A stretch of DNA of 64,000 bases from an uncultured virus (IMG/VR IMGVR_UViG_3300031088_000469) (lineage: Duplodnaviria; Heunggongvirae; Uroviricota; Caudoviricetes), in IMG/VR virus record IMGVR_UViG_3300031088_000469; one strand, 5' to 3'. Made by a program: the position numbers and the translations under genes. Within the stretch, counting starts at the first letter, position 1. Every line of letters begins with the position of its first letter. This document shows positions 1 to 64,000 of the stretch, one piece after another. The notes beneath the pieces were generated by a model, which had not been told where the DNA came from, did not search any database, and was given only the letters and a program-made list of their open reading frames with translations.

Positions 1-778
1 TTCTGACGATAAACCCAAGCCAGAACAACAAGCTTCTGCCAATAGTCAGGCTGATGAATGAGATGGGAATAGTCACAGCGGCGGACAGACTCAATCCTTC
101 AAGGATGTTGGGCAAGAACTGGAACCCATTGATATGGTCTAGTGGAATGCCCACAAACAGGATCACGCTGATGGCAAAAAGCCAAGGGTGGCGAAGCGGC
201 TTGATGAGGTAGGAAGCAATAGAACCAACCATCATCGCACCTGCTGTGAATGCAAGCCCGTTTGACCATGATTCAATCTCTTGTAGACCAACCACGAACG
301 ATGTGAGCGAGACAATGATGGATAGTGCCGAGACAACACCCACTACCTTACCCAAGGTAGTGGCAAGCACTAAGTCCAGAAAACGAGATCGCTTGTAACC
401 TAACTTGATGAGGGTCGGCTCGAAGTCTATAGGCGGCGCAACCTTGGTGGTCGTGTCGTCTGACTGGCTTCGATTGCTGACGTTGGGTGTGGCAGTGTAC
501 TTAGGAACAAAAGGTGCGGGGTCTTCTTGCTTATGGCGCTGTGAAGAGTAGGCGCTGGTACGTACGTTAGTAGTTTCCTTAGGAGCCAGTGTCTTGTCGT
601 AGTCTAGCTTCGAGGTGTAGTTGGACAGGATCGAATAGGCATAGGTTACTTCGGCTGCCTTTTCCGTACTGCCTCCTGGGATATCAGGGTGACTTTCACG
701 CATCTTGCGGCGATAGGCAACTTTGATATCTTCGTCTGTAGCACCCTGTGATACACCTAGTGTCTTGTAGTGACTCAT
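1..778 (-). CDS. J-domain (DnaJ-like) membrane protein, runs off the window edge
   Basis: Manual translation MSHYKTLGVSQGATDEDIKVAYRRKMRESHPDIPGG... has the HPD motif and J-domain helices, followed by hydrophobic segments; GAAGGGAG RBS. Confidence 0.85.
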   Translation of the reverse strand, partial: MSHYKTLGVSQGATDEDIKVAYRRKMRESHPDIPGGSTEKAAEVTYAYSILSNYTSKLDYDKTLAPKETTNVRTSAYSSQRHKQEDPAPFVPKYTATPNVSNRSQSDDTTTKVAPPIDFEPTLIKLGYKRSRFLDLVLATTLGKVVGVVSALSIIVSLTSFVVGLQEIESWSNGLAFTAGAMMVGSIASYLIKPLRHPWLFAISVILFVGIPLDHINGFQFLPNILEGLSLSAAVTIPISFISLTIGRSLLFWLGFIVR

Positions 779-895
779 ATGGCTGCTCCCTTCACGAATC
801 AACATTACCAACAAAGGACCGATTATGCAATTTCATTGTTCACTAGTGTTATCCTATTGAAGTAGTTGTCCACTATTTCCGGAAGGAACAAGGAA

Positions 896-1315
896 ATGTC
901 CACAGGAATTCTAGAGCACACCGATACATACCTCAGAACAGTATGCCCGTCCAATAGGCGCTCGGCATTGCAAGGGGTAATCTACGAAACTGCTGATGTC
1001 ATCGATGATCAGTTGGTTGAGAGAATGGACGGCAATTTCAATGTTGTCGTCACTCGACACGAAAGCGAATTTGCTGCCAATCACCAGTCCAGCCGCATCA
1101 ACGCTGCTGGTGGATTCACTGCGGAAGTATTCGACACTATGGAAGCAGCTATGGCAATGCCTCCCGTCTTGGAAAAGAACGTAAAGTCTGTTCTCCCTCA
1201 CCTATCCAACCGTTCTGCTGATACACAAAACGGTCTATGTGGATTGATGGTAGAGAGTGCTGGTGCTCCTTGTAAGCTCAAAGCTCTTCACCGGGGTAAC
1301 TGCCGTACAAAGTAG
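896..1315 (+). CDS. hypothetical protein with C-terminal C-x10-C-x5-H-x3-C motif
   Basis: ORF track; ATG 896 after a purine-rich RBS; ends CGLMVESAGAPCKLKALHRGNCRTK. Confidence 0.7.
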   Translation: MSTGILEHTDTYLRTVCPSNRRSALQGVIYETADVIDDQLVERMDGNFNVVVTRHESEFAANHQSSRINAAGGFTAEVFDTMEAAMAMPPVLEKNVKSVLPHLSNRSADTQNGLCGLMVESAGAPCKLKALHRGNCRTK

Positions 1316-1353
1316 CAGTGAATCAACTTTTCCAAAGTTTCTCAAATTAGTAC

Positions 1354-1382
1354 TTGACACAATCTGATTGTTCTTGTACCGT
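1354..1382 (+). promoter_or_regulatory. sigma70/SigA-like promoter
   Basis: TTGACA-17 nt-TACCGT upstream of 1489. Confidence 0.6.
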
Positions 1383-1488
1383 AGCTCCTACATCAGAACT
1401 TGTCATCTAACGCATGTTCTGATAACTTGCGCATCTCACACTTTTAGTGTAAGCTCAATCGCAAGCAACACAAACGAGGAGAAACTAC

Positions 1489-2610
1489 ATGAATAACGAA
1501 GAGCGCGAAAGCCTATGGCAGGATCGACTTGCCGAGGTCAGCGATTTCTATAACAAGCACGGACGTAACCCGTCTTCGACCGTTACCGAAGAGGCAACAC
1601 TAGCTTCTTGGTTTACGATGCAGCGTGTCCGACTTCGCTCGGGCAACATGCGTGCAGACCGAGCCGACCTGCTTGATCAGAAGCTCCCTCACTGGCGTGA
1701 GACGAGTAGCCGAACCGATAGGTTTAGCACCAACCTCGACGCTTATCTGAAGTTCACCTCCGACAACGACCGTACTCCCGTTTCATCTGCTGATGACGAG
1801 GAAGAGCGCAAGCTCGCCATCTGGATGTCCAACCAGAAGGCTCAGGCACGACGCGGTGAGGCATCTCCCGATTCGATTGCCACCCTCGACGAGAAGATTC
1901 CGGGATGGAATGACTGGCAGCGACAGAAACAGACTCGTGCCGATAACTACCCCGACTGGGACCAGAACCTCGACCTTTTGGTCAAGTTCCTCGATGACAA
2001 TGGTGTCAAGCCCGTTTTCGAGTGTGAGAACGGTGAAGAGCGTCGGCTTGCCGCCTGGCTCAACAACCAGCGGCGTATGTTCCGTAAGGGGCAGATGGCT
2101 GATGACCGCGTAGCCAAGCTCGAAGAGGCTGTGCCCTCCTGGAACGACCTGTCACGTAATGATGGCAAGTGGAGCAAGAACCTTGCCCAGGTCAAGTCCT
2201 TCTTCGAGTCGAAGGGTTATGCTCCTGCCGCGAACGCTGAAGATGCAGAAGAGCGTCGTCTAGCTCGTTGGTTCTTCGAGCAGAAGCGCAAGGTCAACTC
2301 TGGTAGTGCTGATGCACGAACTGATGAGTTCGTTGCTGCCCTACCCAACTGGGAAAACATCAAGGCTCCTACCAACGTTTCTAGCTGGGATGAGACCCTT
2401 GAGTCGTCTGCTGAGTACGTCAAGAACAACGGTTCGTTCCCTGCCACCACTTCAGAAGATCCCGAAGTGCGCCGTATGGGGTTCTGGGTCACTCGTAACC
2501 GCAAGTACCTCAAGGACGGCAAGCTCTCGAACGACAAGCTCGCCAAGCTTGACGAGAAGCTGCCCAACTGGCGACGTGGAAGTCTTGGTCGTCCTTCACG
2601 AGCCGCATAA
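1489..2610 (+). CDS. helicase-associated (HA) domain repeat protein, about 5 repeats
   Basis: Five ~70-aa repeats W..l..F...G..P...E.rLA.W...Q(R/K).....dR...LD...P.W; GAGGAG RBS. Confidence 0.8.
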   Translation: MNNEERESLWQDRLAEVSDFYNKHGRNPSSTVTEEATLASWFTMQRVRLRSGNMRADRADLLDQKLPHWRETSSRTDRFSTNLDAYLKFTSDNDRTPVSSADDEEERKLAIWMSNQKAQARRGEASPDSIATLDEKIPGWNDWQRQKQTRADNYPDWDQNLDLLVKFLDDNGVKPVFECENGEERRLAAWLNNQRRMFRKGQMADDRVAKLEEAVPSWNDLSRNDGKWSKNLAQVKSFFESKGYAPAANAEDAEERRLARWFFEQKRKVNSGSADARTDEFVAALPNWENIKAPTNVSSWDETLESSAEYVKNNGSFPATTSEDPEVRRMGFWVTRNRKYLKDGKLSNDKLAKLDEKLPNWRRGSLGRPSRAA

Positions 2611-2618
2611 GTAACAAC

Positions 2619-2658
2619 AAAAACACCCGATGTGCCTCTCCTAGCATCGGGTGTTTTT
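2619..2658 (+). terminator. intrinsic terminator, bidirectional-looking
   Basis: AAAAACACCCGATG...CATCGGGTGTTTTT. Confidence 0.8.
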
Positions 2659-2701
2659 GCGTTTCTAGAACATATCGAATGCTCTCGTGTAGCCTTCTTT
2701 T

Positions 2702-3304
2702 ATGCAGCAGGTCACCGGAGCAGGAGTTCCGTCCGCAAAACCCGATGGGATACCCGTACGCGAACTAACGTACGGCACCGTTGTCAGTATGACTGAGTAT
2801 CTCTTGCCGTTTGTGGATGATACCGGAGAGATCGCTATTGGTTCTTTTGGACCTTCTGACAAACTCCAGTCGCATTTTGAATTGATGTCGCAGGTGATGC
2901 CTTGGGGAGTTTTCGCGGCATCATGCATCAAGCTTTGCAATCAAATGGTCGGCTTCATTGAGAACACTGATCGCCTAAGACTAGATGTGTGGAACGAAGC
3001 AAAGAGGCTCATCATCCACAATGCTGTACCCATAGCCGGTTTGTCGGGCATGTCGGAAGAACTACTTGCCGAGTCATTACAGTCATTCATCAACGATAGC
3101 GTGCTTGTCTTCTTGCTAGGAATCGATATCAAAGAGGTATCAAGTCCCACAAGCTTGGGATGTAGCGAGTACGAATACGCTGTATTGGTCACTGTAATTT
3201 CGTCGGCACTCATCTTTGCATCAGCGAACTGCAAGGGTACTCTCCACATCTCAGTTATCGAAGAGCTAAAGTCAAATCTGAACGGCATTGCACTCTCCAT
3301 ATAG
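2702..3304 (+). CDS. hypothetical protein
   Basis: 200-aa ORF filling the gap between genes. Confidence 0.55.
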   Translation: MQQVTGAGVPSAKPDGIPVRELTYGTVVSMTEYLLPFVDDTGEIAIGSFGPSDKLQSHFELMSQVMPWGVFAASCIKLCNQMVGFIENTDRLRLDVWNEAKRLIIHNAVPIAGLSGMSEELLAESLQSFINDSVLVFLLGIDIKEVSSPTSLGCSEYEYAVLVTVISSALIFASANCKGTLHISVIEELKSNLNGIALSI

Positions 3305-3349
3305 ATGTCGTCGCCACAGTGTAATCTAGTGGTATCAAGGAGGACAATC

Positions 3350-4843
3350 TTGTCTATTGCTAACCGCGTACCCACAGCCATTGTCGATAAGAATGGCAAG
3401 CACACAACCGTGCATCGCTCGCCCGAGGGCATGAACGACATCAAGAGTAGGATCGCAAAGATCGCCGCGCCCCAGGCTGTCGAAGTCTCTTCCATTGATG
3501 ATGAGCCAGATTGGGACAGAGCAAGTCTTCCTACTCAGGAGTACACAATCAATTCAGCCACGGTGGGTAAGTTCGAGCACATCATCGAAAAGGCTAACAA
3601 CCGATTGACACGAAGCGGTGTCGAAGAGCAGTTCGAATACTCTTACCGAAACGATGTCATTGAGAACCCAGACGGGTCGCACAAAGAAGTCATCATCGCA
3701 ACGCTCAACAAGCCTGTTATCTCCAATGGTAATTGGACCTTTGCAGCAACACATGAGTTCACCCCAGCGGGCGAGGTAGTAAGCTACTTCTCATCTGAGG
3801 ATGCTTCTTTCAAGCAGCCTGAGGATGCACACTGTGACCAGTGCAACACTAACCGCCGTCGAGAGCGCGTATACACCGTAACCAACTCTGACGACGAGTC
3901 GAAGCAGATTGGTTCTAGCTGCCTTGAACTCTTCATGGGTGTCAAGCCAGAAGGTCTATGGTCTCTAAGTGACACCAAGATTGAAGAGTCGCTTTCTGAG
4001 CTTGAATCCCTATCCTTGGGCAGCAGAGATGGTGTTACCTATCCTCTTGAAGACATCATCGGAGTCGCTCTACAAGCAAGCAATAACGGTAAGGATTACG
4101 TCGCAAAGAGCAGAGGCACAAAGGACAACCCTCCCACTGCATACGCTGTTGAAATGAAGATGCAGGAAAAGCGCAATCCAGACACCTTTGACAAGAAGGC
4201 AATCCAGTCTGTCATCGACTACATCGGCAATGTTGATTCCAACAACAGCGACTACCTTGACAACCTCAAAGCGATCTTCAAGCCAGGTGAGAATGGAGCT
4301 TTCGTCAAGAGCCGTCACATGGGTCTTGCTACATCCGCTGTTGCTGCTTGGTACAGAGAGAACAACCAGCGAGAAGAGAGGGAAGCCAAGCCTCCTGTCA
4401 AGCAAGAATGGCTGGGTGCGAAGGGTGACAAGATTGAAAAGCCCATGACACTCACCCTAGAATTCCGTAAAACCTTCTCAGGCGAGTATGGAGAATCAAC
4501 ACTCATGGTGTTCCGAGATCAAGACAATAGGCTTATCAAGTGGGGCGCAAGCAACCCTCCCGATGTCTGGGAAGGCGGCAGTATCGATGTCGGTCGCGTT
4601 ACGGTCAAAGAGCAAGCAATCTACAAGGATGACAAGCAGACTGCCATCATCAGACCGAAGGTGAACGGCGTTATCGATTCGGGTAATTACCCCGAATGGG
4701 TAGCTTACGACAAGGTAAGAGCACACGTTCAAGGTCTTCCCTCCGCTGAGGTTCAGTCTGTACTTGAGAAGTTCGAAGCGACCGGAAGTGTCGAGGGCAA
4801 AAGAGCCTTCCTTGCTAGTCTCCAAAGCACTCCATCTTCGTAG
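3350..4843 (+). CDS. DKNG-leader protein with Zn-binding motif and C-terminal OB-fold-like region
   Basis: TTG 3350 after AGGAGG; AIVDKNGKHTTVHR; CDQC...GSSC; C-terminal G.KG......YG....F.D....W pattern. Confidence 0.75.
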   Translation: MSIANRVPTAIVDKNGKHTTVHRSPEGMNDIKSRIAKIAAPQAVEVSSIDDEPDWDRASLPTQEYTINSATVGKFEHIIEKANNRLTRSGVEEQFEYSYRNDVIENPDGSHKEVIIATLNKPVISNGNWTFAATHEFTPAGEVVSYFSSEDASFKQPEDAHCDQCNTNRRRERVYTVTNSDDESKQIGSSCLELFMGVKPEGLWSLSDTKIEESLSELESLSLGSRDGVTYPLEDIIGVALQASNNGKDYVAKSRGTKDNPPTAYAVEMKMQEKRNPDTFDKKAIQSVIDYIGNVDSNNSDYLDNLKAIFKPGENGAFVKSRHMGLATSAVAAWYRENNQREEREAKPPVKQEWLGAKGDKIEKPMTLTLEFRKTFSGEYGESTLMVFRDQDNRLIKWGASNPPDVWEGGSIDVGRVTVKEQAIYKDDKQTAIIRPKVNGVIDSGNYPEWVAYDKVRAHVQGLPSAEVQSVLEKFEATGSVEGKRAFLASLQSTPSS

Positions 4844-4925
4844 CAGAGGTTGACTCTAAAATCGCAAAACTCAACTGAAGTTTACCTAGCGAATTGCGAG
4901 CAGTAGTGCTAACTTATACCCGCAC

Positions 4926-4969
4926 GTCAGGACAGCTAAACCGGCAGCACTTGGTCTAGCTGTCCTGAC
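4926..4969. repeat. 13-bp perfect inverted repeat upstream of the Rep-like gene
   Basis: GTCAGGACAGCTA-18 nt-TAGCTGTCCTGAC. Confidence 0.8.
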
Positions 4970-4992
4970 CATTTACCAAGGCTATAAAGGAG

Positions 4993-6360
4993 GTGCTCGG
5001 TACATACATGCAAGAGAACAATGTTGTAGCTCCCGAGCTAGCCCAGGAGGAAAGCATCAAGCTCTCCATTCCTAAGGTATCCTTTACCGAGTACCGAAAA
5101 GAGATTAGTTCATCTCGCAAGATACTTCGAAGCATTAGCAGTTCGTATCGAATCAGGAACTGCCAGCGATACTCCAACGGCAACACATCAGACCAGACAA
5201 TCATCGTTGATGGCTCAGGTCAGGTTGTTGAGGCTAGATTCTCCAAGTTGGCTATTTGCGGTCGTGCGTCTTGTCCTAACTGCGGTCAGATGCGAGGTAT
5301 GAAGGCTGAGCGGCAGATAGAGGCGCTTATCAAGGCAGCGCAGCACAAGGGTGGCAGAGCGCAACTTATCGTCTCTACGAGTCGCTCAGCAGCGCGGCTT
5401 GATCACGACGAGTTGATGCAGGTGCAGGCTAAGGCGTATGCGAAGTTCTTGGCTAAGATGAACGGTCGCGAGAAGTCAAAATTCAACGTCGCGGGTATCG
5501 TGCATATGCCTGAGATTAGCTACACCGAAGCAGGTATCAACCCCCATAGCAACGTAGTGATTATCTACAGTGCTCATGTTCCTGACATCACCATGAAGCA
5601 GGTTGAAGACATTTACGCCCGCATCTGGATCGACACTCACATTGCAGAGGGTCTGCCTCGACCCACTCGCAAGAATGGCGTGGTAGCTCAAGAGATATTC
5701 GACCCCACAATTGTCAGTGGATACCTTACAAAATCGTACAAGCACGGCTTTCCCCGTTCGCTGTTCAATAACGGCTGGTTCAAGGAGAACGGTGACCTAG
5801 ACGACTCTGGTAATGGGAATGTACGAAACCCCCATGACATCTTGCGTCTCATCAATGGCAACCAAAAGCTCCGCAAGTTCTTTATCAACATGGACAAGCA
5901 GCAAGAGATTGTGCGGCTGGGAGGTCTGGAATTTGGGCTACTCAATAAGCAGGACGGCAGTATCACCGAACTAGACAAGCTGCCCAAGATCATTCGTCAC
6001 TGGTACGACTACGAGACAGCCACCAAGGGCAAGAACATCATCTCCGTGACCAAAGCAGTTCCTGATTCAGAACGTAGCAACGAGCAGTTCTGGGCAGAGG
6101 TTCATGAGATGGCTGAGGAATCCATGCGCGCGCCAAGCGATGACAGTCGAGTAACTATCACAGTTTCGTATGACCTACAGAAGTGGGTTGAATCCAGAAG
6201 TAGCGTGGATGATCTAATCATTGCTCTCAACTCTGCTGCGCTCTCAATAGAGCCTTCTGAGAACACCGAGGAATCCATCAGGACCGCTTTGAGCGCGGCG
6301 ATGGATAGCTGGGAAGAACGCAAAGGAAAGCCCCTCAGAGAGGCTCCTATCGCCGCCTAG
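4993..6360 (+). CDS. rolling-circle Rep_1/HUH-like protein with a degenerate HUH motif
   Basis: CG...CPNC Zn motif; E.SY...GINPHSNVVI at the motif 2 position; GYLTK motif 3 (YxxK). Confidence 0.6.
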   Translation: MLGTYMQENNVVAPELAQEESIKLSIPKVSFTEYRKEISSSRKILRSISSSYRIRNCQRYSNGNTSDQTIIVDGSGQVVEARFSKLAICGRASCPNCGQMRGMKAERQIEALIKAAQHKGGRAQLIVSTSRSAARLDHDELMQVQAKAYAKFLAKMNGREKSKFNVAGIVHMPEISYTEAGINPHSNVVIIYSAHVPDITMKQVEDIYARIWIDTHIAEGLPRPTRKNGVVAQEIFDPTIVSGYLTKSYKHGFPRSLFNNGWFKENGDLDDSGNGNVRNPHDILRLINGNQKLRKFFINMDKQQEIVRLGGLEFGLLNKQDGSITELDKLPKIIRHWYDYETATKGKNIISVTKAVPDSERSNEQFWAEVHEMAEESMRAPSDDSRVTITVSYDLQKWVESRSSVDDLIIALNSAALSIEPSENTEESIRTALSAAMDSWEERKGKPLREAPIAA

Positions 6361-7130
6361 AGGCGCGAGCGACATCTTCCTCTATGATTAGCGCGGAGAA
6401 GGCAAGCTTTACCGCTTGACTTCACGATTAGTCCGCACGTTCTTTCGTCTGCATCCTTACGATTGCGCTCAAATGCAAGTAGCGAATGGCGCTTCTTGCT
6501 CTTCTTGCTGCTTTTGATTGATTCATCATTGATGCTGTCCTGCATGACAACCGACTTGTAGTGGTTGGACAGGAACTCAGCCTTGGAGGGCAGAGAATCC
6601 CAATCGTAGCGGGCGTACAATCTCGGCGCATAGACGGCAACTTCTTGCATGTGGTGATGTTGAGCAATCGTACCTGAGTCTTTAATCGGATCAACCATGA
6701 AGAACAGACCTTCCTCATGTGGTGCCAACTGGTTGCCTATGTAGCAATCAAGCGTTCCGTGGTCGAGGTTGAGGACGTACCCATACTCAGCAGACTGGAA
6801 ATCAGATGGTTTGGTGGTACCGTATACGACTCCGTTATAGAGCATGTCTCTGGGGCTACCAAGAGCTTCTTCCAGAACGCCTTCGGGAAATGCGCCCACC
6901 TTTTCGGAGAAGTCCTCAGCGCCTTCATACCCAAATGCCTTAGCAATTACATCATCATCCGAATTGGATGGGATCGTCTGCAATGTTGTGACCATGCGGA
7001 GCAAGTCTTCACGATTTGCCTCACGAACCCAGTCGAGGTAATGCGGTGCAAATGCCTCATAAGACGAGTCAACATTAGCGAGCTTCACGTCACCGTCGAT
7101 TTCAAAGCCGAAAAAGCCGATGGCATCCAT
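6357..7130 (-). CDS. hypothetical protein with C-terminal C-x10-C-x5-H-x3-C motif
   Basis: Ends CGLIVKSSGKACLLRANHRGRCRSRL. Confidence 0.7.
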   Translation of the reverse strand: MDAIGFFGFEIDGDVKLANVDSSYEAFAPHYLDWVREANREDLLRMVTTLQTIPSNSDDDVIAKAFGYEGAEDFSEKVGAFPEGVLEEALGSPRDMLYNGVVYGTTKPSDFQSAEYGYVLNLDHGTLDCYIGNQLAPHEEGLFFMVDPIKDSGTIAQHHHMQEVAVYAPRLYARYDWDSLPSKAEFLSNHYKSVVMQDSINDESIKSSKKSKKRHSLLAFERNRKDADERTCGLIVKSSGKACLLRANHRGRCRSRL

Positions 7131-7184
7131 TTACTGTTCTCTCAATCTAGTCTCTCGACTCATTCCGTTATTGTAGCTGGGGTA

Positions 7185-8276
7185 TTACTTGAAGATTGAG
7201 CTATCGAATTTCTTCTCGAACAGAGGAATGCTGTCTTTGTCCTCACGCTTTAGCTTAGCTACTACCTTGTCGTGCATTGTGCTTAGCGCCTCATCCTCAG
7301 ATTGACCTCTCTTTGCCGCCAGAGCGGTAAGTAGAGTTCTCATGTCGGAGATCTTCTTGGATGCCCATTCATCTCTTGCCGCGTCCGCACCAAGGTCTCT
7401 TTCGGTGACATCAAGGTAGGTAAAGTTGTGCATGATGTTGTCAACTAGTTCCATCTCGGCAGCACGCTCGGTCTTGATAACCGTGTACTTGTCAAGACGC
7501 AATGGCGTTCCATCAGGATTGGTAATGGACTTAGCGAGCTTAGCCGCATCAGCAGCAGCCTTCTTCTCAAAGCGCGCTTGACGATCAGCTTTCTGCTGTG
7601 CTCTTGCTGGCGTGTCCATCTTGCTAGGTCGATTGGTGGTGTCTACGGGCGCATTAGGGAAACAGAATGTGCAGGCTTCCTCGCCAGCATCAGCAACAAT
7701 TTCATCATCGGTGGAACCCGAACGATCTGCATGCCAGTGGAACTCAGTGGAGCTATTGCATGAACTGCAATGCATGCTGGTGTGTACGTGACCATTGCTG
7801 TTGGTCACCTGATAGAAACGACTCCACCCGCCACGAGCGGTAAACTCAGCCTCATAGGGTTCTGCCTCCATTTTGACATCATCGAGCAAAGCCCTCTCTT
7901 GCTCAATCTGGTTTTCAAGATCAGCAATCGTCTTCTGGTACCTATTTGCGTAGTACCCATCTTTGTCCTCTACGCCTCTTGCCTGGAGGTTCTGTAACTC
8001 TCGTGCGGTATGTGCGCGATATGACTCAATGCTTCCCTGAGCGCTCGAAATCTTGTTCATGTGCGTAAACATGCGCTGATAGATCTCCGCGAGCGGTACG
8101 TCGATATCAGCGGGAGCATCATGCTCAAAGGGGCGAGCCTGCTGAGAAGACAACTTGGGGGCGGGAGCGTTACCTAGGCGCTTACCTGTAGTGCCGTTGT
8201 CAATCTTCTTGTGACGAGTTGTCGCTACGCCATTCTTATCAACGATAGCTTCTGGTCTGGTGCTGTTGGATACCAT
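7185..8276 (-). CDS. DKNG-leader protein, coiled coil plus H/C Zn-binding motif
   Basis: AIVDKNGVATTRHKK; HVHTSMHCSSC...ACTFCFP. Confidence 0.8.
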   Translation of the reverse strand: MVSNSTRPEAIVDKNGVATTRHKKIDNGTTGKRLGNAPAPKLSSQQARPFEHDAPADIDVPLAEIYQRMFTHMNKISSAQGSIESYRAHTARELQNLQARGVEDKDGYYANRYQKTIADLENQIEQERALLDDVKMEAEPYEAEFTARGGWSRFYQVTNSNGHVHTSMHCSSCNSSTEFHWHADRSGSTDDEIVADAGEEACTFCFPNAPVDTTNRPSKMDTPARAQQKADRQARFEKKAAADAAKLAKSITNPDGTPLRLDKYTVIKTERAAEMELVDNIMHNFTYLDVTERDLGADAARDEWASKKISDMRTLLTALAAKRGQSEDEALSTMHDKVVAKLKREDKDSIPLFEKKFDSSIFK

Positions 8277-8345
8277 GTCTTCTCCCCTTGTGCTCTATAC
8301 ATCATAGTCGATGGCACCGACTCTCTAGATGGTAGGATTCGTTTC

Positions 8346-8879
8346 ATGGCAGAACGACTTTACCCCGACCGACAAAGATGCAAGAAGTGCAAGAAGGGTT
8401 TACAAGATACACCGGTAGTAGACGGTCTGTTTTGTTCATACTCGTGTGCAAAGATACCCCGCCCCTCCGATGATGTCGAAAAGGCACCGAGGAATTGTAA
8501 GCGTCAGGTCAATGGTTCCTGGGGATTCAAGACACGATTCAAGTACGAAGGTGAAGTGCCCGCCAAATGGCGAAATGACCCTGCGACCAACATTTACCTA
8601 TGTGATTACTGCCACAACCTACACATCGGACACAATGCGCCAGTAGCAAAAGAAGAGGCGACCCTACACCGCGCTGTTACTAGCTTGGAGCAACTAGGTT
8701 CAGTAATCCAAAGACACCGTGAGTCCAAAAACATCACGAGGAAGCAAGTAGCGACCAAAATCAAGGTTCCCATTATCCGAGTCACCGAGATCGAAGAGGG
8801 CAGAAAAGAAGCGAAAGCCGAAGTCCTGTTCGCTGTTGTGCGTGAACTTCGGCTTTCGCTGGAAATCAAATCTCGTTAG
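8346..8879 (+). CDS. Zn-finger plus XRE-type HTH protein
   Basis: CKKC, CSYSC and CDYC..LH motifs; C-terminal LG..I...R....TRKQVA.......VTEIEEG HTH. Confidence 0.7.
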   Translation: MAERLYPDRQRCKKCKKGLQDTPVVDGLFCSYSCAKIPRPSDDVEKAPRNCKRQVNGSWGFKTRFKYEGEVPAKWRNDPATNIYLCDYCHNLHIGHNAPVAKEEATLHRAVTSLEQLGSVIQRHRESKNITRKQVATKIKVPIIRVTEIEEGRKEAKAEVLFAVVRELRLSLEIKSR

Positions 8880-9346
8880 AGGTACGGAAGGGCAATCTTT
8901 GCTGCATCCATCTTGGTCTCGACTGCTGCATCAGAAGAACGCATAGCGTATCCTCTCGAATCGCTCTGGTTGCTCGTACCATTACCAAGGTAGAGGCTGC
9001 CTCCAACTCGACCATCTACGTTTGAAACGAGACCAGAAACGACTTCAGCCGAAACCTGAACCTCATCAAAGGCGACGAACTTGGTGCCGTTCTTCTCAAC
9101 GGCGTAGATGTTCTTACTTACCTCTGTGACGGTCGCATCGGAGAAGTCGTTACTGTTGATCGACAAGCGAGCAAGCAGGTCGCGTACAGCTTCCTTTGCC
9201 CTCTGCTCAGGTGCCGTCTGCTGAGGGCGAGAAGTAGGGAATGGAATTGGTCGAGCGAAGGGCTTTGGTGCCTCGCCAACCTTCTTGTTGACCGTGGTGT
9301 GCTTGCCGTTCTTATCGACAATGGGGGTAGAAACAACTGTTGACAT
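8876..9346 (-). CDS. DKNG-leader hypothetical protein
   Basis: PIVDKNGKHTTVNKK; AAAGG RBS. Confidence 0.75.
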   Translation of the reverse strand: MSTVVSTPIVDKNGKHTTVNKKVGEAPKPFARPIPFPTSRPQQTAPEQRAKEAVRDLLARLSINSNDFSDATVTEVSKNIYAVEKNGTKFVAFDEVQVSAEVVSGLVSNVDGRVGGSLYLGNGTSNQSDSRGYAMRSSDAAVETKMDAAKIALPYL

Positions 9347-9447
9347 GAGGTGCCTTTCGTTCTGTCAAACCATTAGATGAACAGTATAGACACACAAGAC
9401 GCAAAAGAGAAAGGGGCTGGATTTCTCCAACCCCTTTCCCAGGTGAT

Positions 9448-9984
9448 TCATGCCTCTACGAGACGAGGTGCCGGTGCGACGTAACCCAAGCTCTCGATGT
9501 TGGCTCCCGTAGCAGCCATAGCGAGAAGAAGGGTGTCAGTGCGGTAGACCGGCTTAGGCTCGAAGAGCAAGGTCATTCCAGCCTCCTCAGGGGTGCGGTC
9601 TGCCTTGAAGTTGTTGCACTTGAAGCACGCCGTGATGGTGTTCATCCACGTGTACTTTCCTCCACGAGACTGAGGGACGATGTGGTCAACCGTGTTACCC
9701 CACTTGCCGCAGTAGCCGCAGGTGTAGAGGTCACGGTCAAGCATCTTGGTACGAGACCAGTTCATCTCGTTGCTGTGTGCAGGGACAGGAACGATATCCT
9801 TGAACCGAACCACACGAGGAACACTAACCTTCTGGTCTCCACCAGCCGAACGGAAGAGGTCGCCATCTGCTTCTTCGATGATGTCTACACGGTTAGAAAC
9901 GACGTATCCGACTGCACGACGGATGGACACGACACCGAGCGGCTCGTTGTCCTTGTTCAAAACGATTACTCCACGCATGACCAT
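9448..9984 (-). CDS. HNH endonuclease (McrA/HNH_5-like)
   Basis: RD..TCGYCG...TVDHIVPQSRGG..TWMN.ITAC..CN..K; GGAGG RBS. Confidence 0.9.
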   Translation of the reverse strand: MVMRGVIVLNKDNEPLGVVSIRRAVGYVVSNRVDIIEEADGDLFRSAGGDQKVSVPRVVRFKDIVPVPAHSNEMNWSRTKMLDRDLYTCGYCGKWGNTVDHIVPQSRGGKYTWMNTITACFKCNNFKADRTPEEAGMTLLFEPKPVYRTDTLLLAMAATGANIESLGYVAPAPRLVEA

Positions 9985-10208
9985 CCCTCCTTTCGTTTTA
10001 TGGCTGGCAATTAGTGACTCAACTGCAATACTATTGCACGATTATCTGCTTGTCAAGTTGTTAAATGAAAATGGCTACGCTCATCACGCAGCCGAATGAG
10101 CACATGTGGTTCGTCGCTCTCTCATGTCTCAATTATAGGGCGAGGTGGAGACATTGACACTGGCAATCTGATAGTCACCATGCTACTATCTGCGCCTAAG
10201 GAGCACGA

Positions 10209-10949
10209 GTGAATAACGAACAAATCTCGCTAGAAGTAGTCAAGCGAACCGACCCAAGATACCAAGAGATCAGGAATCGCCATTACGTCGAGAACAACGG
10301 TACTCACGGTCAGCAGCTTCACTTCATCATTCACTATAACGGCTCTGTCGTCGGCATCATTTCTGGAGCATCTTCTGTCTATGGTGTTGGGGCGCGAGAT
10401 GAGTTCTTCAAGATCCCCAAGGACCAGAAACTAAAACAGAGCCTCTACCTCCCTGCAATCATCAACAACACGGTGTTTCGACTAGAATTTCACGAGAAGA
10501 ACTTGGCTACTCAGGTTCTTTCTCTGTGGCGTAAGGTATGCGCTCAGCTTTGGGAAGACATCTATGGTGTCAAAGTACTGGGCTTCGAGACATTCGTTGT
10601 GGAAAACGACACTCGCAAGGGTGCCCTTTACAAGGCTGATAACTGGGACTACCTAGGCGAGACAAAGGGCAATACCAAAGCTCACACTAAGGGTGGACTG
10701 ACCGCGCAACACACAAGATCCGAGACTGACAAGAAGCTCATCTATGCCAAGTGGGCAACTAAGCGACCCACTACCCCAAAGATCCCATATGTTTCATCTT
10801 GGCGACAGTCCACACCAGAGGAAAAAGCGCGAGCCAAGAACATCGTGGAATACAAGCGACGACTAGAAGGGTTGCACATCACTGGCATCAGTGATGTGCC
10901 GTTGAAAGAGGGCGTGGCACCAAAAGAGTTTTTCGATCTGTTCGCTTGA
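10209..10949 (+). CDS. Mom-like/DUF4338-like GNAT-fold DNA modification protein
   Basis: RHY, NNTVFRL, NLATQVLS, ETFV and GALYKADNW.YLG.TKG motifs. Confidence 0.6.
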   Translation: MNNEQISLEVVKRTDPRYQEIRNRHYVENNGTHGQQLHFIIHYNGSVVGIISGASSVYGVGARDEFFKIPKDQKLKQSLYLPAIINNTVFRLEFHEKNLATQVLSLWRKVCAQLWEDIYGVKVLGFETFVVENDTRKGALYKADNWDYLGETKGNTKAHTKGGLTAQHTRSETDKKLIYAKWATKRPTTPKIPYVSSWRQSTPEEKARAKNIVEYKRRLEGLHITGISDVPLKEGVAPKEFFDLFA

Positions 10950-10968
10950 CAAATGGTACCCTTCTCAA

Positions 10969-11595
10969 ATGAGTGAGGGTATTGACAGAGATAGGCTCAA
11001 CAGGCTAGAAGCGCTGTTGCACAGACTAGGTTCTGCTGACCCTGCTGCTCACATCAAAGCAATCACGGTGACCAACCCAACCGCCTCGAAGCCATACCAC
11101 AATGATCAGCACTGCATCACTGTTGCTTTACGCGCTGCTGAAGGCGCTGCGGACTTCGGTTTCGTTCAATCCGATCAGCTAGCCATCACTCTCGCTGGTT
11201 TGTACCATGACTACAATCACACGTCACCTGATGACAACATCAGTCGCCCCTTAGCTGTCGAAGGTGGTCTTATGCACACCGGGCTGATCGAGAAAGAGCG
11301 CCATCCTGGTTTCACATTGTCAGTTGGTGAAATGATCTTCGAAGCGCGTCATGCCAAACGCCGTAAGTCGCCCAATAGGTACGGTTCGCGTTTTGTCTAC
11401 GATGCTGACCATATGCAGATTCTAGAACCAGACTTCGACAAGTTCCTAGATGGACTCAATCAAGAGACCGGCAGGAAGCTCACACGAGAGTCATATCTAG
11501 CTGACCTACGCAAGCGTAAGCTGTTTACAAGATGGTCCAAAGAATACACACTGGTCCGCATTCTCGACCCAGCGAGATTTGGTCTTACGGACTAA
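10969..11595 (+). CDS. HD-domain phosphohydrolase
   Basis: PYHN..H ... LYHD ... DAD. Confidence 0.75.
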   Translation: MSEGIDRDRLNRLEALLHRLGSADPAAHIKAITVTNPTASKPYHNDQHCITVALRAAEGAADFGFVQSDQLAITLAGLYHDYNHTSPDDNISRPLAVEGGLMHTGLIEKERHPGFTLSVGEMIFEARHAKRRKSPNRYGSRFVYDADHMQILEPDFDKFLDGLNQETGRKLTRESYLADLRKRKLFTRWSKEYTLVRILDPARFGLTD

Positions 11596-12256
11596 CGAGG
11601 ATTCCGAATTGCGAACGGAGTGTGTCTGACGCTTCGAACATAGCTTCTTTGCTGGCGCAACTCGTACTGACAACGATTCCTTTGTCTACCGAAGACAGTG
11701 CGCGAGCATATGTCCACGTATAAGCCCCACCGTTCTGAGTTCCTACACCAAGCACTTGTACTGTGGAGTCTAGGTTATACGTCAACTCAGCAACGCGAGC
11801 AGTTGAGACGGGAATATCTTGATTTAGCTCTTGACCCAACAAGGCAAGAGAGGCATCCTTATCCGCCAAATCTGACGGGTAATCTTTCAATGAGGCATCG
11901 ATGGAGCAGTTTAGGGGAGTGTAGCTGTAGCTAGTCACATCTCCCGCTTCCTCTATCAAAGACCAACCGCTTTCGAAGGGCTTCATCTCTGAAAGTTTGG
12001 CTGAAGCGGGAACATTAGATCCTTCGTCAAAAGTCAGCATGTTTGGCAGAACACCACCTGAGGTTACTGTACCTGGATCGTCGGGAGTCTCAACAGCAAT
12101 AGGCTCGCTAACCTCGTCCTTGCTGCTCGCAATCACAAGGCTGTAAGGTATGGCAAACGTTGCCGCAATGAGGGAGATAGATGTCAGTATCTTGATGAAG
12201 AACGAGGGTTGGTAGATCCTTCGAGATCTTCTCGATTCATCAGGCACAAAGGACAT
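11585..12256 (-). CDS. membrane-anchored exported protein
   Basis: Single N-terminal TM helix after a basic stretch. Confidence 0.7.
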   Translation of the reverse strand: MSFVPDESRRSRRIYQPSFFIKILTSISLIAATFAIPYSLVIASSKDEVSEPIAVETPDDPGTVTSGGVLPNMLTFDEGSNVPASAKLSEMKPFESGWSLIEEAGDVTSYSYTPLNCSIDASLKDYPSDLADKDASLALLGQELNQDIPVSTARVAELTYNLDSTVQVLGVGTQNGGAYTWTYARALSSVDKGIVVSTSCASKEAMFEASDTLRSQFGILVSP

Positions 12257-12309
12257 TCTTACTCATCTTCACTAGCGGGGAACACTGATAATAGCAGGGT
12301 TCCAAAACA

Positions 12310-13260
12310 CTAACTGATGCTTTCAGCGTAGCTGGCGTATTCCTCGGACACATCATCTGCAATACTCTGCGCGATGCTCTTGACTGTATCAACATCCTGG
12401 TTGAACGACTGTGCAAGTCGAGCATTCCGAGCAAGCCTGTCAGCACCCTCATTGAGTGGATGACCACTATGACCCTTTACCCATCGAAGCTCGACGTTCT
12501 TTCTACGCTTCAGTAGGTTATGGATGTCCTCTGCAAGCCGCTCCGCTCTCTTGCTAACCAATCTACTATCTGGCATTGACTTAGGGTCGCGCGCCATTTT
12601 GATAGCAAGTCTGTTGTCTACGAGGATTCGTATGTCCTGCTTATGCTCGATATTGGTCAGCATCTCTTGAATTGCTATCAGTTCACACACGAGAGAGCTT
12701 TCGCCCGTCTTGACTGCACCATAGCCAAAGCTACCATCTGACGCTATCCATCCATAAGAGCCGCCTGCATAGAACCTATTGAGGCTTCCATCAGTGCCAA
12801 CATATGTAACCTTGTCGGCAACATCATTATCGGTGCCACTGCTACCATCCTGATTCTGCTCGTCTTGCCACCTTTCGGCAATCTTCTCGCCGCGCCATTT
12901 TGCAACAGCTTCGGTAACGACAACCCCGCCCGGGCTGGACTTACTTAGCTCGGACTGCAAGAGGAATCTTACGTTGCCGAACTCGACACCAATAGCGAGG
13001 ATGTTCTTTCTGGGCGCACCAGGGTATACGAGAGCCTCGATAGATGCATTAGGGTACTCGCTAGCGACCTTCATGCAGATATCAACCACCTGCGTAGATA
13101 TGTCGCCACTAGAGCTTTCGCTAAAGGCGAACTCCTTCTCGGTCATCGAGAAATCATCCTGACCGTTATCTAGTGCTGAGACAAGGTAGCAGATTCCACC
13201 TGAGGTGGCTGAGTCGAAATGTATCTGAATTAGGGCATAGTCACTCTGTTTGGCATTCAT
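12310..13260 (-). CDS. rnhA: ribonuclease HI domain protein with N-terminal extension
   Basis: TDGS, ELIAI, VDN and WVKGHSGHPLNEGADRLA catalytic motifs. Confidence 0.85.
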   Translation of the reverse strand: MNAKQSDYALIQIHFDSATSGGICYLVSALDNGQDDFSMTEKEFAFSESSSGDISTQVVDICMKVASEYPNASIEALVYPGAPRKNILAIGVEFGNVRFLLQSELSKSSPGGVVVTEAVAKWRGEKIAERWQDEQNQDGSSGTDNDVADKVTYVGTDGSLNRFYAGGSYGWIASDGSFGYGAVKTGESSLVCELIAIQEMLTNIEHKQDIRILVDNRLAIKMARDPKSMPDSRLVSKRAERLAEDIHNLLKRRKNVELRWVKGHSGHPLNEGADRLARNARLAQSFNQDVDTVKSIAQSIADDVSEEYASYAESIS

Positions 13261-13327
13261 CTCTCATAATCTTGTCCCAAGCACCTTGCTTGATCACAGA
13301 CCAATCTAGCAGACAAATCAGTCTAGG

Positions 13328-14620
13328 TCAAGATGACAGATCGTCATTCCAGATCTTTCTAGCAGCAGTTAGTTGAGATGCACTACAAGTGTAGCCATAT
13401 GTCGTGAAAGTCACGCCGCTGATGTCTTGCGCCATGCAGTCGGCAACATACTCCGCGTCATCACCGAAGGCTGCCTTTACGACCGGATCTGCGAGCACTC
13501 GGTAGTAACCCTCTCGGAAGTGGACAGTATGTCCATATTCGTGAGCAATGGTCTGCAACAGCATGTAGTCCTCATAGTACGATCTGTCCAGAATGGTTGG
13601 TGAGATGTACATTACTGTGGGGTCATCACTGCTGACACAGCCAGCGGCATTGCTTCGGTCACAAGGATTCTCTTGGTAGATGATTCCAATATCTTGACCA
13701 CCCAAGGTATCGAGCATGTTCCTTACGTCATCTTCTCTGGTCGCACCAGAATGGAATTCTTCGGCACCAAGCTTTCTCTTTATCTCCGCTGAGGCTGTGT
13801 TCACGTCGGCGGCATTGACACTTATGCGTAGAGTCTCAGCAGCAACAACAAGAGCCTTTTCGGACTCACCTAGTAGTTCGGGAGTTGCGGTAGTATCAGC
13901 GACCAGGGTCTGTGCGTCTGTAATCTTCTGCTGCAAGTCAGTAGCGTCAGCCTTACCCTCGGCGGACGCAGATATCTGCTGAGCAGTCCATACAGCCGTT
14001 GAGAGTTCTTCGGATGTCGAACCAGACTTGCTGTCTCCGGTACTCACCTTGGGAACAAAACCGCCTGTACTGTCGGCAATGGTGTTATTGACCTGTGCGT
14101 ATACGGGAATACCAGCAAATACACCCGCAATCAGAGCCAAGATAACCGTCAAAGTGATTATCGGGTTCTTCTTCTTGATTGCTGAGTAGGCGATTGTCGA
14201 TGGAATAGCTAGATCGCTTACCTCTGGTGTGTAATCACGCGGGGCTGCCGGGGTAGCAGGATTCTGCCTGATGGGTCTGAATATAGGGCTGTCTTCAGCC
14301 AATGGCTCCTGAACACGTCTGATTTGCGGTGAGTGACCTACCGGTTGCTCTTTGACAGGAACACCGAAGTCATGCCTCGCTTCGGTGTCATGAATCATGG
14401 GGACAAGCTTTGGCTTAGGTGGCACAAAGTAACCCTGCTGAGGCGTGATGAACGAAGGTGGCGGGTCGTTTCGAACTGGTTGGACCGGCTCATCGCCTAG
14501 CTCTGCGCGCTGTATTGCATCAAAGTACCTAATCCTCTCTTCTTGAGAGAGTTCATCAAACCTTTTGGCGGGCTTGTTTACGCCATCACTATTGCCAAAC
14601 TCGGCAGGTCTATCACTCAA
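13328..14620 (-). CDS. membrane-anchored zinc metallopeptidase-like protein
   Basis: Pro-rich N-terminus, one TM helix, HEYGH ... E..ADC. Confidence 0.7.
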   Translation of the reverse strand: MSDRPAEFGNSDGVNKPAKRFDELSQEERIRYFDAIQRAELGDEPVQPVRNDPPPSFITPQQGYFVPPKPKLVPMIHDTEARHDFGVPVKEQPVGHSPQIRRVQEPLAEDSPIFRPIRQNPATPAAPRDYTPEVSDLAIPSTIAYSAIKKKNPIITLTVILALIAGVFAGIPVYAQVNNTIADSTGGFVPKVSTGDSKSGSTSEELSTAVWTAQQISASAEGKADATDLQQKITDAQTLVADTTATPELLGESEKALVVAAETLRISVNAADVNTASAEIKRKLGAEEFHSGATREDDVRNMLDTLGGQDIGIIYQENPCDRSNAAGCVSSDDPTVMYISPTILDRSYYEDYMLLQTIAHEYGHTVHFREGYYRVLADPVVKAAFGDDAEYVADCMAQDISGVTFTTYGYTCSASQLTAARKIWNDDLSS

Positions 14621-14624
14621 CTAC

Positions 14625-15086
14625 TTACCAGTCCTGCGTCGTTCCATCGGTATCGTTGTAACACGTGTCACCCTCACAACGAAGGTATGGAACACCGTCA
14701 AATGGAGGATTATCCTCGAACTTGATGGTCCACCCGTAGGTGCCGAAGTCAGAGTTGCACTTGGTCTCCTGATCGTAAACCTTGAAGGCAACCTTAGTCG
14801 CTTCTGTATCCGCTTTGGCAGCGATAGGTGTCTGCTTACAGTCACTGCTACCACTCGTGATAAAGGTGATCGTATCGCCCTCTAACGTGGGCGAGAACTC
14901 TTGGAAAGTGGTACTGAGATTCTCAATTACCTTATCCGTCTGCTCTTCCGTAAGCTCCGTGATAACCACGTTATCGCCATCTGTACTAGGCACAAGTGTG
15001 CCATCGCCACCGTTGCTACTTGAGCAGCCGGAAAGCACACCACCAATCGTTAGTGCCAGGATTCCAATAGCAATGAGCTTCTTCAT
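14625..15086 (-). CDS. lipoprotein
   Basis: Signal peptide with LSGC lipobox. Confidence 0.8.
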   Translation of the reverse strand: MKKLIAIGILALTIGGVLSGCSSSNGGDGTLVPSTDGDNVVITELTEEQTDKVIENLSTTFQEFSPTLEGDTITFITSGSSDCKQTPIAAKADTEATKVAFKVYDQETKCNSDFGTYGWTIKFEDNPPFDGVPYLRCEGDTCYNDTDGTTQDW

Positions 15087-15088
15087 GT

Positions 15089-15733
15089 TCAGTTTCTTCC
15101 AGTCGATCCAATTCCGTTGACACCACGGTCTGATTCCGCAAGGTCAGCTACCTCAACGAAAAGCGGGTAGTCGTGCTCCTGAATTACTAGCTGAGCAATG
15201 CGATCCCCAACAGAGACTGCGTAGTCTTCATTCGTGGTGTTGTAAAGGATGACCTTCACCTCTCCCCGATATCCGGAATCGATGGTGCCAGGAGTGTTGA
15301 GAACAGTGATTCCCTGCTTAGCAGCTAGTCCAGAGCGCGGGTGAACGAGACCAACTCGACCCAATGGAATCTCAATTGCGATACCCGTTCCAACCATCTT
15401 GCGCTCACCTGCCGGAATTACTACATCCTCGACAGAGATCAAGTCAGCGCCCGCATCGGTCGCATGAGCAAAGTGAGGGATTACTGCGTTTTCATTCAGT
15501 CGCGTGACACGAATGTTGGCAGTGTGCATCTTGCCAGGTACGAACAGTTCTCCCTCAACGAGTCCATCCTCGACGAGTCGCTTTGCCGCAATCTTGCTGA
15601 GCTTTGCTGCATCCTTGACACCAGCTTCGGCAAGCACCGCTGAAATCCTATTCCAGACAAGCAAGGCGTGCTTACCGGTGATATGGGTTTCTACCTCGGG
15701 AACCTGGGGCTGGACATTCTGCACAATACTCAT
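15089..15733 (-). CDS. dut: dUTPase
   Basis: AGADL, PRSGLA, GTIDSGYRGE, RIAQLV and RG..G.GSTG motifs. Confidence 0.95.
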   Translation of the reverse strand: MSIVQNVQPQVPEVETHITGKHALLVWNRISAVLAEAGVKDAAKLSKIAAKRLVEDGLVEGELFVPGKMHTANIRVTRLNENAVIPHFAHATDAGADLISVEDVVIPAGERKMVGTGIAIEIPLGRVGLVHPRSGLAAKQGITVLNTPGTIDSGYRGEVKVILYNTTNEDYAVSVGDRIAQLVIQEHDYPLFVEVADLAESDRGVNGIGSTGRN

Positions 15734-15801
15734 TACGAGCCTCTCGTTTTTGACTACCCAGAGGTTAGCATCCCCGGTCTCTGTGTGGGGATTAAATAGA
15801 A

Positions 15802-15829
15802 AGAAGGGGCGCAGTGCGCCCCTTCTTCC
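15802..15829 (-). terminator. intrinsic terminator
   Basis: AAGAAGGGGCGC-AGT-GCGCCCCTTCTT. Confidence 0.7.
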
Positions 15830-15835
15830 CGGCTA

Positions 15836-16426
15836 CTAGAAGTCGATTGACTTGGTACGAACCCTCTCTAGCTGATTTTCTGCTTCGTCGTTACTAGCGT
15901 AGGTGGTAACGATAGCCGGTTCGCCAGTGTAAGAACCTACATCGTTGGTTTTGAACGAGACTAGTCGATTGTCAATGTCATCTCCGTCGCCAGCAATGTA
16001 GCTAATCCTGAAGCCCCCAGGAATTCTTTCTGCAACCGGATCGGTAGCAATGCCAGCCATGTATAGCTCAACCGGGGTTACAGTAGCTACTAAGCCGCCC
16101 TCGCCTTGCTCTTTGAAGTAGATGAGTCCACCCTCTTCATATCCAGCATTGATTGTTCCATTACTGTTGTAGCTCCCGACATATCCTTCTGAGATGAGGT
16201 CTCTTTCACGGTACGAAATATGCGGCTTTACACCCTCTCCGATACTTACTTCTTCAACCGAAGATGCGGTTGAAAATGCGGTCGCACCTGAACTAGGCGG
16301 CTTACTTACTGCACCTGTACGACCTTCATGCTGCGAAGCATGCTTCCCCGGTGCCCTATAAACGGTACGAGTATGACCGTTTACGTCTACTGTTGTGCTC
16401 TGAATGAGATGTGATCTGTCTGACAT
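15836..16426 (-). CDS. DxNG-leader protein, paralog of 16450-17052
   Basis: TTVDVNGHTRTVYR; shares NGTINA, AGIAT.P and G.YTG.P with its neighbour. Confidence 0.8.
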   Translation of the reverse strand: MSDRSHLIQSTTVDVNGHTRTVYRAPGKHASQHEGRTGAVSKPPSSGATAFSTASSVEEVSIGEGVKPHISYRERDLISEGYVGSYNSNGTINAGYEEGGLIYFKEQGEGGLVATVTPVELYMAGIATDPVAERIPGGFRISYIAGDGDDIDNRLVSFKTNDVGSYTGEPAIVTTYASNDEAENQLERVRTKSIDF

Positions 16427-16449
16427 GATTACCTTAGGTAGTGGGTTGG

Positions 16450-17052
16450 TTATACGCTACGGAGTGCGTTTAGGGATTCTTCGGCGGCTAGGTTGCTTTC
16501 AAAGGTATTCAGTGTGCCTGGCTTGCCCGTGTAGTCGCCAGCCTTATCGATGCTGAAAGTAACTGTGTGGTTATCGTTATCTTCTTCGTCTCCTACGATG
16601 TAGGTGATTTCATACCCTTCTTCATTGGGTTTGACGACAGGTGGGGTAGCAATACCTGCATGGTAGTGGTCGTAAGGCACGGCAGTGAGAACTAATTTCT
16701 CATCACCCGGCTCTACAAAATACGTAATGCCATCATCAGCTACGAGAGCGTTGATGGTTCCGTTATCGTTGGGGAGGTTACCAGAATCCCACTCTTGATA
16801 CATGTCGATGTAATCCTGAGCGTACTCAACGCGGTTCATTTCAGCCCATTTCGGATCGAAGCCATCTGTATCAAGCGGGAACTCCTGAGTGTGGTCAGGC
16901 TCTATCTTGACTAGTCGTGAAGAAATTGGAGCACCGATACCACCCGCACGATTTTCTTCCATAGGTACGGCGGAGTTGGGAGAACGGTAGACGGTCTTGG
17001 GGTGTCCATTGACATCGATGATAGTGTCTCGAATGAGGTGAGAACCAGGCAT
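16450..17052 (-). CDS. DxNG-leader protein, paralog of 15836-16426
   Basis: TIIDVNGHPKTVYR; AAGGAG RBS. Confidence 0.8.
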   Translation of the reverse strand: MPGSHLIRDTIIDVNGHPKTVYRSPNSAVPMEENRAGGIGAPISSRLVKIEPDHTQEFPLDTDGFDPKWAEMNRVEYAQDYIDMYQEWDSGNLPNDNGTINALVADDGITYFVEPGDEKLVLTAVPYDHYHAGIATPPVVKPNEEGYEITYIVGDEEDNDNHTVTFSIDKAGDYTGKPGTLNTFESNLAAEESLNALRSV

Positions 17053-17105
17053 AGCGCTCCTTTGTTACCCATAGTCTACCGTTGGCTGGTGACAATCGTT
17101 AACGA

Positions 17106-17139
17106 AAGAAGGGGAGACTCCTTAGAATCTCCCCTTCTT
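17106..17139 (-). terminator. intrinsic terminator after rtcB
   Basis: AAGAAGGGGAGA...TCTCCCCTTCTT. Confidence 0.7.
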
Positions 17140-17146
17140 GTATACA

Positions 17147-18346
17147 TTAGCCCTTGACGCAGAGCACTGTTCTGAGGTGCTGGACAACCTCAACGAGGTC
17201 AGACTGCGACTCCATGACGTGCTTCAAGTCCTTGTATGCTGCTGGAATTTCGTCCACAACACCCTGGTCCTTGCGTGACTCTACACCCTGGGTCTGAGCA
17301 ATCAGATCTTCGACTGTGTACTTACGCTTTGCAGCGCTTCTGCTCATCCTTCGACCAGCACCGTGAGATGCCGACTGGAACGAGGCATCGTTTCCTAGAC
17401 CCCGAACTACGTATGAACCAGTACCCATCGAACCAGGGATTAGTGCCACATCACCCAGTCCGGCACGAATAGCACCCTTACGAGTCACTAGCATCTCTTC
17501 GCCATCGATGATCTCTTCCGCAACATAGTTGTGATGAACGTTAATCTCTTCGTCAAAAGTTACGGTCTTCTTGTCACCGTAGTGCTTGCGAAGCGCCTCT
17601 CTGAACAAAGCCATCATGATGGAACGAGAGCGTAGAGCGTACTCCTGTGCCCACATAAGGTCGTGGCGGTAAGCATCCATCTCAGGCGTACCAGAGATGA
17701 AGACTGCTAGGTCACGATCAATGAGGTCGGAGTTGTGAGATAGTGTCTGCGCGATACCAATGTGACGCTCAGCAAGAGACTTACCGACGTTGCGAGACCC
17801 AGAGTGAAGAGTCAACCAAACGACACCATCTTCATCGACACAGAGTTCAATAAAGTGGTTTCCGCCGCCGAGTGTGCCCATCTGAGAGTGAGCGCGACCT
17901 TCGACAGAAGCAGCGTCCTTGTGAAGGTTCTTGAAGTCACCCCAGAAGATGTCCCAACCCTTTTCAAGACCAAGCTGACGTACGTTGACATCCCTATCGT
18001 GACCTCGGAACCCCACTGGAATGGAGTTCTCAATCGATGCCCTCAACTGAGGAAGGCGCTCTAGATCCTCTTCGCGCAAGCTGGTTCGAACAGCAACCAC
18101 TCCGCAACCAATGTCTACACCAACAGCGTTAGGAGATACAGCCTGCTTCATAGCGATTACCGAACCAACAGTAGCGCCCTTTCCTACGTGAACATCAGGC
18201 ATGACGCGAACGCCGTGAACCCAAGGCATCGATGAGATGTTGCGCAACTGCTTGAGGGCATCCTGCTCAACTTCCCACTCGTTTGCCCACATGTGTACTG
18301 GTGACTTTGTTCCCCGAAGCTCTACCGGGAATCCTAACTCGTTCAT
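17147..18346 (-). CDS. rtcB: RtcB RNA ligase
   Basis: MPDVH.G.G, VGVDIGCG, GTLGGGNHF, LHSGSR, HHNY, RKGA, SHGAGR, DEIP.AYK and C-terminal VKG. Confidence 0.97.
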   Translation of the reverse strand: MNELGFPVELRGTKSPVHMWANEWEVEQDALKQLRNISSMPWVHGVRVMPDVHVGKGATVGSVIAMKQAVSPNAVGVDIGCGVVAVRTSLREEDLERLPQLRASIENSIPVGFRGHDRDVNVRQLGLEKGWDIFWGDFKNLHKDAASVEGRAHSQMGTLGGGNHFIELCVDEDGVVWLTLHSGSRNVGKSLAERHIGIAQTLSHNSDLIDRDLAVFISGTPEMDAYRHDLMWAQEYALRSRSIMMALFREALRKHYGDKKTVTFDEEINVHHNYVAEEIIDGEEMLVTRKGAIRAGLGDVALIPGSMGTGSYVVRGLGNDASFQSASHGAGRRMSRSAAKRKYTVEDLIAQTQGVESRKDQGVVDEIPAAYKDLKHVMESQSDLVEVVQHLRTVLCVKG

Positions 18347-18473
18347 TGCTTTCTCTTTCTATTGACTGACGCGGAATGGTGATAATGCCTAGCCATTCCA
18401 TCTAGGCTAAGTGTAAGAAGAGCCTCCCCTATATCGATAAGGGAGGCTCTTGGCATGTCACACTGCTGACTCA

Positions 18474-18971
18474 TTAGAGAGCGAACAGTGTTTCCATGTC
18501 ATATCCAGTTGACGCGATCTCTCGCACCAAGACCTCCTGCTGGTAGACAGGTCTTGGCTGGAATCGAAGAGCCATGTTAGCTTCCTCGGGTGTCTTGTTG
18601 GACTTCTTACCGTTGCATGGCTGGCATGCAGAGATGAGGTTCATCCACGTGTTCTTGCCTCCACGCGACTTAGGCTGGATGTGGTCAACTGTTCTAGCGT
18701 GCTTACCGCAGTAAGCACACGTGTAGTTGTCACGGATCAAAACCTTCTTGAAGCGAGGCTGCATTTCACCGTTACGGTATGGCACCTTGACCATCTTGGT
18801 GAAACGAACAGCGATAGGGATGGGGAACTCACCGGATGAAGTCTTCACCACAGCGTCTTCGCGAGCACGGACGATTTCTACACGTCCTTTGAAAACATTT
18901 TTCATAGCCTTGTGGAGCGAAACGACACCAAGAGGCTCGTAACTTGCATTCAATACGATTACACCGGTCAT
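18474..18971 (-). CDS. HNH endonuclease (McrA/HNH_5-like), paralog of 9448-9984
   Basis: VIVLNASYEPL; RDNYTCAYCG...TVDHIQPKSRGG..TWMNL..AC..CN. Confidence 0.9.
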   Translation of the reverse strand: MTGVIVLNASYEPLGVVSLHKAMKNVFKGRVEIVRAREDAVVKTSSGEFPIPIAVRFTKMVKVPYRNGEMQPRFKKVLIRDNYTCAYCGKHARTVDHIQPKSRGGKNTWMNLISACQPCNGKKSNKTPEEANMALRFQPRPVYQQEVLVREIASTGYDMETLFAL

Positions 18972-19041
18972 GTTTCATCTCCTTGTCTATGCTCGGCTGT
19001 GGCGCTTTAGAATTGTGACACTACATCGTGAATAAAGAAAG

Positions 19042-19118
19042 TGGTCGGAATGACAAGATTTGAACTTGCGACCCCCTGTCCCCCAGACAGGTGCGCTACC
19101 AAGCTGCGCCACATTCCG
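19042..19118 (-). tRNA. tRNA-Pro(GGG), CCA encoded
   Basis: Cloverleaf, anticodon GGG. Confidence 0.9.
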
Positions 19119-19147
19119 TTAGCCCTTTTGACGATAAGGGCATCGTT

Positions 19148-19223
19148 AGGGTGATCGACGGGAATTGAACCCGCAACCAACAGGTTCACGACCTGCCGCT
19201 CTGCCAGTTGAGCTACGAAAACC
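19148..19223 (-). tRNA. tRNA-His(GUG), two acceptor mismatches
   Basis: Cloverleaf, anticodon GUG. Confidence 0.75.
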
Positions 19224-19335
19224 ATACGCCAGGAAGCCTGGCTCTTGCTGTGTGAGCTTGTATTAGCCACTCACAGGCTCTGTGCGCCTCTCTCAGCGCC
19301 TAACATGTAGATGCTGAACAACGAGCCACAGAGAT

Positions 19336-19501
19336 TGGTGGAGCGCCGTAGACTCGACCTACGGTAACGGTACATCGCTGCCCGCTATTTCTCTCTTTGG
19401 CACTACTGCATTCGACATGATGTAGGTTACCGAAAGAACTGATGCCGCGTTCATGACTACTCCTGTTGTCAACAGGAAGGTTTCATGGACTCATTCACCC
19501 C
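19336..19501 (-). ncRNA. 166-nt RNA with Ala-type acceptor (G3-U), T-like arm and CCA end
   Basis: 5' GGGGUG pairs with 3' CGCUCC-ACCA; CCGUAG-GUCGAGU-CUACGG arm; two long internal hairpins. Confidence 0.55.
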
Positions 19502-19503
19502 TG

Positions 19504-19577
19504 TCGGAATAGGGGGAGTTGAACCCCCGACCTCTCGCCCCCGAAGCGAGCGCGCTACCAAGCTGCGCCATATTCCG
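19504..19577 (-). tRNA. tRNA-Pro(CGG)
   Basis: Cloverleaf. Confidence 0.9.
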
Positions 19578-19933
19578 TAAATCGCAACCAAGCCAGTCCG
19601 GTTTAACAGCCTTCATGGAAGCAGGGTTATGATCCCTGAACTATGCTCTTGATCACTGGTGGATTATCACCACTCTTGTCACTTGGGCGACCAGTCAAGT
19701 CACTTGCTGTCTTCCACGATGGGTACGCAGTATTCGGAATCTATACCTCACAAATCAGCAAGTCCAGCGAACACCCGTTAGGGCACTACCAGCAAGCTTA
19801 ATCGTCTCATCCGCTTGTGATTCGAGCCAGGCACTCAGTCTTCATCACCAGACATCGTTCTTTCCACGGTGAACGACCACCCTCATCGACTCATTTCCTT
19901 GATGACTAATCAAATCTGTCGATGCCTCCCCAG

Positions 19934-20006
19934 TGCCCCGTACTGGACTCGAACCAGTGACCTACTCTTTAGGAAAGAGGTATTCTATCCGCTGAACTAA
20001 CGGGGC
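19934..20006 (-). tRNA. tRNA-Arg(CCU)
   Basis: Cloverleaf. Confidence 0.9.
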
Positions 20007-20012
20007 ATATCG

Positions 20013-20483
20013 CTATACCGACTTCTGCCAAATCATGAAGTCGGTACCAACGTAGTAAACAACGTGCGGGTCCACATGAGTTGCCGTGAAACCAGACGTA
20101 GAGAGAATGTGTTGCATAGATGTTGAACCAGGATGAACACTTGCGGTGAAGTGCTTCGTCCCAGATGCCATAGCATCTTCAAGCAGCCTATCAACTATCA
20201 ATCGACCGATACCGTGACCCCTAGTGGATACGTAGACACCCGAGATATATCCGGACGTTACGTCAATGAAGCCGGTACCGACAATCCGCTCACCATCTCT
20301 CGCGATGAGGCAGATACTTGAATCCAATTTTGCAAGTACATCAGTAGGGCTGTACTCACCATCAAGCCATGCTCCAATATTGGGATGGTCAAGATGGGGC
20401 GAAGCGAGCGAAACACTGGCTACATGCTCGATAACAGAGTGAACATCTCCGACATTCATCGGAGTAATTATCAGATTGACCAA
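20013..20483 (-). CDS. GNAT acetyltransferase
   Basis: LIARDGERIVG...YISGVYVSTRGHGIGRLIV acetyl-CoA motif A. Confidence 0.8.
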   Translation of the reverse strand: MVNLIITPMNVGDVHSVIEHVASVSLASPHLDHPNIGAWLDGEYSPTDVLAKLDSSICLIARDGERIVGTGFIDVTSGYISGVYVSTRGHGIGRLIVDRLLEDAMASGTKHFTASVHPGSTSMQHILSTSGFTATHVDPHVVYYVGTDFMIWQKSV

Positions 20484-20511
20484 TGCAGCTTTCCATTTCG
20501 TTTACTTCGAG

Positions 20512-20584
20512 TGGATCTAAGGGGACTCGAACCCCTGACCCCCTGCATGCCATGCAGGTGCGCTACCAACTGCGCCATAGACCC
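20512..20584 (-). tRNA. tRNA-Ala(GGC)
   Basis: Cloverleaf, G3-U70. Confidence 0.9.
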
Positions 20585-20585
20585 G

Positions 20586-20657
<72 letters not shown>

Positions 20658-20904
20658 ACAACCGCAACCAAGGCTGCGTTGTGCATGTTGTCTAGACTAC
20701 TAGACCACGGTGTACCACCGGCTGATTTTTGATAAGACATTCTGCGCTAACAGCAAGTCAACGGGAATCAGAACCCGAAGAACCCAGAAGCTTCCACACG
20801 TAGGTGAGAAGACTTCTGAAAGTAGCAAGATTTTGTGTGAGTCCATGTGCACTGGGTTCTCATTTTGTACTTGCTGTTACCGAGAGATCCTGTCCCCGGC
20901 TCTG

Positions 20905-20977
20905 AGCCACCTAAGAGATTCGAACTCTTGACCTTCCGATTACGAAACGGATGCTCTACCAACTGAGCTAAGGCGGC
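20905..20977 (-). tRNA. tRNA-Thr(CGU)
   Basis: Cloverleaf. Confidence 0.85.
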
Positions 20978-21000
20978 GAAGCACCTTGCGGTGCCGATGT

Positions 21001-21210
21001 TTAGTCCTCGTCGTAGACTGAGAAGTCAAACGTTCGAGGGAACGGGGTGAGGTTATTGATGAAGGTGTCATCCTCCATGTTGTAAACCACACTACCCGCC
21101 CGGTTGGCAGTATTTTCGAGAATCTGACCCAACCTGAGTTGTGAGTTAGCCTTCCAATACCGACGTAGTTCGTCAAGTACCAGTTCGATGCGCTGTTCGT
21201 CTCTTGCCAT
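21001..21210 (-). CDS. small phage-type hypothetical protein
   Basis: MARDEQRIELVLDELRRYWKANSQLRLGQIL; GAGG RBS. Confidence 0.7.
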   Translation of the reverse strand: MARDEQRIELVLDELRRYWKANSQLRLGQILENTANRAGSVVYNMEDDTFINNLTPFPRTFDFSVYDED

Positions 21211-21272
21211 GTGTTCCTCTTCCGTTGTGTTTCTGGAAGCATACACCGTGAGAGCATTCATCTGGATGTAAC

Positions 21273-21348
21273 TGGTGCCCCCGACTGGACTCGAACCAGC
21301 GACCTTTACTTTCGGAAAGTAGTGCTCTATCCACTGAGCTACAAAGGC
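21273..21348 (-). tRNA. tRNA-Arg(CCG), CCA encoded
   Basis: Cloverleaf. Confidence 0.85.
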
Positions 21349-21399
21349 AAAGATGATAGCTGCTTCGTTTCCGACCTGACTATCACCAGTACTGTGTGC

Positions 21400-21771
21400 C
21401 TATCTAGGCAACGAGGTTTCGAGATACATCTTCTGCATCAATTCGGCAAAGAGTGCAACGAACTCGTCTTCGTCGAGAAAACCTGCGTAATCGTCACCTG
21501 TCACACCGTTCTTGAAAGTGACGTAATCACTCTCGGGTACATGCCGAGCAGGACGACCAATTGTCAGCGAAGCGCAGTCGCTTCTAAATCGGAAATAGAA
21601 CTGAGCATACCCAAGGTAAGTCCCTGTGGCTTGGAATGGTACTGCTCCACCAGCCCTCTCAAAAGAGAGACCAGGAAAGAGAGGTTCAATCCTGTCTTTT
21701 GCGACATCAATCATCTTGACAACAAGCTCGCTGTCATCGTTCTCATTCATATCTACACTGAGCATTGCCAT
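21400..21771 (-). CDS. hypothetical protein
   Basis: ORF with GAGGGG RBS between tRNAs. Confidence 0.7.
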   Translation of the reverse strand: MAMLSVDMNENDDSELVVKMIDVAKDRIEPLFPGLSFERAGGAVPFQATGTYLGYAQFYFRFRSDCASLTIGRPARHVPESDYVTFKNGVTGDDYAGFLDEDEFVALFAELMQKMYLETSLPR

Positions 21772-21784
21772 TCCCCTCTTTGAG

Positions 21785-21857
21785 AGCCGACTAGGGGACT
21801 TGAACCCCTAACCTACGCATTACAAGTGCGTTGCGCTACCAATTGCGCCAAGTCGGC
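21785..21857 (-). tRNA. tRNA-Thr(UGU)
   Basis: Cloverleaf. Confidence 0.9.
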
Positions 21858-21919
21858 ATGTTCTGCTACTGAGTAAACAGTAGCAGAGTTGATGGTGAGT
21901 TCCAAATTGAGTACCTAGC

Positions 21920-22129
21920 TCAATAGAACACATCGATATCTGCATACGTACTAGCACCCCCGCTTGACGTAACCATGATTTCTACCGCATTGGATAGACA
22001 CAGTTCGCAACATCCGACTTCTACCACCCTGGTATCGAACGAGATACGCTCTTCATCACCAACAGTGAATCCGTTTTCTCTCAGAATTTCTCTACCCCAT
22101 GCAATCAACAACGATGACGAATTCATCAT
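21920..22129 (-). CDS. small hypothetical protein (CxxC)
   Basis: 69-aa ORF with GGAAGG RBS. Confidence 0.5.
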   Translation of the reverse strand: MMNSSSLLIAWGREILRENGFTVGDEERISFDTRVVEVGCCELCLSNAVEIMVTSSGGASTYADIDVFY

Positions 22130-22198
22130 TCACTTCCTTCCGCTTGTGTGAACCAATATTCCACACGCTTGAAGGTTGTTATGTGCTGCTGATTAGCG

Positions 22199-22271
22199 TG
22201 CGCCTGAAGGGAATCGAACCCCCGACCTGTTGATCCGTAGTCAACCGCTCTATCCCCTGAGCTACAAACGC
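22199..22271 (-). tRNA. tRNA-Arg(ACG)
   Basis: Cloverleaf. Confidence 0.9.
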
Positions 22272-22374
22272 AATGAGCGAGAAATTCGAGGATCAGTTAC
22301 CGACACGCTCATGGGTAACCGCCTATTTGGACGAAGCTTTATACACGGTTGGTTATCGTCCATTGCAACCGTTG

Positions 22375-22447
22375 TGCCCTCGGCAGGATTCGAACCTGCG
22401 ACCAAGAGATTAGAAGGCTCCTGCTCTATCCCCTGAGCTACGAGGGC
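22375..22447 (-). tRNA. tRNA-Arg(UCU)
   Basis: Cloverleaf. Confidence 0.85.
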
Positions 22448-22523
22448 GGGATGAGAGGTGTGGTCCCTCTACCAAGAGCGTTGTTGAGGCACTCGAAGTA
22501 GTTTCAACAAAACCACACCGTCG

Positions 22524-22595
22524 AGCGGATGACGAGAATCGGACTCGCGACATTCACCTTGGCAAGGTGACGCTCTACCACTGAGCTACATCCGC
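22524..22595 (-). tRNA. tRNA-Gly(GCC)
   Basis: Cloverleaf. Confidence 0.9.
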
Positions 22596-22641
22596 ATGTG
22601 GTACTTACAAACCGCTGGTGACCCAGCAACTTGCAAAACCG

Positions 22642-22736
22642 TGGAACTGATCGGGATCGAACCGATACCTTCTGAAACGCGCGCCGCTCCTTGCTCTACC
22701 CGCCACTATTGCAAATGGCTATTGAGCTACAGTCCC
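22642..22736 (-). ncRNA. tRNA-Ala-like RNA with a hairpin inserted in the D loop and an unpaired anticodon arm
   Basis: Acceptor GGGACUG/CAGUUCC-A (G3-U70); intact T arm and D stem. Confidence 0.6.
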
Positions 22737-23058
22737 ATGTATTCGGAAGCTAGGAAGCTTCATATAGCTAGCTTACCGAATCCTAAAGGGTTTGTCTAGT
22801 AAACAGTGACCCATTAGTGGTAATGCTGTAACCCCACATTACTAGGGTGCTTACTCCATCGCCACTAATCGTCGCAGCTAAGGCGGGTAAAGCAAACCCG
22901 CTTCCCAGTTACTAGCTGGGAATCAGAGCCTCAGTGAGTTTGACTACTTCGATAAGCCACTACAGCTTCTCTCGGCAACCACTTTACTGAGGTTGAGGCT
23001 TGAATCTCCCCTCACATTGCGGTAGTTAGTCGCTATGCAAGAGCTTCATCAAGCTTTG

Positions 23059-23130
23059 AGCGGTCAAATGGACTTGAACCATCAACTCTTAGCTGGAAGC
23101 TAAGTTGCCATACCCGGAGGCTCTGACCGC
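23059..23130 (-). tRNA. tRNA-Gly(UCC) with atypical D arm
   Basis: Acceptor GCGGUCA/UGACCGC-U; loop CUUCCAG. Confidence 0.65.
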
Positions 23131-23208
23131 ATGTGGTCTTTTCTTCTTCTCGTACCCGGACTAGGAGACCTTACCTACCGGGACCATAATGGCTGATCAT
23201 TTCCATCG

Positions 23209-23280
23209 AGCGGATGACGAGATTCGAACTCGCGACCCTAACCTTGGCAAGGTTATGCGCTACCACTGCGCCACATCCGC
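23209..23280 (-). tRNA. tRNA-Gly(GCC)
   Basis: Cloverleaf. Confidence 0.9.
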
Positions 23281-23543
23281 ATGTCGTGATGCACCTAGCT
23301 TATACGATTTCATCCAACGCGTTTGGATTCTTCGTACTTACTAGGTACTTCACTATGGCGCTTTCATCCATATGCTTCATAATGAAGTCTGCGAGAGCCG
23401 AATTCCGTCTCGCACCCAGGTCCGCTAGCCCTGTTTCCGGTTTAGTCTATGCAACCCCTCTACTCCGGCAGAGTCCTAACTTTTCACTGCGGTTCACACA
23501 GAGGCGTTAGGAAGCCTTCACCGTATTTCCGGTGATGCCACAG

Positions 23544-23614
23544 AGGGGATGACGGGAATCGAACCCGCGACATCAGTTTGGAAAACTGAGGCTTTACCAT
23601 TAAGCTACATCCCC
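23544..23614 (-). tRNA. tRNA-Gly(UCC)
   Basis: Cloverleaf. Confidence 0.9.
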
Positions 23615-23757
23615 ACAGAGCCTAGCTCGTATTCATGAACAACCACTGCAAGAACTACCAAGCAGTCATTATCCTAACCGGCGACTAGGGTATAAACAGT
23701 ACACACGTATCCGCACTCGGGGTAGTTAGTCCCTAAACTTCAACAGCTTCTTGTTCG

Positions 23758-23831
23758 TGGATCTGACGCGACTCGAACGCGCAACATTCTCCGTGCAAGG
23801 GAGACGCTCTACCAATTGGAGCTACAGACCC
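23758..23831 (-). tRNA. tRNA-Ala(UGC)
   Basis: Cloverleaf, G3-U70. Confidence 0.9.
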
Positions 23832-24077
23832 ATGTGTTCCGTTTCCGCACGCTTGCAATCGTTTGGCATCAAAGGGAAGTAAGTCACGGAACACGAACCT
23901 ACCGACTGTGCCGTCCACGTGGGAAGACACCCTGCAATTATCTCAAGACCTTCATCGTTACATACCGCCTGTGTCACCAGGCGCTCCCGAATCGACGGGA
24001 GAATGTTCTTTACCAGATGTTTGACGACATCTGGTGTCTTGGTTTTTACCTAAGTAGACTAAGCTACGAAGATAAAG

Positions 24078-24151
24078 CGACCCTGACCGGACTTGAACCG
24101 GCGACCTCCGCCGTGACAGGGCGGCGCTCTAACCAACTGAGCTACAAAGTC
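24078..24151 (-). tRNA. tRNA-Asp(GUC)
   Basis: Cloverleaf. Confidence 0.9.
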
Positions 24152-24209
24152 ATATTTCTAATTACGCTGTTGTGTTGTAAATATCCGAACCTCTTGACGA
24201 GATGTTAAC

Positions 24210-24238
24210 AGCTTACACACCTTGTCTCCGCTTGTCAA
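24210..24238 (-). promoter_or_regulatory. SigA-like internal promoter of the RNA island
   Basis: TTGACA-17-TAAGCT. Confidence 0.65.
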
Positions 24239-24520
24239 GCCCATTTCCATAATTCCCGTCGAAACGAAAGATTACCCACGGTAGAGGTCATCGGGGAGCA
24301 TCCCAGCCAAAGCAGGGAGTTGATGAATCAGAAGGTTGGGGCGGTTCATCCCTACCGGGGTAGGGATTGGAATGGACGTGGAGGTCGTCAAGGTTCACCC
24401 CTTCCGTAGAAGGGAATGATTGGGTCTAACGGTCGCAGCGGATCATCCCTAGCGAACTAAGGAACTTCACAATGCGAAGGTCAGGGTGGAGCATCCCGTT
24501 ACCGGGAACCTCTTGCGAGG

Positions 24521-24596
24521 TGGTGACCGTAGAGGGATTTGAACCCCCGACATCTAGCGAGTCATGCTAGCGCTCTACCAACTGAGCTATACGGTC
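24521..24596 (-). tRNA. tRNA-Val(GAC), CCA encoded
   Basis: Cloverleaf. Confidence 0.85.
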
Positions 24597-24768
24597 ATGT
24601 AGCACCTATTTCGTCGGTTGCATACGTCGGACTTCGACCGATGAATTTCATGCCGTGCGCACACCATGAAATCCAGCACACAACAGCACCGTGATGCTGC
24701 GAGTCCCAATCTTAGCACATTGTCTGCTTATTGGAACCCTACCTCATCGGAGTAGTGATGAAGTTGAG

Positions 24769-24842
24769 TGCCCCCACTCGGACTTGAACCGAGGACCGAT
24801 GCGTTATGAGCGCACTGCTCTGACCTGCTAAGCTATAGGGGC
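24769..24842 (-). tRNA. tRNA-CAU (Met or Ile2)
   Basis: Cloverleaf, anticodon CAU. Confidence 0.85.
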
Positions 24843-24893
24843 TTGTAAGACAAGAGTAACAGGGGCTTTATGCTCGTGTCAAATCGAGCATCG

Positions 24894-24966
24894 AGGCGAC
24901 GACCGGATTCGAACCGGCATAATCTTCTTTTGCAGAGAAGCGGCTGACCTTTCACACCACATCGCC
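24894..24966 (-). tRNA. tRNA-Cys(GCA)
   Basis: Cloverleaf, U73. Confidence 0.9.
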
Positions 24967-25090
24967 ATGTTGCCTAACCCGCCAACCCTATGATTTCTCA
25001 TTTCCGTTGCTTGACTTCCCTCACGGACTGTTGTGGGAAAGTTAGGACTTCTGCGAGCGTTGCAACCTTACGTACCGGATACTCGCATTG

Positions 25091-25163
25091 CTCCTCCATG
25101 TGGACTCGAACCACAAACCTGTCGGTTAACAGCCGACTGCTCTGCCAATTGAGCTATAGAGGA
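25091..25163 (-). tRNA. tRNA-Asn(GUU)
   Basis: Cloverleaf. Confidence 0.9.
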
Positions 25164-25399
25164 ATATGGTGACCAAGACTAGGCTCCTGCTGAGGGAGCT
25201 TCCGACACCTTTCACCTAATCCAACTTCTCGGGCGCTTCGCCTACGCCATGTTTCAGTGACTGCATGATGAACCACATGCTACGGTTTTCGATAGTAAAA
25301 CGATTCCGAGTCGATACCTCCCGTTAGTCCTCTGTACACAAGGCGTGCGTGCTGCCAATTACACCACTACTATCTCATCGCTGGTATCCCAACGACTTG

Positions 25400-25472
25400 T
25401 ACCCCCGGAGAATTTCGAAATCTCGACCCGCGGATTAAAAGTCCGATGCTCTAACCTCTGAGCTACGGGGGC
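25400..25472 (-). tRNA. tRNA-Lys(UUU)
   Basis: Cloverleaf. Confidence 0.85.
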
Positions 25473-25624
25473 TTATTCGGTCGGTGAGCGACTTTGCAGT
25501 ATCCCTAGCCGACCTATTCGTTGACGAGGCACCAATCCCCTTTGTCCTACCCAGCACGCAACGAAGTACCCGTTCTGGTAGTGAGATCCCATCGCAGCCT
25601 GCAAAAGCTGTATGGAATCGGTCG

Positions 25625-25697
25625 TGGCTCCGACCGGCATCGATCCGGTGACCTCGCGATTTTCAGTCGTGCGCTCTACCAACTGAGCTACAGAGCC
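25625..25697 (-). tRNA. tRNA-Phe(GAA)
   Basis: Cloverleaf. Confidence 0.9.
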
Positions 25698-25842
25698 ATT
25701 TGGTGATAGGTCAGTGCAGTACATGCCTATCACTCGCCAGTCGCTTCGTTTCTGCAAGTTCCACGACTGGGTATTGCATTCTCCGCACACCGGAGAAAAC
25801 TAAAGGTATGAAACCCAGTGTTACTACCGACCTAAGCCGGAG

Positions 25843-25927
25843 TGCCCGTACCGAGACTTGAACTCGGATGGTCCGTAAGGACCGCTAGCACCTGAAGCTA
25901 GTGCGTCTGCCATTCCGCCATACGGGC
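25843..25927 (-). tRNA. tRNA-Leu(CAG)
   Basis: Cloverleaf with long variable arm. Confidence 0.9.
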
Positions 25928-25942
25928 ATGTGTTCAACCTAT

Positions 25943-26512
25943 CTATATTATTACGTCAGGTTTGTTGCTTTCGAATGACAAGATGTATTCAATCGCATTC
26001 TGCATGATTACAACATCATCATTGAAAAAACCTAATCCTACATTGCATCCATGACAAAGAAGACCTCTAACAGCACCAGTTTTATGCGAATGATCAATGC
26101 AGGGCGGCTTTCCTATCTCAGCGAAACCGGTCTTGCAAATCAAGCAAGCAAAGTCTTGGGCTACTAGCATAGCTTCGTACTCATGGTACAGCAGACCATA
26201 CTTAATAAGTATCTTTCTTGTACGCTCAGCCTCTGATGAAATAGACCACTCTACTCTTTTACTGTCTCGTCGGCATATCTTGCATCTGCTTTGGTACCCA
26301 TCGCCTCGACCTCTATTGAAGTCGAATTCAGATACATTCTTTACCAAACTGCATTTGCTACATAGCTTCGTAACCTTCTGTGTAGAAGTCTTTTTGTTCT
26401 GGTAAGACCTAGCACACTCTTTACATTTGGAACTGTAACCAGACTTCCTTGTTTTATCTGGATAGAAGTCTGACGATATTTTGTCTGTTTTACATTTGTA
26501 ACATCTGAGCAT
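25943..26512 (-). CDS. endonuclease VII-family (homing-type) endonuclease
   Basis: Two N-terminal CxxC repeats; KYGL...Y..ML..Q...CLIC...IDHSH.TG.VRGLLC..CN.GLG; visibly AT-richer than its flanks. Confidence 0.9.
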   Translation of the reverse strand: MLRCYKCKTDKISSDFYPDKTRKSGYSSKCKECARSYQNKKTSTQKVTKLCSKCSLVKNVSEFDFNRGRGDGYQSRCKICRRDSKRVEWSISSEAERTRKILIKYGLLYHEYEAMLVAQDFACLICKTGFAEIGKPPCIDHSHKTGAVRGLLCHGCNVGLGFFNDDVVIMQNAIEYILSFESNKPDVII

Positions 26513-26542
26513 TTGGCGATACTATCGCATCTGCTGAGTTAA

Positions 26543-26783
26543 TTCAATCAACCCGTAAGCCGAGTTCTGTTTTAGACTGTCATCTGTCTGAGCCGCCTAC
26601 CCGTCTTTCAAAGGGCGGCAATTCCCTCAGACTGTTTGGCGTTGCTTACATCCTGCACCCTACTTCTTAAGCTAGGCTTAGTGGTTCTTGAGCGACAAAC
26701 CAAAAGTTTGTCTACCACACGGTAATTGCCGAAAAGCTCGGACTTTCCTAAGGCTTGCGCCCTCGACAGTCCAGTTGATTGAA
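26543..26783 (-). ncRNA. rnpB: RNase P RNA, compact (about 240 nt)
   Basis: CR-I AGGAAAGUCCGAGC and CR-V ACAGAACUCGGCUUA (P4); P1 UUCAAUCAAC/GUUGAUUGAA; P2 GACUGUC/GACAGUC; P3 with GCAA loop; P6-like CGGCAAUU/AAUUGCCG. Confidence 0.9.
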
Positions 26784-26786
26784 AAT

Positions 26787-26930
26787 TGGGTGACTGAGCC
26801 GGATTTACACCAGCGACCTCATGAGCCGTATCCTCATGAACTTTGTTACGAGCGTGGTTATCGTCTCAACCCGAGACACTCGGTATGCATCCCAAGTGTT
26901 TGTCTTTTCGCCCTACAAGCTACCAGTCAC
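26787..26930 (-). ncRNA. tRNA-like RNA with greatly expanded D arm, ends in CCA
   Basis: GUGACUG/CAGUCAC acceptor; T-like arm GCUGG-UGUAAAU-CCGGC; 6-bp anticodon-like arm with 7-nt loop GAUACGG. Confidence 0.55.
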
Positions 26931-26931
26931 G

Positions 26932-27004
<73 letters not shown>

Positions 27005-27213
27005 TTATGCAGGATTTCCCGGTTACTACCCCGGTTTACCTGCGACTGGTGCCAGACCAGTCAACCGCTCTTGCGATGGTCCTGCAAGAGAAGGCGCGCA
27101 CTAGGGTATCCCGTAAGCGACACGGGGCAATTTCTGGTATTACTACCCTCCCGTTTGGCTGGGAGACAGCCTTTCTGCTAGTAAGGCAGAAACATTCTCT
27201 CGTTTCCGAGAAG

Positions 27214-27286
27214 TGCGCCTGGAGGGACTCGAACCCCCAACCTTTTCGTCCGTAGCGAAATGCTCTATCCGTTGAGCTACAGGCGC
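27214..27286 (-). tRNA. tRNA-Arg(ACG)
   Basis: Cloverleaf. Confidence 0.9.
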
Positions 27287-27485
27287 ATTGTGTGGGATTA
27301 TGACTCTTACCAAGGAGTCGGACACCCACGACGCTCTTCACGCAAGAACGCTAAACGGGACACGCGGTCACCTCGTAGTCCATAAGGGACGGTGTTAAAG
27401 CTAACCGACAACTAGGTTACTACGGAGAACCCTACCCTTGCACTTGGTGTGTGCGATTCATCTCACTAGCAGTACTACTAATGGA

Positions 27486-27561
<76 letters not shown>

Positions 27562-27761
27562 ATGTTGACGACTTAGAGGGCAGCTAATCATTTCTACTCC
27601 CATATCGTCTGATGAGGTTAACGCTCGGTACTCATCCATCTTGCGGCACCCTTGCAACCAAGGACCGCTAGATACCGCCGGTTTCCCTTTCGGGACGAAC
27701 ATGCTCCCCCGCGCTGGTCAAGTGATTAGTTTGCCAGTTATGCAGTTTGTCATGTTCCGAG

Positions 27762-27835
27762 TGGTCGTAGGTGGACTTGAACCACCGACCCCTTCGTTAT
27801 CAGCGAAGTGCTCTAACCAACTGAGCTATACAACC
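27762..27835 (-). tRNA. tRNA-Ile(GAU)
   Basis: Cloverleaf. Confidence 0.9.
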
Positions 27836-27956
27836 ATTGCCGCTTTCACGGCGTTTCCTCTATGTAGTTACCAAAGTGGTTCCTTGTTGATATCTCTACC
27901 TTAGCAACATGTTTGTGTTGTTGTCAAGTCCAAACGAGAAAAAGTTTGGAAGTGGA

Positions 27957-28042
27957 AACGGAGGCGGGATTTGAACCACTTATGCGCGTATGAAAGCCTC
28001 TAGGTTATGAGCCTAGCAAGATACCGAACTTCTTTACTCCGT
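27957..28042 (-). tRNA. tRNA-Met(CAU)-like with insertion at the variable/T-stem junction
   Basis: Anticodon arm identical to 28681-28754; extra nucleotides interrupt the 5' strand of the T stem. Confidence 0.55.
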
Positions 28043-28045
28043 AAG

Positions 28046-28120
28046 TGACGCATACGGGACTTGAACCCGTAACCTTCGCCGTGAAAGGGCGATGCAACTA
28101 ACCAATTGTGCTAATGCGCC
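28046..28120 (-). tRNA. tRNA-Glu(UUC)
   Basis: Cloverleaf. Confidence 0.9.
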
Positions 28121-28226
28121 AGAACTCTCAATACGAGAGCCTTTGCGGACTGGATACCGCGACCACGATGCAATCATCTGCCATTTCTCTTTGTCTCCAC
28201 CGGATTCCAGGAGAGACATTGAGCAG

Positions 28227-28300
28227 TAGGGATATGCGGACTTGAACCGCAGACCTCTTCGTTATCAGCGAAGCGCTCTAACCAACTGAGCTACACCCCT
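28227..28300 (-). tRNA. tRNA-Ile(GAU)
   Basis: Cloverleaf. Confidence 0.9.
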
Positions 28301-28399
28301 AAGTGGTTGCTCCGAAAAATCTCGACACAACCGGTATTGGCGAGAGATCTCTTCGTCACTTACGGTAATGAGCCGATAGTGATGATTGAAGAGGAAGCG

Positions 28400-28472
28400 T
28401 GGAGTCTAGGAGAATCGAACTCCTGACATCCTGCTTGCAAAGCAGGCGCTCTACCAACTGAGCTAAGACCCC
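28400..28472 (-). tRNA. tRNA-Ala(UGC)
   Basis: Cloverleaf, G3-U70. Confidence 0.9.
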
Positions 28473-28680
28473 GAACAAAACCGGCATTTGAGAAGTGCGT
28501 ATCTAAACTCGGGCTTCTCGCGGTAATCTCTTACCAATTCACCTGACCTCTCGCTTTCACGCTAGGTCCAACTCGCTTGCCGGTGTCGGAACAAACCTTG
28601 CGGTTCATGCCTAGCATCTTCTAGTTACAAGCAGAAGATGCTATCTATAAATCCCAGGTCTAAGACCCTTCGTTGTAACG

Positions 28681-28754
28681 TTGCGGGGGATGGATTTGAA
28701 CCACCGACTTCTAGGTTATGAGCCTAGCGGGCTACCGAACTGCCCTACCCCGCA
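28681..28754 (-). tRNA. tRNA-Met(CAU), initiator-like acceptor
   Basis: Acceptor UGCGGGG/CCCCGCA-A; lacks the three G-C anticodon pairs. Confidence 0.85.
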
Positions 28755-28815
28755 TCACTGTTCCTCGATACTAGCACAGAGGCTATGCTCTGCACAATGG
28801 TTCGTGGAAGATAAA

Positions 28816-28915
28816 TGGTCTCGCTGCGAGGATCGATCCCCGCACTGCCTTGGACGACAGCCAATGCCCGGGCGACTGGTAAGGGGATATCACTCCCTAC
28901 CGCACTGACTGCGAC
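28816..28915 (-). ncRNA. atypical tRNA-like RNA ending in CCA, with a GUC loop
   Basis: T-like arm with GAUCGAU loop; UUGG-CUGUCGU-CCAA arm; long hairpin in place of the D arm. Confidence 0.4.
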
Positions 28916-28942
28916 TGTACAATCTACGTCAGTAACCATAAG

Positions 28943-29016
28943 CACCCCGTACCGGATTCGAACCGGCATCTTTACACATATGTGCAAACGACATTCTCCG
29001 TTAGTCGCAACAGGGC
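28943..29016 (-). ncRNA. tRNA-like RNA with self-complementary 6-nt anticodon loop (CAUAUG)
   Basis: Acceptor, D and T arms intact; no 7-nt anticodon loop. Confidence 0.6.
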
Positions 29017-29095
29017 ACCTTCCGAGTCACTTTCATCTAGAAATCGGGCGACTCTTCAGTTGAGACGGCTAAGAGCCAGTGGCTCTCACCGTTTG

Positions 29096-29168
<73 letters not shown>

Positions 29169-29286
29169 ATGTGCTGCGCGAAGACTATCTGAGTAAGCTT
29201 CCTCATACGACAACCGCAGCTTGCGCCCCGCACGGAACAATCATCCCGCCGAACTTGAATCGAGACCTTGCAAAGCCTCTCAACCG

Positions 29287-29363
29287 TACCCCCAGATGGA
29301 CTTGAACCACCGCCTCCCGCCACACACGGACGAGCGCTCTGTTCTCTACTGAGCTACAAGGGT
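29287..29363 (-). ncRNA. tRNA-like RNA with distorted anticodon arm
   Basis: Acceptor ACCCUUG/UGGGGGU; T and D arms intact; loop GUGUGU. Confidence 0.55.
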
Positions 29364-29480
29364 ATAACTGGATACTAACCCGACCCAGCACAGGCATCAA
29401 ATTGTTCTACATGAGGTTTGATGAACTCGCGTCTTGTTCGTAACCCCGTCAAGCTTTAGGGGCATTGTTGCAACATTGCG

Positions 29481-29554
29481 TGCCAACTACCGGAGCCGAA
29501 CCGGTGACCTACTGCTTTTCAAACAGTCGCTCTGTCCAACTGAGCTAAGATGGC
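29481..29554 (-). tRNA. tRNA-Phe(GAA)
   Basis: Cloverleaf. Confidence 0.85.
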
Positions 29555-29682
29555 AAGTGGGTTGATTACGCCTCAGTAGTTCAACCCTGGTGCAAAAGAC
29601 CTCCTGAGGAAGGCTACGTAGTGTCTTTCGCTAGTTATCTAACCCTCCAATGGTTCCGGAGTGCGGAGTCTTTGGGTTATCG

Positions 29683-29756
29683 TGACGCTGACGGGACTTG
29701 AACCCGCAACCTTCTGGCTGAGAACCAGATGCAACTGCCAATTGTGCTACAGCGCC
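29683..29756 (-). tRNA. tRNA-Glu(CUC)
   Basis: Cloverleaf. Confidence 0.9.
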
Positions 29757-29965
29757 ATAACAACTTTTCGCATCAGGACGATTAGCCCCTGCATCTCACC
29801 AGAACTAACTAGTGCGGATTTCTTTATCCCATGCGATGTTGTGTTCCTAGTGTGGTCTATCAACCGGCTCCCTACACCGGAATCTCCCGCCCTCGGCGGT
29901 TGGGTTGGACTTTCCCTATTGACATGTGTTTTTCAGGAGACACTAGTACGTCCTGCACATTTACT

Positions 29966-29995
29966 ACCTTACAGTAGTAGCTTCTCTCTTGTCAA
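29966..29995 (-). promoter_or_regulatory. SigA-like internal promoter
   Basis: TTGACA-18-TAAGGT. Confidence 0.6.
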
Positions 29996-30021
29996 GTCGA
30001 AACAAGAAGTTTTTTGAAACG

Positions 30022-30096
30022 TAGCGCAGACGGGACTCGAACCCGCAACCTTCGCCGTGAAAGGGCGATGCAACTAGCCGATTGTGCTACTGCGCC
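30022..30096 (-). tRNA. tRNA-Glu(UUC)
   Basis: Cloverleaf. Confidence 0.9.
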
Positions 30097-30337
30097 AAAC
30101 ACTAAGCTGAGTATGACCAACTTAGGATGCCGATGGATACATCATCATGCGCAGCGGTCAGGTATTCACCCGACATTCCTACACAAAGCGTTCCACCTCA
30201 ATATCAGCAACCTCCGGCAAGAGGTTTCATACTGCTGTCCTAGGGGTATACGGGCTAATACCTAGGAACCCAAAATGACCTTACCGGGTCATCCCGTTAG
30301 ATGATGAGTGTAGTCAAGACCTTCCTCATCATCTTTG

Positions 30338-30411
30338 TCGCTCAGGGCAGACTCGAACTGCCGCATAACACCGTTATGAGCGGTGCGCCTTACCATCTTG
30401 GCTACTGAGCG
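30338..30411 (-). tRNA. tRNA-CAU (Met)
   Basis: Cloverleaf. Confidence 0.85.
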
Positions 30412-30561
30412 TCAGAAGTCCATCGTACTGTCATCACGACGTTCGATGGACCTGATTGGTGATGCATGATAAGCGTGCAATAGCAATCACCGGGCAACAT
30501 CATTACAGCAACGGCACTCATTGCAACTACCATTGCACCGGTAGTCCTGTAAATCAGTGCG

Positions 30562-30643
30562 TGCCCGATGAGAGACTTGAACTCTCACGTCCGAAGACAC
30601 AGGAACCTAAATCCTGCGTGTCTGCCAATTTCACCAATCGGGC
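30562..30643 (-). tRNA. tRNA-Leu(UAG)
   Basis: Cloverleaf with variable arm. Confidence 0.9.
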
Positions 30644-30647
30644 ATTC

Positions 30648-30973
30648 TGGTGGTCCCTAGCCGGACTTGAACCGGCACCTCCGCCATCCTAATCGCATAC
30701 GCTGGGCGGCGCTCTACCTAAACCCACCTTTACAAGCCTTCCAGTGCGTTACTGACCTCCGATAATCACCTTTGCTAGTTCTCGTCTTACTCACGCAAGC
30801 AGTGTCCCCACAGCCTGTCAGGGGTTTCGCCCGACTCCTTTTTATAGCTTATGCGATTGTTACCGTAAGCTCTTACTTGCGCTTTCTTCCGAGTTTCACA
30901 TCGGCTTTCTCTTTGGTGTTCACACACCTTGTTTCTTGCTCCAACACCAAGGGTTCATTGAGCTATAGAGAAA
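30648..30973 (-). ncRNA. about 325-nt tRNA-scaffold RNA with a roughly 240-nt D-loop insertion
   Basis: 5' UCUCUA-UAGCUCAA ... GGUAGAGC; CCGCC/GGCGG arm with 19-nt loop; perfect T arm; 3' UAGGGACCACCA. Confidence 0.65.
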
Positions 30974-31032
30974 ATCTAGGTCCAAGTGTCATCTTATGCT
31001 TCCTGGTAATCAGGGCTGCTTGAACTCTATTG

Positions 31033-31123
31033 CGGAGAGGGTGGGATTTGAACCCACGGTAGGATGTGACACCTACGGCAGCTTTCGAAACTGCTGCACT
31101 AAGCCGGACTATGCGACCCCTCC
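31033..31123 (-). tRNA. tRNA-Ser(CGA)
   Basis: Cloverleaf with long variable arm. Confidence 0.9.
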
Positions 31124-31296
31124 AAAACTCATGTGAAGCTATCGATGGGCAGTTCCTTTCGGAATACATCACCTGCCGTCAACGTCTGCCGACGTATGAG
31201 ACGACTCGATACCACTTCACACCATCCACAACAGCGATACCATGCTGTTCGACGACTTTCTAATCCCTTTTTGGTATCTGAATCAGAACATAATTC

Positions 31297-31371
31297 GGGT
31301 GGACGACGGGGCTTGAACCCGCGACATCCGGCTCCACAAGCCAGCGCTCTACCAACTGAGCTACGCCCACC
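31297..31371 (-). tRNA. tRNA-His(GUG)
   Basis: Cloverleaf with G-1. Confidence 0.9.
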
Positions 31372-31411
31372 ATATCATTGCAACAAGCCAGTCACGCCGG
31401 TTGCGAACCGA

Positions 31412-31531
31412 CGACGCTTGGGGATTCGAACCCCGCATACAATGATGTGCTGCAAGTTTTCGGCTTTTCGTAACCGCAATGGGGTTGCGCCCCATCAGCC
31501 CCTCTACATAGGCTGTGAACTTACGAGCGTT
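31412..31531 (-). ncRNA. tRNA-like RNA: acceptor plus T arm carrying a multibranch domain
   Basis: ACGCU/AGCGU acceptor; GGGGUUCGAAUCCCC T arm; GUAAGUU/AACUUGC stem enclosing three hairpins. Confidence 0.55.
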
Positions 31532-31804
31532 CTTTTTTACATCTGAACGGGCATCGATTGCATTCATTTGCCTCGGTGCTTGAAGTGATGGTGTATTCGC
31601 ACAAGGGTTCACATAACCCCTCCCTCAGATTTGCCGTCTGCGACGATAGGCTCCTAGGACCGATCCGGTGTACAAGTGTGGAAGAACGCCTCTAATCGCA
31701 TCTCTACGTTCTCAGTAAGACTCACCCATGCGATGCGATTTCTCTACATACCTTGCGGCGTACATGGAAGCCTTGCCTTACTGCAAGTACCCGAAGGTAC
31801 TTTG

Positions 31805-31877
<73 letters not shown>

Positions 31878-32074
31878 GTATGTCGAAAGAGTGATCAAAC
31901 CCTTCCGACCCGAAACAGCCGAAGCCATTCCGTAGATTTCCTAACGGGATCAACCGAAGCATCTTCTTGACGTAAGACACCTAGAATCGCAACGACTTAA
32001 ATTCAGTTCAATGTCGTCATAGAACAGCCATTCACCCAGGCTTACCGGGACTTTCGTTTGGAAGACGAGAAGTG

Positions 32075-32165
32075 CGGAATCGGAGAGATTTGAACTCTCG
32101 GAACCCTTTGAGGGGTTCGCCACCTTTCCAAGATGGTGCACTCGGCCAGACTATGCGACGATTCC
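32075..32165 (-). tRNA. tRNA-Ser(GGA)
   Basis: Cloverleaf with long variable arm. Confidence 0.9.
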
Positions 32166-32361
32166 ATAAAGCCTTTTCAGTAAAGACCGCGAGCTATTGC
32201 AACACGGCACCCCAACTGAGTCATCCAAGGCAATTGCTCCTTTCAGTGGTATCACCGCCGATGTACTTTCTGACGGTTAGCCAGAAGTTGCATCAACGGT
32301 GCTGAATTGAGCGAGGACTAAAATGTTCTCCCATACCAAGGGTTACTTAGATTAGCCTTTG

Positions 32362-32450
32362 CGGAGTCGGAGAGATTTGAACTCTCGGTACCCTTTCGGG
32401 TACTCCACCTTAGCAGGGTGGTGCACTAAGCCAGACTATGCGACGACTCC
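32362..32450 (-). tRNA. tRNA-Ser(GCU)
   Basis: Cloverleaf with long variable arm. Confidence 0.9.
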
Positions 32451-32522
32451 ATTTTGCTCAACCAACTTCGTTGAGCTTGTTTCCTCTTTTGTGTTTTCAA
32501 GATTCGTTGTTGCTATAAACCA

Positions 32523-32552
32523 ACCTTAGCAGGCTGGTTTTCCTTTTGTCAA
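32523..32552 (-). promoter_or_regulatory. SigA-like internal promoter
   Basis: TTGACA-18-TAAGGT. Confidence 0.6.
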
Positions 32553-32596
32553 GTCGAAACCGAAGTTTCTTTGACATTTCCTACGACTGTAGGTTG

Positions 32597-32669
32597 TGGA
32601 CGTTAGGAGATTTGAACTCCTGACCCCTGCCTTGCAAAAGCAGTGCTCTACCAACTGAGCTAAACCCCC
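32597..32669 (-). tRNA. tRNA-Ala(UGC), one acceptor mismatch
   Basis: Cloverleaf, G3-U70. Confidence 0.8.
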
Positions 32670-32685
32670 AAGGGCACAAACAGAT

Positions 32686-32841
32686 TTTACGTGACGGGAC
32701 TTGAACCCGCAAGGAGACTCAGTGTGATATCCATTTCTAGATACCCGCCTACTCCGGTGGATGTCGCCCAATGCTTTACAGCCCACCGGCTGTAAAGTTT
32801 AGGTGCTAATCCACTGCGTTTGCCAATTTCGCCACACGCTA
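32686..32841 (-). ncRNA. tRNA-Leu-like RNA with an 87-nt structured anticodon loop
   Basis: Leu-type D arm GCG-AAAUUGGCAAA-CGC; CAGUG/CACUG stem enclosing 32725-32811; perfect T arm. Confidence 0.7.
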
Positions 32842-32889
32842 CTGACTGTTTGTGAAAGGGAACGAGCATGTCTGCCCTATTTACCTTTG

Positions 32890-32976
32890 CGGAGCGGGTG
32901 GGATTCGAACCCACGGTGGTTTTACCCACGGCAGTTTTCAAGACTGCTGCACTAAGCCGGACTATGCGACCACTCC
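32890..32976 (-). tRNA. tRNA-Ser(UGA)
   Basis: Cloverleaf with variable arm. Confidence 0.9.
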
Positions 32977-33415
32977 ATGTTGCTGGTAACTTTCTTCGGT
33001 TCGGTCAGTTCCTTTCGGAATACATCAACCTTGCCGCTTACTTGTCTATAGTCTGACAGAACCCAGCGATTTTGTCAACCCAATCTTATCGCGGCTGATT
33101 GGGAGTACCGCATTACCTCACGACGGGATGCCTTCGCGTCTAAGTAACTCTCCTACCCTATGGCATCAGGATATTGGAGCCAGAACTAATAAGTCTAGTC
33201 GGGGCTGCTCACGTTCAGCAACCCCTCGGGGCTTTCACCCTATCCCGGTCATACCCTCCCGGTCTGGACTAAGGACTCTCACCTAAATATGTGCTCCTAC
33301 GTAGTCTGTTACCATGCAGACGACCCATGAATTGTGGATCGTGCCGGTATCGAACCGGAACTTCTCGTAAGTGGTAGTGAACAGCAAGGTATTGCTCCTT
33401 GTCAATGCAGCTTCA

Positions 33416-33907
33416 TTATGCTGCGCTGTCCTTTTCGAATTGACTTTCATATCTGGCAACGATTGATTTAGCCCATATATACAGGTCAAAAGCACGAACC
33501 CCCGAAGGCTGCGGTTTTGTCCATAGCTCTAAGTTTTCAATCCTGTTGTCATCCCTCACACCATTTTTGTGGTGTACATTCTCTCCCGGTAATAGATACC
33601 TATTAAGATGATCCTCCATAACCAGAATGTGTTCGAAAACGTATTTCCTTTGAGTGTGAGCGAGCCTTGGGTGTGTTGGCATCATGACCATAATGTAGCC
33701 CTTTTGATGCTTTGTTTTCCCACCTTTACGAAGTGGATACGCCATACAATCGACGCAAGCTTCAGATTGGCGATTGATAACAACTCCGCACGAACACGTC
33801 TTGTTATCTTTAGCCTTGCCAGCACTTGCTCGGCATTTCATACAAGTTGCATGCCTATCGTTTGGCATGCGCGCAAACTCTTTTGTACAGACTTTGCATA
33901 TTCTCAT
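33416..33907 (-). CDS. HNH homing endonuclease (HNH_3-like)
   Basis: GYIMV..P.HP...YVFEH.LVME..L.R.L...ENVHHKNG.RDDNR.ENLELW; AT-richer than its flanks. Confidence 0.9.
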   Translation of the reverse strand: MRICKVCTKEFARMPNDRHATCMKCRASAGKAKDNKTCSCGVVINRQSEACVDCMAYPLRKGGKTKHQKGYIMVMMPTHPRLAHTQRKYVFEHILVMEDHLNRYLLPGENVHHKNGVRDDNRIENLELWTKPQPSGVRAFDLYIWAKSIVARYESQFEKDSAA

Positions 33908-33961
33908 TTTGAGATACTAGCATCTCCAACAAACATCGAGCAAAGGTTGATCGATATCTCT

Positions 33962-34350
33962 TGGAGATGGCGGGAGTCGAACCCGCGTGTTGCTTGATAA
34001 GTCGAAATCTTCTACGTGCGTAGTCCATTTGGGGCGTTTATCGACTCTGGCGGGTTGGTATGGACACCGGCTCGCTATCGTCTAACTACCATGATTACGA
34101 TACTTGCTACCCAGTAGTTAGGCGGCGTATCGGATTCCTCTTTGCTGATGCCTAGTTCCTGCCGTGAATCATTCTGCAATTGGAAGCTGAGACAGACTCC
34201 TTAGAGACCCTCAGCGATTAAGCTGCGAGTGCGAAGTCGTTGCGAGATGCGTTTGCATTTCTTTTTGCCCGATGTGATTTACGTGGTCACCAGACAATCC
34301 ACGGCACGCTTCCTTTCGCCTGTATCAACCAGTCGAAACCAAGCATCCCC
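33962..34350 (-). ncRNA. ssrA: tmRNA, tag peptide ANASRNDFALAA
   Basis: 5' GGGGAUGCUUGGUUUCGAC; 3' GCGGGUUCGACUCCCGCCAUCUCCA; tag frame 34256-34218 ending FALAA-stop. Confidence 0.95.
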
Positions 34351-34530
34351 TTTGGTGGACCTCTTCACGGAAAGCCCTGAGACCAGCCAGCCCGAAGGCT
34401 CTTTGGACACCGCCTCTTTCGAGGAAAGAATATGTGAAGATGGGGATGATTCGATTACACGGGTTCATCCTGACCTTGATACATCAACACCCGGGTCATC
34501 TTCCTGACCGTTCTACTAGATGCTAATTCG

Positions 34531-34700
34531 ATTCCTTGGTGGGGCTTGAACCCACATTCTTGACTACCCGCTGAAGCAGGTCTGTTTTACCAATCTACGA
34601 ATTAAACTACAGCTACCACCAGGGTCGCTGGGAGGATTCGAACCTCCATCTCTTAAGACCTACATATCGTAGGCGCGCACCGCCAATGTGCTTCAAGGAA
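34531..34700 (-). ncRNA. twin tRNA: a circularly permuted tRNA nested in the anticodon position of an outer tRNA
   Basis: Two D arms and two T arms; outer acceptor UUCCUUG/CAAGGAA; inner loop-closed acceptor CAGCGACC/GGUAGCUG. Confidence 0.7.
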
Positions 34701-34722
34701 AAATTGCGGCGAAAACGCCTTG

Positions 34723-34795
34723 CTCCCCCACGTGGACTCGAACCACGAACCGTTCGGTTAACAGCCGAATGCTCTGCCAATTGAGCTACAGAGGA
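34723..34795 (-). tRNA. tRNA-Asn(GUU)
   Basis: Cloverleaf. Confidence 0.9.
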
Positions 34796-34853
34796 ATATG
34801 TCTGCGTAGCAATACCGACTCTACGGTACGATGCGCGTTACCACACCGTGAAG

Positions 34854-34926
34854 CTCCCCCAACTGGACTCGAACCAATGACCTAGAAGTTAACAGCTTCC
34901 CGCTCTACCAACTGAGCTATGGAGGA
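34854..34926 (-). tRNA. tRNA-Asn(GUU)
   Basis: Cloverleaf. Confidence 0.9.
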
Positions 34927-35089
34927 ATAGAGAGTATCTAGATTTTGAAGTTCATCAGGGTCTTCTCTCAGTTACCCACTAGTAGTGAACAAACATTCGC
35001 TTTCACGCATCACCTCGGGTGACGAACCCGAGGTGAATTACGCACTCAAACTCAACACGCCAGTCAGACGCACTAAGCAGTTTGTTACG

Positions 35090-35163
35090 TCGGGGTGACA
35101 GGATTCGAACCTGCGACCTTCCGCCCCCAAAACGGACGCGCTACCAAGCTGCGCTACACCCCG
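35090..35163 (-). tRNA. tRNA-Pro(UGG)
   Basis: Cloverleaf. Confidence 0.9.
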
Positions 35164-35213
35164 TGGTGTTTGTGTCTTGCTGTGTTATTGCAAAAGGGTT
35201 TGGGAACCCTTCG

Positions 35214-35285
35214 TCGGAATAGGGTGGATCGAACACCCGACTTTCAAGCCCCTAACTTGACCGCATACCGCTTGCGTATATTCCG
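35214..35285 (-). tRNA. tRNA-Pro(AGG)
   Basis: Pro-type acceptor CGGAAUA/UAUUCCG-A; stem UCAAG/CUUGA; loop UUAGGGG. Confidence 0.85.
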
Positions 35286-35301
35286 AAAATCTTCATTACT
35301 G

Positions 35302-35375
35302 TGCGCCTGGCGGGACTCGAACCCGCACTGTACTGATTTTAAGTCGGCTGCCTCCTGCCATTGGGCTACAAGCGC
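35302..35375 (-). tRNA. tRNA-Leu(UAA), short variable loop
   Basis: Cloverleaf, loop CUUAAAA. Confidence 0.85.
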
Positions 35376-35419
35376 AGGTAGGCTTCTGGCTATGCTGGTT
35401 ATTCTCAGCCTACAACCCG

Positions 35420-35501
35420 TACCCCTAATCGGACTTGAACCGATACTCCGTGAGGAAGCGCATTTTGAGTGCACCGCGTCTGCCAATTCCGCCATAGGGG
35501 C
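35420..35501 (-). tRNA. tRNA-Leu(CAA)
   Basis: Cloverleaf with variable arm. Confidence 0.9.
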
Positions 35502-35532
35502 ATGTACTTTTGCTCTGTTGTCTTGTTCCACA

Positions 35533-35562
35533 ACTGTACACCACCGAATCCGATGTTGTCAA
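35533..35562 (-). promoter_or_regulatory. SigA-like internal promoter
   Basis: TTGACA-18-TACAGT with TG extension. Confidence 0.6.
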
Positions 35563-35639
35563 GCTAAGATTGCGGGGTCATCCACCCCATACGGTGATGA
35601 GCCGTATGGTTGAGTCATCATCTCAATGAAGTATTCCCC

Positions 35640-35726
35640 TGGTGCGCGCGGAGGGACTTGAACCCTCACGTCCTTACGAACACTAACCCCTCAAGCTAGC
35701 GCGTCTGCCAATTCCGCCACGTGCGC
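35640..35726 (-). tRNA. tRNA-Leu(GAG), CCA encoded
   Basis: Cloverleaf with variable arm. Confidence 0.9.
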
Positions 35727-35833
35727 ATATCGTATATTTGAGTCGATACCTCGACTTGCACTATCCAGCTAACCTGACCGCACTACTACTGTTGTACTTC
35801 TTTAAACGCCCTCGGTGCGGAGAGTCTGTTTTG

Positions 35834-35905
<72 letters not shown>

Positions 35906-36003
35906 GCATCCAGAATGCTAACAGATGGAGCGGCGCGAAATTGTATAGTCACCGTTCTGGAATGCTCGGCGGTTGCATGACCTAAGTCACACCTCGCCTT
36001 GTG

Positions 36004-36075
36004 CTCCCCCACCAGGATTCAAACCTAGACCTAACAGCTCCAAAGGCTGTCGTGCTGTCGTTACACTATGGGGGA
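36004..36075 (-). tRNA. tRNA-Gln(UUG)
   Basis: Cloverleaf. Confidence 0.85.
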
Positions 36076-36124
36076 TCATGCCCTTACGAGCAATCTGCGC
36101 ACACTAAGATCCGTGTGCAAGTAC

Positions 36125-36210
36125 ATGATAAGCGAGCAGGAATCGAACCTACCTATCCTGACGTGCGCCAGACGGTGCCATTACCTTACCAGCGACCTAT
36201 CTCTTATCAT
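36125..36210 (-). ncRNA. tRNA-like RNA with extended (about 11-bp) acceptor stem and non-canonical anticodon arm
   Basis: AUGAUAAGAGA/UCGCUUAUCAU stem; GUAGG-UUCGAUU-CCUGC T arm. Confidence 0.5.
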
Positions 36211-36214
36211 TACG

Positions 36215-36286
36215 CTCCCCGACCAGGACTCGAACCTAGAATAACTGGACCAGAACCAGTCGTGTTGCCAATTACACCATCGGGGA
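36215..36286 (-). tRNA. tRNA-Gln(CUG)
   Basis: Cloverleaf. Confidence 0.9.
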
Positions 36287-36403
36287 ATACATGCATTTAG
36301 GGCTGCTTGTTCACCACGATGCAAAGGAAATTCCCTTAGGCTTGACGGCGGTTCGTCACTCTGTAAGAGGCATGTCGTAGGAGCCTCACCCTTGTGTTAT
36401 GCG

Positions 36404-36477
36404 CTCCCCACCTAGGACTCGAACCTAGAACCCTTTGGTCCAGAACCAAATGCAACTGCCAATTGTGCTAGCGGGGA
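36404..36477 (-). tRNA. tRNA-Gln(CUG)
   Basis: Cloverleaf. Confidence 0.85.
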
Positions 36478-36636
36478 AGGTGGTTATTGAGTCTCTTCAA
36501 TAACCCCTCTGGGACTGACACCAGAGAATTGGGTCGTGATACAAGGTCTAATCCTTGCTAGGGCGTATACAACTCCATGACACCTCGCGGCTTATCAGCG
36601 GGTTCATATCACAACAATGAGGTAGCAAGCTACCAG

Positions 36637-36711
36637 CGTCTATGACGGGACTCGAACCCGCGACTTCCACCGTGACAGGGTGGCACTCTAAACCGACTGA
36701 GCTACACAGAC
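36637..36711 (-). tRNA. tRNA-Asp(GUC)
   Basis: Cloverleaf. Confidence 0.9.
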
Positions 36712-36717
36712 ATGTTT

Positions 36718-36790
36718 TGACGAAGGCGAGACTCGAACTCCCATGCACGAGTTTTCAGACTCGCTGGCTGACCAATTAGCCCACTTCATC
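36718..36790 (-). tRNA. tRNA with 8-nt anticodon loop UCUGAAAA (Phe GAA-like)
   Basis: GAUGAAG/CUUCGUC acceptor; GGCU/AGCC D stem; GCGAG/CUCGU stem. Confidence 0.7.
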
Positions 36791-36965
36791 GGGTGAGGAT
36801 TTCTCCCTCCCTTTTGCATCGAGTAGAACCACACCACGGTCCTATACGCGCTCTCACGCCGCATTCTGGTTTATGCTAACTCGAAACCATGACATCCTGC
36901 ACTGCTAGTTTCTGATTGGGGTACCTCCGCACAGTCTTGTTCAGCACATTCCGCTTTAGGTTTTG

Positions 36966-37035
36966 TGAGATTTGCTGATTTGAACAGCGTCTCCCACCTT
37001 CTCGGCGGGCGCTCTAACCATTGAGCTATTATCTC
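36966..37035 (-). ncRNA. tRNA-like RNA with non-canonical anticodon loop
   Basis: D and T arms intact; 6-bp stem with GAGAA loop; acceptor only 5 bp. Confidence 0.5.
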
Positions 37036-37140
37036 TGTTCCTTTTTGTGATGTGAACAGCTTCTAACCGCTCCTGTGAGAAGCGGCACCACGAAACCTAA
37101 CCATCATTTCATCCTGAGCCTCACAGACCCAGGACTACTG

Positions 37141-37213
37141 CTCCCCCACGTGGACTCGAACCACGAACCATCTCATTAACAGTGAGACGCTCTGCCAATT
37201 GAGCTACAGAGGA
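37141..37213 (-). tRNA. tRNA-Asn(GUU)
   Basis: Cloverleaf. Confidence 0.9.
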
Positions 37214-37311
37214 ATATCCTTTGGTATACGGAAGGAAAGTCCGTGTTCAAGCCTCACTACTGCCTTCGACGAGAGGTCTCGCAGGGATGATGAACATTAT
37301 CGGCTATACCG

Positions 37312-37385
37312 CGACTCTAACGGGACTTGAACCCGCGACTTCCACCTTGACAGGGTGGCACTCTAACCAACTGAGCTATAGAGCC
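37312..37385 (-). tRNA. tRNA-Asp(GUC)
   Basis: Cloverleaf. Confidence 0.9.
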
Positions 37386-37514
37386 AAACGTTGTCAAGCC
37401 TTTGTGACCGCTCTGCGATCACTAGTACACCGTGCCACGGCGCTTGACTGTTACCCCTTATGCTTTGGACACTTACCTTGTACTTCGGTTCGTGCTACCC
37501 GCCACAATGGCATG

Positions 37515-37587
37515 TGCTTCCCGAGAATTTCGAAATCTCGACCCTCCGGTTAAGAGCCGGATGCTCTATCCTCTGAGCTAGAGAAGC
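37515..37587 (-). tRNA. tRNA-Lys(CUU)
   Basis: Cloverleaf. Confidence 0.9.
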
Positions 37588-37926
37588 GTATGGTTGACGG
37601 TGTGGAATTCTCACCCACGAAGCTTCGTTCCTGAATCTACACGCTACTAGGAGTACGACTTCCTTTCACCCTTTCCTCAGTACTATGAAGCGCCGGTTTT
37701 ACCAACCGGTGTATTTGTTTACGTCTTTACATAACCGTCTTTCCCATTACTGGGAGGGATCGACCGTGTTAACCCGGTATGTGATTCCCTTTATCCATTG
37801 CTGGACATTTATGTGCGCGATACGAAGTCTGGGGCTGGCTATCATTATCCCCTTATCACTTCCGCCTTTTCGAGCCAGTACGGAACTTTGTATCGCTGTC
37901 CCCAACTACGCGCGTAGTTGAGTCTG

Positions 37927-38009
37927 TGGCAAGTGAGGGATTCGAACCCCCGAAGTCTATTGACGGCTGATTTACAGTCAGATCCCTTTGGCCGCTTGGG
38001 TAACTTGCC
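37927..38009 (-). tRNA. tRNA-Tyr(GUA)
   Basis: Cloverleaf with variable arm. Confidence 0.9.
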
Positions 38010-38103
38010 ATGCACGCAAACAGGGAGCGACCCTATCCACTTCGAACATTACGCTAGTGTTCGCTACGTCTAGTTTCTCTCGCCGGAGTGACTAGCAAAG
38101 AGG

Positions 38104-38185
38104 TGGTAGCTGAGGGATTCGAACCCCCGCAGGCTTAGCCGTCGCGTTTACAGCGCGGTGTCGTTGACCACTTGACTAAACTACC
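38104..38185 (-). tRNA. tRNA-Tyr(GUA)
   Basis: Cloverleaf with variable arm. Confidence 0.9.
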
Positions 38186-38436
38186 ATTACTGATGAGAAC
38201 GACAACCAAGTCCTTCATTTTGAGCCATTGGCTATATGACGGCATATTGGCTGCCGCCCTCATCAAACCTTGTCGTGCCTCCCTCGCTCCGAAGAGCTTG
38301 TGATTATACGATAAGGAGTGGAATAGGTTTTGGCGACCTATTCCCTTTCTTTATCCACTGTGTAGTTGCCAAGATGGGTAAGTTTCTACCCACATAACCT
38401 TCCTAGCATCTTCGTTTCCTCCGCTAGGGGGTTTTG

Positions 38437-38509
38437 CAGGGATGACAGGACTTGAACCTGCAACACCCGGTTTTGGAGACCGGTGCTCTACCAATTGAGC
38501 TACATCCCT
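38437..38509 (-). tRNA. tRNA-Trp(CCA)
   Basis: Cloverleaf. Confidence 0.9.
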
Positions 38510-38558
38510 ATATTGTGTTGTGTCTTGCTTTTCTGTGTTTCTCGGTTGCTATAGTTCT

Positions 38559-38587
38559 AACTTACCAGAGCTTCGTAACCGTGTCAA
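38559..38587 (-). promoter_or_regulatory. SigA-like promoter at the head of the RNA island
   Basis: TTGACA-17-TAAGTT with TG extension. Confidence 0.7.
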
Positions 38588-38661
38588 GCTATTTTCAGAA
38601 ATTCTTTGAGAATCTTTTGCGTGGTGCTGGTGGTGCTGTGTTTGTTGCTGGTGATACATGC

Positions 38662-38707
38662 AAAAAGCCGGGAGTCCCCGTGCTTTCGCTTTGGGTGACT
38701 CCCGGCT
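38662..38707 (-). terminator. intrinsic terminator or attenuator hairpin
   Basis: AGCCGGGAGUCACC...GGGGACUCCCGGCU-UUUU. Confidence 0.75.
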
Positions 38708-38735
38708 AATTATGCCTTGGGTAGGTTCAATGATC

Positions 38736-38891
38736 CTACTTGTCGAGTACACCTCCGACGAAACCGCTATTCAATTGACCAAGCTTATAGGCTGGTGTTG
38801 CAATATCTGAGCACACGGGGGACTGCCATTTCTGAGCAGCAACGAGCGTACGCTGTTCAGCGTGTCCGTTCGTAAATAGCTGCTTCATCAT
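38736..38891 (-). CDS. 51-aa upstream ORF (putative leader peptide)
   Basis: AGGAG RBS; MMKQLFTNGHAEQRTLVAAQKWQSPVCSDIATPAYKLGQLNSGFVGGVLDK-stop; lies between promoter and terminator. Confidence 0.5.
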   Translation of the reverse strand: MMKQLFTNGHAEQRTLVAAQKWQSPVCSDIATPAYKLGQLNSGFVGGVLDK

Positions 38892-38962
38892 GTGCGATGT
38901 GCTCCTGGGTTAGGTCAAGTGTTCTTGACGGTTTAGTGTGAGGCGTTTTGCCCTACGTGTAG

Positions 38963-38991
38963 AGACTACACACATCAAAGTGTGTTTGCAA
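38963..38991 (-). promoter_or_regulatory. SigA-like promoter
   Basis: TTGCAA-17-TAGTCT with TG extension. Confidence 0.6.
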
Positions 38992-39141
38992 CCGTTTTCG
39001 GAAACTTTCTCGAAAAACTTTTGCGAGGTGTCTCTGTACCTCTTATTACTAGTGTGGTGGTAACCACCGACATCCTCAATGGTACCACACTTGTTTCGGC
39101 TCTGCCACACCATCTAGCAGAGCCGAAACCTAGTGCATTCT

Positions 39142-40161
39142 CTACGAGAGAGTTACGTCCACCTTCGAGAAGTCCTGCTTGGTGTGTGAACCTCGGCGGG
39201 TGATTGTGGCTGCATCTAGCGCACGATCCTTGTCAAGTGTATAGAGGAACGAGTCGTCCTCGTTGAGAGCCATCCAGACTGTCTGGGAAGGCTTAGCCTT
39301 GTAACCACCACCGGCAAAGGCATCTTCAAATCCTCCGCTAGCTTTCTGTTGGAACATACGACCGTAGTTGCTGTCCATGTTCTCTCGTCCATGCTCAAAA
39401 GAAGCGATAGCTGGTGCAACGTTGGGACCAACAAAGTAGACCGTACGTTCAACGCCATTTATTTCAGCCTTGTGCTCGGCATACTGAAGCTCAGGTGCCT
39501 CTCTCATCTGACGAATAGCCTTGGGGATAGCCCCGTACTCATATTCACTGGAACCCATGTACTCAAATTCGTAGTAGGCACCGAATGTATCTGGCTTGTC
39601 CGTGTCGTCCTTGGTCTTTCGATTGAGAACCTGGGAGGTGTAAAAGAGATTACTTTCATAGAGAGAGTCACTCTTGAAGTCAACAGACTTCGTGACCGGA
39701 CCATTGACTATATCGTCAGTTGTGGTATCGACAGACTCAAATCCGGGAACAGAAGGAACGGCGAAGTCGCTGTAAACTTCATCCTCACGACCAGTAATGG
39801 TCATGATCTTCTCAACAATCTCACGCTTCTTTTCTGCGTCTGATCCAAAGTGGTTATCCATTGAGTTGAACAATGCGTCAGAGAACTTGCCAAAGTAAGG
39901 AGCATCAGATTCCAATAGGCGCTTTACATTTCCCCAGTCATAGTCCACATTTCGCTTCTTGATGGTTGCACCCTTGTCCTTGTACAACTCACCAAGAGCA
40001 GTACGAACCGCACGCTGGTAGGGAGGGGCGGGTGGCTTAGACGCGACCGCGCTCACACGCGATGCTGCCGAAGAGACACCCTTGTTGAGGTTCTTGTGCA
40101 CGGTGGTGCTCTTACCGTTCTTATCAACAATCGACGTTGCTACAGTGTTTGGTGAAGTCAT
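39142..40161 (-). CDS. DKNG-leader hypothetical protein
   Basis: SIVDKNGKSTTVHK; FEYMGSSEYEYGAIP. Confidence 0.8.
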   Translation of the reverse strand: MTSPNTVATSIVDKNGKSTTVHKNLNKGVSSAASRVSAVASKPPAPPYQRAVRTALGELYKDKGATIKKRNVDYDWGNVKRLLESDAPYFGKFSDALFNSMDNHFGSDAEKKREIVEKIMTITGREDEVYSDFAVPSVPGFESVDTTTDDIVNGPVTKSVDFKSDSLYESNLFYTSQVLNRKTKDDTDKPDTFGAYYEFEYMGSSEYEYGAIPKAIRQMREAPELQYAEHKAEINGVERTVYFVGPNVAPAIASFEHGRENMDSNYGRMFQQKASGGFEDAFAGGGYKAKPSQTVWMALNEDDSFLYTLDKDRALDAATITRRGSHTKQDFSKVDVTLS

Positions 40162-40251
40162 GAAAGAATTCTACCATTTGGCTCAGACACCGTTCTGGTT
40201 AAACGACTACACCCCGGACCAGCCCAGTCCGGGGTGTAGTGAGATGAAGTG

Positions 40252-40968
40252 TTATGCCTCGACGTTGGTGGTCATGGCGGGAGAGGTGATAACGGCTCGG
40301 GGGCTGCTCTTCACCTCGAACGTCTCGGGGTGAGCCTTGCGAAGACGACCAAGCTGGTAGGAAGCGGACTGAACACTGGGAGCGCCAGTCCAACGCATCA
40401 TGTCGGAAGCAGTGACCGCCTTGCCCTTCGCCACGTGGTTCTTGACGAGAACGAGAATCTGGTTATCGGTCTTCTTCTTGGTGCCGATGACGATCTCTCC
40501 ATCCTTGTTGGTCGCCTTGACGGTGGAACCGGAGCGCTTCTTCTGGCGGTGGATGAGGATGGCGAGGAGGTGGATGACGAACATGAGCGCGACAGGAGGT
40601 GCAGCAGCCATGATGGTGGAAGTGGTGACATCAAGCTCGCGGGTGTCATTGAGAGCCACGTGGCGGGCGTTGAGGATGATCGATGCAGCAGAGAAGAGTG
40701 CGAGCACGGACCAGGAGTAGAACTTCTCACCCCGCTTGTTCTCGAACGAAGCCAGGTAGAAGATGGCGACGGTGGCAGCGAGGATGGGACCGTCGATGAT
40801 GATGGGGAAGATCCACGACACCATCTCGGGGTTACCACTGGCGACGAACATCTCGGTCAGTGCGCGGAACGAGAGCGTGAACGCACCGATACCGATGATG
40901 GTAAGCAGGATGACCGCGAACACCTGGAGGGAGTTGGCGGAGGTCTTCATTGCGGGCTGGTTCGACAT
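40252..40968 (-). CDS. DUF2637-like four-TM membrane protein with C-terminal wHTH-like region
   Basis: AFTLSFRAL...WIFPIIIDG...N..H...AAPP; higher GC3 than its neighbours. Confidence 0.7.
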   Translation of the reverse strand: MSNQPAMKTSANSLQVFAVILLTIIGIGAFTLSFRALTEMFVASGNPEMVSWIFPIIIDGPILAATVAIFYLASFENKRGEKFYSWSVLALFSAASIILNARHVALNDTRELDVTTSTIMAAAPPVALMFVIHLLAILIHRQKKRSGSTVKATNKDGEIVIGTKKKTDNQILVLVKNHVAKGKAVTASDMMRWTGAPSVQSASYQLGRLRKAHPETFEVKSSPRAVITSPAMTTNVEA

Positions 40969-41058
40969 GGTGTGCCTTTCGTTGTGACTAAGTTCTGTGG
41001 GCTGTTTTTGCTACACAGTTATCTTAGTACGAACTTAGACAAGATGTCAAGTCAGTCT

Positions 41059-41670
41059 TTAGCTAAGTACGATTACTTGGTGCTTAGCCTTCGTCTCTTC
41101 TATCTCAACTGGGTTGGAACCTTGAACGTATACCGTTCCAAAAGCATTGTCTTCGGGGACAACCACTACGGAAGCGTCATCCTTGGAAACCATGTCTGCA
41201 CCTACACCAGCCGACAGAATTACCGTCACGTGTGAAGATCCACTGGCTGTAATCTCGGGGGTGTGACGCTCTCCATAGGTCTTGATGACAGCGTTACCGG
41301 CACTCACATTGATGCGTGCCTTCTTCATCGTATCGAGATGAATAAGAACAGGGCTATCTACGCAGTCAAGGTCTAACGAACCATCATCGTTCAGAGAGTA
41401 GTCGGTAATCATGAACAGGGACGACTCGTCTGTAGGCGTGTCCGCCGCTACCTTATTGATAGCCCGTTCATTACCGGCTGGTCTGATAGACACATAACGA
41501 CCATCAGAGTATGCGTTGAGATCGAAATCATCTTCACCAATAGCCTTCTGGGGCGTAACAAAGCTCACTCTCTGAGCAGCGCTAGACTTATCAGGTCTTT
41601 TGTACACGGTCGTCAGCCGACCATTTATATCGACAACCCTCTGAGCGTTATAGGGATGAGCGACCGCCAT
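41059..41670 (-). CDS. DxNG-leader protein with beta-helix-like C-terminus
   Basis: RVVDINGRLTTVYKR. Confidence 0.75.
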   Translation of the reverse strand: MAVAHPYNAQRVVDINGRLTTVYKRPDKSSAAQRVSFVTPQKAIGEDDFDLNAYSDGRYVSIRPAGNERAINKVAADTPTDESSLFMITDYSLNDDGSLDLDCVDSPVLIHLDTMKKARINVSAGNAVIKTYGERHTPEITASGSSHVTVILSAGVGADMVSKDDASVVVVPEDNAFGTVYVQGSNPVEIEETKAKHQVIVLS

Positions 41671-42488
41671 CAGTATGCAGCCACCGAGTCAGCGTATAGC
41701 TCGAACGTCAGTTCTTTGTCAACTGGCGGAATACGCTTCGACTCATCCTTCTGCTTGGTTCCCTCGGTGAAGAAGGAACTCATCGTGTCTTTCCAATCCT
41801 GTACAGCGGAATCAGAATCACTACGTCTCGACTTTGTTGTGTCACCGAAGATCACAAACGAGAACGGCGTGTCCTTTTCGGGTTCTAGCTCCAACGTCTC
41901 GCCTCGAACATCTACAGCCCAAGCATATGCTGCTAGATCACGAGCATGAGTCATCTCTTCATCAGATAGCTCGCGACTGAACTGAAGTCGGAATTGATAT
42001 GGTTCTGACGGGTAGTTGTTATCGGTTAGACGGGTGTATACAACACCATCGTGCTCGACCTTATCGAACACCTCTCCACTTTGGACTCTACTGTCTGAAC
42101 TACTAGGAACTATGACGGGCGCTGCACCAACAGAAGGCTCGGAGGTATCCAGTGCTGCCCTCAAAGAATCAACTGAGTAGCCGCCAAAGTTCTCACTGAA
42201 GACCTGATCGTATGAAGTCTTCAATCCTGTGTCAGAGTAATCGCCGCTGGCAACAACCTCGGCGTTGACTAGATCTACAAAGTCCTCATCCTGGGACAGA
42301 GGCAGTCTGTTTCTGACAATCCAGTTCTCGATTTCAGCGGAGTTGATAGATGTCTGCTGAGGGGGCACTGCCGTATTGGGAATCCGGTTGCGACCTGAGA
42401 GAGAAGAAACACCCTTATCGACGGACTTCCAGACAGTCTTCTGGTGACCGTTTCGGTCGTTAATGATGTGTGCGACTCTACCTTGCAT
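41670..42488 (-). CDS. DxNG-leader hypothetical protein
   Basis: HIINDRNGHQKTVWK; GGAG RBS. Confidence 0.75.
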   Translation of the reverse strand: MQGRVAHIINDRNGHQKTVWKSVDKGVSSLSGRNRIPNTAVPPQQTSINSAEIENWIVRNRLPLSQDEDFVDLVNAEVVASGDYSDTGLKTSYDQVFSENFGGYSVDSLRAALDTSEPSVGAAPVIVPSSSDSRVQSGEVFDKVEHDGVVYTRLTDNNYPSEPYQFRLQFSRELSDEEMTHARDLAAYAWAVDVRGETLELEPEKDTPFSFVIFGDTTKSRRSDSDSAVQDWKDTMSSFFTEGTKQKDESKRIPPVDKELTFELYADSVAAY

Positions 42489-42576
42489 GATTTCTCCGTT
42501 GCTTGCCTAGGTAGATTGTATCTGATGAGTATGACAATGGACCGGCACTCTAACAGTACCGGTCCATCCTCTACAG

Positions 42577-43425
42577 CTACTTGACGACTACTACGTCGCC
42601 CTTACCCTCCCAGAGGTCAAAATGACCCTTGGTGTTGAATCTTCGCTCACCACTTCTGAGCAGGACACTCATTGCTTCAACGTCGCCGGGACGCGCACCA
42701 TTGACTCGCATTTTTCGTACAGCATCAACATGATAACCGTGACGCTCGATGTTGTCTTTGCGGTCAAAGAGAATGATGTCGAACTTCTGCCTTAGCTGCT
42801 CCACTCTTTCCCAGTAGGCATTGAAGTCGAATTCATTGTTGTTCACGCTAGCTTCACCAGTACCCACAACTGCGTTGTAAGCAGCCTGAGAGCCTTCGTA
42901 AGGGGGGTCAAGCACAATGATGACATCATCGCCTAGTGCAGCAATTTCATCGTCTGTGATGTCAAGATAAGAACTCTGACGAACGTCGGGCTGTAGCTCG
43001 TTCCATCTCAGCAATGCTCGTTCATAAGAAGGCTGGTTGTGGAAGACATTGATCTTGTTCTTCTCTGGGTCAGCACCACCCTTAGCTGGTACGTTGTAAC
43101 CCCTCTTAGAGTATCGGAATACGCCAGAGAAAGACATGGACTGCAAGCAGTAAGCGTGCTGCCACCAATCAGGTTCAAACCTGACACGGTAGTAGTCTTC
43201 TCGGGTAAACGACTCAGGCACAATCTGCTCGTCAAATCGAGAGAGGATAGTCGCAACGATTGGATCAAGGTCAACTAGCAAAGCCTTGGTCGCCAAGTTT
43301 GCGCTAAGCACAGCGGAACCAGCAAACATCTCAACAAAAGGACGACCTGCGAACTCTTGGAGGTAAGGAACCCAAGCCCTCTTCGAGCCTACGTAGCTTG
43401 GTAGAAACCTAATCAATTCGCCCAT
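42577..43425 (-). CDS. Dam-like (D12 class) N6-adenine DNA methyltransferase
   Basis: YVGSK, VEMFAGS, FSGVFRYS..GYNVP and DPPY. Confidence 0.85.
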   Translation of the reverse strand: MGELIRFLPSYVGSKRAWVPYLQEFAGRPFVEMFAGSAVLSANLATKALLVDLDPIVATILSRFDEQIVPESFTREDYYRVRFEPDWWQHAYCLQSMSFSGVFRYSKRGYNVPAKGGADPEKNKINVFHNQPSYERALLRWNELQPDVRQSSYLDITDDEIAALGDDVIIVLDPPYEGSQAAYNAVVGTGEASVNNNEFDFNAYWERVEQLRQKFDIILFDRKDNIERHGYHVDAVRKMRVNGARPGDVEAMSVLLRSGERRFNTKGHFDLWEGKGDVVVVK

Positions 43426-43575
43426 GTATCCATCATTCTCATCTGCTCTAACTTCCTGTCAGAGCGACGTAAGCTTAACAGTAGAGTCATAACCGGTCAA
43501 GCGTTTTGAGAAATCTAGGAATTGGTCTTAGAGCTTGTCTAACCCATATACTTACCAAGAGCTACAGGAAGAGAT

Positions 43576-44106
43576 ATGCAAGAGATCATCAGCCCAGAAA
43601 ACTACCTACAGTTACTCCTTGGAGGGGTACTAGCTACGCTATTGTTCATCTCTCTATCACTACATAGTGTCTTTCGTAAACTAGGTATCTCAGCTTGGAA
43701 GGCATGGGTACCATTCGTCAACGGTTGGACATTTTTCCGCGCGGCGGGCATGAATGGTGCTTGGGTATTTGGTCTGATAGTACCTATTCTCGGCAGCGTG
43801 ATCTTCTTCATAGCTGTGAACCGCCTCTCGACAAAGCTTGGTTTTGATGGGATCAGCATGGTCATCCTTGCGGTATTCTTCCCTGCTTTCTGGCTACTCA
43901 CTGTAGCCGTGTCTCACAACCGCATTCTTTCACTAAACGAAAGAGCGGTAGCGACAGGTGGAAGACAATGGGCGCTCGTAGGAGCAGAGTCTAGGGCTGT
44001 CACTGCTCCGCATGTGCCGCAACCCTACACAACCGCACCTCCACCTCAAGAAGAGCCTAGGTTCGGGTACTCAGACAAAAGTCACATTAGAGAAACACCG
44101 TACTAG
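43576..44106 (+). CDS. DUF5684-like membrane protein
   Basis: F.K.G...WKAWVPF.N......AG..G.W pattern, several TM helices. Confidence 0.75.
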   Translation: MQEIISPENYLQLLLGGVLATLLFISLSLHSVFRKLGISAWKAWVPFVNGWTFFRAAGMNGAWVFGLIVPILGSVIFFIAVNRLSTKLGFDGISMVILAVFFPAFWLLTVAVSHNRILSLNERAVATGGRQWALVGAESRAVTAPHVPQPYTTAPPPQEEPRFGYSDKSHIRETPY

Positions 44107-44594
44107 ACAGAGCTAACGGTCGAGGAAGATGACCACTCTCCTGCGGTTACCTCGATGGACTTGACAAAGTACGACTTGCGTCTTCGCTGAATGCCCCATT
44201 TCGCCAACAGTGACGGAACCTTATCACCCTCCACACCATGCGCCCTGCATGTGACAATCAGATTTCTCATGGTTGTCGCACCGCCAAGCTTTCGAGGGTA
44301 GAAGTGCTTTGCTACCAAAGCTGAGTTCTTGCAACGCCTACCATACGTACTGCACTCACACCTTTGTCCCGCCCGTAAAGAGCCAAGAGTCTGCTGTGTC
44401 TCGTTGAACTCTGACTGCTCTTTAGCAAGGAGTTTGTCTACCCTTACTGAGCGCAAGGTAGCCACTAAAGCCAGTAGTGCTCGTACCACAAACAGGATGA
44501 TTGCCGCACCAATGATTCTAGGGAAGATGTTCGGGTCGTTGAACATCTGCGAGAAGACCCAAAACACCACTGCTGTGATGGGGTTGCTGTTCAT
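44103..44594 (-). CDS. membrane-anchored HNH-like protein, degenerate
   Basis: N-terminal TM; RAGQRCE...C....AKHFYP..LGG.T...NL...C..H; start uncertain. Confidence 0.55.
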   Translation of the reverse strand: MNSNPITAVVFWVFSQMFNDPNIFPRIIGAAIILFVVRALLALVATLRSVRVDKLLAKEQSEFNETQQTLGSLRAGQRCECSTYGRRCKNSALVAKHFYPRKLGGATTMRNLIVTCRAHGVEGDKVPSLLAKWGIQRRRKSYFVKSIEVTAGEWSSSSTVSSV

Positions 44595-44930
44595 TACTTC
44601 TTGCACATAGACAAAGTAGCACCCGGGTAAGCCACGTCCGTTAAAAGCGGAAACCCCCAGCCTTTTACAACCGGGGGTTTCCAACCATCCACGCGGTAGC
44701 GAATCGCGTCTTCCTTGTTGGAAGTCTATAGTTACGTTGTCATTGAATCAGTACAACGCAAAACGGCACCAAGACCATCTGAATGGTGCATAGTGCCGTC
44801 TTTGAGAACAGGTGAACAGAAAACTGCCATGACCGTAGAGTTGGATGCCATAGTTACCCGCATCAGCTAGAAAGTCCCATGTTTCTCATTGGATAAATCC
44901 TAGCACCTGGCTCCGACATTGTTCTCATAA

Positions 44931-45791
44931 TCAGTTAGTTCCCACCACAGAAGCAATCTCTGCCGGTGCGCCCGCAGACAACGGCTGCCATTCAACGAAC
45001 TCAGCAAACACTATCAGTCGCTCGGTGTTGCTCCATTCCGGCCAGCAGGTTGTGAGAGTCAAGGTCTTTCGCTCTGCAACCTTTGCGTCTTCAACTGTGC
45101 TTCCTGCCTGGTTAGCGATAGGTGCAATAACAGAGACATCACTTGGCTTGACAATAGAGTGCTCTTCCTTCATCTCATATGTGTAGTAACCATCCTTGGT
45201 CTGGACATAAATCTTGTCCCCAGGAACTACCGTTTTGAGATTGGCAAAGACGGTATTGCGATGACCAGCTAGGGCAAAATTGCCATACTGACCAGGCATC
45301 TGAGATCCCTTATAGTGACCAATACCTTCATCGAGCACTGCGCTACCAGTGTCTTGCAAAACGACCCTCTTGTAGTTAGCATCTAGCCTGGGAATGTACA
45401 GAACTCCAAACTTTTCTGCTGAGGGAACTACCGAGCTATCACTCAAGGGAGGATTCTGTGGGTCAAAGTCAGCAGCACCGGCAGGTTCTGTAACACCGAA
45501 ATTCTCGATCACTTGGTTAGCACTAGACGACTGCTGTGTAGCCGTAACAGCGTCAAGAATGACGAACTTCCACAGGAAGAACAGTCCCGCTATCACAGCG
45601 AACGTGATTAGTAGCTCGGCGGCAACTGTGATAGCTAGGTCTACCCAACTTTTAGGACGTTTGGAAGCTGGCTTGTTACCGCCAATCCTCTCTGACTGAA
45701 TAGCTTTACGCCTCTCTCCCGGCGTGCCCCTCTGATTACTAATGATGGAATCAAAGTCCCCACTAGGAAAGGAGTTGGTAGGTGATGTCAT
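44931..45791 (-). CDS. class E sortase
   Basis: TM anchor; GNFALAGHR; TLTLTTC.P......R catalytic H-C-R. Confidence 0.9.
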   Translation of the reverse strand: MTSPTNSFPSGDFDSIISNQRGTPGERRKAIQSERIGGNKPASKRPKSWVDLAITVAAELLITFAVIAGLFFLWKFVILDAVTATQQSSSANQVIENFGVTEPAGAADFDPQNPPLSDSSVVPSAEKFGVLYIPRLDANYKRVVLQDTGSAVLDEGIGHYKGSQMPGQYGNFALAGHRNTVFANLKTVVPGDKIYVQTKDGYYTYEMKEEHSIVKPSDVSVIAPIANQAGSTVEDAKVAERKTLTLTTCWPEWSNTERLIVFAEFVEWQPLSAGAPAEIASVVGTN

Positions 45792-45816
45792 TCAATCTGG
45801 TCCTAATCTTTGTTCG

Positions 45817-47003
<1,187 letters not shown>

Positions 47004-47119
47004 CAACCTCTCTAATTCCCTTGCGAGGGTACCAAACTACCATGCGGATTGTGAGGTTTTCGAAATACAGAAGAAGGCACCAAACAGATTTCGTTTGGTG
47101 CCTTCTTTGTGGTGAATCC

Positions 47120-47908
47120 TTACGGAGCCACTCGACCATTCTTCTGGAACGAAGCGTGCGTATTGGGCATCTTCTCCTCGAAAATGTCTTCCATCTGCTC
47201 AGCAGCCATCTCAATTTCACGCTGCGGGAACGAGGGGAAGTGAGAACCTTCTCGCTTGGTCCTCAATGACAGGAAGTTCATCATGGACCGTGCATTTACC
47301 GTGACATACATGGATGAGTACAGGTTTAGAGGAAGAACAATTCTCGCTACCTCACGTGCGATACCTGCATCAAGCATTCTCTGGTAAGCACCATAAGCCT
47401 CGACCGACTGCCTACGTGTCTCAGCGTCAACTAGTGCCGTCTGCTCTGGAGAGCCAGGAAGGAAGTTGTAAGCACCAGGCTTTCCTACCTGAAGAAGGTT
47501 TCTGTCTTCTGCGGGAACATAGAAGGTGGGACGAAGCTCACGATAGCGCCCAGATTCTTCGTTGTAGCTCGCCATGCGATGACGCATGAACTCACGGAAT
47601 ACGAAGATGGGTGCTTCTACGTAGAAGGTAAACGAATTGTGCTCGAACGGCGAACCGTGGCGGTCGCGCATCAGGTAATTGATGAGACCAGCACCCTTCC
47701 TCTCAGCCTTCTGTTTTTCCTCTTCTGTCAACTCTTCATAGTTGACAATCTCACGAGTCTGTTCACCTGCGGTAGATACTCGCGCGGCGTAAAGAACGTC
47801 CTCGTCAGAAGCAGAAGATCGTACTAGCTCGACCTTGATGTCGGATCTGAAAATTGCTTCAAACGCACACTCTTTCTTCTGAGTGTTTAGTGTCTCTGTG
47901 TCTGTCAT
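47120..47908 (-). CDS. thyX: flavin-dependent thymidylate synthase
   Basis: HGSPFEH, RHRMASYNEESGRY, AREVAR.VLP, N.RS..NFL.LR and Q.EI. Confidence 0.97.
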   Translation of the reverse strand: MTDTETLNTQKKECAFEAIFRSDIKVELVRSSASDEDVLYAARVSTAGEQTREIVNYEELTEEEKQKAERKGAGLINYLMRDRHGSPFEHNSFTFYVEAPIFVFREFMRHRMASYNEESGRYRELRPTFYVPAEDRNLLQVGKPGAYNFLPGSPEQTALVDAETRRQSVEAYGAYQRMLDAGIAREVARIVLPLNLYSSMYVTVNARSMMNFLSLRTKREGSHFPSFPQREIEMAAEQMEDIFEEKMPNTHASFQKNGRVAP

Positions 47909-47948
47909 GTGTTGATGTTTCTCCTTGTTTTCAATGATGGTTCTGGCG

Positions 47949-48755
47949 TTACTGATTCAATACCGAGTTGTCTGGGTTCTTGGAATCGGACTGAACCAAG
48001 TCTAGCTCGGTACTGACTGCTTCATTCTGTAATTCGTCGTAAGACTTCGTATCTACAGGTGAACATGGGGCAGAAATGTAGATAGTGGCGTAGCCATTAC
48101 CTCTGTCTGCAAGCATTACTCGATAGCTGATGTAATCGACCTGAGGCTCTCCGGATGATTCAATCGAATAGGTATCGACAGGAACGTATTCCGCATCCTT
48201 TACAGGTGGAACATACCATGCCCGCTGCGTCGAATCGACCGCAAACCCAAACTCCGAAGTGTCGTAAGACTTCCAGCCTCTACGACCAAGATCGCTCGAA
48301 AGCTTCTTTGATACCGCCTCGAAGTCAGCCTTGGTTGCGGGCTTACCTTCGTCACTCATCAATCGATATACATACGCACTAGTTGTAGATGCGTTTACCT
48401 TGCCTATTGCGGAAGGAAGCCAAGCGGCGCAGGCAGTCTTGCTGATTGGGTCGGAAAAGGCGGATTCAGTTGACTTGGGAATCCACTCCAATGGAGATCT
48501 ATCCACTTGATAGCTTTCTCCCCAGCCCACTTTGCCAAACCAAGCATCAAACCCTTTGGAGAGTTCATTGGTCTCAAAGCTCTGCTCGTTATACGTCTCA
48601 AACGGCGCTGGCTCGTGCTCTACGACGCTTTCTAGGCTAAACGATGACGTGGTGTTGAACGCTGGTGTATCTACGCTCTGGCAGCCGCTGAGCAACGTCA
48701 TGGCAGCCACTGTGGACGCAACAGATACTACAATCTTGCGGGTTGACTTCATCAT
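47949..48755 (-). CDS. lipoprotein
   Basis: MMKSTRK...LLSGC lipobox. Confidence 0.75.
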   Translation of the reverse strand: MMKSTRKIVVSVASTVAAMTLLSGCQSVDTPAFNTTSSFSLESVVEHEPAPFETYNEQSFETNELSKGFDAWFGKVGWGESYQVDRSPLEWIPKSTESAFSDPISKTACAAWLPSAIGKVNASTTSAYVYRLMSDEGKPATKADFEAVSKKLSSDLGRRGWKSYDTSEFGFAVDSTQRAWYVPPVKDAEYVPVDTYSIESSGEPQVDYISYRVMLADRGNGYATIYISAPCSPVDTKSYDELQNEAVSTELDLVQSDSKNPDNSVLNQ

Positions 48756-50230
48756 GCTACCTCTCCCTTGTACTTGTAGATCCATGAAAGACCAAAATCG
48801 TCTAGCTCTAGCTGAGCACGAGTTACAGCGACATAGGCAAGCATTGCCTCTTCGCGCGACAACGGCTGCTGCACACCATCGATGTACTTAGGAGGGTAGA
48901 AGTCCTCACCAATCTGAACGCGGTTCCACTCCAAGCCCTTCGCAATGTGAGCCGTCGAGATGATGACATCAGACCTATCAGCATCAACGCAAGAATCGAT
49001 TGCGTCGATAATCTGGATTGGTGCCCAGGTCTGAACGAGGTTTACTAGCGGTGCGAACTCTGCACCCTCATCCGTTTCGCTGAACATCACCACTTCATTC
49101 CAGCTATCGAATACAGAGAAATCAGGGTGAGGCGTGTAACCCTTATCCTGCAAGTCCTGTGCCGCCTTAGCAATCTTCTTCATCTCGTTAGCCTTGTGCT
49201 GACCGGCGATAGAAACCTTCTGTCCTGCACTCTGACGAGCAAGGACTTCAACCATGCTCCCGATGTTGGTTCGTGTAAGCACCGCGTCAGGACGCTCCAT
49301 GCGTTCTCCAAAAAGCACCTGAGAGCGAATGGTCGGTGTACCACGTAGCCTAATGTCAGCATCTAGAAGGTCAAGGATCTTGTTTGCTTGCGCAGCTACA
49401 GCATCACCAAATCGGAACGACTGCGTAAGATGCCTCTCAACTCCGCCAAACTCGGTCATTGCATCTACGGTTCCGCCTCGCCAACCGTAGATAGCCTGTG
49501 ACCGGTCTCCCACCGCGATAATCTGGGCGTGATCCATCTGAGCCTTGATGATTTCCACCATAAGCGAATCGGCATCCTGAGCCTCATCGAGGAAGATGTA
49601 GTCAGCATCGATGTAGGGGTTGCTTAGTTGGTAAAGCTTGAGGTAGTCATCATGGGAAACGGGCATTTCGCTATCGAGCGAGACAATCTCATCCCAGATG
49701 CGCTCGGCGTACTTGTGAATGAGTGGCGATAGCTCAGCAGACACCCTTGCATCTGCTGCAAGAAGCGGAGGAAGCTCAACGAGCGACTCGCTAATTCTCG
49801 CATCTTTGGTCTTTGTGAACTGCTTCACCGTCTGCTTGGCAAGATGAGCAAGCTCTGACGCGCCAATCTTGCGTTCGCTGATGGTATCGCCCTTGACAGT
49901 TGTCGGGACAATATCGAGCATCTTGGCTAGGGTGGAGTTCCTAATGAAGGCGCTTCCCTGACCAGGAAGTCGAGACTGTCTAGGTGCACCAAAACCACGA
50001 TAGGCAAGAGAGTGTGCTGTTCTAGCCTCGACATTCGTCTTACGGAACTTAGACTGTGCTTCGGTCTGTACCGCCTTATTGAAGGCAAGGTAGAGACCCT
50101 TTCGGTTGTCTCCGGTAGCCATCATCTTGAGAACAGTGGTCTTACCTGTACCGGCACCAGCAATCAACGAAACGTTATCACCGTCGTCAAATGCCTCAAT
50201 AGCGTCGTATTGCTCGTCAGTCGCTTTCAC
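48752..50230 (-). CDS. UvrD/Rep-like superfamily 1 helicase
   Basis: AGAGTGKT, LAFNK, DEAQD, VGD..Q.IYGWRG, LTQSFRF, T.H.AKGLEW and YVAVTRA. Confidence 0.92.
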   Translation of the reverse strand: MKATDEQYDAIEAFDDGDNVSLIAGAGTGKTTVLKMMATGDNRKGLYLAFNKAVQTEAQSKFRKTNVEARTAHSLAYRGFGAPRQSRLPGQGSAFIRNSTLAKMLDIVPTTVKGDTISERKIGASELAHLAKQTVKQFTKTKDARISESLVELPPLLAADARVSAELSPLIHKYAERIWDEIVSLDSEMPVSHDDYLKLYQLSNPYIDADYIFLDEAQDADSLMVEIIKAQMDHAQIIAVGDRSQAIYGWRGGTVDAMTEFGGVERHLTQSFRFGDAVAAQANKILDLLDADIRLRGTPTIRSQVLFGERMERPDAVLTRTNIGSMVEVLARQSAGQKVSIAGQHKANEMKKIAKAAQDLQDKGYTPHPDFSVFDSWNEVVMFSETDEGAEFAPLVNLVQTWAPIQIIDAIDSCVDADRSDVIISTAHIAKGLEWNRVQIGEDFYPPKYIDGVQQPLSREEAMLAYVAVTRAQLELDDFGLSWIYKYKGEVA

Positions 50231-50291
50231 GCATCACTCCAAAGTAGAAACGCGATCATAGCAACCAGACGAGCAATACGCAACAGGCTAT

Positions 50292-51830
50292 TTAGTTGGG
50301 GCTGAGGAACCCACGTAGGGGCTTCTCATCAGGGTTCTCATCGCTGTCAGCTACAGTAACAGCGACTTCATCCCAGGAGATGTCGTCGAAGGCAGTATTG
50401 CTCTCGGCACTGTAGTCAACATATCCATCATCGACGGTCGGCTGGTCACCACTGACGACATCAGACCACTGAATGTCTTCGGCGTTCTCTGCCGCGTCAG
50501 CGGTGATTGAAAAATCACTATCGAATGACAGCGCAGAGGCACCCAAAGGCTCCGGTGCCGAAACATACTCAGGCTCATCAGCAGCAACTTCATGGATAAG
50601 GTACTCAGCACCTAGCGCAAAAGGCTCTACTGTTTCCGCAGTCGGGTCATTGACCTCGCTAACGACTTCCGGCTCTTCTGAGTGAGTGACCTCGTACTCG
50701 GCAAAGTTCACCAAGTCTTCAGGAGTGTTGATCTCATCAACCGAAGTCACAACGTCAGTTGTTTCGACAGGCTCGTCTTCCTGCTGGTCGGACTCCCATG
50801 TCACATCATCAAAGCTCTGAGCTTCAGAGTCGGCATCTGACTCATCAATGTTTTCAGCAGCACCTTCCTCGACAGTACTAGTACCATCTTCGATGGAAAG
50901 CTGTGACTCGGGGAGGACACCATCTGCGACGAATTCAGGAGTTCCTTCAAGATACGACGGGTTGAACTTCTCGTTATTGTACTCGTCGTAAGCAGAACCT
51001 TCTTCGACACCAACAACGGCTAGGGCGTTTCCTAGGTTCTGAATTTCGTTCAGCTTGTCAGCGAATCGCTCATGAGCACGGTAGACAAATGAGGAGAGTA
51101 CGTTATCGCCCTTCTCGACTTCATGCCAAGCGTGAATAGAGATATACCCATCATCATTAGCTTCTGCTTCCTTGATGACAATTTCATCGCCATCTTTGCG
51201 AAGCACAATCTGGTTGACGCGGTGAATCTTCTCGTCAAGCGAACGGTAAAGGGTAACGGCAATGTTGTTACCACCCTTCCATGAAGTTCCTTCGTGCTCT
51301 TCAAATTCACCAAGGGTGATTCCGGCAAGCGTGTAGAGGGTCTCTGCAAAAGAGTAGAAGGCGTAATCGTTGGGCAGTACAGAAACGCCTACACCATCAA
51401 AGTAAGCGGGAGAACCCACGCCACCAGAGGACAACGAGATGGATTCGTGGCGGGGAACTGTGGGGATGACCACCGCGTAGACTCCACCAAGAACGTCTAC
51501 GCTGTTGTGGATGATCTCATCATTGGTGATCGAGATCTTAGCGATAAGCGTGTCAGTCGAAAGTGTCTTGATGATGTCTTCGGTAATGTAGTACCCGACA
51601 CCACTCAAGAATTCATCTGACTCCTTCGTAGCAGCACGGAACAGGGCAAGAGACCCCTCGTCCGACTCCTTAGCTTCACGGTGAGCACGGTCGAAAGCTC
51701 GACCAAGCCCAAGAGCAGCCAAGACCTTATAGGAGAAGATGTTGTCTGCGGGGAATAGACCTCGAAGCGGGTGAGGCGCGATTCGAGCTACCGTTGAGCT
51801 TTCTAGCGGTGCTGCTGAGTACGTAACCAT
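50292..51830 (-). CDS. hypothetical protein with acidic C-terminal half
   Basis: Long ORF; start uncertain (51830 or 51902). Confidence 0.7.
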   Translation of the reverse strand: MVTYSAAPLESSTVARIAPHPLRGLFPADNIFSYKVLAALGLGRAFDRAHREAKESDEGSLALFRAATKESDEFLSGVGYYITEDIIKTLSTDTLIAKISITNDEIIHNSVDVLGGVYAVVIPTVPRHESISLSSGGVGSPAYFDGVGVSVLPNDYAFYSFAETLYTLAGITLGEFEEHEGTSWKGGNNIAVTLYRSLDEKIHRVNQIVLRKDGDEIVIKEAEANDDGYISIHAWHEVEKGDNVLSSFVYRAHERFADKLNEIQNLGNALAVVGVEEGSAYDEYNNEKFNPSYLEGTPEFVADGVLPESQLSIEDGTSTVEEGAAENIDESDADSEAQSFDDVTWESDQQEDEPVETTDVVTSVDEINTPEDLVNFAEYEVTHSEEPEVVSEVNDPTAETVEPFALGAEYLIHEVAADEPEYVSAPEPLGASALSFDSDFSITADAAENAEDIQWSDVVSGDQPTVDDGYVDYSAESNTAFDDISWDEVAVTVADSDENPDEKPLRGFLSPN

Positions 51831-51864
51831 GAAGTTCCTTATCGTCGTTAGCGCCATTCTAGGG

Positions 51865-52791
51865 TCAAACGGTCTGCTTAGTTCCCCGTTTCGAGAAAAC
51901 AATCGATGCCAATTTCACAGCCTCATCAGTGGTAATCGCGGGATCTCCGTTAGAGTCGAGAATAGCTCTCATTGCCTCATTGATGGTTCGTCCAGTTCCA
52001 TAGCTGATAACAGCCCATGTGTCGTTGCCATTGGCGATACGACCTAGGACAGGATGGGACTTTGTGACGTTTGCCACCTTGTGTCGCTCAACACTTACGA
52101 GGTCACGTTCGTCCTCAAGAACACCGCCCAAAGCAAGCACTTCGGTTTCAACTCGCTCAATACTGGTGGGAATTTCTATATCCCCAATCTGAGTCGAGCG
52201 CAGTGACAACTTGGTGAACTCGACGAGTTCATTTGCTGCTAGTGCATTCTCGTTGTCCCAGTCATCATCGCCATTCGATGCGTCAATAAACACGGTCAAG
52301 TTGAGAATATCGTCAAAGCCAGTCTTACCAAAACTCTCTGACTGAACAACAACAGGGTTGTTCGATCCCAGGACGGACATCGCCGCACGTCGGGTATAGA
52401 CCATCTCTCCGTAGTCTGTGATGAGACCTTGATAAGCCGTTGCACGAAGCACTGTGTGGCTCTCTGGGGACATGAATCCGGAGAACAGTGCACTGATGTC
52501 AAAGCCCATTCCAATCAAGCGAGAGCTTAGCTGAGCGAGCTTTCTGTTGCTCTCATCGACTCTCTTGGGGAAGTCAAAAAGCTCATGCTCTGCGTTGCGC
52601 ACAAACGATGCTTCGGGTCTTCTGCACACATCACACACTACTGCATCCTTGCACCAGTGGTCGTAAAGGTCCAGAAGGTTGATGATTGTGTTTCTGACAA
52701 CCGCCTGCTCGAAAAGATCGGTACTGACAGTCCGGTCATTAATCCAGTGCAGAAGGTCAAAAGCAGTTAGCTTGACGTTCAATTTGCGCAT
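51865..52791 (-). CDS. hypothetical protein
   Basis: 308-aa ORF with AAGGAG RBS. Confidence 0.75.
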   Translation of the reverse strand: MRKLNVKLTAFDLLHWINDRTVSTDLFEQAVVRNTIINLLDLYDHWCKDAVVCDVCRRPEASFVRNAEHELFDFPKRVDESNRKLAQLSSRLIGMGFDISALFSGFMSPESHTVLRATAYQGLITDYGEMVYTRRAAMSVLGSNNPVVVQSESFGKTGFDDILNLTVFIDASNGDDDWDNENALAANELVEFTKLSLRSTQIGDIEIPTSIERVETEVLALGGVLEDERDLVSVERHKVANVTKSHPVLGRIANGNDTWAVISYGTGRTINEAMRAILDSNGDPAITTDEAVKLASIVFSKRGTKQTV

Positions 52792-52918
52792 GTAACGGTT
52801 GCTCCTTGTTGGTTCTGTATAACCGTAACAGCATGGTCACTCCAAATCAAATTGACAAGCAAACGTTTCGACTGTAGAGTTGAACTTGAAGGTTACAACG
52901 ACCAAGGAGAAACCTCAC

Positions 52919-53158
52919 ATGCATATCCTCAAAACACCTCGCGCCATCCTCAATAGGTTTGGCATGTCTGTTATGACAGGTGGAATCAAACCGGTTATGG
53001 TATCGCAGTTCAACGCCGCGACAGGTTGGACCAAGACATCGCACAAGCGTCTTACCTACCTCACCGTATACAAGCTTCGAAGGACTGGGGTGACCCACGT
53101 TTCTGTGCGCGCTGGTTTGCAGCGCGCCGATTTTGTGGTGACAGACCTATTGGTCTAG
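52919..53158 (+). CDS. small basic hypothetical protein
   Basis: AAGGAG RBS; TTGACA promoter upstream. Confidence 0.6.
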   Translation: MHILKTPRAILNRFGMSVMTGGIKPVMVSQFNAATGWTKTSHKRLTYLTVYKLRRTGVTHVSVRAGLQRADFVVTDLLV

Positions 53159-53188
53159 TTAGTCACAGGTGCGTGTCATAATAAGCTC

Positions 53189-53860
53189 ATGAGCAACCTA
53201 GTACCCAAGAGTATTGTAGACAAGAACGGCGTAAGCACCACTCGTAACATCAATCCCGATAAGGGTGCCGCCTCCAAGAATGATCGTGCTGCCAAAGTTG
53301 GTGCACCTCCCAAGACAAAAGACGAACCTCTACGCAAGCCGTTAGAGCGCATTCAGATGGCTTCTAATTCGTACACTGTGGGTCATTGGATTCACGCCAA
53401 GAACGTTTACGATTTCAATGCACCGTACCAGAGGGGTTCTGTCTGGGATGAAGACAGAAAGCGTAGTCTGATCTCATCACTCCTTCAAGGCATTCCTACA
53501 GGCGCAGTAATCCTCAACAAGCGACCGTTCAATAGCGGTCCTCATCTTGGTGCAGTAGTTGATGGAAAGCAGCGTATCGAGGCTGTTCTAGATTTCATCG
53601 AAGACAGGCTTGAAGTTCCGGGAGCGTGGTTTGACGAAGAGGCTCTACCTGATTTCAAAGAGAACATTCGATTCAGCGATCTAGCACCTGGCTTCCAGTC
53701 CTCATTCCAATACACCACCATTCTTCCTTCAATGGAGGCAAGTGTAGAAACCATTGAAGAGGAAGCAGAAATCTTCCTGCGCATCAACCAAGGAGGCGTT
53801 GCACAGGAAGATTCTGTAATGGATAGAGCAAAGGGTATCGCTTCTACTACTAGCCGTTGA
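53189..53860 (+). CDS. DKNG-leader DUF262 (ParB-like/GmrS-like) protein
   Basis: SIVDKNGVSTTRNIN; YQRG.VW....K..LI.SLL.GIP; VVDGKQR; IF.RIN.GG. Confidence 0.85.
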   Translation: MSNLVPKSIVDKNGVSTTRNINPDKGAASKNDRAAKVGAPPKTKDEPLRKPLERIQMASNSYTVGHWIHAKNVYDFNAPYQRGSVWDEDRKRSLISSLLQGIPTGAVILNKRPFNSGPHLGAVVDGKQRIEAVLDFIEDRLEVPGAWFDEEALPDFKENIRFSDLAPGFQSSFQYTTILPSMEASVETIEEEAEIFLRINQGGVAQEDSVMDRAKGIASTTSR

Positions 53861-54692
53861 TGACGCTATCTAGGTAAGCCTGGAACTCTCCATCATCGCT
53901 GCTGAAAAGCTCTCCATTCACGATAACGCTGGGTGTTGCTGCTAGACCAGCATCGGTGAAGGGGAGTTTTTCAGTTGCTGCATCGGTAACCTTGCCAGCC
54001 CATCCAGTGTACTTGTTGTCATCGATACAAGAACTGATGACATCCTGGTTATCGGCATTAGCTTCGCTTACCAGACCCTTGATCTCTTCATTGGTAAGAC
54101 CAGCCAAGCCCTCTTCGGGCTGATTGTCAAACATCAACTGATTGAACGAAAGCCACTGCTCGGGTGCAGACTCGGCAACGCAAGCACTAGCTCCTGCTGC
54201 ACGAGTCGAGTACTTGGTTCCAGCCGAAGAGCGGTCCAGAATAGAAATGGGGTGGTATTCGAGGTCAATGTCACCGCTAGCAACCAGCCCAGAAAGGTAG
54301 TCGCCATAAGCCTGCTCAAACTGACCGCAGAACGGGCACATGTAGTCGATGTAAATTCGCACATCAGTCTTATCCGTGGACAGCGGCTCAGTCTTGATAT
54401 TGAATTCATCCTTTGCAGGGCTGGATACTGCCGTCAAACTAGAATTTGCGAACCTCACCCCACCTCCAGCCATGTTGGCGGGAGTTAGAGAAGAACTGCC
54501 TGTAGCACTCACAAGAACAATGGTGATTGCCGTCAGTGCGGCAACAGCTACACCAACAATGCCTAGCTGGAACTTGAGACGCGAACGCTTTTCGCGCTTC
54601 TGTCTTGCTTCTCGCTCTGCTTTTGCCTTCTGCTTGATTTCGTCTTTGCGGCTTGCCACGTGTCCTCCGTTGTTGAGCGGCAATCGTAGCAT
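53850..54692 (-). CDS. membrane-anchored DsbA-like thioredoxin
   Basis: TM anchor; YIDYMCPFCGQFE; ATP cis-Pro loop. Confidence 0.9.
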   Translation of the reverse strand: MLRLPLNNGGHVASRKDEIKQKAKAEREARQKREKRSRLKFQLGIVGVAVAALTAITIVLVSATGSSSLTPANMAGGGVRFANSSLTAVSSPAKDEFNIKTEPLSTDKTDVRIYIDYMCPFCGQFEQAYGDYLSGLVASGDIDLEYHPISILDRSSAGTKYSTRAAGASACVAESAPEQWLSFNQLMFDNQPEEGLAGLTNEEIKGLVSEANADNQDVISSCIDDNKYTGWAGKVTDAATEKLPFTDAGLAATPSVIVNGELFSSDDGEFQAYLDSVING

Positions 54693-54764
54693 CGCTGATA
54701 TCAGAGGGCAAGAGAACCGTTATGCAAAGAACCCTCTCACAGGAAAGCAAGAGGGTTCTTTGTG

Positions 54765-55784
<1,020 letters not shown>

Positions 55785-55851
55785 AACTTACCTCTCATGA
55801 TGACTAATTTCATCATCATACAAGCTGTGCAGTATCGGTTATGCGAAACCG

Positions 55852-56367
55852 CTAGATTGCAGCGGGGGTGGTGTCAGAAGTTCTGATTTCGTACTTGAGC
55901 TTCTTTGAGTTGCGAGAGAACTGTCTGAACAAACGACCGAATAGTGCCACCGCGACACTTCCTCCAATGATGACGATTGCGAACGTGCTGAGTAGAACGC
56001 TGGCTAGCGCATCTTTCTGGTTGTAGAAATCTGAGACGTTCCACAAGATCACGAACAGGAGTAATCCGAAGAAACTCAGAGCCATGTACAGCTTGACCTT
56101 CTTCTCGCGTCGAGCGGCAACTGTGATCTTCTCTCTTACTTCGTTTGAGTACTTTCCTGCGTATGTTCTATTCCAAAGAACTCCGCCATCTTCCTTGATT
56201 TGGGAAACCCAAACGTCGCCGCATACATCACAAACGACACCAATACCATTGGGCGTTGCTTCCTGTGCATAGAGCGAATTGATGCAGCATTCATCGGTTC
56301 CATTGAAGTCGGTATCGATTCCAACAACGTCTGCGTTTACAGAGACCAACTCTGCCATTTTGACCAC
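55852..56367 (-). CDS. two-TM membrane protein with CC...CxxC..VW motif
   Basis: ECCIN...VVCDVCGDVW. Confidence 0.7.
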   Translation of the reverse strand: MVKMAELVSVNADVVGIDTDFNGTDECCINSLYAQEATPNGIGVVCDVCGDVWVSQIKEDGGVLWNRTYAGKYSNEVREKITVAARREKKVKLYMALSFFGLLLFVILWNVSDFYNQKDALASVLLSTFAIVIIGGSVAVALFGRLFRQFSRNSKKLKYEIRTSDTTPAAI

Positions 56368-56370
56368 TTC

Positions 56371-56883
56371 CTAGTTATCGCTGAGCGATAGATTGTACTG
56401 ATGCATCAGTTTACGCCATAAGAAAGCGCACAATCCTGTAACCAGGAGACCCCCAGCTAACACTAAGAATGCGATATAAGATGGTTTTGTTACGTCACTA
56501 TCTAGTGCTAAGAAAAGAGCAACTATCGAGATGACCACAGTTGCTATCGCCAGAACTATCGAACGCCATTTCCACTGATGAGAGCGGTAAGCAAGCATGT
56601 CATGTTCATGTTCGGGGATAACCTTCATCGTGGTTAGAGTCCAAGATGAAGGGACAGTTTGGTCAACAGGAATAGCCCATACGCGGTCGCAGATATTGCA
56701 AACCCATACGTCACCTGGGGTACCTGACTGAGGAAGATGATCGGCACAGCAGAGGTATGCCTCTTGAACTGCATCCAGAGCCTTGTTGTCAATTGCGCCG
56801 AATGAGTCAAAGGTGGTGATGAATGGAGAATCGTCGTACCAATGGCGTTCGGGAATCCTTGCCGTCAACATCCTGCCGTACAC
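56371..56883 (-). CDS. two-TM membrane protein with CC...CxxC..VW motif (paralog)
   Basis: LCCAD...WVCNICDRVW; GGAGG RBS. Confidence 0.7.
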   Translation of the reverse strand: MYGRMLTARIPERHWYDDSPFITTFDSFGAIDNKALDAVQEAYLCCADHLPQSGTPGDVWVCNICDRVWAIPVDQTVPSSWTLTTMKVIPEHEHDMLAYRSHQWKWRSIVLAIATVVISIVALFLALDSDVTKPSYIAFLVLAGGLLVTGLCAFLWRKLMHQYNLSLSDN

Positions 56884-56915
56884 ATCTACCTCCGAAGTAG
56901 ATGCTGACTATATCA

Positions 56916-57425
56916 CTAGACTTCGATAGAGTGGGTGAACATACCCGAGATCTCTTCGAATGAACTAGATTGCCGGTCATCATCACCAGCGATAGCTATG
57001 ACAGCCATTCCAAGGAACCTAGCTCTACGCACCATACGAACAAGGGATGTCTCTTCGTATAGATCTTTGACTGTCGATAGGTAGACCAAGGGGATGGGGG
57101 TGTTGAAATCAGTTACTACGGTCTCATCACCCCGGTTGTCTAGATTTCCTAGCCACTCCATCACCTCTGATGTCTTGTCTATTTCAGCTTCGGCGTTAGC
57201 GGGTGTCTCAGGTACCACAAAAAGAGTCATGTTGGGAAATTGAGAGATGAGCTTGGCGATAAGCTCTGCTGCGACTTGATGTGCAGGTCCGGAATCTCCA
57301 TAGATAAGAACAGAAGGCGAATCATTGATACTCGAATCCTGCAACTCAACTAGTGGATTCCAGTTCCTGACGAAATACTCGGATTCAGTTTCGGTTCTTG
57401 TTACGGGTAGTTCTGCGATGGACAT
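56916..57425 (-). CDS. hypothetical protein
   Basis: 169-aa ORF. Confidence 0.65.
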   Translation of the reverse strand: MSIAELPVTRTETESEYFVRNWNPLVELQDSSINDSPSVLIYGDSGPAHQVAAELIAKLISQFPNMTLFVVPETPANAEAEIDKTSEVMEWLGNLDNRGDETVVTDFNTPIPLVYLSTVKDLYEETSLVRMVRRARFLGMAVIAIAGDDDRQSSSFEEISGMFTHSIEV

Positions 57426-57453
57426 GGAAGAAGTTTAGCCCATCTAGCTACTT

Positions 57454-58698
57454 TTAGGCTTCCTCGACAGCTATTCTCTGAACATGCTCAGCAATTGTAC
57501 GGGAAATGGATACGAATGCGTCGTCATAGTATCGTGGTGAAGCGACACTCTTCGAAATGGCAATTGCAGTAACAGAGCAGTTGTGCTCGAACACAGTGGC
57601 AACATAACTGTGATCAAATAGCTCAACATCGTCTTCATCATCGTCATCCGATTCGTCATCGAACATCGACTCACTAGGTGCGAATGCCAGTACCTGAATG
57701 CCTCCGGATACTTCACCATCATCGTAGATGACATCGTAATCACTTGACACGGCAGGAGTGACCATCTCATTGGAGATAGAGATGGTGATCAAAAGTGGTG
57801 TGACACCCACAGCCTCTTCCTCTGAAAGCGGAGGAACGGCAAACAACTGCATACCGGAGTCTCGCCAGTCTAGACCGACTTCATCAGTGGCATCTTTAGT
57901 GATCTCGAAGATCTTGTTGCTGTTTCTGTTCGCGATGTCGGCTGGTGTCTCTTCAAGGGACTCCATAGAGAGCATTCCAATGAGAGCGGCATTACCCGTG
58001 TGGGCATAAAGCTTCCACCCATCCAAACCCTTGATGGGGTAGATGGCATTGTCCGGGTCACTCACAAATTGACCGGTCACAGAGTACTCGAACGCAATGT
58101 CAGCAGAACCCTTGGTTGCGCGCTGAGCGGCACCAAACACATCGAGCGCAGGTGACTTCAAGAAGTTGTTGGCGATCTGCGCAAGAGTAGGCAGAGTCTC
58201 CGCAAGAACCTCTTCGTCTTCAGCAAGAATTGAAGAGGTAAACGAGAACGAAACCTGTACGTCACTCTCTTCAAACACGCAAATGACTGAGTGTCGAGTG
58301 AGGTTGGATTCTTCGTGCTCTTCCTTACTGAGGTAGTAGACCTCGCCATTAGATCCGTTGGTGTCCTGAATCTTGCTGACCATCTTGTAGCTGCTTTTGA
58401 CGTACTTCATCTCGTCAGGGTCCATTGCGCTGGCAGGGGCTGCCATGAGGATGATTGGCTCGATGTTGTAACGCACCCAGAACTCCGTGAGGGCATCTCT
58501 GGTGGGCGTGATAATTACTCTTAGCGAACTGTCTTCCCAGTAAAGCTCTTTGGCGAATGGGGCACGATCAGGGTCCAAGTCGTAAGGAAGCTCTCGCAAT
58601 GCAGATGCCTGTGAAAGTCCGATACCATCATTGACCTCGAAAGCCCTCCAACCATCAACATTTTCGAACATGATTTCTAGCGAGTTGTCCTGAATCAT
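57454..58698 (-). CDS. acidic protein with two internal repeats
   Basis: ENVDGWRAF / KGLDGWKLY; W.DS.(L/M) repeated. Confidence 0.7.
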   Translation of the reverse strand: MIQDNSLEIMFENVDGWRAFEVNDGIGLSQASALRELPYDLDPDRAPFAKELYWEDSSLRVIITPTRDALTEFWVRYNIEPIILMAAPASAMDPDEMKYVKSSYKMVSKIQDTNGSNGEVYYLSKEEHEESNLTRHSVICVFEESDVQVSFSFTSSILAEDEEVLAETLPTLAQIANNFLKSPALDVFGAAQRATKGSADIAFEYSVTGQFVSDPDNAIYPIKGLDGWKLYAHTGNAALIGMLSMESLEETPADIANRNSNKIFEITKDATDEVGLDWRDSGMQLFAVPPLSEEEAVGVTPLLITISISNEMVTPAVSSDYDVIYDDGEVSGGIQVLAFAPSESMFDDESDDDDEDDVELFDHSYVATVFEHNCSVTAIAISKSVASPRYYDDAFVSISRTIAEHVQRIAVEEA

Positions 58699-59891
58699 AC
58701 GAGCGCTTCCTTTAGTGCGTGAATGAGGTTACCGAAGATAACCATGATGTCTCTCTCATAGACGTTGGTCTCGTTATGGGCAATGAATTCGAAAGAGACC
58801 AATAGGTCGATAGCATCACACTGTGCGATGTACCGGTGCGAGAAGATAAACCCGTCCTTGTCGTTGTGCAGCGTCGGCTCCTTATCGCTACCACCACGAA
58901 TGGTTACCTCCAAGCCACCCATCTCTACTACCTGCTGGACATCGTTATCCTCATCGTGGATGAGACCATCAATTCGCTTAGCAGAGCGCTCTAGCGATAC
59001 CAAAATTGGAGAGTAAGACGTGAACCTAATGTCGTCAAGGCTCGGTCTAGTAAGGAACCGTAGCGACTTATCAAGCCAAGGAAGAGCACCATCTTCTACT
59101 GCATACATAGAGTCTTCGATGATCTCGATTGGACTGTTAGTGACCTTTTGGTAGAGGTTGATCATCACGCTATCTTCCGTATACGGAAGGAATAGCACCC
59201 AGTCCTGCAATCCGGCAATTGGCTTGAACCACACGTGCTTAGCCATCTCATCTTCCTTGTTTGCCAAGATGAGTTCTAGTGACGAACGGTTGAACTGACC
59301 AGCTTCAAAGTCGCTCACTGTAGCGTTGAACTGAGGCTGCAAGATGAGGGCGGCGGTGAGCTTTTCCAGTGCAGACGTGTACTCACGAATGATTCGGCTA
59401 GCCACAGGTGAATTCTGATCAAAGGCAAAGTAGCCACGACCAATCATTCCACTATCAGTGATGATGGCTAACGCATAGTGCTCATCATCTTCATCCCGAG
59501 TGAGGAACGAAGCGTCTTCTGGAAGCTTCTGTAGGTAGACGTTACCCACAATTTCACCGTCCGAAGACATGACGACATCGACCAACTCTGCACTATCGAT
59601 AAGTGCAGAGTAGTACACGCTTGTGTCGATATCGTCACTTAGATAAGTCGAGAAATGCAGAGTCATCGGTGTAATACCGTGAGGCATTTCCTTCCAGACC
59701 GAATCACCGGCAGCAATGATGCAATCGAGCGAATTGATGTCCCACTCAATCTCACTATCGCCTACATCTTCGCCCGCCATGAAAGAGATAGAGTCGCTTG
59801 CGCTCTCTTCATTGAAGGGGAAAAGGTGCCACCCCGGAAGGTTCTCTAGGACTTGCTGAGTGTTTAGCTGTCCAAAGTTGCGATATGCCAA
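58695..59891 (-). CDS. acidic protein with two internal repeats, related to 57454-58698
   Basis: ENLPGWHLF / AGLQDWVLF. Confidence 0.7.
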   Translation of the reverse strand: MAYRNFGQLNTQQVLENLPGWHLFPFNEESASDSISFMAGEDVGDSEIEWDINSLDCIIAAGDSVWKEMPHGITPMTLHFSTYLSDDIDTSVYYSALIDSAELVDVVMSSDGEIVGNVYLQKLPEDASFLTRDEDDEHYALAIITDSGMIGRGYFAFDQNSPVASRIIREYTSALEKLTAALILQPQFNATVSDFEAGQFNRSSLELILANKEDEMAKHVWFKPIAGLQDWVLFLPYTEDSVMINLYQKVTNSPIEIIEDSMYAVEDGALPWLDKSLRFLTRPSLDDIRFTSYSPILVSLERSAKRIDGLIHDEDNDVQQVVEMGGLEVTIRGGSDKEPTLHNDKDGFIFSHRYIAQCDAIDLLVSFEFIAHNETNVYERDIMVIFGNLIHALKEALV

Positions 59892-59956
59892 TTGGGTTCT
59901 TTCTGTGATTCGGTTTGGGGACTATACATGACTCGTGTTAGTGAGTCAAACACTCA

Positions 59957-61321
59957 TTAGTAGTCAAATCTGTCGAAGTGAACAATCTGGTCTTCTGGGA
60001 TACGCTCGTCATCAGCCTTCTTCGTCAGTTCATCAAAGAGAGGGTTAGCAACAAGAGGTGCAGTCACGTTCTCCAAAGAGATCCAGTGACCCTGCTCTCC
60101 ATCACGAGGGGCGGAATTGTCACGAACATAGACAATCTTCTCCTGAATCTTGACCTCAGGTGCGATGTTCCATAGCTCTCGTAGCGCAATAGGCTCAACG
60201 CGAGCCTGCTGTAGGTTGTATGTAAGCGCGGAGACCAGCAAGGGTGCATAGATGTTGTCTGTACCAAGAAGCTTAATGGTTGCGTCAGCACCCTCGCCAG
60301 CAAGCGTGGTCTGCAAGTAGCCAAGTAGCGTCCTTGTGATCTCTTCTGGTGTCTTAGAAGAGTTGACTAGAGAAGCAATAGTTGTGGCAATGGATGGGAA
60401 GTTTTCAGCAACAGTCCCCTGGTCAATCTGATCGTTGATCACTGTGGAACCTTCTAGATATGGGTTGGGGATGTGAGGTGCATCTGCGATATTCACAGTG
60501 GGGGTTCCTTCTGGATGAATCGTTCGGTTGGAGCCTTGACCAGACCCGCCGCCAGAACTATACCCTCCACTACCGCCCGCGTTTCCGTAGCCGTTAGGGC
60601 TATAGGAAGCTTCCTCCTGCGGATACCCATTACCATCACCGGAGTGTCCATTGTGGCTTCCTCCGTTGAACCCTGATGCATTGCCATTCTGACCAGAGAA
60701 CTCATTGGAGGTTCCTGATACAACAGAATCAAAGTTGCTAGCTGCGCTCTCAGCCTGGTTTTGTCGAGCATGCTCAGCTTCTCTACGGAAGCGCTCGCGC
60801 GACTCGCTGTTGCGGGCATCTTCGAAGGATTCAGGGATATCGGGAGACGGCGTAATCTCATCAGCGAAGTGGTGCACACCATACTCGTCGATGTAGTACT
60901 CGCGACCATTCTCGTCGGCGTAGATAACACCCACCTCATAGTCAACTTCGTACTGATCCTTCTGGTCCGAACTCTGCTCGTTCTTTCGGGTCTCGGCTGC
61001 TAGCTCAGAATGGGTCTGCGGTGAGAAACCACCGTATGCGGAGTTCTTGTCCTTAGACAGACTTTCTACTGAAGAAGCCGTCTTGCGCGACCTCACCTGG
61101 GGCGTAGATTCTTCTTCGATTGCCGAAGTAGCCTGGTTTACATCATCAACGCTTGCGACTCCTGCGTTCTTGCTACCAGCGCCACGCTTCTTTGCAGAGC
61201 CACGAGCGGGCTTCTTGGCGGTCTTTTTGTCGTCTGGTCGCTTCTTGCCTATAAGAGCCACAGTGCGTTCTCCGAATCCGTTGGAATGTGGACCGATAGT
61301 AGCATGCGTGCTATCCGACAA
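59957..61321 (-). CDS. low-complexity hypothetical protein
   Basis: Basic N-terminus, Gly/Asn/Ser-rich middle. Confidence 0.7.
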   Translation of the reverse strand: MSDSTHATIGPHSNGFGERTVALIGKKRPDDKKTAKKPARGSAKKRGAGSKNAGVASVDDVNQATSAIEEESTPQVRSRKTASSVESLSKDKNSAYGGFSPQTHSELAAETRKNEQSSDQKDQYEVDYEVGVIYADENGREYYIDEYGVHHFADEITPSPDIPESFEDARNSESRERFRREAEHARQNQAESAASNFDSVVSGTSNEFSGQNGNASGFNGGSHNGHSGDGNGYPQEEASYSPNGYGNAGGSGGYSSGGGSGQGSNRTIHPEGTPTVNIADAPHIPNPYLEGSTVINDQIDQGTVAENFPSIATTIASLVNSSKTPEEITRTLLGYLQTTLAGEGADATIKLLGTDNIYAPLLVSALTYNLQQARVEPIALRELWNIAPEVKIQEKIVYVRDNSAPRDGEQGHWISLENVTAPLVANPLFDELTKKADDERIPEDQIVHFDRFDY

Positions 61322-61329
61322 AAGCCGTT

Positions 61330-61788
61330 TCAGTCAAGCTCAACAATCAACTGATTTTGATTCGCTGATGAGTTGTCTACAAGCTTGGAAACGCCATCTG
61401 CAAGGTATGGCTCATTGTTGTAGGTAAGCACCAAAGTGATTTCATCAACCCCGGATAACGCCGCTGCTTCATCCTTCCCCGAGTTAATGATTGCTGCATT
61501 ATCGGCATCATTGTCTGAAGACACGGTGATAAACACGATGGGTGAAGCTCCACCGTTCAGTAGTCGAAGACTAGAAAAATCATCCTTATAGACATCTTCA
61601 ATGGCTTCATCAGTAGCCAATGGTTCAACGCTTGCACTGGCTGTAGGGGTCGGCTTGGACTCGGCTCGGTTGGCAACGACGTTTCTCGCCGCTACGTTGA
61701 AAGCGAAAGCTGTCATCGACAACACCAGAAGCATTACGGCAGCACTTGTCGCCATAACAATCATGCGGGGTGTCATCTTCATCCGCAC
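61330..61788 (-). CDS. exported or membrane-anchored protein
   Basis: N-terminal hydrophobic helix, PTPTASAS linker. Confidence 0.65.
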   Translation of the reverse strand: MRMKMTPRMIVMATSAAVMLLVLSMTAFAFNVAARNVVANRAESKPTPTASASVEPLATDEAIEDVYKDDFSSLRLLNGGASPIVFITVSSDNDADNAAIINSGKDEAAALSGVDEITLVLTYNNEPYLADGVSKLVDNSSANQNQLIVELD

Positions 61789-61873
61789 AGCATAGCGGAT
61801 TGTAGGGGTTAAACAAACAAGTCAGGCTCCTACTAGAGAAGTAGGAGCCTGACTTTGCAGAAAGCCTTTTAGC

Positions 61874-62140
61874 TTAGAAGATGGTTGCCCACTGCGGTGC
61901 GCTAAGGAAGACTGCACCGAGAATACCGAGAACAAAACCGCCCCAAAGAGCGAGCTTACGGAATCCACTGACACGGCGAACAGCGGGGTCGTCGTCCGGG
62001 TCATCCTCATCGGTCTCAGCTTCGACGCGCTTCTGAACGACGTTCAAAACCACACCTCCGATGATTGCTAGGACAGCCACAACAATTAAGGGGATGCCCA
62101 AGAAGGACAGGCTTGCAAGGATTTCGAGAATGGCATCCAT
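61874..62140 (-). CDS. small two-TM membrane protein
   Basis: GAGG RBS; two hydrophobic helices. Confidence 0.7.
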   Translation of the reverse strand: MDAILEILASLSFLGIPLIVVAVLAIIGGVVLNVVQKRVEAETDEDDPDDDPAVRRVSGFRKLALWGGFVLGILGAVFLSAPQWATIF

Positions 62141-62472
62141 TTGGTTCCTCTTTCTGGGTAGTAGTAGGTGTTCACTCCACCGTCTGCGGGGCTGAACAAC
62201 TGAACGATAGCACGCACCTTTCGGCGCTTAGAGGTTTTCGACAAACTCGACAAATTAGTTGGATATCTACAAAGGAAGCGGCTCAAAACAGCCTTTTTAG
62301 AGAGCTAATACAAGAAAGATCTAGCCCCAAACCCCTGTAAATACAAGGGTTTGAGCACCTTTGTAGAGAACCCACAAAGAAAGTTGGCTCCTGTTGTTGA
62401 CATCCAACAACAGCGATGCTATTGTAGTTGTAGGAAGTAAACAACGACCTAATACCAGAAAGGTAGAAACCC

Positions 62473-63102
62473 ATGAAGAACCTCAAGAACCTCGTCATCT
62501 CCGGCACTGTCGCCATCGCCCTCGTCGGTTCGCTCGCTGCGTGCACCTCCGGCAACGACAACGACACGGCACCCAAGCCGACCGCTACGACCTCGGCTCC
62601 TGTTGCTTCGGGTACGCCTGCTCCTGGTCCTTCCGAGGCTCCTAAGCAGGAGTTCCCGGTCGGTACGGTGGTTGACCCCGAGACCTCGCTCTCGGACACT
62701 CAGTCCGCTTACCCGCTCGCTGACGGCAGCTACGTTGTCGTTGACCAGAACCAGCCTCTCCCTGAGAACGTTCAGGCTGATGTGAACGCAAAGACTTCGA
62801 CTACGGCTTCTGCATCTAGCGATGCTAGCAACGTTGCCGGTCGCTCGGAGGGTCTCGCCGCTCGTACTGCTACCAAGTCTGATGTTCAGCAGGGTACGGG
62901 CAAGAGGGTTGTGGTTGCTTGGGACACCGTTGGTCTCCCTTACGCTGACACCACTTCTCCGATTCACTTTTGGGCTGTAGATGGTCTCCCTGGCTACCCC
63001 CTCATCGTTTCTCGCGGTGAGGTCCAGGCTAAGTTTGATGCCTTCGTTGCTACGCAGGACAACCCCGCTGAGTGGGTTCTTGTTTTCGCTCCTGCTGCGT
63101 AA
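62473..63102 (+). CDS. lipoprotein
   Basis: LAAC lipobox; Pro/Thr linker; TTGACA promoter upstream. Confidence 0.85.
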   Translation: MKNLKNLVISGTVAIALVGSLAACTSGNDNDTAPKPTATTSAPVASGTPAPGPSEAPKQEFPVGTVVDPETSLSDTQSAYPLADGSYVVVDQNQPLPENVQADVNAKTSTTASASSDASNVAGRSEGLAARTATKSDVQQGTGKRVVVAWDTVGLPYADTTSPIHFWAVDGLPGYPLIVSRGEVQAKFDAFVATQDNPAEWVLVFAPAA

Positions 63103-63124
63103 CCGATACCTCAATCGTAGACCA

Positions 63125-63162
63125 AAAAGATGGACCGTGCAACCGCACGGTCCATCTTTTTT
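63125..63162. terminator. bidirectional intrinsic terminator
   Basis: AAAAAGATGGACCGTGC-AACC-GCACGGTCCATCTTTTT. Confidence 0.85.
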
Positions 63163-63180
63163 GTTCCTATTTTCTAGCCC

Positions 63181-64000
63181 TTAGCAAGCCTCACCATTTA
63201 GTCGAGTCAACGATGTGGGTTGCTGTTCTCCACCAGTTGTCCAAGCGGATGATCCACCAGGACCACTAGCCATTCCACGAGCCTGAATGGTCGAAGTGTT
63301 GTCTGTACAACCTAGCGAGCCAACCCATCCGGTGTAGCCATAACCGATGGTAGAAGCCCTCACCTGAGCGGTGTAGCTAGATGCGTTGGACGAACCACCA
63401 GCAGATGCGCTAAGCGATACGAGCATCCATGCTCCACCTTGGGTACCAGAGTAGTAACCACTCATGCTTAGGCTGGAAGGAGCACTAGGTGCTGGCGTGT
63501 ACCACGTGATGCTGGTCGAGTCCGAAGTAGAACCTGACGTTCTACCGTTGGCACCTACACAGTATCCAGAACCTGTCCACGAACGAGTTCCTGGGCTGTT
63601 GTAGCTCTTGTAACCAGCGGGGTTGGAAGACCATGCCCAGCTAGTGTTGGCGACACAGCCACCAGCGTTGGCGTAAACCGTCGCACCACTTCCGTTAGGA
63701 ACGCTTGCGGCGCTTCTAGTGATAGAAGGTGAAGAGGGTGTAGGAACGGAGGTGTAGTAACCACCAGCAGACCAAGGAGTTCTGTCTTCCATGTGGTTTC
63801 CAGAAGCTACAGACCAGCAGCGACCCTGTACGTGCCATTCGTAGTAGCTACCAGGAGCTTCACTGTGAGCGATGTCGCGAGTTGTTCCACCAATGAACGA
63901 ACCAGCGAACTGTCCACCAGAGCCGTTGACTCTCGTGTACTCGTGGTAGAAGTCACGGTTGGTACCAGTTGGGCAACCAATGTCGTTCCACCCAGTACGC
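63181..64000 (-). CDS. C-terminal part of a Ser/Thr/Gly/Trp/Cys-rich extracellular-type protein (FN3-like end)
   Basis: Open frame continues beyond the window edge; PAPSAPSSLS ... SYTAQVR ... ARG.....G.SAW. Confidence 0.65.
   Translation of the reverse strand, partial: RTGWNDIGCPTGTNRDFYHEYTRVNGSGGQFAGSFIGGTTRDIAHSEAPGSYYEWHVQGRCWSVASGNHMEDRTPWSAGGYYTSVPTPSSPSITRSAASVPNGSGATVYANAGGCVANTSWAWSSNPAGYKSYNSPGTRSWTGSGYCVGANGRTSGSTSDSTSITWYTPAPSAPSSLSMSGYYSGTQGGAWMLVSLSASAGGSSNASSYTAQVRASTIGYGYTGWVGSLGCTDNTSTIQARGMASGPGGSSAWTTGGEQQPTSLTRLNGEAC

Follow-up and report, generated by a model that had tools for sequence, protein, structure and literature searches.

A conserved N-terminal hairpin tag on diverse proteins of giant uncultured mobile elements looks like a new protein address label

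The internal proteins of phage T4 carry a capsid-targeting sequence (CTS) of ~10 aa. Payloads of contractile injection systems have leaders with little sequence conservation, the known signals of conjugative type IV secretion are C-terminal or internal and not N-terminal, and polymorphic toxins join an N-terminal trafficking part to a variable C-terminal toxin domain. As described in the available portions of PMC11495950 and 10.1101/2023.11.13.566157, payloads of the contractile injection systems PVC and Afp have a non-hydrophobic N-terminal leader of ~50 aa and are loaded with the aid of an ATPase. The available part of PMC5512222 describes polyvalent proteins, in which 2-15 domains are fused in one polypeptide that is proposed to accompany the DNA into the new cell, as well as conjugative type IV substrates (ArdC from pSa and RP4's TraC1 primase), anti-restriction proteins with a C-terminal zincin that are transferred full-length. 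The pMEGA megaplasmids of Enterobacteriaceae carry as many as 208 tRNAs as well as genes for pili and secretion. About 80% of their genes are hypothetical, and they contain multi-copy protein families; the available portion of that text does not contain the term "N-terminal", and hence describes no shared leader (10.1101/2025.09.30.679422).

Here we describe a tag that is found on hundreds of genes in related giant uncultured mobile DNA elements and looks like a new protein address label. In the window (the whole stretch of 64,000 nucleotides that was analysed), nine ORFs begin with a module of ~45 aa in which hhDxNGxxxTVxK is followed by R-h-x-x-h-x-A-P. All nine copies reported in the first-pass annotation were recovered at the same positions:

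3350..4843, plus strand: tagged gene 1; tag ~3350-3484; cargo in phrog_2319
7185..8276, minus strand: tagged gene 2; tag 8142-8276, DKNGVxTTRHK variant; His/Cys-rich cargo matching phrog_15500 and phrog_2433
8876..9346, minus strand: tagged gene 3; tag 9212-9346; 156 aa; cargo unannotated
15836..16426, minus strand: tagged gene 4; tag 16292-16426, DVNGH variant; cargo paralogous to that of gene 5
16450..17052, minus strand: tagged gene 5; tag 16918-17052; cargo paralogous to that of gene 4; promoter-like box upstream
39142..40161, minus strand: tagged gene 6; tag 40027-40161; cargo unannotated; TAGAAT 6 nt upstream of the ATG
41059..41670, minus strand: tagged gene 7; tag 41536-41670; cargo unannotated; abuts gene 8
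41670..42488, minus strand: tagged gene 8; tag 42354-42488, NDRNGH variant; cargo unannotated; promoter-like box upstream
53189..53860, plus strand: tagged gene 9; tag 53189-53323; cargo GmrSD_N/DUF262, ParB-like, E 2.7e-15

The ORF of gene 1 was listed as 3305-4843; AAGGAGG precedes the TTG at 3350, and the orthologue in G001, a 202.7-kb relative, begins MSIANRV. The true start is probably this TTG, which the first-pass annotation also used, and not the ATG at 3305. Among the cargo folds named in the same annotation, DUF262 was confirmed: gene 9 encodes GmrSD_N (E 2.7e-15). Its description of nine unrelated proteins holds for the nine tags but not for the cargos, which form eight families because the genes at 15836 and 16450 are paralogues (38% identity, E 1e-27).

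An HMM of the 20-aa core gave exactly nine matches against the six-frame ORFs (E 8e-13 to 1.5e-9; next, 0.77). A 150-sequence HMM likewise gave nine matches in the window at E <=4e-10, with the next six-frame match at E 5.9 and a best E of 0.97 in the reversed-sequence control. The motif lies at the ORF start in 9/9 window copies. Identity to the tag of gene 1 is 25-49%, with D, N, G and T all invariant, and the invariant D, N, G, T and V residues are encoded by differing synonymous codons; conservation is thus at the level of the peptide, as had been claimed from the window alone. In the database alignment, the second conserved motif follows 13-15 residues downstream of the first. The linker has R in 120/143 and P in 130/149 aligned sequences, which bears out the basic linker with Arg and then Pro that was originally noted. 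The pre-hairpin residues M-S-N-L-x-P-T-P are also conserved, and the median net charge of the tag is +4. AlphaFold2 predicted a confident β-hairpin (strands 6-12 and 18-24; block pLDDT 94) and then a short helix, in support of the earlier guess of a hairpin, and the pTM of 0.33 goes with an exposed hairpin without a globular core. As modelled, the tag starts with a free N-terminus of 9-13 residues and continues through a β-hairpin closed by a D-x-N-G turn and a Ser/Ala-rich spacer to a short R-h-x-x-h-x-A-P segment.

The tag was found in 439 protein clusters in an exhaustive search of 1.84 billion proteins (E <=1e-3; clusters at 50% identity), and no match was found in Pfam, the PDB, or sequenced phages and plasmids. 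The conserved Asp lies at residue 10-14 in 145 of the best 150 database sequences and at residue 9-15 in 154/167 tagged ORFs from 152 metagenome loci. G001 has 18 tagged genes, with 18/18 copies at the ORF start; contigs of 0.41-0.81 Mb likewise encode tagged proteins, and tagged genes can form tandem arrays, such as three in locus L057. Full-length homologues in the window or G001 are lacking for 134 of the best 150 tagged proteins. Cargo homologues without the tag occur in 72 phage records, and no match starts before residue 71 in the 30 records that were listed. The HMM scan had been set beforehand as a test, and it returned what was predicted, namely many strictly N-terminal matches on unrelated cargos. 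Among the best 150 proteins, only P0023 has internal copies of the tag. This protein of 770 aa has a fused-looking form with three hairpins, two of them internal, and counts against a strictly N-terminal signal in that the hairpin can also sit internally.

The 222 cargos fall into 105 BLAST clusters, with one cargo per protein and a median size of 192.5 aa. They are small, soluble and strongly acidic: pI is below 6 in ~96% of 142 cargos (median 4.63) versus ~61% of untagged G001 proteins, and a transmembrane segment is predicted in 0/142 cargos versus 47/150 untagged G001 proteins. Any Pfam match at E <=1e-3 was obtained for only 15/196 tagged proteins scanned. Above Pfam's own cut-offs are ArdcN (41 bits) in one tagged G001 protein with an ArdC-N plus zincin peptidase (ArdcN + MPTase-PolyVal) architecture, ART-PolyVal (68 bits) and Arr-ms, while ArdA (26.1 bits against a cut-off of 27), MPTase-PolyVal and the G001 match to Tox-PLDMTX (a papain-like toxin fold) fall below them; with these three key matches below cut-off and so few proteins matched, the effector picture rests on a small minority of cargos. 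GNAT is also among the annotated cargos, and GmrSD_N occurs in three tagged proteins, although its G001 orthologue matches only phrog_1583. The annotated cargos appear to be anti-restriction and host-modifying domains, some probably aimed at host defences. In the available part of PMC5512222, such domains are assigned to proteins that are injected or transferred with DNA.

Two known leader types were rejected. A Sec or Tat signal peptide, also dismissed in the first-pass annotation, does not fit a polar and basic consensus with no hydrophobic run (h-region) and a predicted hairpin in place of a helix. A type IV prepilin (class III) leader does not fit proteins that lack a hydrophobic helix of ~20 residues and cargos without transmembrane segments; the pilin-like proteins of the element do carry a hydrophobic N-terminal helix.

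An N-terminal trafficking part followed by a variable, toxin-like C-terminal domain is also what polymorphic toxins have, and tagged proteins could be weapons sent into or onto competitors by a pilus-like or VirB4-like machine, independently of DNA transfer. The Tox-PLDMTX, ART and Arr-like cargos fit this, as do tandem genes like those of L057. However, ArdA and ArdC are anti-restriction factors and not toxins, and no immunity-like small gene recurs among the neighbours: 236 non-tagged neighbour ORFs fell into 197 clusters, the largest of which are antisense artefacts or false-positive loci. We consider a role as weapons highly unlikely.

A box, TGTCnn-N10-13-TAnnnT, lies upstream of 15/27 tagged genes versus 7/182 others (p 7e-11). 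It looks promoter-like and, shared as it is, would make the tagged genes a co-regulated set. The tagged genes sit among replication or early-type genes, outside any late structural operon. Two tagged window genes have a -10 box 6 nt from the ATG, and the TAGAAT of gene 6 at this distance suggests an mRNA of the leaderless type. With a leaderless look, the first codons could matter for initiation, and the shared start might have no addressing role: it could be a cassette for recombination or expression, for instance a translation-friendly start spread from gene to gene, or a tag for degradation that shortens protein lifetime. Yet codons differ at every conserved residue, the tags have diverged to 25-49% identity to the first while D/N/G/T are invariant, and the family spans 439 clusters, which together point to old purifying selection on the peptide and not to recent copying of DNA. 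A second conserved motif and a predicted fold also exceed what an initiation context needs, and we regard this as the most improbable of the readings.

Alternatively, the hairpin may bind an abundant hub within the element-carrying cell and so concentrate or time the effectors without export. Candidate hubs are a nucleoid protein on the element's AT-richer DNA, RNA polymerase, a protease adaptor, a replication compartment, or a chaperone, such as the element's J-domain protein (window 2-814, near tagged genes) with host DnaK. An exposed hairpin without a globular core suits β-strand addition to a partner, and the internal hairpins of P0023 imply that the hairpin does not strictly require a free N-terminus. 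In their solubility the cargos resemble cytoplasmic proteins, and the shared box fits an ordinary early regulon; small, acidic, soluble proteins with a common promoter fit ordinary cytoplasmic early genes equally well. One would expect the position of a binding domain to vary, yet the Asp is almost fixed at residue 10-14 (145/150) and the residues before the hairpin are themselves conserved. It is also hard to name one hub for ArdA, ArdC, ADP-ribosyltransferases, ParB-like proteins, GNAT and ~100 unannotated families. Docking of this kind is possible, if rather doubtful.

The remaining gene content bears on where tagged proteins might go. The following features were identified in the window:

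19042..38509, minus strand: 67 tRNA genes and a tmRNA (33962-34350), with interspersed HNH and endonuclease VII genes
44931..45791, minus strand: class E sortase (199 bits against a cut-off of 160)
53850..61321, minus strand: distal end of a membrane-machine operon, which begins with PilB/PilT/PilC in G001
53850-54692, minus strand: DsbA-like thioredoxin within the membrane-machine operon

This operon also encodes three paralogous proteins of ~170 aa and three unannotated proteins of 398-454 aa. Besides the type IV pilus and sortase, the element encodes an FtsK-like translocase (an FtsK/SpoIIIE-family protein with 7 TM segments) and a VirB4-like ATPase (AAA_10, 1.6e-12) with an adjacent 12-TM protein. 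A 755-aa neighbour of this ATPase looks ParA/TadZ-like and not like a coupling protein; no VirD4-type coupling protein or clear relaxase was recognised in the element, and a Replic_Relax match was weak (4e-4).

Much of the content is phage-like (tRNA array, tmRNA, RtcB, NAD salvage, ribonucleotide reductase, ThyX, SbcCD and many HNH endonucleases), and G001 is a virus record in IMG/VR. The element could be a huge phage whose tag docks effectors on the prohead core or scaffold, so that they are packaged, perhaps trimmed after A-P, and injected with the DNA like T4 internal proteins and Alt. Such capsid targeting has the architecture of the T4 CTS, where diverse anti-defence proteins share a short N-terminus (PMC3012670, available portion), and among the cargos, the ADP-ribosyltransferase and the anti-restriction factors recall T4 Alt and IPI* (PMC5512222, available portion). 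However, searches covering 266 kb (window and G001) recovered no head, portal, terminase or tail PHROG among 45 window ORFs (E <=1e-5) or 133 G001 ORFs (59 and 74; E <=1e-6), and nothing in six-frame scans for Phage_capsid, Terminase_6C, Terminase_6N and TerL_ATPase. G001 seems to cover only part of a contig of 654 kb, and the remaining ~450 kb could hold a virion module. Contigs of 0.64-0.81 Mb match or exceed the largest known phage genomes, and the placement of tagged genes among early-type genes with promoter-like boxes, in no late structural operon, also argues against capsid targeting, which we judge unlikely. The original proposal of an address tag that loads diverse effectors into a phage head is thus supported in its first part by >100 cargo clusters and by the anti-restriction cargos, and not in its destination, with no capsid, portal, terminase or tail gene found in the window or G001.

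The explanation that we prefer, tentatively and with somewhat less than even confidence, is that the module is a modular N-terminal address tag by which effectors are delivered via the element's transfer machinery. We infer this trafficking role, a receptor and a destination from the tag, its position and spread, the diversity of its cargos and the upstream box, and consider the envelope apparatus of the element itself (FtsK-like translocase, VirB4-like ATPase, type IV pilus) a likelier route than a capsid. A giant mobile element would attach the tag to co-regulated small, soluble, acidic effectors; a putative element-encoded receptor would read it and hand the effectors to the transfer machinery; and the effectors would enter the next host cell together with the element DNA, where they could blunt restriction and other defences before any gene expression in the new host. 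A fuller version, conceivable but doubtful, is a new delivery route in capsid-less elements of 0.4-0.8 Mb in plant-associated Actinobacteria: hairpin-tagged acidic effectors of >100 families would pass N-terminus first through the DNA-transfer apparatus (FtsK-like translocase and/or pilus-type machine) and reach recipients ahead of or along with the DNA. If true, conjugation-like transfer in Gram-positive bacteria would gain its first N-terminal translocation signal to be defined by sequence, and the tagged proteins would supply a ready catalogue of new anti-defence factors.

Like the T4 CTS of internal proteins and Alt, the tag is a short N-terminal peptide that alone is common to diverse anti-defence proteins, strictly N-terminal in T4 (PMC3012670, available portion), and the cargo types overlap (ADP-ribosyltransferase and anti-restriction factors). 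It differs in having no detectable sequence relation and in being ~45 aa, bipartite and a predicted hairpin; the cargos here are acidic, and capsid, scaffold and prohead protease genes were not found in 266 kb. With PVC and Afp payloads, as far as the available texts describe them, it shares a non-hydrophobic N-terminal leader common to unrelated payloads, but the tag has invariant positions, and no PHROG or Pfam family for a contractile injection sheath, tube, baseplate or loading AAA ATPase was found in the element. One tagged G001 protein has exactly the ArdC-N plus zincin architecture of ArdC of pSa, whereas the tag is N-terminal, unlike the signals of conjugative type IV substrates, and the element has no recognised VirD4-type coupling protein or clear relaxase. 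The pMEGA megaplasmids, in the available text, are likewise giant extrachromosomal elements with a large tRNA set and pilus genes, although of a different host group and lineage. Finally, the repertoire of ART-PolyVal, MPTase-PolyVal, ArdC-N, ArdA and ParB-like domains is that of polyvalent proteins (Iyer, Burroughs, Anand, de Souza, Aravind 2017; PMC5512222, available portion), but here the effectors are separate and small, each has its own tag, and only P0023 looks fused. Functionally, the tagged set would be a polyvalent protein taken apart, with every effector holding its own ticket.

The tag, an N-terminal module of about 45 residues, was located by translation in all nine window ORFs (left coordinates 3350, 7185, 8876, 15836, 16450, 39142, 41059, 41670 and 53189), with its motif inside the first 10-27 residues of each. 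A regular expression applied to six frames of the window returned these nine tagged ORFs and no others. An HMM of the 20-residue core recovered the nine with E values of 8e-13 to 1.5e-9 (next match, 0.77), and an HMM of the 150-member family did so at E ≤ 4e-10 (next match, 5.9; best reversed-sequence match, 0.97). The shared N-terminal leader described in the first-pass annotation was thus verified by translation, six-frame pattern matching and two HMMs. Its description of the nine proteins as unrelated is amended: the nine tagged ORFs stand, but the cargos (the remainder of each tagged protein) of 15836 and 16450 are paralogues, so the window holds eight cargo families and not nine. The first tagged gene most likely starts at TTG 3350 rather than ATG 3305, because AAGGAGG precedes the former and the orthologue in G001, a 202,737-bp relative, starts MSIANRV. 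Codon choice differs at each conserved tag residue (GAT/GAC, AAT/AAC, GGC/GGT/GGA and four Thr codons), so conservation acts on the peptide, as had been claimed. The same variation opposes the DNA copying expected of a recombination or expression cassette, which, together with a degradation tag, is the least probable reading considered here.

G001 and the window share DNA pieces of 73-90% identity (~19 kb summed), and G001 contains 18 tagged ORFs with the motif at the ORF start in every one. When 1.84 billion representative proteins were searched exhaustively with the tag profile, 439 matched at E ≤ 1e-3, and in 145 of the best 150 the match starts within the first 6 residues, as would be expected of the strictly N-terminal leader that had been proposed. 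In four of the five exceptions the protein is extended upstream, and an internal Met stands directly before the tag. The remaining exception, P0023 (770 aa), has three hairpin cores (4-23, 189-210 and 430-449), two of them internal, and resembles three tag-cargo units fused together. P0023 also contains many short D-x-x-G/G-F-D-type repeats, and its terminal repeats resemble the LRV cargo of another tagged protein, P0037. A degenerate DNA pattern matched at least 151 metagenome stretches, many contigs having several matches. Together with L033 from the viral collection, the 151 metagenome-scan loci make up a set of 152 that encodes 167 distinct tagged ORFs; 154 have a Met start and Asp at residue 9-15, and the other 13 have no Met in the 16 residues upstream. 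A few of the pattern loci proved spurious, arising from an unrelated family of Clp-fold protease-like proteins (L196, L198-L201 and L093), in which the internal words EDKNGFMTTVHK match the DNA pattern by chance, a caution against motif-only scans. Six pattern matches in species-representative genomes were likewise all false as tags (five internal in the Clp-fold protease-like family, one in an Ig-like repeat), and are therefore uninformative on the host. No recurrent neighbour gene was found around the 152 loci, and the lack of one of immunity type argues against interbacterial toxin export, which we consider highly unlikely.

The tag sequence family is undescribed in the libraries and literature searched. 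No family in Pfam or PHROGs covers it, its profile had no match among PDB sequences at E ≤ 10, and neither PLSDB plasmids nor GenBank phages gave a tblastn match to a 45-aa tag at E ≤ 10. Against phages, neither megablast with 15 kb of the window nor tblastn with the 39142 protein gave a match. A full-text literature search for 'IVDKNGK' found no paper, and a search for comparable giant actinobacterial elements found nothing on this lineage. In G004, another genome compared, the tag core gave only one weak match (E 0.005). G002, reached via a 55%-identical RtcB, proved unrelated (GC 66%; 6 of 197 proteins shared), and is thus of no use as a tag-free comparison.

The consensus of the best 150 database members is M-S-N-L-[VIT]-P-T-P-I-V-D-K-N-G-K-x-T-T-V-H-K-K, followed by 8-12 Ser/Ala-rich residues and then R-[VL]-x-x-[VI]-x-A-P. 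In the core, D is present in 149, N in 148 and G in all 150 of these members; in the downstream segment, 120 of 143 aligned members have the R and 130 of 149 the P. A minor variant has a coupled two-position swap (NGK...TTV to NGV...TTR), and the tag has a median net charge of +4. The beta-hairpin guessed from the window alone agrees with an AlphaFold2 prediction on the 150-row tag alignment, which pairs strands 6-12 and 18-24 (block pLDDT 94) and places helices at 29-37 (block pLDDT 68-74) and, at the beginning of the cargo, 47-55. The pTM for the tag is only 0.33, and the model describes an exposed hairpin with a short helix and no globular domain. The main rival to a transfer signal is intracellular docking on a hub. 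The strict N-terminal placement of the tag and the conserved residues ahead of the hairpin weaken this reading, which we regard as unlikely.

BLAST linked the 222 cargos of 80 aa or longer into 105 clusters, and for 134 of the best 150 tagged proteins neither the window nor G001 encodes a full-length homologue. The 3350 cargo has homologues in 72 phage records, and among the 30 listed the alignments start at query residue 71 or later, so these phage homologues are without the tag. Cargos are small, with a median length of 192.5 aa, and acidic: their median pI is 4.63, and ~96% of 142 lie below pI 6 as against ~61% of untagged G001 proteins. A membrane segment was predicted in none of 142 cargos versus 47 of 150 untagged G001 proteins. 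Only 15 of the 196 tagged proteins scanned had a Pfam hit at E ≤ 1e-3, leaving ~93% without a Pfam family, and the 39142 cargo had no usable match in the ESM Atlas. The annotated cargos were as follows.

Domains annotated in the cargos of tagged proteins
G001 123480-124523: ArdC-N (above the Pfam cut-off) and a zincin peptidase, MPTase-PolyVal (below it)
Locus L056: ART-PolyVal (68 bits, above the cut-off)
Protein P0032: Arr-type ADP-ribosyltransferase (above the cut-off)
Protein P0017: ArdA (26.1 bits against 27, below the cut-off)
Window 53189 and proteins P0010 and P0115: GmrSD_N/DUF262 (above the cut-off)
Protein P0098 and G001 17767-18357: Tox-PLDMTX (above and below the cut-off, respectively)
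Various tagged proteins: GNAT, LRV repeats, DUF7007 and DUF7226 (Pfam)

The G001 orthologue of window 53189 (50648-51301) belongs to the same PHROG, phrog_1583, by a PHROG match only. The annotated cargos correspond to the domain set described for polyvalent proteins by Iyer et al., who argue that these proteins are injected or transferred with phage and conjugative-element DNA (PMC5512222). Elsewhere in the window, 10209-10949 and 42577-43425 encode a DruA-like/Mom-like protein (Pfam DruA, 2.4e-12; phrog_1384) and a D12-class adenine methyltransferase, which possibly act in DNA modification or counter-defence.

Tagged genes also share a promoter-like box, TGTCnn-N10-13-TAnnnT, found within 90 nt upstream of 15 of the 27 tagged genes of the window and G001 and of 7 of 182 other G001 ORFs (odds ratio 31, p 7e-11), a contrast somewhat inflated because the box was derived from the same tagged genes. 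Examples upstream of tagged genes in the window are:

Window 40167-40190: promoter-like box
Window 17072-17095: promoter-like box
Window 42514-42537: promoter-like box

The upstream half-box lies ~10-13 nt from the -10-like hexamer, which is too near for a normal -35 element. Such spacing recalls activator-dependent promoters of the T4 MotA type. In two tagged genes, TAGAAT stands 6 nt from the ATG.

The element that carries these genes was characterized from the window and G001, which together include the following features.

Selected features of the carrier element
Window 33962-34350, minus strand: tmRNA, with tag ANASRNDFALAA
G001 24574-30666 (locus L022): type IV pilus set (PilB-like and PilT-like ATPases, PilC, a prepilin-peptidase-like protein and five pilin-like paralogues)
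G001 177617-180709: FtsK/SpoIIIE-family protein with 7 predicted TM segments (homologues P0177 and P0197)
G001 114277-121760 (loci L026, L027 and L192): Cas3 and type I-E Cascade (Cse1, Cas7, Cas5 and Cas6e)

The tmRNA lies in an array with 67 tRNA genes (19042-38509; 19.5 kb, minus strand only) that covers all 20 amino acids and is interspersed with HNH and endonuclease VII genes; the tRNA at 36718-36790 has an odd two-base anticodon call. The window also encodes RtcB, dUTPase, thymidylate synthase, helicases, HNH endonucleases, a class E sortase, a DsbA-like protein, DUF2637 and a J-domain protein. Two of the five pilin-like paralogues of G001 exceed 520 aa, and the pilus operon continues with membrane proteins and ends with a DsbA-like thioredoxin, its distal end corresponding to window 53850-61321. 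An AAA_10 (VirB4/TraC/HerA-type) ATPase adjoins a 12-TM protein in G001, and a ParA/TadZ-like protein is also present. The 12-TM protein and two pilus-operon proteins had no match in a PDB sequence search. The FtsK/SpoIIIE-family protein belongs to a lineage-specific family without the FtsK alpha and gamma domains, some homologues have homing-endonuclease/intein domains, and its linker region has a 260-aa paralogue encoded just upstream. G001 further encodes DnaE, DnaB, gyrase, ribonucleotide reductase, NAD salvage genes and WhiB; no Cas1 or Cas2 was found among the G001 ORFs scanned.

An identical copy of the G001 FtsK-like protein is recorded on a 654,127-bp contig, a protein identical to one tagged G001 protein is recorded on a contig of equal length, and P0017 (ArdA cargo) is likewise on a 654,127-bp contig but outside G001. 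Other tagged proteins are on contigs of 805,269, 637,428, 494,976 and 412,594 bp (the proteins behind this evidence are P0182, P0132, P0017, P0285, P0011 and P0007). Judged by these identical proteins, and by relatives on contigs of up to 805,269 bp, the 202.7-kb G001 'provirus' record seems to have been trimmed from a much larger element. We infer that the carrier is a giant element, closer to a megaplasmid than to a phage, and that its host is actinobacterial, based upon WhiB, the class E sortase, DUF2637, Atlas neighbours and leaderless-type starts. DNA near-identical to window 7150-17100 occurs in 20 public runs, which come from 14 studies that sampled phyllosphere, plants, straw, leaf litter and food, and one of them may be the source. 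No RNA run is among those listed, and one of the 20 carries a single-organism label, not a metagenome label.

The first-pass annotation had proposed loading of the tagged proteins into a phage head, or their docking on a shared scaffold or export machine. No head, portal, terminase or tail family (PHROGs) was found in 133 G001 ORFs (E ≤ 1e-6) or 45 window ORFs (E ≤ 1e-5), and four six-frame Pfam scans for virion genes found nothing. Capsid targeting is kept alive by the ~450 kb of the parent contig that lies beyond G001; with no virion gene seen in the window and G001, we rate it as improbable.

The fixed N-terminal distance, the structured and exposed hairpin and the second short downstream motif, together with more than 100 unrelated, soluble, small and acidic cargos, a shared promoter class and anti-restriction or host-modifying cargo, speak for an address tag and against a catalytic or structural domain. 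As to the address, we lean, tentatively and at somewhat less than even chances, towards a putative signal for co-transfer with the element's DNA, by a machine that is non-virion or unsettled. Effectors would then enter with the DNA, each individually ticketed, not fused as in polyvalent proteins. Co-transfer is favoured because a cell that has just been entered is where these cargo types act, and it suits both the cargo types and the element's envelope apparatus. Its weak points are that no receptor for the tag was found, that only ~8% of cargos are annotated, and that conjugative type IV secretion is not known to use an N-terminal signal. That the tag marks a genuinely new delivery route is doubtful.

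If the tag is a delivery signal, a one-line sequence rule would yield hundreds of candidate anti-defence or host-takeover proteins, all from uncultured giant mobile elements, and would indicate a transfer route for proteins via a putative receptor. Being short, predicted to fold by itself and tolerant of more than 100 cargos, the tag has properties wanted in a portable loading tag for delivery machines. The result is also relevant to the establishment of very large elements, be they megaplasmids or huge phages, in well-defended hosts. Even as a docking motif, one peptide that organizes ~9% of ORFs (18 of the 197 G001 ORFs that reach 80 aa) would amount to a new organizing principle. Among known systems, polyvalent proteins are the nearest in cargo, although the tagged proteins are not members, and the N-terminal signal peptides of contractile-injection payloads are the nearest in leader type, although the tag is not one of them.

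Follow-up and report, generated by a model that had tools for sequence, protein, structure and literature searches.

The window (the whole stretch of DNA that we analyzed, 64,000 nt of the uncultured virus record IMGVR_UViG_3300031088_000469 from IMG/VR) contains an island of 67 tRNA genes and one tmRNA gene, and on the same strand within this island lies a gene for a small RNase P RNA, which we will call the mini RNA (Table 1). RNase P RNA is regarded as a universal two-domain housekeeping ribozyme that is encoded on the chromosome. A preliminary description of this DNA had placed a miniaturised bacterial RNase P RNA of about 240 nt in the tRNA island of a mobile element, and our results agree. 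With the Rfam model for bacterial type A RNase P RNA (RF00010, RNaseP_bact_a), cmscan aligned 243 nt from end to end (model positions 1-367), with the catalytic domain kept and the specificity (S) domain deleted. The match, which gives the RNA its type A ancestry, scored 79.2 bits (E = 3.8e-24 when a 931-nt stretch was scanned). When the whole window was scanned (E = 2.6e-22), it ranked second among all hits and was the only match to RNase P. The score does not reach the gathering score of RF00010 (100 bits): at Rfam gathering thresholds the tmRNA and 64 tRNAs of the window are reported and the mini RNA is not among them, so it is visible to cmscan only with E-value reporting. Searches with blastn found no match to the mini RNA alone in GenBank phages (E up to 10) or PLSDB plasmids (E up to 1), and the matches to a 1101-nt query around it were confined to tRNAs and the endonuclease gene. 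An identical copy (100%) lies on a metagenome contig of 231,541 bp (locus L179), from which the window probably derives.

Table 1. Features of the mini RNA gene and its surroundings (window coordinates; extents of RNA-library contigs are given last)
Feature	Position	Strand	Evidence or remarks
RtcB RNA ligase gene at island border	17147..18346	-	PF01139, E 1.9e-119
tRNA island, 67 tRNA genes and one tmRNA	19042..38509	-	ARAGORN; Rfam
tRNA-Leu(cag), downstream tRNA	25842..25927	-	ARAGORN
Endonuclease VII-type homing endonuclease ORF	25943..26512	-	PF02945 E 2.2e-18; phrog_2633 E 5.1e-41
Mini RNase P RNA gene	26540..26782	-	243 nt by cmscan; RF00010 match and family covariation
Mini RNase P RNA, P1-bounded extent	26545-26781	-	
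P4 3' strand, inside CR-V ACAGAACUCGGCUUA (26570-26556)	26557..26564	-	cmscan and family alignment
CR-IV-like AGACAGAUG, J18/2 equivalent	26581..26589	-	cmscan
P15-P16-P17 arm with L15 internal loop GGGUA (26602-26598)	26594..26641	-	cmscan alignment; covariation
P6 pseudoknot 3' strand AAUUGCCG, P17 loop	26616..26623	-	
Family-specific 74-nt module replacing P7-P14	26649..26723	-	helices 8-10 of family alignment; invariant columns
P6 pseudoknot 5' strand CGGCAAUU	26724..26731	-	partner 26616-26623 in P17 loop
P4 5' strand, inside CR-I AGGAAAGUCC (26749-26740)	26737..26745	-	partner 26557-26564
CR-I / P4 5' region AGGAAAGUCCGAGC	26749-26736	-	
tRNA-like element	26787..26929	-	fold -49 kcal/mol, z -2.47
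tRNA-Lys(ctt), upstream neighbour	26931..27004	-	Rfam, ARAGORN
tmRNA, tag peptide ANASRNDFALAA	33962..34350	-	ARAGORN, Rfam; tag identical in sister contig
RNA-library contig, run X1	26485-27202		
RNA-library contigs, run X2	26286-26773 + 26783-26959		
RNA-library contig, run X3	26457-26908		
RNA-library contig, run X6	26560-26952		

The features that had been read from the letters (both P4 strands, P1, P2, P3, a P6-like pairing, and a CR-IV-like segment) were all found on the minus strand. P4 has eight pairs and a bulged U. All of its cells are paired in an alignment of 24 related sequences (described below), and the three pairs that were left free by our search pattern all covary. The pairing of CGGCAAUU with AAUUGCCG proved to be a genuine P6 pseudoknot: seven of its eight pairs covary in the 24 sequences, and it has four compensatory changes relative to the copy in a sister contig. 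Two-sided changes are also found in each of P1, P2, P3, P5, and P15-P17. P1 through P6 and P15 through P17 covary in the 24 sequences, and the RNase P features are present far beyond chance. The GGU loop of L15 is present as well (CGGGUAGG at 26603-26596); in type A RNAs, this loop is the docking site for the 3'-CCA of the substrate. G188 and G189 are invariant, and U190 is nearly invariant in the alignment of 24 sequences (A1) and invariant in one of 14 sequences (A2). The J18/2 segment AGA..AUG is kept in the cmscan alignment, and just upstream of it P18 is absent (24 model positions correspond to 0 nt). Outside the search pattern, the positions that are invariant in the 24 sequences include J5/15 GCAA, L15 GG, and CR-IV AG...GAU, which are known hallmarks of RNase P.

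The related sequences came from a search for the two P4 strands at a distance of 145-175 nt, with the three inner pairs free. This pattern matched 13 viral loci and at least 120 loci each in metagenomes and in genomes; among the matches listed, we parsed 130 loci from viruses and metagenomes, and a further 116 from species-representative genomes. The 24 family members were aligned with MAFFT by sequence only, with no structural information (mean column identity 58%). On this alignment RNAalifold predicted 45 pairs, 32 of them with compensatory changes. We also tested a model of 63 pairs, namely the type A architecture, including the pseudoknots P4 and P6, plus three helices of a replacement module. 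In this model 92.5% of the cells are paired, versus 70.5% in shuffled alignments (none of 500 shuffles was as high) and 32-46% if the 3' partners are moved by 1-3 columns. Compensatory changes occur in 47 of the 63 pairs. The closest relative, with 85.5% identity, is the copy in the sister contig. It differs in 36 columns, 25 of which are at paired positions, and these amount to 11 double compensatory changes, three single changes that preserve pairing, and no broken pair. This pattern indicates that the fold of the mini RNA is under selection.

Could the gene nevertheless be a decaying fragment of a recently captured host rnpB? The large internal deletions relative to the 367-position model, and the homing endonuclease gene that adjoins it, might be expected of such a pseudogene. 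However, the compensatory changes and the absence of any pair-breaking change among the 36 differences from the sister copy contradict this explanation, and 24 diverged sequences on many contigs share the deleted architecture along with the covarying pairs. The replacement module is highly conserved, which also argues against decay, and the mean column identity speaks against the family alignment being an artefact of one recent spread, which is what it would take to revive this explanation. We find this explanation scarcely credible.

In place of the S domain (P7-P14 with CR-II and CR-III, about 140 model positions that cmscan matches only to unaligned sequence), the mini RNA has a module of about 74 nt, close to the 75 nt estimated in the preliminary description. 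The module consists of a 2-bp closing stem, a GUGG/CCAC arm, and a 3-bp stem with a loop of 13 nt. The arm is interrupted by an internal loop, and its distal hairpin differs in length among the sequences and shows covariation. The 13-nt loop is conserved (consensus ARCUUAARAAGYA), and in or beside it A110, A111, C118, U120, A121, A122, A124, A125, G126, and A128 are invariant in the 24 sequences. Overall, the module ranks among the best conserved parts of the RNA. Among the matches listed, a profile of the module (nhmmer) found it at 27 of the 130 metagenome and viral loci and at none of the 116 genome loci; all 27 are members of the training family or duplicates of them.

This degree of conservation points to a specific function that is retained in the module, rather than to a loss of constraint, and makes it unlikely that the module is a relic. 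T-loop motifs have the signature U..RA, and the pentamer U-A-A-R-A of the 13-nt loop fits this signature, so the loop may possibly form such a motif. The preliminary description had suggested that a reduced S domain could relax substrate choice, which would suit many atypical tRNA-like RNAs nearby. This suggestion is not supported. The conservation of the module is evidence against selection of substrates being simply relaxed. Also, 66 of the 67 tRNAs called by ARAGORN score above the Rfam cut-off for tRNA, so the substrates are mostly canonical, and there is one clear tRNA-like element that goes unrecognized.

That element (143 nt, with an 8-bp acceptor-like stem, a T arm, a 3' CCA, and a large internal insertion) ends 5 nt ahead of P1 of the mini RNA. 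It has no ARAGORN or Rfam call and is absent from the sister contig. On the other side of the mini RNA, the endonuclease VII-type ORF separates it from tRNA-Leu; in the sister contig, tRNA-Leu takes the place of this ORF, 18 nt after the P4 core. Besides RtcB, the genes around and within the island encode dUTPase, ThyX, RNase H, a UvrD-type helicase, a D12 methylase, and a sortase, together with homing endonucleases of the HNH and endonuclease VII types (Pfam and PHROGs). Only 6 of the 67 ARAGORN tRNA calls end in CCA, so for the rest the GGU loop of L15 would be usable only after CCA has been added.

Other members of the family also lie among tRNAs. We found tRNAs in the flanks of 19 of the 24 loci, with 125 on the strand of the RNA and none on the opposite strand. 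(The remaining five have short flanks without a tRNA.) At three loci (L115, L204, and L140), the next tRNA begins 17-18 nt past the P4 core, which is a few nucleotides past P1, and at seven loci the preceding tRNA ends 30-51 nt ahead of the core, directly before P1. This tRNA-abutting layout suggests that the RNA is transcribed as part of a tRNA precursor and is released by the processing of 3' and 5' ends. A scan for promoters and terminators around the mini RNA gene gave no signal above chance, so we infer the mode of expression.

The mini RNA is present in RNA libraries. Among the sequencing runs listed as sharing words with positions 25800-27300, 23 of 24 are registered as RNA (metatranscriptomes). 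A single habitat accounts for all of them and a single year for nearly all, so they probably represent one campaign. Contigs from four metatranscriptome runs span all or nearly all of the mini RNA, with no mismatch in three of the runs and one mismatch in the fourth. One contig of 718 nt takes in the start of the endonuclease ORF, the mini RNA, the tRNA-like element, and tRNA-Lys and stops just before tRNA-Arg. As these contigs have neither strands nor defined ends, and as DNA carry-over is possible, they place the sequence in RNA libraries and are not proof of a discrete transcript.

What kind of element carries the gene? The sister contig (G005, 202,737 bp, IMG/VR) is collinear with the window over its full length, with 66-90% identity. 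IMG/VR lists it as viral, with the class 'provirus', and CheckV rates it as 96% complete. Its tRNAs number 64, and the tag of its tmRNA is identical to the window's. It also encodes a CCA-adding enzyme and RtcB, which fit a putative toolkit for tRNA maturation and repair, as well as a replisome, ribonucleotide reductase, topoisomerase II, NAD ligase, and NAMPT. The presence of WhiB and DUF2637 suggests an actinobacterial host. Other genes of the contig encode two T2SSE proteins, T2SSF, a prepilin peptidase, type I-E Cas proteins, and an AAA_10 ATPase, and the ESM Atlas gave a TrbL-like protein (0.87) and a ParA/TadZ-like protein (0.93), which we treat as leads only. Among 161 of its ORFs, each of at least 110 amino acids, PHROGs and Pfam recognized no capsid, portal, tail, or terminase gene, and six-frame searches with PF05065, PF03237, and PF03354 gave no match. 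Two large ORFs of the window had no tblastn match in phages, and a third had only weak hits to hypothetical proteins. The carrier may be a jumbo phage or a conjugative megaplasmid; as no virion genes were recognized in the sister contig, "element-encoded" is the safe wording. Elsewhere, a Terminase_6N gene lies on three contigs that carry RNase P RNAs (G007, G016, and G017), so there are true phages among the carriers.

As the preliminary description had noted, no rnpA is visible in the window: none of 53 ORFs (nearly all of those with at least 100 amino acids) matches the Pfam family of the RNase P protein (Ribonuclease_P, PF00825). Nor did six-frame searches find it in 18 carrier records, among them the sister contig with its 96% completeness. 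Because neither set yielded rnpA, we presume that the mini RNA would work with the RnpA of the host or as RNA alone.

The element might instead be a cell: that is, the mini RNA could be the ordinary chromosomal RNase P RNA of a bacterium with a small genome, reduced as in the candidate phyla radiation (CPR). Small RNase P RNAs are known from CPR bacteria as well (Lui et al., 2021, PMC8172020). In four Dojkabacteria genomes we found one RNase P RNA each, of 231-261 nt and with RF00010 scores of 87-134 bits, near or below the cut-off, so that in size and in Rfam score they are similar to the mini RNA. Two members of our family (L170 and L176) lie on long metagenome contigs (885 and 883 kb), where the flanks yielded pilin-like motifs and nothing else, and the sister contig has no recognized virion genes. 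But the Dojkabacteria RNAs, each of which is the cell's only copy, are reduced in the opposite way: they keep the core of the S domain and have lost P15-P17. We therefore rejected a CPR-type host as the origin of the mini form. The module is confined to metagenome and viral loci among the matches listed, and an array of 64-67 tRNAs with a tmRNA, homing endonucleases, and PHROG families would be an abnormal layout for a chromosome. Finally, a member of the family is found in a cultured phage, as described next. A chromosomal origin is thus highly unlikely.

We scanned eight GenBank phage records with RF00010, and one of them matched. Microbacterium phage Zooman (OK040793.1) has an RNase P RNA at 89338-89558 that aligns end to end (53 bits, E = 1.4e-16, as compared to 84.9 bits for the sister copy); Cece, Pumpernickel, Grayson, LR745208, Genie2, TunaTartare, and Hendrix had no match to RF00010. 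The Zooman RNA fills an unannotated gap between the end of tRNA-Arg(ccg) at 89340 and the start of tRNA-Arg(cct) at 89556. The tRNA array of this phage lies between ThyX and RtcB, with the same gene order as in the window. The RNA aligns with the window's family throughout, and only the distal hairpin is missing. With positions mapped by MAFFT, 53 of the 63 pairs derived from the window form; by our reading most of the others are shifts in the alignment (in P15, CACA would pair with UGUG). In P4, two universally conserved pairs are changed, and both changes are compensated (A-U to G-C and G-C to U-G), so that the helix is predicted to be kept.

Taken together, these comparisons identify the mini RNA as a genuine RNase P RNA of a new, reduced design, borne by an element and kept under selection; it is probably an active ribozyme subunit that relies on the host's RnpA. 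We consider it likely that it is a functional RNA, derived from type A, which matures the precursors of the element's tRNAs together with RnpA from the host. It would probably be made within a long minus-strand tRNA precursor. Its 5' end would be released by the cut at the 3' end of the upstream tRNA or tRNA-like element and, in the relatives, its 3' end would be released by an RNase P cut at the tRNA that follows. The freed RNA would then join the RnpA protein of the host; we propose this pairing because the element is without rnpA. Together, RNA and protein would form an enzyme that removes the 5' leaders from the element's 67 tRNAs and its tmRNA. The element would probably gain extra processing capacity, or independence from the host's RNA subunit, during a burst of tRNA expression. 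Some points weigh against this reading: the score is below the Rfam cut-off, truncations such as the loss of the S domain and P18 lower activity in engineered RNase P RNAs, and the Zooman copy has changes, albeit compensated ones, in two universally conserved pairs of P4.

Another possibility is that the mini RNA is a conserved but non-catalytic look-alike: perhaps a decoy that titrates host RnpA or rivals the host's RNase P RNA, with the effect of slowing the maturation of host tRNAs or redirecting the protein. It could instead have a structural or regulatory role in the tRNA operon. The lack of a canonical S domain and of P18, the score below the Rfam cut-off, and the alteration of two universally conserved P4 pairs in Zooman could all be understood in this way, and as none of the 18 carrier records has rnpA, the RNA would compete for the host's protein. 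This seems improbable because 67 tRNA genes should raise the element's demand for RNase P activity rather than lower it. Also, the bulged U of P4, J5/15 GCAA, the GGU of L15, and CR-IV are invariant or covarying, and a decoy would need none of these. In Zooman, the altered pairs of P4 compensate each other, so that the helix is maintained.

The functional reading could be extended. Mobile elements of bacteria (large phages and giant plasmid-like elements) may carry a distinct class of RNase P ribozyme, in which the domain that reads the tRNA elbow has been replaced by the 74-nt module and which is embedded in tRNA precursors. It would free the element's supply of tRNAs from dependence on the host's RNase P RNA. 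In such a class, the module might provide a single T-loop-like docking motif (UAARA in the 13-nt loop). The RNA would be excised by tRNA-processing enzymes, perhaps including itself, and it would be useful when host RNA is shut off or when defences target tRNAs. We give this broader proposal an even chance of being correct.

How does the mini RNA relate to known RNase P RNAs? With the type A RNAs (RF00010; for example, M1 RNA of E. coli, encoded by rnpB), it shares P1-P5, the P6 pseudoknot, P15-P17, the GGU of L15, CR-I, CR-IV, and CR-V, and also its presumed partner RnpA. It differs in its length (243 nt versus a consensus of 367 positions), in lacking P18, in scoring below the curated cut-off, in having the 74-nt module where P7-P14 with CR-II and CR-III would be, and in its location in the tRNA array of a mobile element rather than as a single chromosomal gene. 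The archaeal type T RNase P RNA of Thermoproteaceae (Pyrobaculum) works with a drastically reduced or altered S domain. A bacterial example of a reduced RNA is that of Mycoplasma fermentans, which is reported to have lost P12 (PMC8172020). Both are RNAs that work naturally with such a changed S domain, but they are archaeal or have a cellular housekeeping role and are not known from mobile elements. Their resemblance to the mini RNA is only in how they might work.

The nearest published parallel concerns Mycobacterium austroafricanum and M. sp. YC-RL4, for which additional homologues of RNase P RNA were annotated and their function left open (Behra et al., 2022, PMC9569102). As described there, these copies have an altered specificity domain and an adjacent endonuclease gene, they are presumed to have been acquired horizontally, and they occur in an actinobacterial setting with extra tmRNA genes. 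In contrast to the mini RNA, they are annotations in cellular genomes. The passages of that paper on these copies do not describe a family, covariation, embedding in a tRNA array, or phage members.

Large tRNA arrays, sometimes with a tmRNA, are known from mobile elements, namely phages and giant actinobacterial plasmids such as the linear plasmids of M. avium (2026, PMC12803027). Their proposed role is to act against host defences that target tRNAs. The M. avium study has no occurrence of RNase P, whereas the array in the window adds an RNase P RNA subunit. In the openly searchable full-text literature, we found no description of an RNase P RNA that is encoded by a phage or a plasmid.

If our interpretation is true, then a natural family without the canonical specificity domain would be a test of how minimal an RNA can be and still recognize and cut pre-tRNA. 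The translation toolkit of large mobile elements (tRNAs, tmRNA, RtcB, and the CCA-adding enzyme) would gain the catalytic subunit of an essential host enzyme. The family also exposes a gap in annotation, as its genes fall under the Rfam cut-off and even the one in a cultured phage has no annotation. This phage, Zooman, with Microbacterium foliorum as host would be a harmless laboratory system for direct tests.

The mini RNA's family is not the only group of RNase P RNAs that we saw on viral contigs. Other reduced designs are found in dense tRNA arrays on viral contigs (L116/L237/L247, L123, L143, L150, L181, L238, and L242), and RNase P RNAs of full length, flanked by tRNAs, are also found on viral contigs (L075, L068, and L007/L017).

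A mini RNase P RNA is also carried by the cultured Microbacterium phage Zooman, where it fits precisely into the gap between two tRNA-Arg genes. The conserved sequence that holds the 5' P4 strand (CR-I) reads GGAAGUUCC in Zooman in place of GGAAAGUCC, and CR-V, which holds the 3' P4 strand, is altered to match. Thus, two universally conserved P4 pairs have been swapped, with compensation.

At least two more RNase P RNA designs are reduced in different ways (L116, L237, and L247; L123, L143, L150, L181, L238, and L242). Viral or metagenome contigs carry these RNAs within dense tRNA arrays, which reach 22 tRNAs in 3.2 kb, and one of the contigs (G016, 49.8 kb, 98% complete) includes a terminase gene. 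Mini RNase P RNAs with the window's 74-nt replacement module also lie on two metagenome contigs of 885,359 bp (L170) and 883,042 bp (L176). Pilin-like genes flank L170, and there are no tRNAs within 1.5 kb of it. These contigs of about 0.88 Mb may represent a cell, a giant element, or a misassembly.

IMG/VR classes the sister contig G005 (loci L375 and L379-L382) as viral and as 96% complete. We looked for virion or terminase genes in G005 and found none. It does encode two T2SSE proteins, T2SSF, and a prepilin peptidase, as well as type I-E Cas3/Cse1/Cas5/Cas6e, an AAA_10 ATPase, and a ParA/TadZ-like protein. (A TrbL-like match is a lead.) G005 may be a conjugative megaplasmid that was wrongly classed as a virus. 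G005 retains both the DruA-like and the GmrSD N-terminal genes of the window, which are defence-type genes carried by the element.

Features of the window and of phage Zooman, with coordinates
Feature	Source	Position	Strand	Remarks
Mini RNase P RNA	Zooman	L393 1497-1724 (OK040793.1 about 89338-89558)		without annotation
tmRNA	window	33962-34350	-	element-borne; tag ANASRNDFALAA
tRNA-like element	window	26787-26929	-	143 nt; between tRNA-Lys and RNase P RNA
DruA-like (Druantia) domain protein	window	10209-10949	+	
GmrSD N-terminal domain protein	window	53189-53860	+	
Endonuclease VII homing-type gene	window	25943-26512	-	in tRNA island
Further homing-type endonuclease genes	window	18474-18971, 9448-9984, 33416-33907		

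Genes for endonucleases of the homing type (endonuclease VII, HNH) occur at scattered places within and around the window's tRNA island. Compared with G005, where tRNA-Leu comes immediately after the RNase P RNA, the window has the endonuclease VII gene inserted. The tRNA-like element has no counterpart in G005 and was called by neither ARAGORN nor Rfam. Its acceptor-like stem spans 8 bp, its T arm looks canonical, and its 3' end is CCA; a large insertion takes up the position of the D and anticodon arms. The tag of the tmRNA is identical in the window and G005 and is presumably like those of actinobacteria. Finally, for the tRNA that ARAGORN called at 36718-36790 (-) of the window, the anticodon is given as undetermined and two bases long, and the Rfam score is just 40.1 bits.

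What the first reader, a model, noticed from the sequence alone, without database searches (positions are those of the whole stretch)
34531..34700. Twin tRNA: a circularly permuted tRNA nested in another tRNA's anticodon position
Minus-strand order: UUCCUUG, D arm A (GCAC/GUGC), GCCUACG-AUAU-GUAGGUCU, T arm A (GGAGG-UUCGAAU-CCUCC), CAGCGACC-CUGGU-GGUAGCUG, UA, D arm B (GUUU/AAAC), AGACCUGC-UUCA-GCGGGUAGUC, T arm B (GUGGG-UUCAAGC-CCCAC), CAAGGAA. The first 5' strand pairs only with the last 3' strand. The inner acceptor is closed by a 5-nt loop, and GUAGGUCU pairs over 8 bp with AGACCUGC. This gives two tRNA elbows joined through their anticodon stems, with no anticodon loop. The inner T-arm/closed-acceptor/D-arm order is the topology known for bacterial YrlA Y RNAs, which associate with Ro60 and RtcB loci.
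Basis: partly seen in the sequence, partly recalled or inferred. Interest (0 to 1): 0.82.

Follow-up and report, generated by a model that had tools for sequence, protein, structure and literature searches.

The report
Twin tRNA-like RNA in phage array
A large uncultured phage encodes, between a tRNA gene and its tmRNA gene, a 170-base RNA built from two tRNA look-alikes that have exchanged their acceptor strands and have no anticodon, so it is most likely a tRNA mimic and not a decoder.

Summary
Each T stem abuts an acceptor 3' strand, and each D stem lies 2 nt after an acceptor 5' strand. The first 7 nt pair 7/7 with the last 7. The middle strands form a closed 8-bp stem (7/8).

The window is a phage contig with 67 tRNA genes, a tmRNA, RtcB and a miniature RNase P-like RNA. 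I found one homologue, in a related 203-kb phage at the same position. Four base pairs changed on both sides and stayed paired (P about 2e-4). Each half's own acceptor pairing is poor and gets worse in the relative. Ordinary tandem tRNAs score 28 bits or less against a model on which the two members score 204-212 bits.

The "joined through anticodon stems" pairing exists in sequence (8/8 and 7/8). Energy and one compensatory pair favour two local hairpins instead.

It is not a YrlA member: 20 bits against a cut-off of 69, no Ro60-binding motif, and no TROVE gene in the 96%-complete relative.

Best reading: a non-decoding, strand-swapped twin tRNA mimic matured like a tRNA. Its function as a decoy or tether is inferred. 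The evidence base is narrow: two sequences and no proof of a stable transcript.

The parts
34694..34700 (-). Outer acceptor, 5' strand (UUCCUUG)
   Evidence: Pairs 7/7 Watson-Crick with 34532-34538 in the window and in L001. Pair probability 0.95. Similarity to the relative begins 2 nt upstream, at 34702.
34677..34691 (-). D arm A (GCAC-AUUGGCG-GUGC), 2 nt after the outer acceptor 5' strand
   Evidence: 4/4 pairs in both phages. The loop GG is invariant. The loop varies at 2 positions.
34658..34674 (-). Hairpin a (GCCUAC-GAUAU-GUAGGU), in the place of an anticodon arm, with a 5-nt loop
   Evidence: 6/6 pairs in both phages. The loop is 5 nt in the window and 3 nt in L001. Pair probability 0.96.
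34648..34657 (-). Linker A (CUUAAGAGAU)
   Evidence: Identical in both phages. Shares AAGA(G)AU with linker B (read from the sequence).
34631..34647 (-). T arm A (GGAGG-UUCGAAU-CCUCC), abutting the inner acceptor with no linker
   Evidence: 5/5 pairs. The loop matches the canonical T loop (as I recall it). Invariant between the phages.
34610..34630 (-). Inner acceptor closed by a 5-nt loop (CAGCGACC-CUGGU-GGUAGCUG)
   Evidence: 7/8 pairs in both phages. Two pairs changed on both sides: A-U to G-C, and G.A to C-G. A low-depth contig from an RNA-library run lacks 3 nt here.
34584..34607 (-). D arm B (GUUU, 16-nt loop, AAAC), 2 nt (UA) after the inner acceptor
   Evidence: 4/4 pairs. U-A changed to C-G in L001, a compensatory change. 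The loop is invariant and ends GGUA.
34566..34581 (-). Hairpin b (ACCUGC-UUCA-GCGGGU), the second anticodon-less arm
   Evidence: 6/6 pairs in the window and 5/6 in L001. U.G changed to G-C, a compensatory change.
34556..34565 (-). Linker B (AGUCAAGAAU)
   Evidence: 7 of 10 positions identical in L001.
34539..34555 (-). T arm B (GUGGG-UUCAAGC-CCCAC), abutting the outer acceptor 3' strand
   Evidence: 5/5 pairs. Only loop positions 6-7 differ in L001.
34531..34538 (-). Outer acceptor 3' strand (CAAGGAA) plus U at the discriminator position; the next base (34530) is C
   Evidence: By my eye count of the output, 65 of the array's 67 tRNA genes also have C after the discriminator.
34351..34530 (-). 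Conserved structured spacer between the twin RNA and the tmRNA (context; not shown to belong to the RNA)
   Evidence: One continuous 749-nt alignment with L001 at 87% runs through twin, spacer and tmRNA. Three pairs of the predicted spacer fold are compensatory.
33962..34350 (-). Phage tmRNA gene (context)
   Evidence: ARAGORN and Rfam, 118.1 bits. Contigs from RNA-library runs cover 33962-34345 at depth 63-126 in three runs.
34722..34795 (-). tRNA-Asn(GTT), the upstream neighbour (context)
17147..18346 (-). RtcB RNA ligase gene at the distal end of the array (context)
   Evidence: Pfam PF01139, E 1.9e-119.
26540..26782 (-). Miniature RNase P RNA-like gene inside the array (context; a possible processing enzyme)
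   Evidence: RF00010, 79.2 bits, below its cut-off of 100. The orthologue at L145:46-288 scores 84.9 bits and keeps the catalytic-core strands.

Best explanation
This is a real, structured, non-decoding RNA gene. It is a pseudo-dimer of two tRNA-like units that have swapped acceptor strands.

**Architecture**
- Outer unit: outer acceptor, T arm B and D arm A.
- Inner unit: closed inner acceptor, T arm A and D arm B.
- Each unit has the tRNA 'top half': a 7-bp acceptor stacked directly on a 5-bp T stem, and a D arm 2 nt after the acceptor 5' strand.
- Each unit carries a short capped hairpin where the anticodon arm would be.
- The architecture and the helices with compensatory changes are shown.

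**Maturation (inferred)**
- It is transcribed with the tRNA array.
- The same enzymes that mature the neighbouring tRNAs cut it out at the outer acceptor: RNase P at the 5' end, trimming, and CCA completion at the 3' end.

**Function (inferred)**
- It acts as a tRNA mimic. It presents two elbow-plus-acceptor surfaces to proteins or ribozymes that read tRNA shape and not the anticodon.
- In that role it works either as a decoy or sponge, or as a tether, during infection.
- No partner is identified.
For: **Anatomy.** All arms are present with tRNA spacing. The MFE fold recovers them.

**Strand exchange.**
- Cross pairing is 7/7 and 7/8 in both phages.
- Own pairing is 5/7 and 3/7 in the window, falling to 4/7 and 2/7 in the relative.
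- In 0 of 66 neighbouring tRNA pairs does cross pairing exceed own pairing. The 7 pairs with high cross pairing are isoacceptor neighbours with perfect own stems.

**Homologue.** L001:14907-15073 sits at the same place, between tRNA-Asn and the tmRNA.

**Substitution pattern.**
- 25 of 170 alignment columns differ.
- 4 pairs changed on both sides and are canonical in the relative (columns 75/87, 76/86, 97/114, 123/132).
- Random placement of the changes gives 4 or more such pairs in 0.024% of 100,000 trials.
- Five helices (54 nt) are unchanged.
- The remaining changes fall in the D loop, T-loop positions 6-7, the hairpin loops and linker B.

**Divergence.** The element differs at 12.9% of positions, against 10.9% for tRNA/tmRNA genes and 20.0% for alignable spacers. 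Upstream of 34702 the two phages do not align.

**Specificity.** Model R1 scores 211.6 and 204.3 bits on the two members. It scores 28.3 bits or less on everything else in the window, L001 and Zooman.

**3' flanks.** Both acceptor 3' strands are followed by N-C. So are 65 of the 67 tRNA genes (eye count).

**Transcription unit.** No promoter-like or terminator-like site on the minus strand in 33900-35000.

**Precedent.** M. smegmatis YrlA, with a 7-bp closed acceptor, is cut by RNase P and receives CCA in vivo (PMC4201824, passages read).
Against: - There are only two full sequences, from closely related phages (RtcB 92% identical). Spacers in the array are themselves alignable at about 80%, so conservation alone proves little.
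- The outer acceptor, both T stems, D stem A and hairpin a show no variation, and therefore no covariation.
- The fold-energy z-score is only -1.71.
- No stable transcript is shown. Contigs from RNA-library runs touch the element only in part, at depth 3-6, and joined to the upstream tRNA gene. DNA carry-over cannot be excluded.
- No binding partner is known, so the decoy or tether role rests on analogy.
- No further member was found in any collection searched. Loss of such an RNA would therefore be common, or the RNA is young.
Confidence: 0.55

Rival explanations
1. Two-piece, double-headed tRNA mimic. RNase P, from the host or the phage's own miniature version, also cuts in the loop of the inner acceptor, and the 3' side is trimmed and given CCA. 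The mature form is then two RNAs of about 78 and 87 nt, held together by two intermolecular acceptor stems, each with a free CCA end.
For: - The inner stem is 7-8 bp stacked on a 5-bp T stem, the 12-bp unit that RNase P measures (established knowledge).
- M. smegmatis YrlA, with a 7-bp closed acceptor, is cut by RNase P in vitro and receives CCA in vivo (PMC4201824, passages).
- The inner 3' strand is followed by C-C in both phages, matching the N-C rule of 65 of 67 array tRNAs (eye count).
- The loop is the variable part: CUGGU against CUCGU, and 3 nt shorter in one low-depth contig.
- A miniature RNase P-like RNA is encoded in the same array.
Against: - No read ends or RNA contigs show a cut. 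The one contig that reaches this region runs through the loop, 34596-34791.
- Salmonella and Deinococcus Y RNAs are not cut at the analogous site (PMC4201824).
- Both phages have one mismatch in the stem.
Confidence: 0.17
2. Cis-acting processing or stability module of the tmRNA transcription unit. The tRNA-shaped block recruits RNase P and 3' nucleases to free the downstream structured leader and tmRNA, in the manner of tRNA punctuation. The released twin is then a by-product.
For: - Twin, 180-nt spacer and tmRNA form one uninterrupted conserved block (749 nt at 87%) in the same order in both phages, while the sequence upstream is not alignable.
- The spacer has 3 compensatory pairs.
- There is no promoter-like or terminator-like site between them on the minus strand.
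- tmRNA contigs are abundant in three RNA-library runs. Contigs also cover part of the spacer (34350-34506) and tmRNA plus spacer (33962-34480) at low depth.
Against: - The tmRNA 5' end is itself an RNase P site, so no extra module is needed (established knowledge).
- A single tRNA (tRNA-Asn lies just upstream) would serve as punctuation.
- This reading does not explain the strand exchange, the two D arms, or the covariation in the inner unit.
Confidence: 0.12
3. A divergent Y RNA of the YrlA kind. It would bind a host-encoded Ro60/Rsr protein, with the outer tRNA-like half replacing the usual Ro60-binding stem.
For: - The inner module has the YrlA order of T arm, closed acceptor and D arm. 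RF02553 aligns over its whole length at 34558-34675 (20.3 bits) and at L001:14931-15040 (23.7 bits).
- RtcB is in the array.
- Microbacterium phage Zooman has a tRNA array, RtcB (57% identical to the window's), a Ro-like gene, and Y-RNA-like units with the motif.
Against: - The scores are far below the cut-off of 69, and are no better than a tandem-tRNA junction (22.8 bits at L001:20198-20261). The authors name such junctions as a false-positive source (PMC4201824).
- There is no GNCGAAN0-1G motif in 450 nt (window) or 509 nt (L001) around the element, while the Zooman gap has 5.
- There is no TROVE match among the 45 window ORFs scanned, and none in the 96%-complete relative at E up to 1.
Confidence: 0.08
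4. Two decayed tandem tRNA pseudogenes whose acceptor strands happen to be complementary. On this reading the region has no function of its own.
For: - The element lies in a 67-gene tRNA array, where duplication and decay are expected. Other odd tRNA-like calls exist, such as 36718-36790 with a 2-nt anticodon.
- The first half's own acceptor could pair 5/7 in the window.
- Spacers in this array are alignable at about 80%, so 87% identity is not far above background.
Against: - Four compensatory pairs, P about 2e-4.
- Own pairing worsens in the relative while cross pairing is kept.
- Both anticodon loops are replaced by capped hairpins in both phages.
- 54 stem nucleotides are unchanged against a 20% spacer divergence.
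- Neither half resembles any array tRNA beyond the T loops.
Confidence: 0.07

Closest known systems
YrlA, the tRNA-like bacterial and phage Y RNA (Rfam RF02553; Chen et al. 2014, PMC4201824)
   Same: A circularly permuted tRNA-like module (T arm, closed acceptor-like stem, D arm) with no anticodon. It is found in actinobacteriophages next to tRNA arrays and RtcB. A 7-bp closed acceptor can be an RNase P substrate.
   Different: - Here the module is framed by a second tRNA-like half (D arm, T arm, open 7-bp acceptor), not by a Ro60-binding stem.
- There is no GNCGAAN0-1G motif and no TROVE gene in the phage.
- The score is 20.3 bits against a cut-off of 69.
Tandem (dimeric) tRNA precursors
   Same: Two units of D arm, hairpin and T arm in a row, on the tRNA strand of an array. 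Such junctions give the same weak YrlA scores.
   Different: - In real tandem tRNAs each acceptor pairs within its own unit: 60 of 67 at 7/7, the rest at 5-6 of 7.
- Here own pairing is 2-5 of 7 and cross pairing is 7/7 and 7/8.
- There are no 7-nt anticodon loops.
tmRNA tRNA-like domain, including permuted two-piece tmRNAs
   Same: A non-decoding RNA with an acceptor plus T-arm minihelix matured by RNase P. The element lies directly beside the phage tmRNA gene.
   Different: - There is no mRNA-like reading frame and no pseudoknots.
- D arms are present.
- Only an 11.2-bit local match to a tmRNA model.
Orphan permuted or anticodon-less tRNA mimics in other phage arrays
   Same: Phage tRNA arrays that carry YrlA-like or anticodon-less tRNA mimics without a Ro60 gene, in some cases beside RtcB.
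   Different: None of those notes describes two complete units with reciprocally exchanged acceptor strands. No sequence likeness to them was found.
Stable RNAs C and D (species 1 and 2) of the phage T4 tRNA cluster (recalled from memory, no call)
   Same: Small stable RNAs of unknown function, encoded among phage tRNA genes and matured by tRNA-processing enzymes.
   Different: Not compared here. I know of no twin architecture in them.

Membership tests
YrlA (RF02553) | tRNA-like module in the order T arm, closed acceptor-like stem, D arm | tested here: met
   34647-34584 has this order with 0-nt and 2-nt junctions. RF02553 aligns model positions 1-114.
YrlA (RF02553) | Score at or above Rfam's gathering cut-off (69 bits) | tested here: not met
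   20.3 bits in the window and 23.7 bits in L001. A tandem-tRNA junction scores 22.8 bits.
YrlA (RF02553) | GNCGAAN0-1G motif near the 5' end (the presumed Ro60 contact; PMC4201824) | tested here: not met
   0 matches in 450 nt (window) and 509 nt (L001) on the RNA strand. 5 matches in the Zooman Y-RNA gap, used as a positive control.
YrlA (RF02553) | Encoded within about 4 kb of a Ro60/TROVE gene on the same strand | tested here: not met
   No TROVE among the 45 window ORFs scanned. No PF05731 match at E up to 1 in the 96%-complete relative. The rest of the window's own contig could not be searched, because it is not held.
YrlA (RF02553) | Bound by Ro60/Rsr | not testable with these tools
   Needs immunoprecipitation. 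The host is unknown.
tRNA (RF00005) | Cloverleaf with its own 7-bp acceptor and a 7-nt anticodon loop | tested here: not met
   ARAGORN makes no call. No RF00005 match is listed at E up to 10 in 34351-34721. Own acceptor pairing is 5/7 and 3/7. The loops are 5 and 4 nt.
skipping-rope RNA (RF02924) | Score at or above the cut-off (36.7 bits) | tested here: not met
   23.6 bits over the first half only, 34623-34701, with non-canonical pairs in the outer stem.
tmRNA clan (CL00001) | tRNA-like domain plus a tag reading frame and pseudoknots | tested here: not met
   Only an 11.2-bit local match to beta_tmRNA at 34608-34647. The true tmRNA lies next door at 33962-34350.

The most novel reading that the evidence does not exclude
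The RNA is a self-contained 'double-headed tRNA'. After RNase P opens the inner loop it becomes two strands held together only by two reciprocal acceptor stems, each ending in CCA. One particle would then present two acceptor ends and two elbows. It could occupy two tRNA sites at once, for example both active sites of a dimeric tRNA-directed defence nuclease, a synthetase, or the phage's own miniature RNase P. It might even be charged.
Probability: 0.15. Interest if true: 0.85.

Novelty: new variant of a known kind. Interest (0 to 1): 0.6.

Why it matters
Phage tRNA arrays are usually read as codon supply, or as spare parts against tRNA-cutting defences. An RNA that keeps two complete tRNA top halves, discards both anticodons and exchanges its acceptor strands is built to be recognised as tRNA without decoding. 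It would add a new shape to the small set of natural tRNA mimics (tmRNA, Y RNAs, viral tRNA-like ends).

It also sits in a phage that encodes a tmRNA, RtcB and a miniature RNase P-like RNA. That makes a compact system for asking what phages do with tRNA-shaped RNAs.

Two things limit its weight. The distribution is narrow (two related uncultured phages of plant litter), and there is no transcript evidence.

Tried and rejected
**Searches for more members, all without a new one**
- Distant blastn of 34351-34721 against 50,697 phage records: no match.
- Exact 41-mer in IMG/VR: 0 loci.
- D-loop B 16-mer in IMG/VR: 55 loci, of which only the relative's contig is real.
- Relaxed T-arm A pattern:
  - IMG/VR: 1 locus, the relative.
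  - Metagenome contigs: 39 loci, of which only L087, the window's own contig at 100% identity, matches the element.
  - Species genomes: 20 loci, none real.
- Relaxed T-arm B/outer-acceptor pattern in IMG/VR: 6 loci, only the relative scores.
- Model R1 over whole records:
  - Zooman, two unrelated jumbo contigs and the next RtcB relative: only tandem-tRNA-level hits, or none.
  - 49 of the first 50 of the 80 RtcB-encoding viral records: one 22.7-bit hit at noise level. L151 was not held. The last 28 loci (L199-L226) were not searched, and L147 and L155 are records already searched.
- A tmRNA-motif scan of IMG/VR returned 19 loci, mostly at contig ends, and did not return the relative itself. 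I did not follow it up.

**Other checks that led nowhere**
- Neither half resembles a particular tRNA of the array beyond the T loops, so I could not name a parent tRNA.
- The first acceptor-pairing count used the wrong 3' offset and is void. replace it.
- The energy z-score does not distinguish the element.

**Expression**
- Four metatranscriptome runs were laid as contigs.
- No contig covers 34507-34595.
- The element is reached only by X17 (34681-34837, depth 5.7) and X18 (34596-34791, depth 2.95).
- Absence of cover proves nothing, and these pieces may be precursor or DNA.

**Literature.** Searches found no description of a strand-swapped twin tRNA-like RNA. This covers only the held library. 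From PMC4201824 I read passages only, and its supplementary tables of phage YrlA RNAs were not opened. PMC7790460 was seen only in a search listing.

Full report
**What the window is.** The 64-kb window is phage-like. ARAGORN finds 67 tRNA genes and one tmRNA gene, all on the minus strand between 19042 and 38509. Rfam confirms them. Flanking ORFs include RtcB (17147-18346), dUTPase, ThyX, RNase H, a UvrD-type helicase, several HNH nucleases and an endonuclease VII. No whole genome is held for the window. A metagenome contig of 231.5 kb (L087) is 100% identical over the element and is presumably the source. The nearest cultured RtcB genes are in Microbacterium phages, at about 57% identity. Near-identical DNA occurs in leaf-litter, straw, phyllosphere and plant metagenomes: 14 runs hold at least half of the sampled words.

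**The observation.** The order is: outer 5' strand, AA, D arm A, hairpin a, a 10-nt linker, T arm A, an 8-bp stem closed by CUGGU, UA, D arm B, hairpin b, a 10-nt linker, T arm B, outer 3' strand, U. The spacing is that of tRNA. Both T stems abut an acceptor 3' strand with no linker. Both D stems follow an acceptor 5' strand by 2 nt. Both T loops begin UUC-purine-A. Both D loops carry GG. The minimum-free-energy fold recovers the outer acceptor, D arm A, both short hairpins, both T arms and the closed stem. Its energy is not unusual, with a z-score of -1.71. No ORF of 80 aa or more overlaps the element. ARAGORN and Rfam call nothing here at their thresholds.

**Is the strand exchange real?**
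- Cross pairing is 7/7 for the outer stem and 7/8 for the inner stem.
- The first half's own acceptor would pair 5/7, and the second half's 3/7.
- Among the array's 67 tRNAs, own pairing is 7/7 in 60, 6/7 in 5 and 5/7 in 2.
- Among 66 neighbouring pairs, none has cross pairing better than own pairing. The seven pairs with high cross pairing are isoacceptor neighbours with perfect own stems.

**A homologue.** A protein encoded 4.4 kb upstream led to one related viral contig: 202.7 kb, 96% complete, with RtcB 92% identical. Its array is colinear with the window's. It carries the element at L001:14907-15073, again between tRNA-Asn and the tmRNA.
- Of 170 alignment columns, 25 differ.
- Four base pairs changed on both sides and are canonical in the relative. 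Two are in the inner acceptor, one in D stem B and one in hairpin b.
- Random placement of the same number of changes reaches four such pairs in 0.024% of 100,000 trials.
- The other differences lie in D loop A, T-loop B positions 6-7, the two hairpin loops, the inner loop and linker B.
- The outer acceptor, D stem A, hairpin a and both T stems are unchanged.
- Own-acceptor pairing falls to 4/7 and 2/7 in the relative, while cross pairing stays at 7/7 and 7/8.
- The element diverges by 12.9%. tRNA and tmRNA genes diverge by 10.9%, and alignable spacers by 20.0%.
- Similarity between the phages starts 2 nt before the element.

The caveat is plain. There are only two sequences from close relatives, and the outer acceptor has no covariation.

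The companion pairing is weaker, at 5/6 and 4/6.
- The local-hairpin structure is more stable in both phages: -52.6 against -48.9 kcal/mol, and -49.7 against -45.7 kcal/mol.
- The ensemble gives the cross pairs about zero probability.
- The double change at columns 123/132 fits hairpin b.

By connectivity, each acceptor/T stack must team with the D arm attached to its own 5' strand. Two elbows (D arm A with T arm B, and D arm B with T arm A) are therefore expected in either model. This is inference from tRNA geometry. Whether the two units are joined end to end by cross pairing, or lie side by side linked by the two 10-nt strands, is open.

**Distribution.** Every further search came back empty: blastn against cultured phages, four DNA patterns in IMG/VR, one pattern each in metagenome contigs and species genomes, and the covariance model over 53 further whole viral records and Zooman. 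The model separates the two members (204-212 bits) from tandem tRNAs (28.3 bits or less). There is one copy per phage.

**Comparison with YrlA.** The inner module has the YrlA order, and RF02553 aligns to it. The scores are 20.3 and 23.7 bits against a cut-off of 69. A plain tRNA-tRNA junction in the relative scores 22.8 bits, and the YrlA authors name such junctions as a false-positive source (PMC4201824, passages). The motif GNCGAAN0-1G, which that paper places near the 5' end of YrlA RNAs, is absent around both copies. It occurs five times in the Y-RNA cluster of Microbacterium phage Zooman, which has a Ro-like gene. No TROVE domain is found among the 45 window ORFs scanned, or anywhere in the 96%-complete relative. 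So the element works like the tRNA-like part of a Y RNA, but it is not a member of that family. Its 'handle' is a second tRNA-like half, not a Ro60-binding stem. Earlier notes of this scan describe orphan permuted tRNA mimics in other phage arrays. They are unchecked leads, and none describes this twin form.

**How it most likely works.**
- *Shown:* the architecture, its position on the tRNA strand with no promoter-like or terminator-like site around it, and selection on several helices.
- *Inferred:* the outer acceptor/T-arm stack is an RNase P and 3'-end-maturation substrate like its neighbours. Both acceptor 3' strands are followed by N-C, as are 65 of the 67 tRNA genes. Only 6 genes encode a full CCA (the 65 is my eye count). 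The 3' ends are therefore probably completed by a CCA-adding enzyme.
- *Inferred:* the closed inner acceptor may also be opened, as happens to M. smegmatis YrlA (PMC4201824).
- *Inferred:* with no anticodon, the RNA can only act through its tRNA shape. I favour a decoy or tether for shape-reading partners. I cannot name the partner.
- *Rivals:* a two-piece double-headed form, a processing module for the adjacent tmRNA unit, a host-Ro60 Y RNA, and decayed pseudogenes.

**Expression.** Contigs from three metatranscriptome runs cover the tmRNA from 33962 to 34343-34345 at depth 63-126. A fourth run covers tmRNA plus spacer at low depth. The element is touched only by two low-depth contigs that also include the upstream tRNA gene. 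One of them is a variant with a 3-nt deletion in the inner loop region and a base change in the linker after D arm A. This neither shows nor excludes a stable product.

**Verdict.** The element is best described as a new architectural variant of the tRNA-mimic kind. The evidence base is thin, and the function is untested.

Noticed in passing
window 26540-26782 (-); L145:46-288 (+); L117:17713-17933 (+): A miniature RNase P RNA-like gene (243 nt) sits inside the tRNA array. It scores 79.2 bits on RF00010, below the cut-off of 100. The orthologue in the relative scores 84.9 bits, keeps the GAGGAAAGUCCGGGC and ACAGAACCCGGCUUAC core strands, and lacks most of the specificity domain. Microbacterium phage Zooman has a 53-bit match. 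Earlier notes of this scan report the same kind of gene in other phages. One phrase search found no paper on it.
   Followed up: partly
window 34351-34530 (-): The 180-nt spacer between the twin RNA and the tmRNA is conserved with the relative, and 3 pairs of its predicted fold are compensatory. Contigs from RNA-library runs cover 34350-34506 and 33962-34480 at low depth. It may be a tmRNA leader or a separate small RNA.
   Followed up: partly
window 33210-33379 (-) and 33416-33907 (-): A 170-nt block downstream of the tmRNA is 89.4% identical to L001:15643-15810. In the window an HNH endonuclease ORF lies between it and the tmRNA. In the relative the block follows the tmRNA directly.
   Followed up: no
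window 19042-38509 (-), 3' flanks of the tRNA genes: 65 of the 67 tRNA genes have C directly after the discriminator base, but only 6 encode a full CCA (the 65 is an eye count). The two exceptions are the odd calls at 36965-37036 and 36718-36790. About half of the genes are preceded by AT.
   Followed up: partly
window 36718-36790, 27953-28043, 22642-22736 (-): Three odd tRNA-like calls: one with a 2-nt anticodon by ARAGORN, a 91-nt tRNA-Met, and an extra 35.7-bit RF00005 match that ARAGORN does not call.
   Followed up: no
window 21329-21405 (-): A weak match to bacterial small SRP RNA: 27.5 bits against a cut-off of 40, E 0.047. Probably chance.
   Followed up: no
L117:24796-25555 (Microbacterium phage Zooman, OK040793.1): An unannotated gap upstream of the endolysin and Ro-like genes holds repeated Y-RNA-like units. 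There are five GNCGAAN0-1G motifs and two YrlA-core matches of 27.2 and 30.1 bits.
   Followed up: partly
window 10209-10949 (+), 53189-53860 (+), 44931-45791 (-): The phage encodes a DruA-like protein, a GmrSD N-terminal domain protein and a sortase-domain protein. The first two are families known from defence systems.
   Followed up: no
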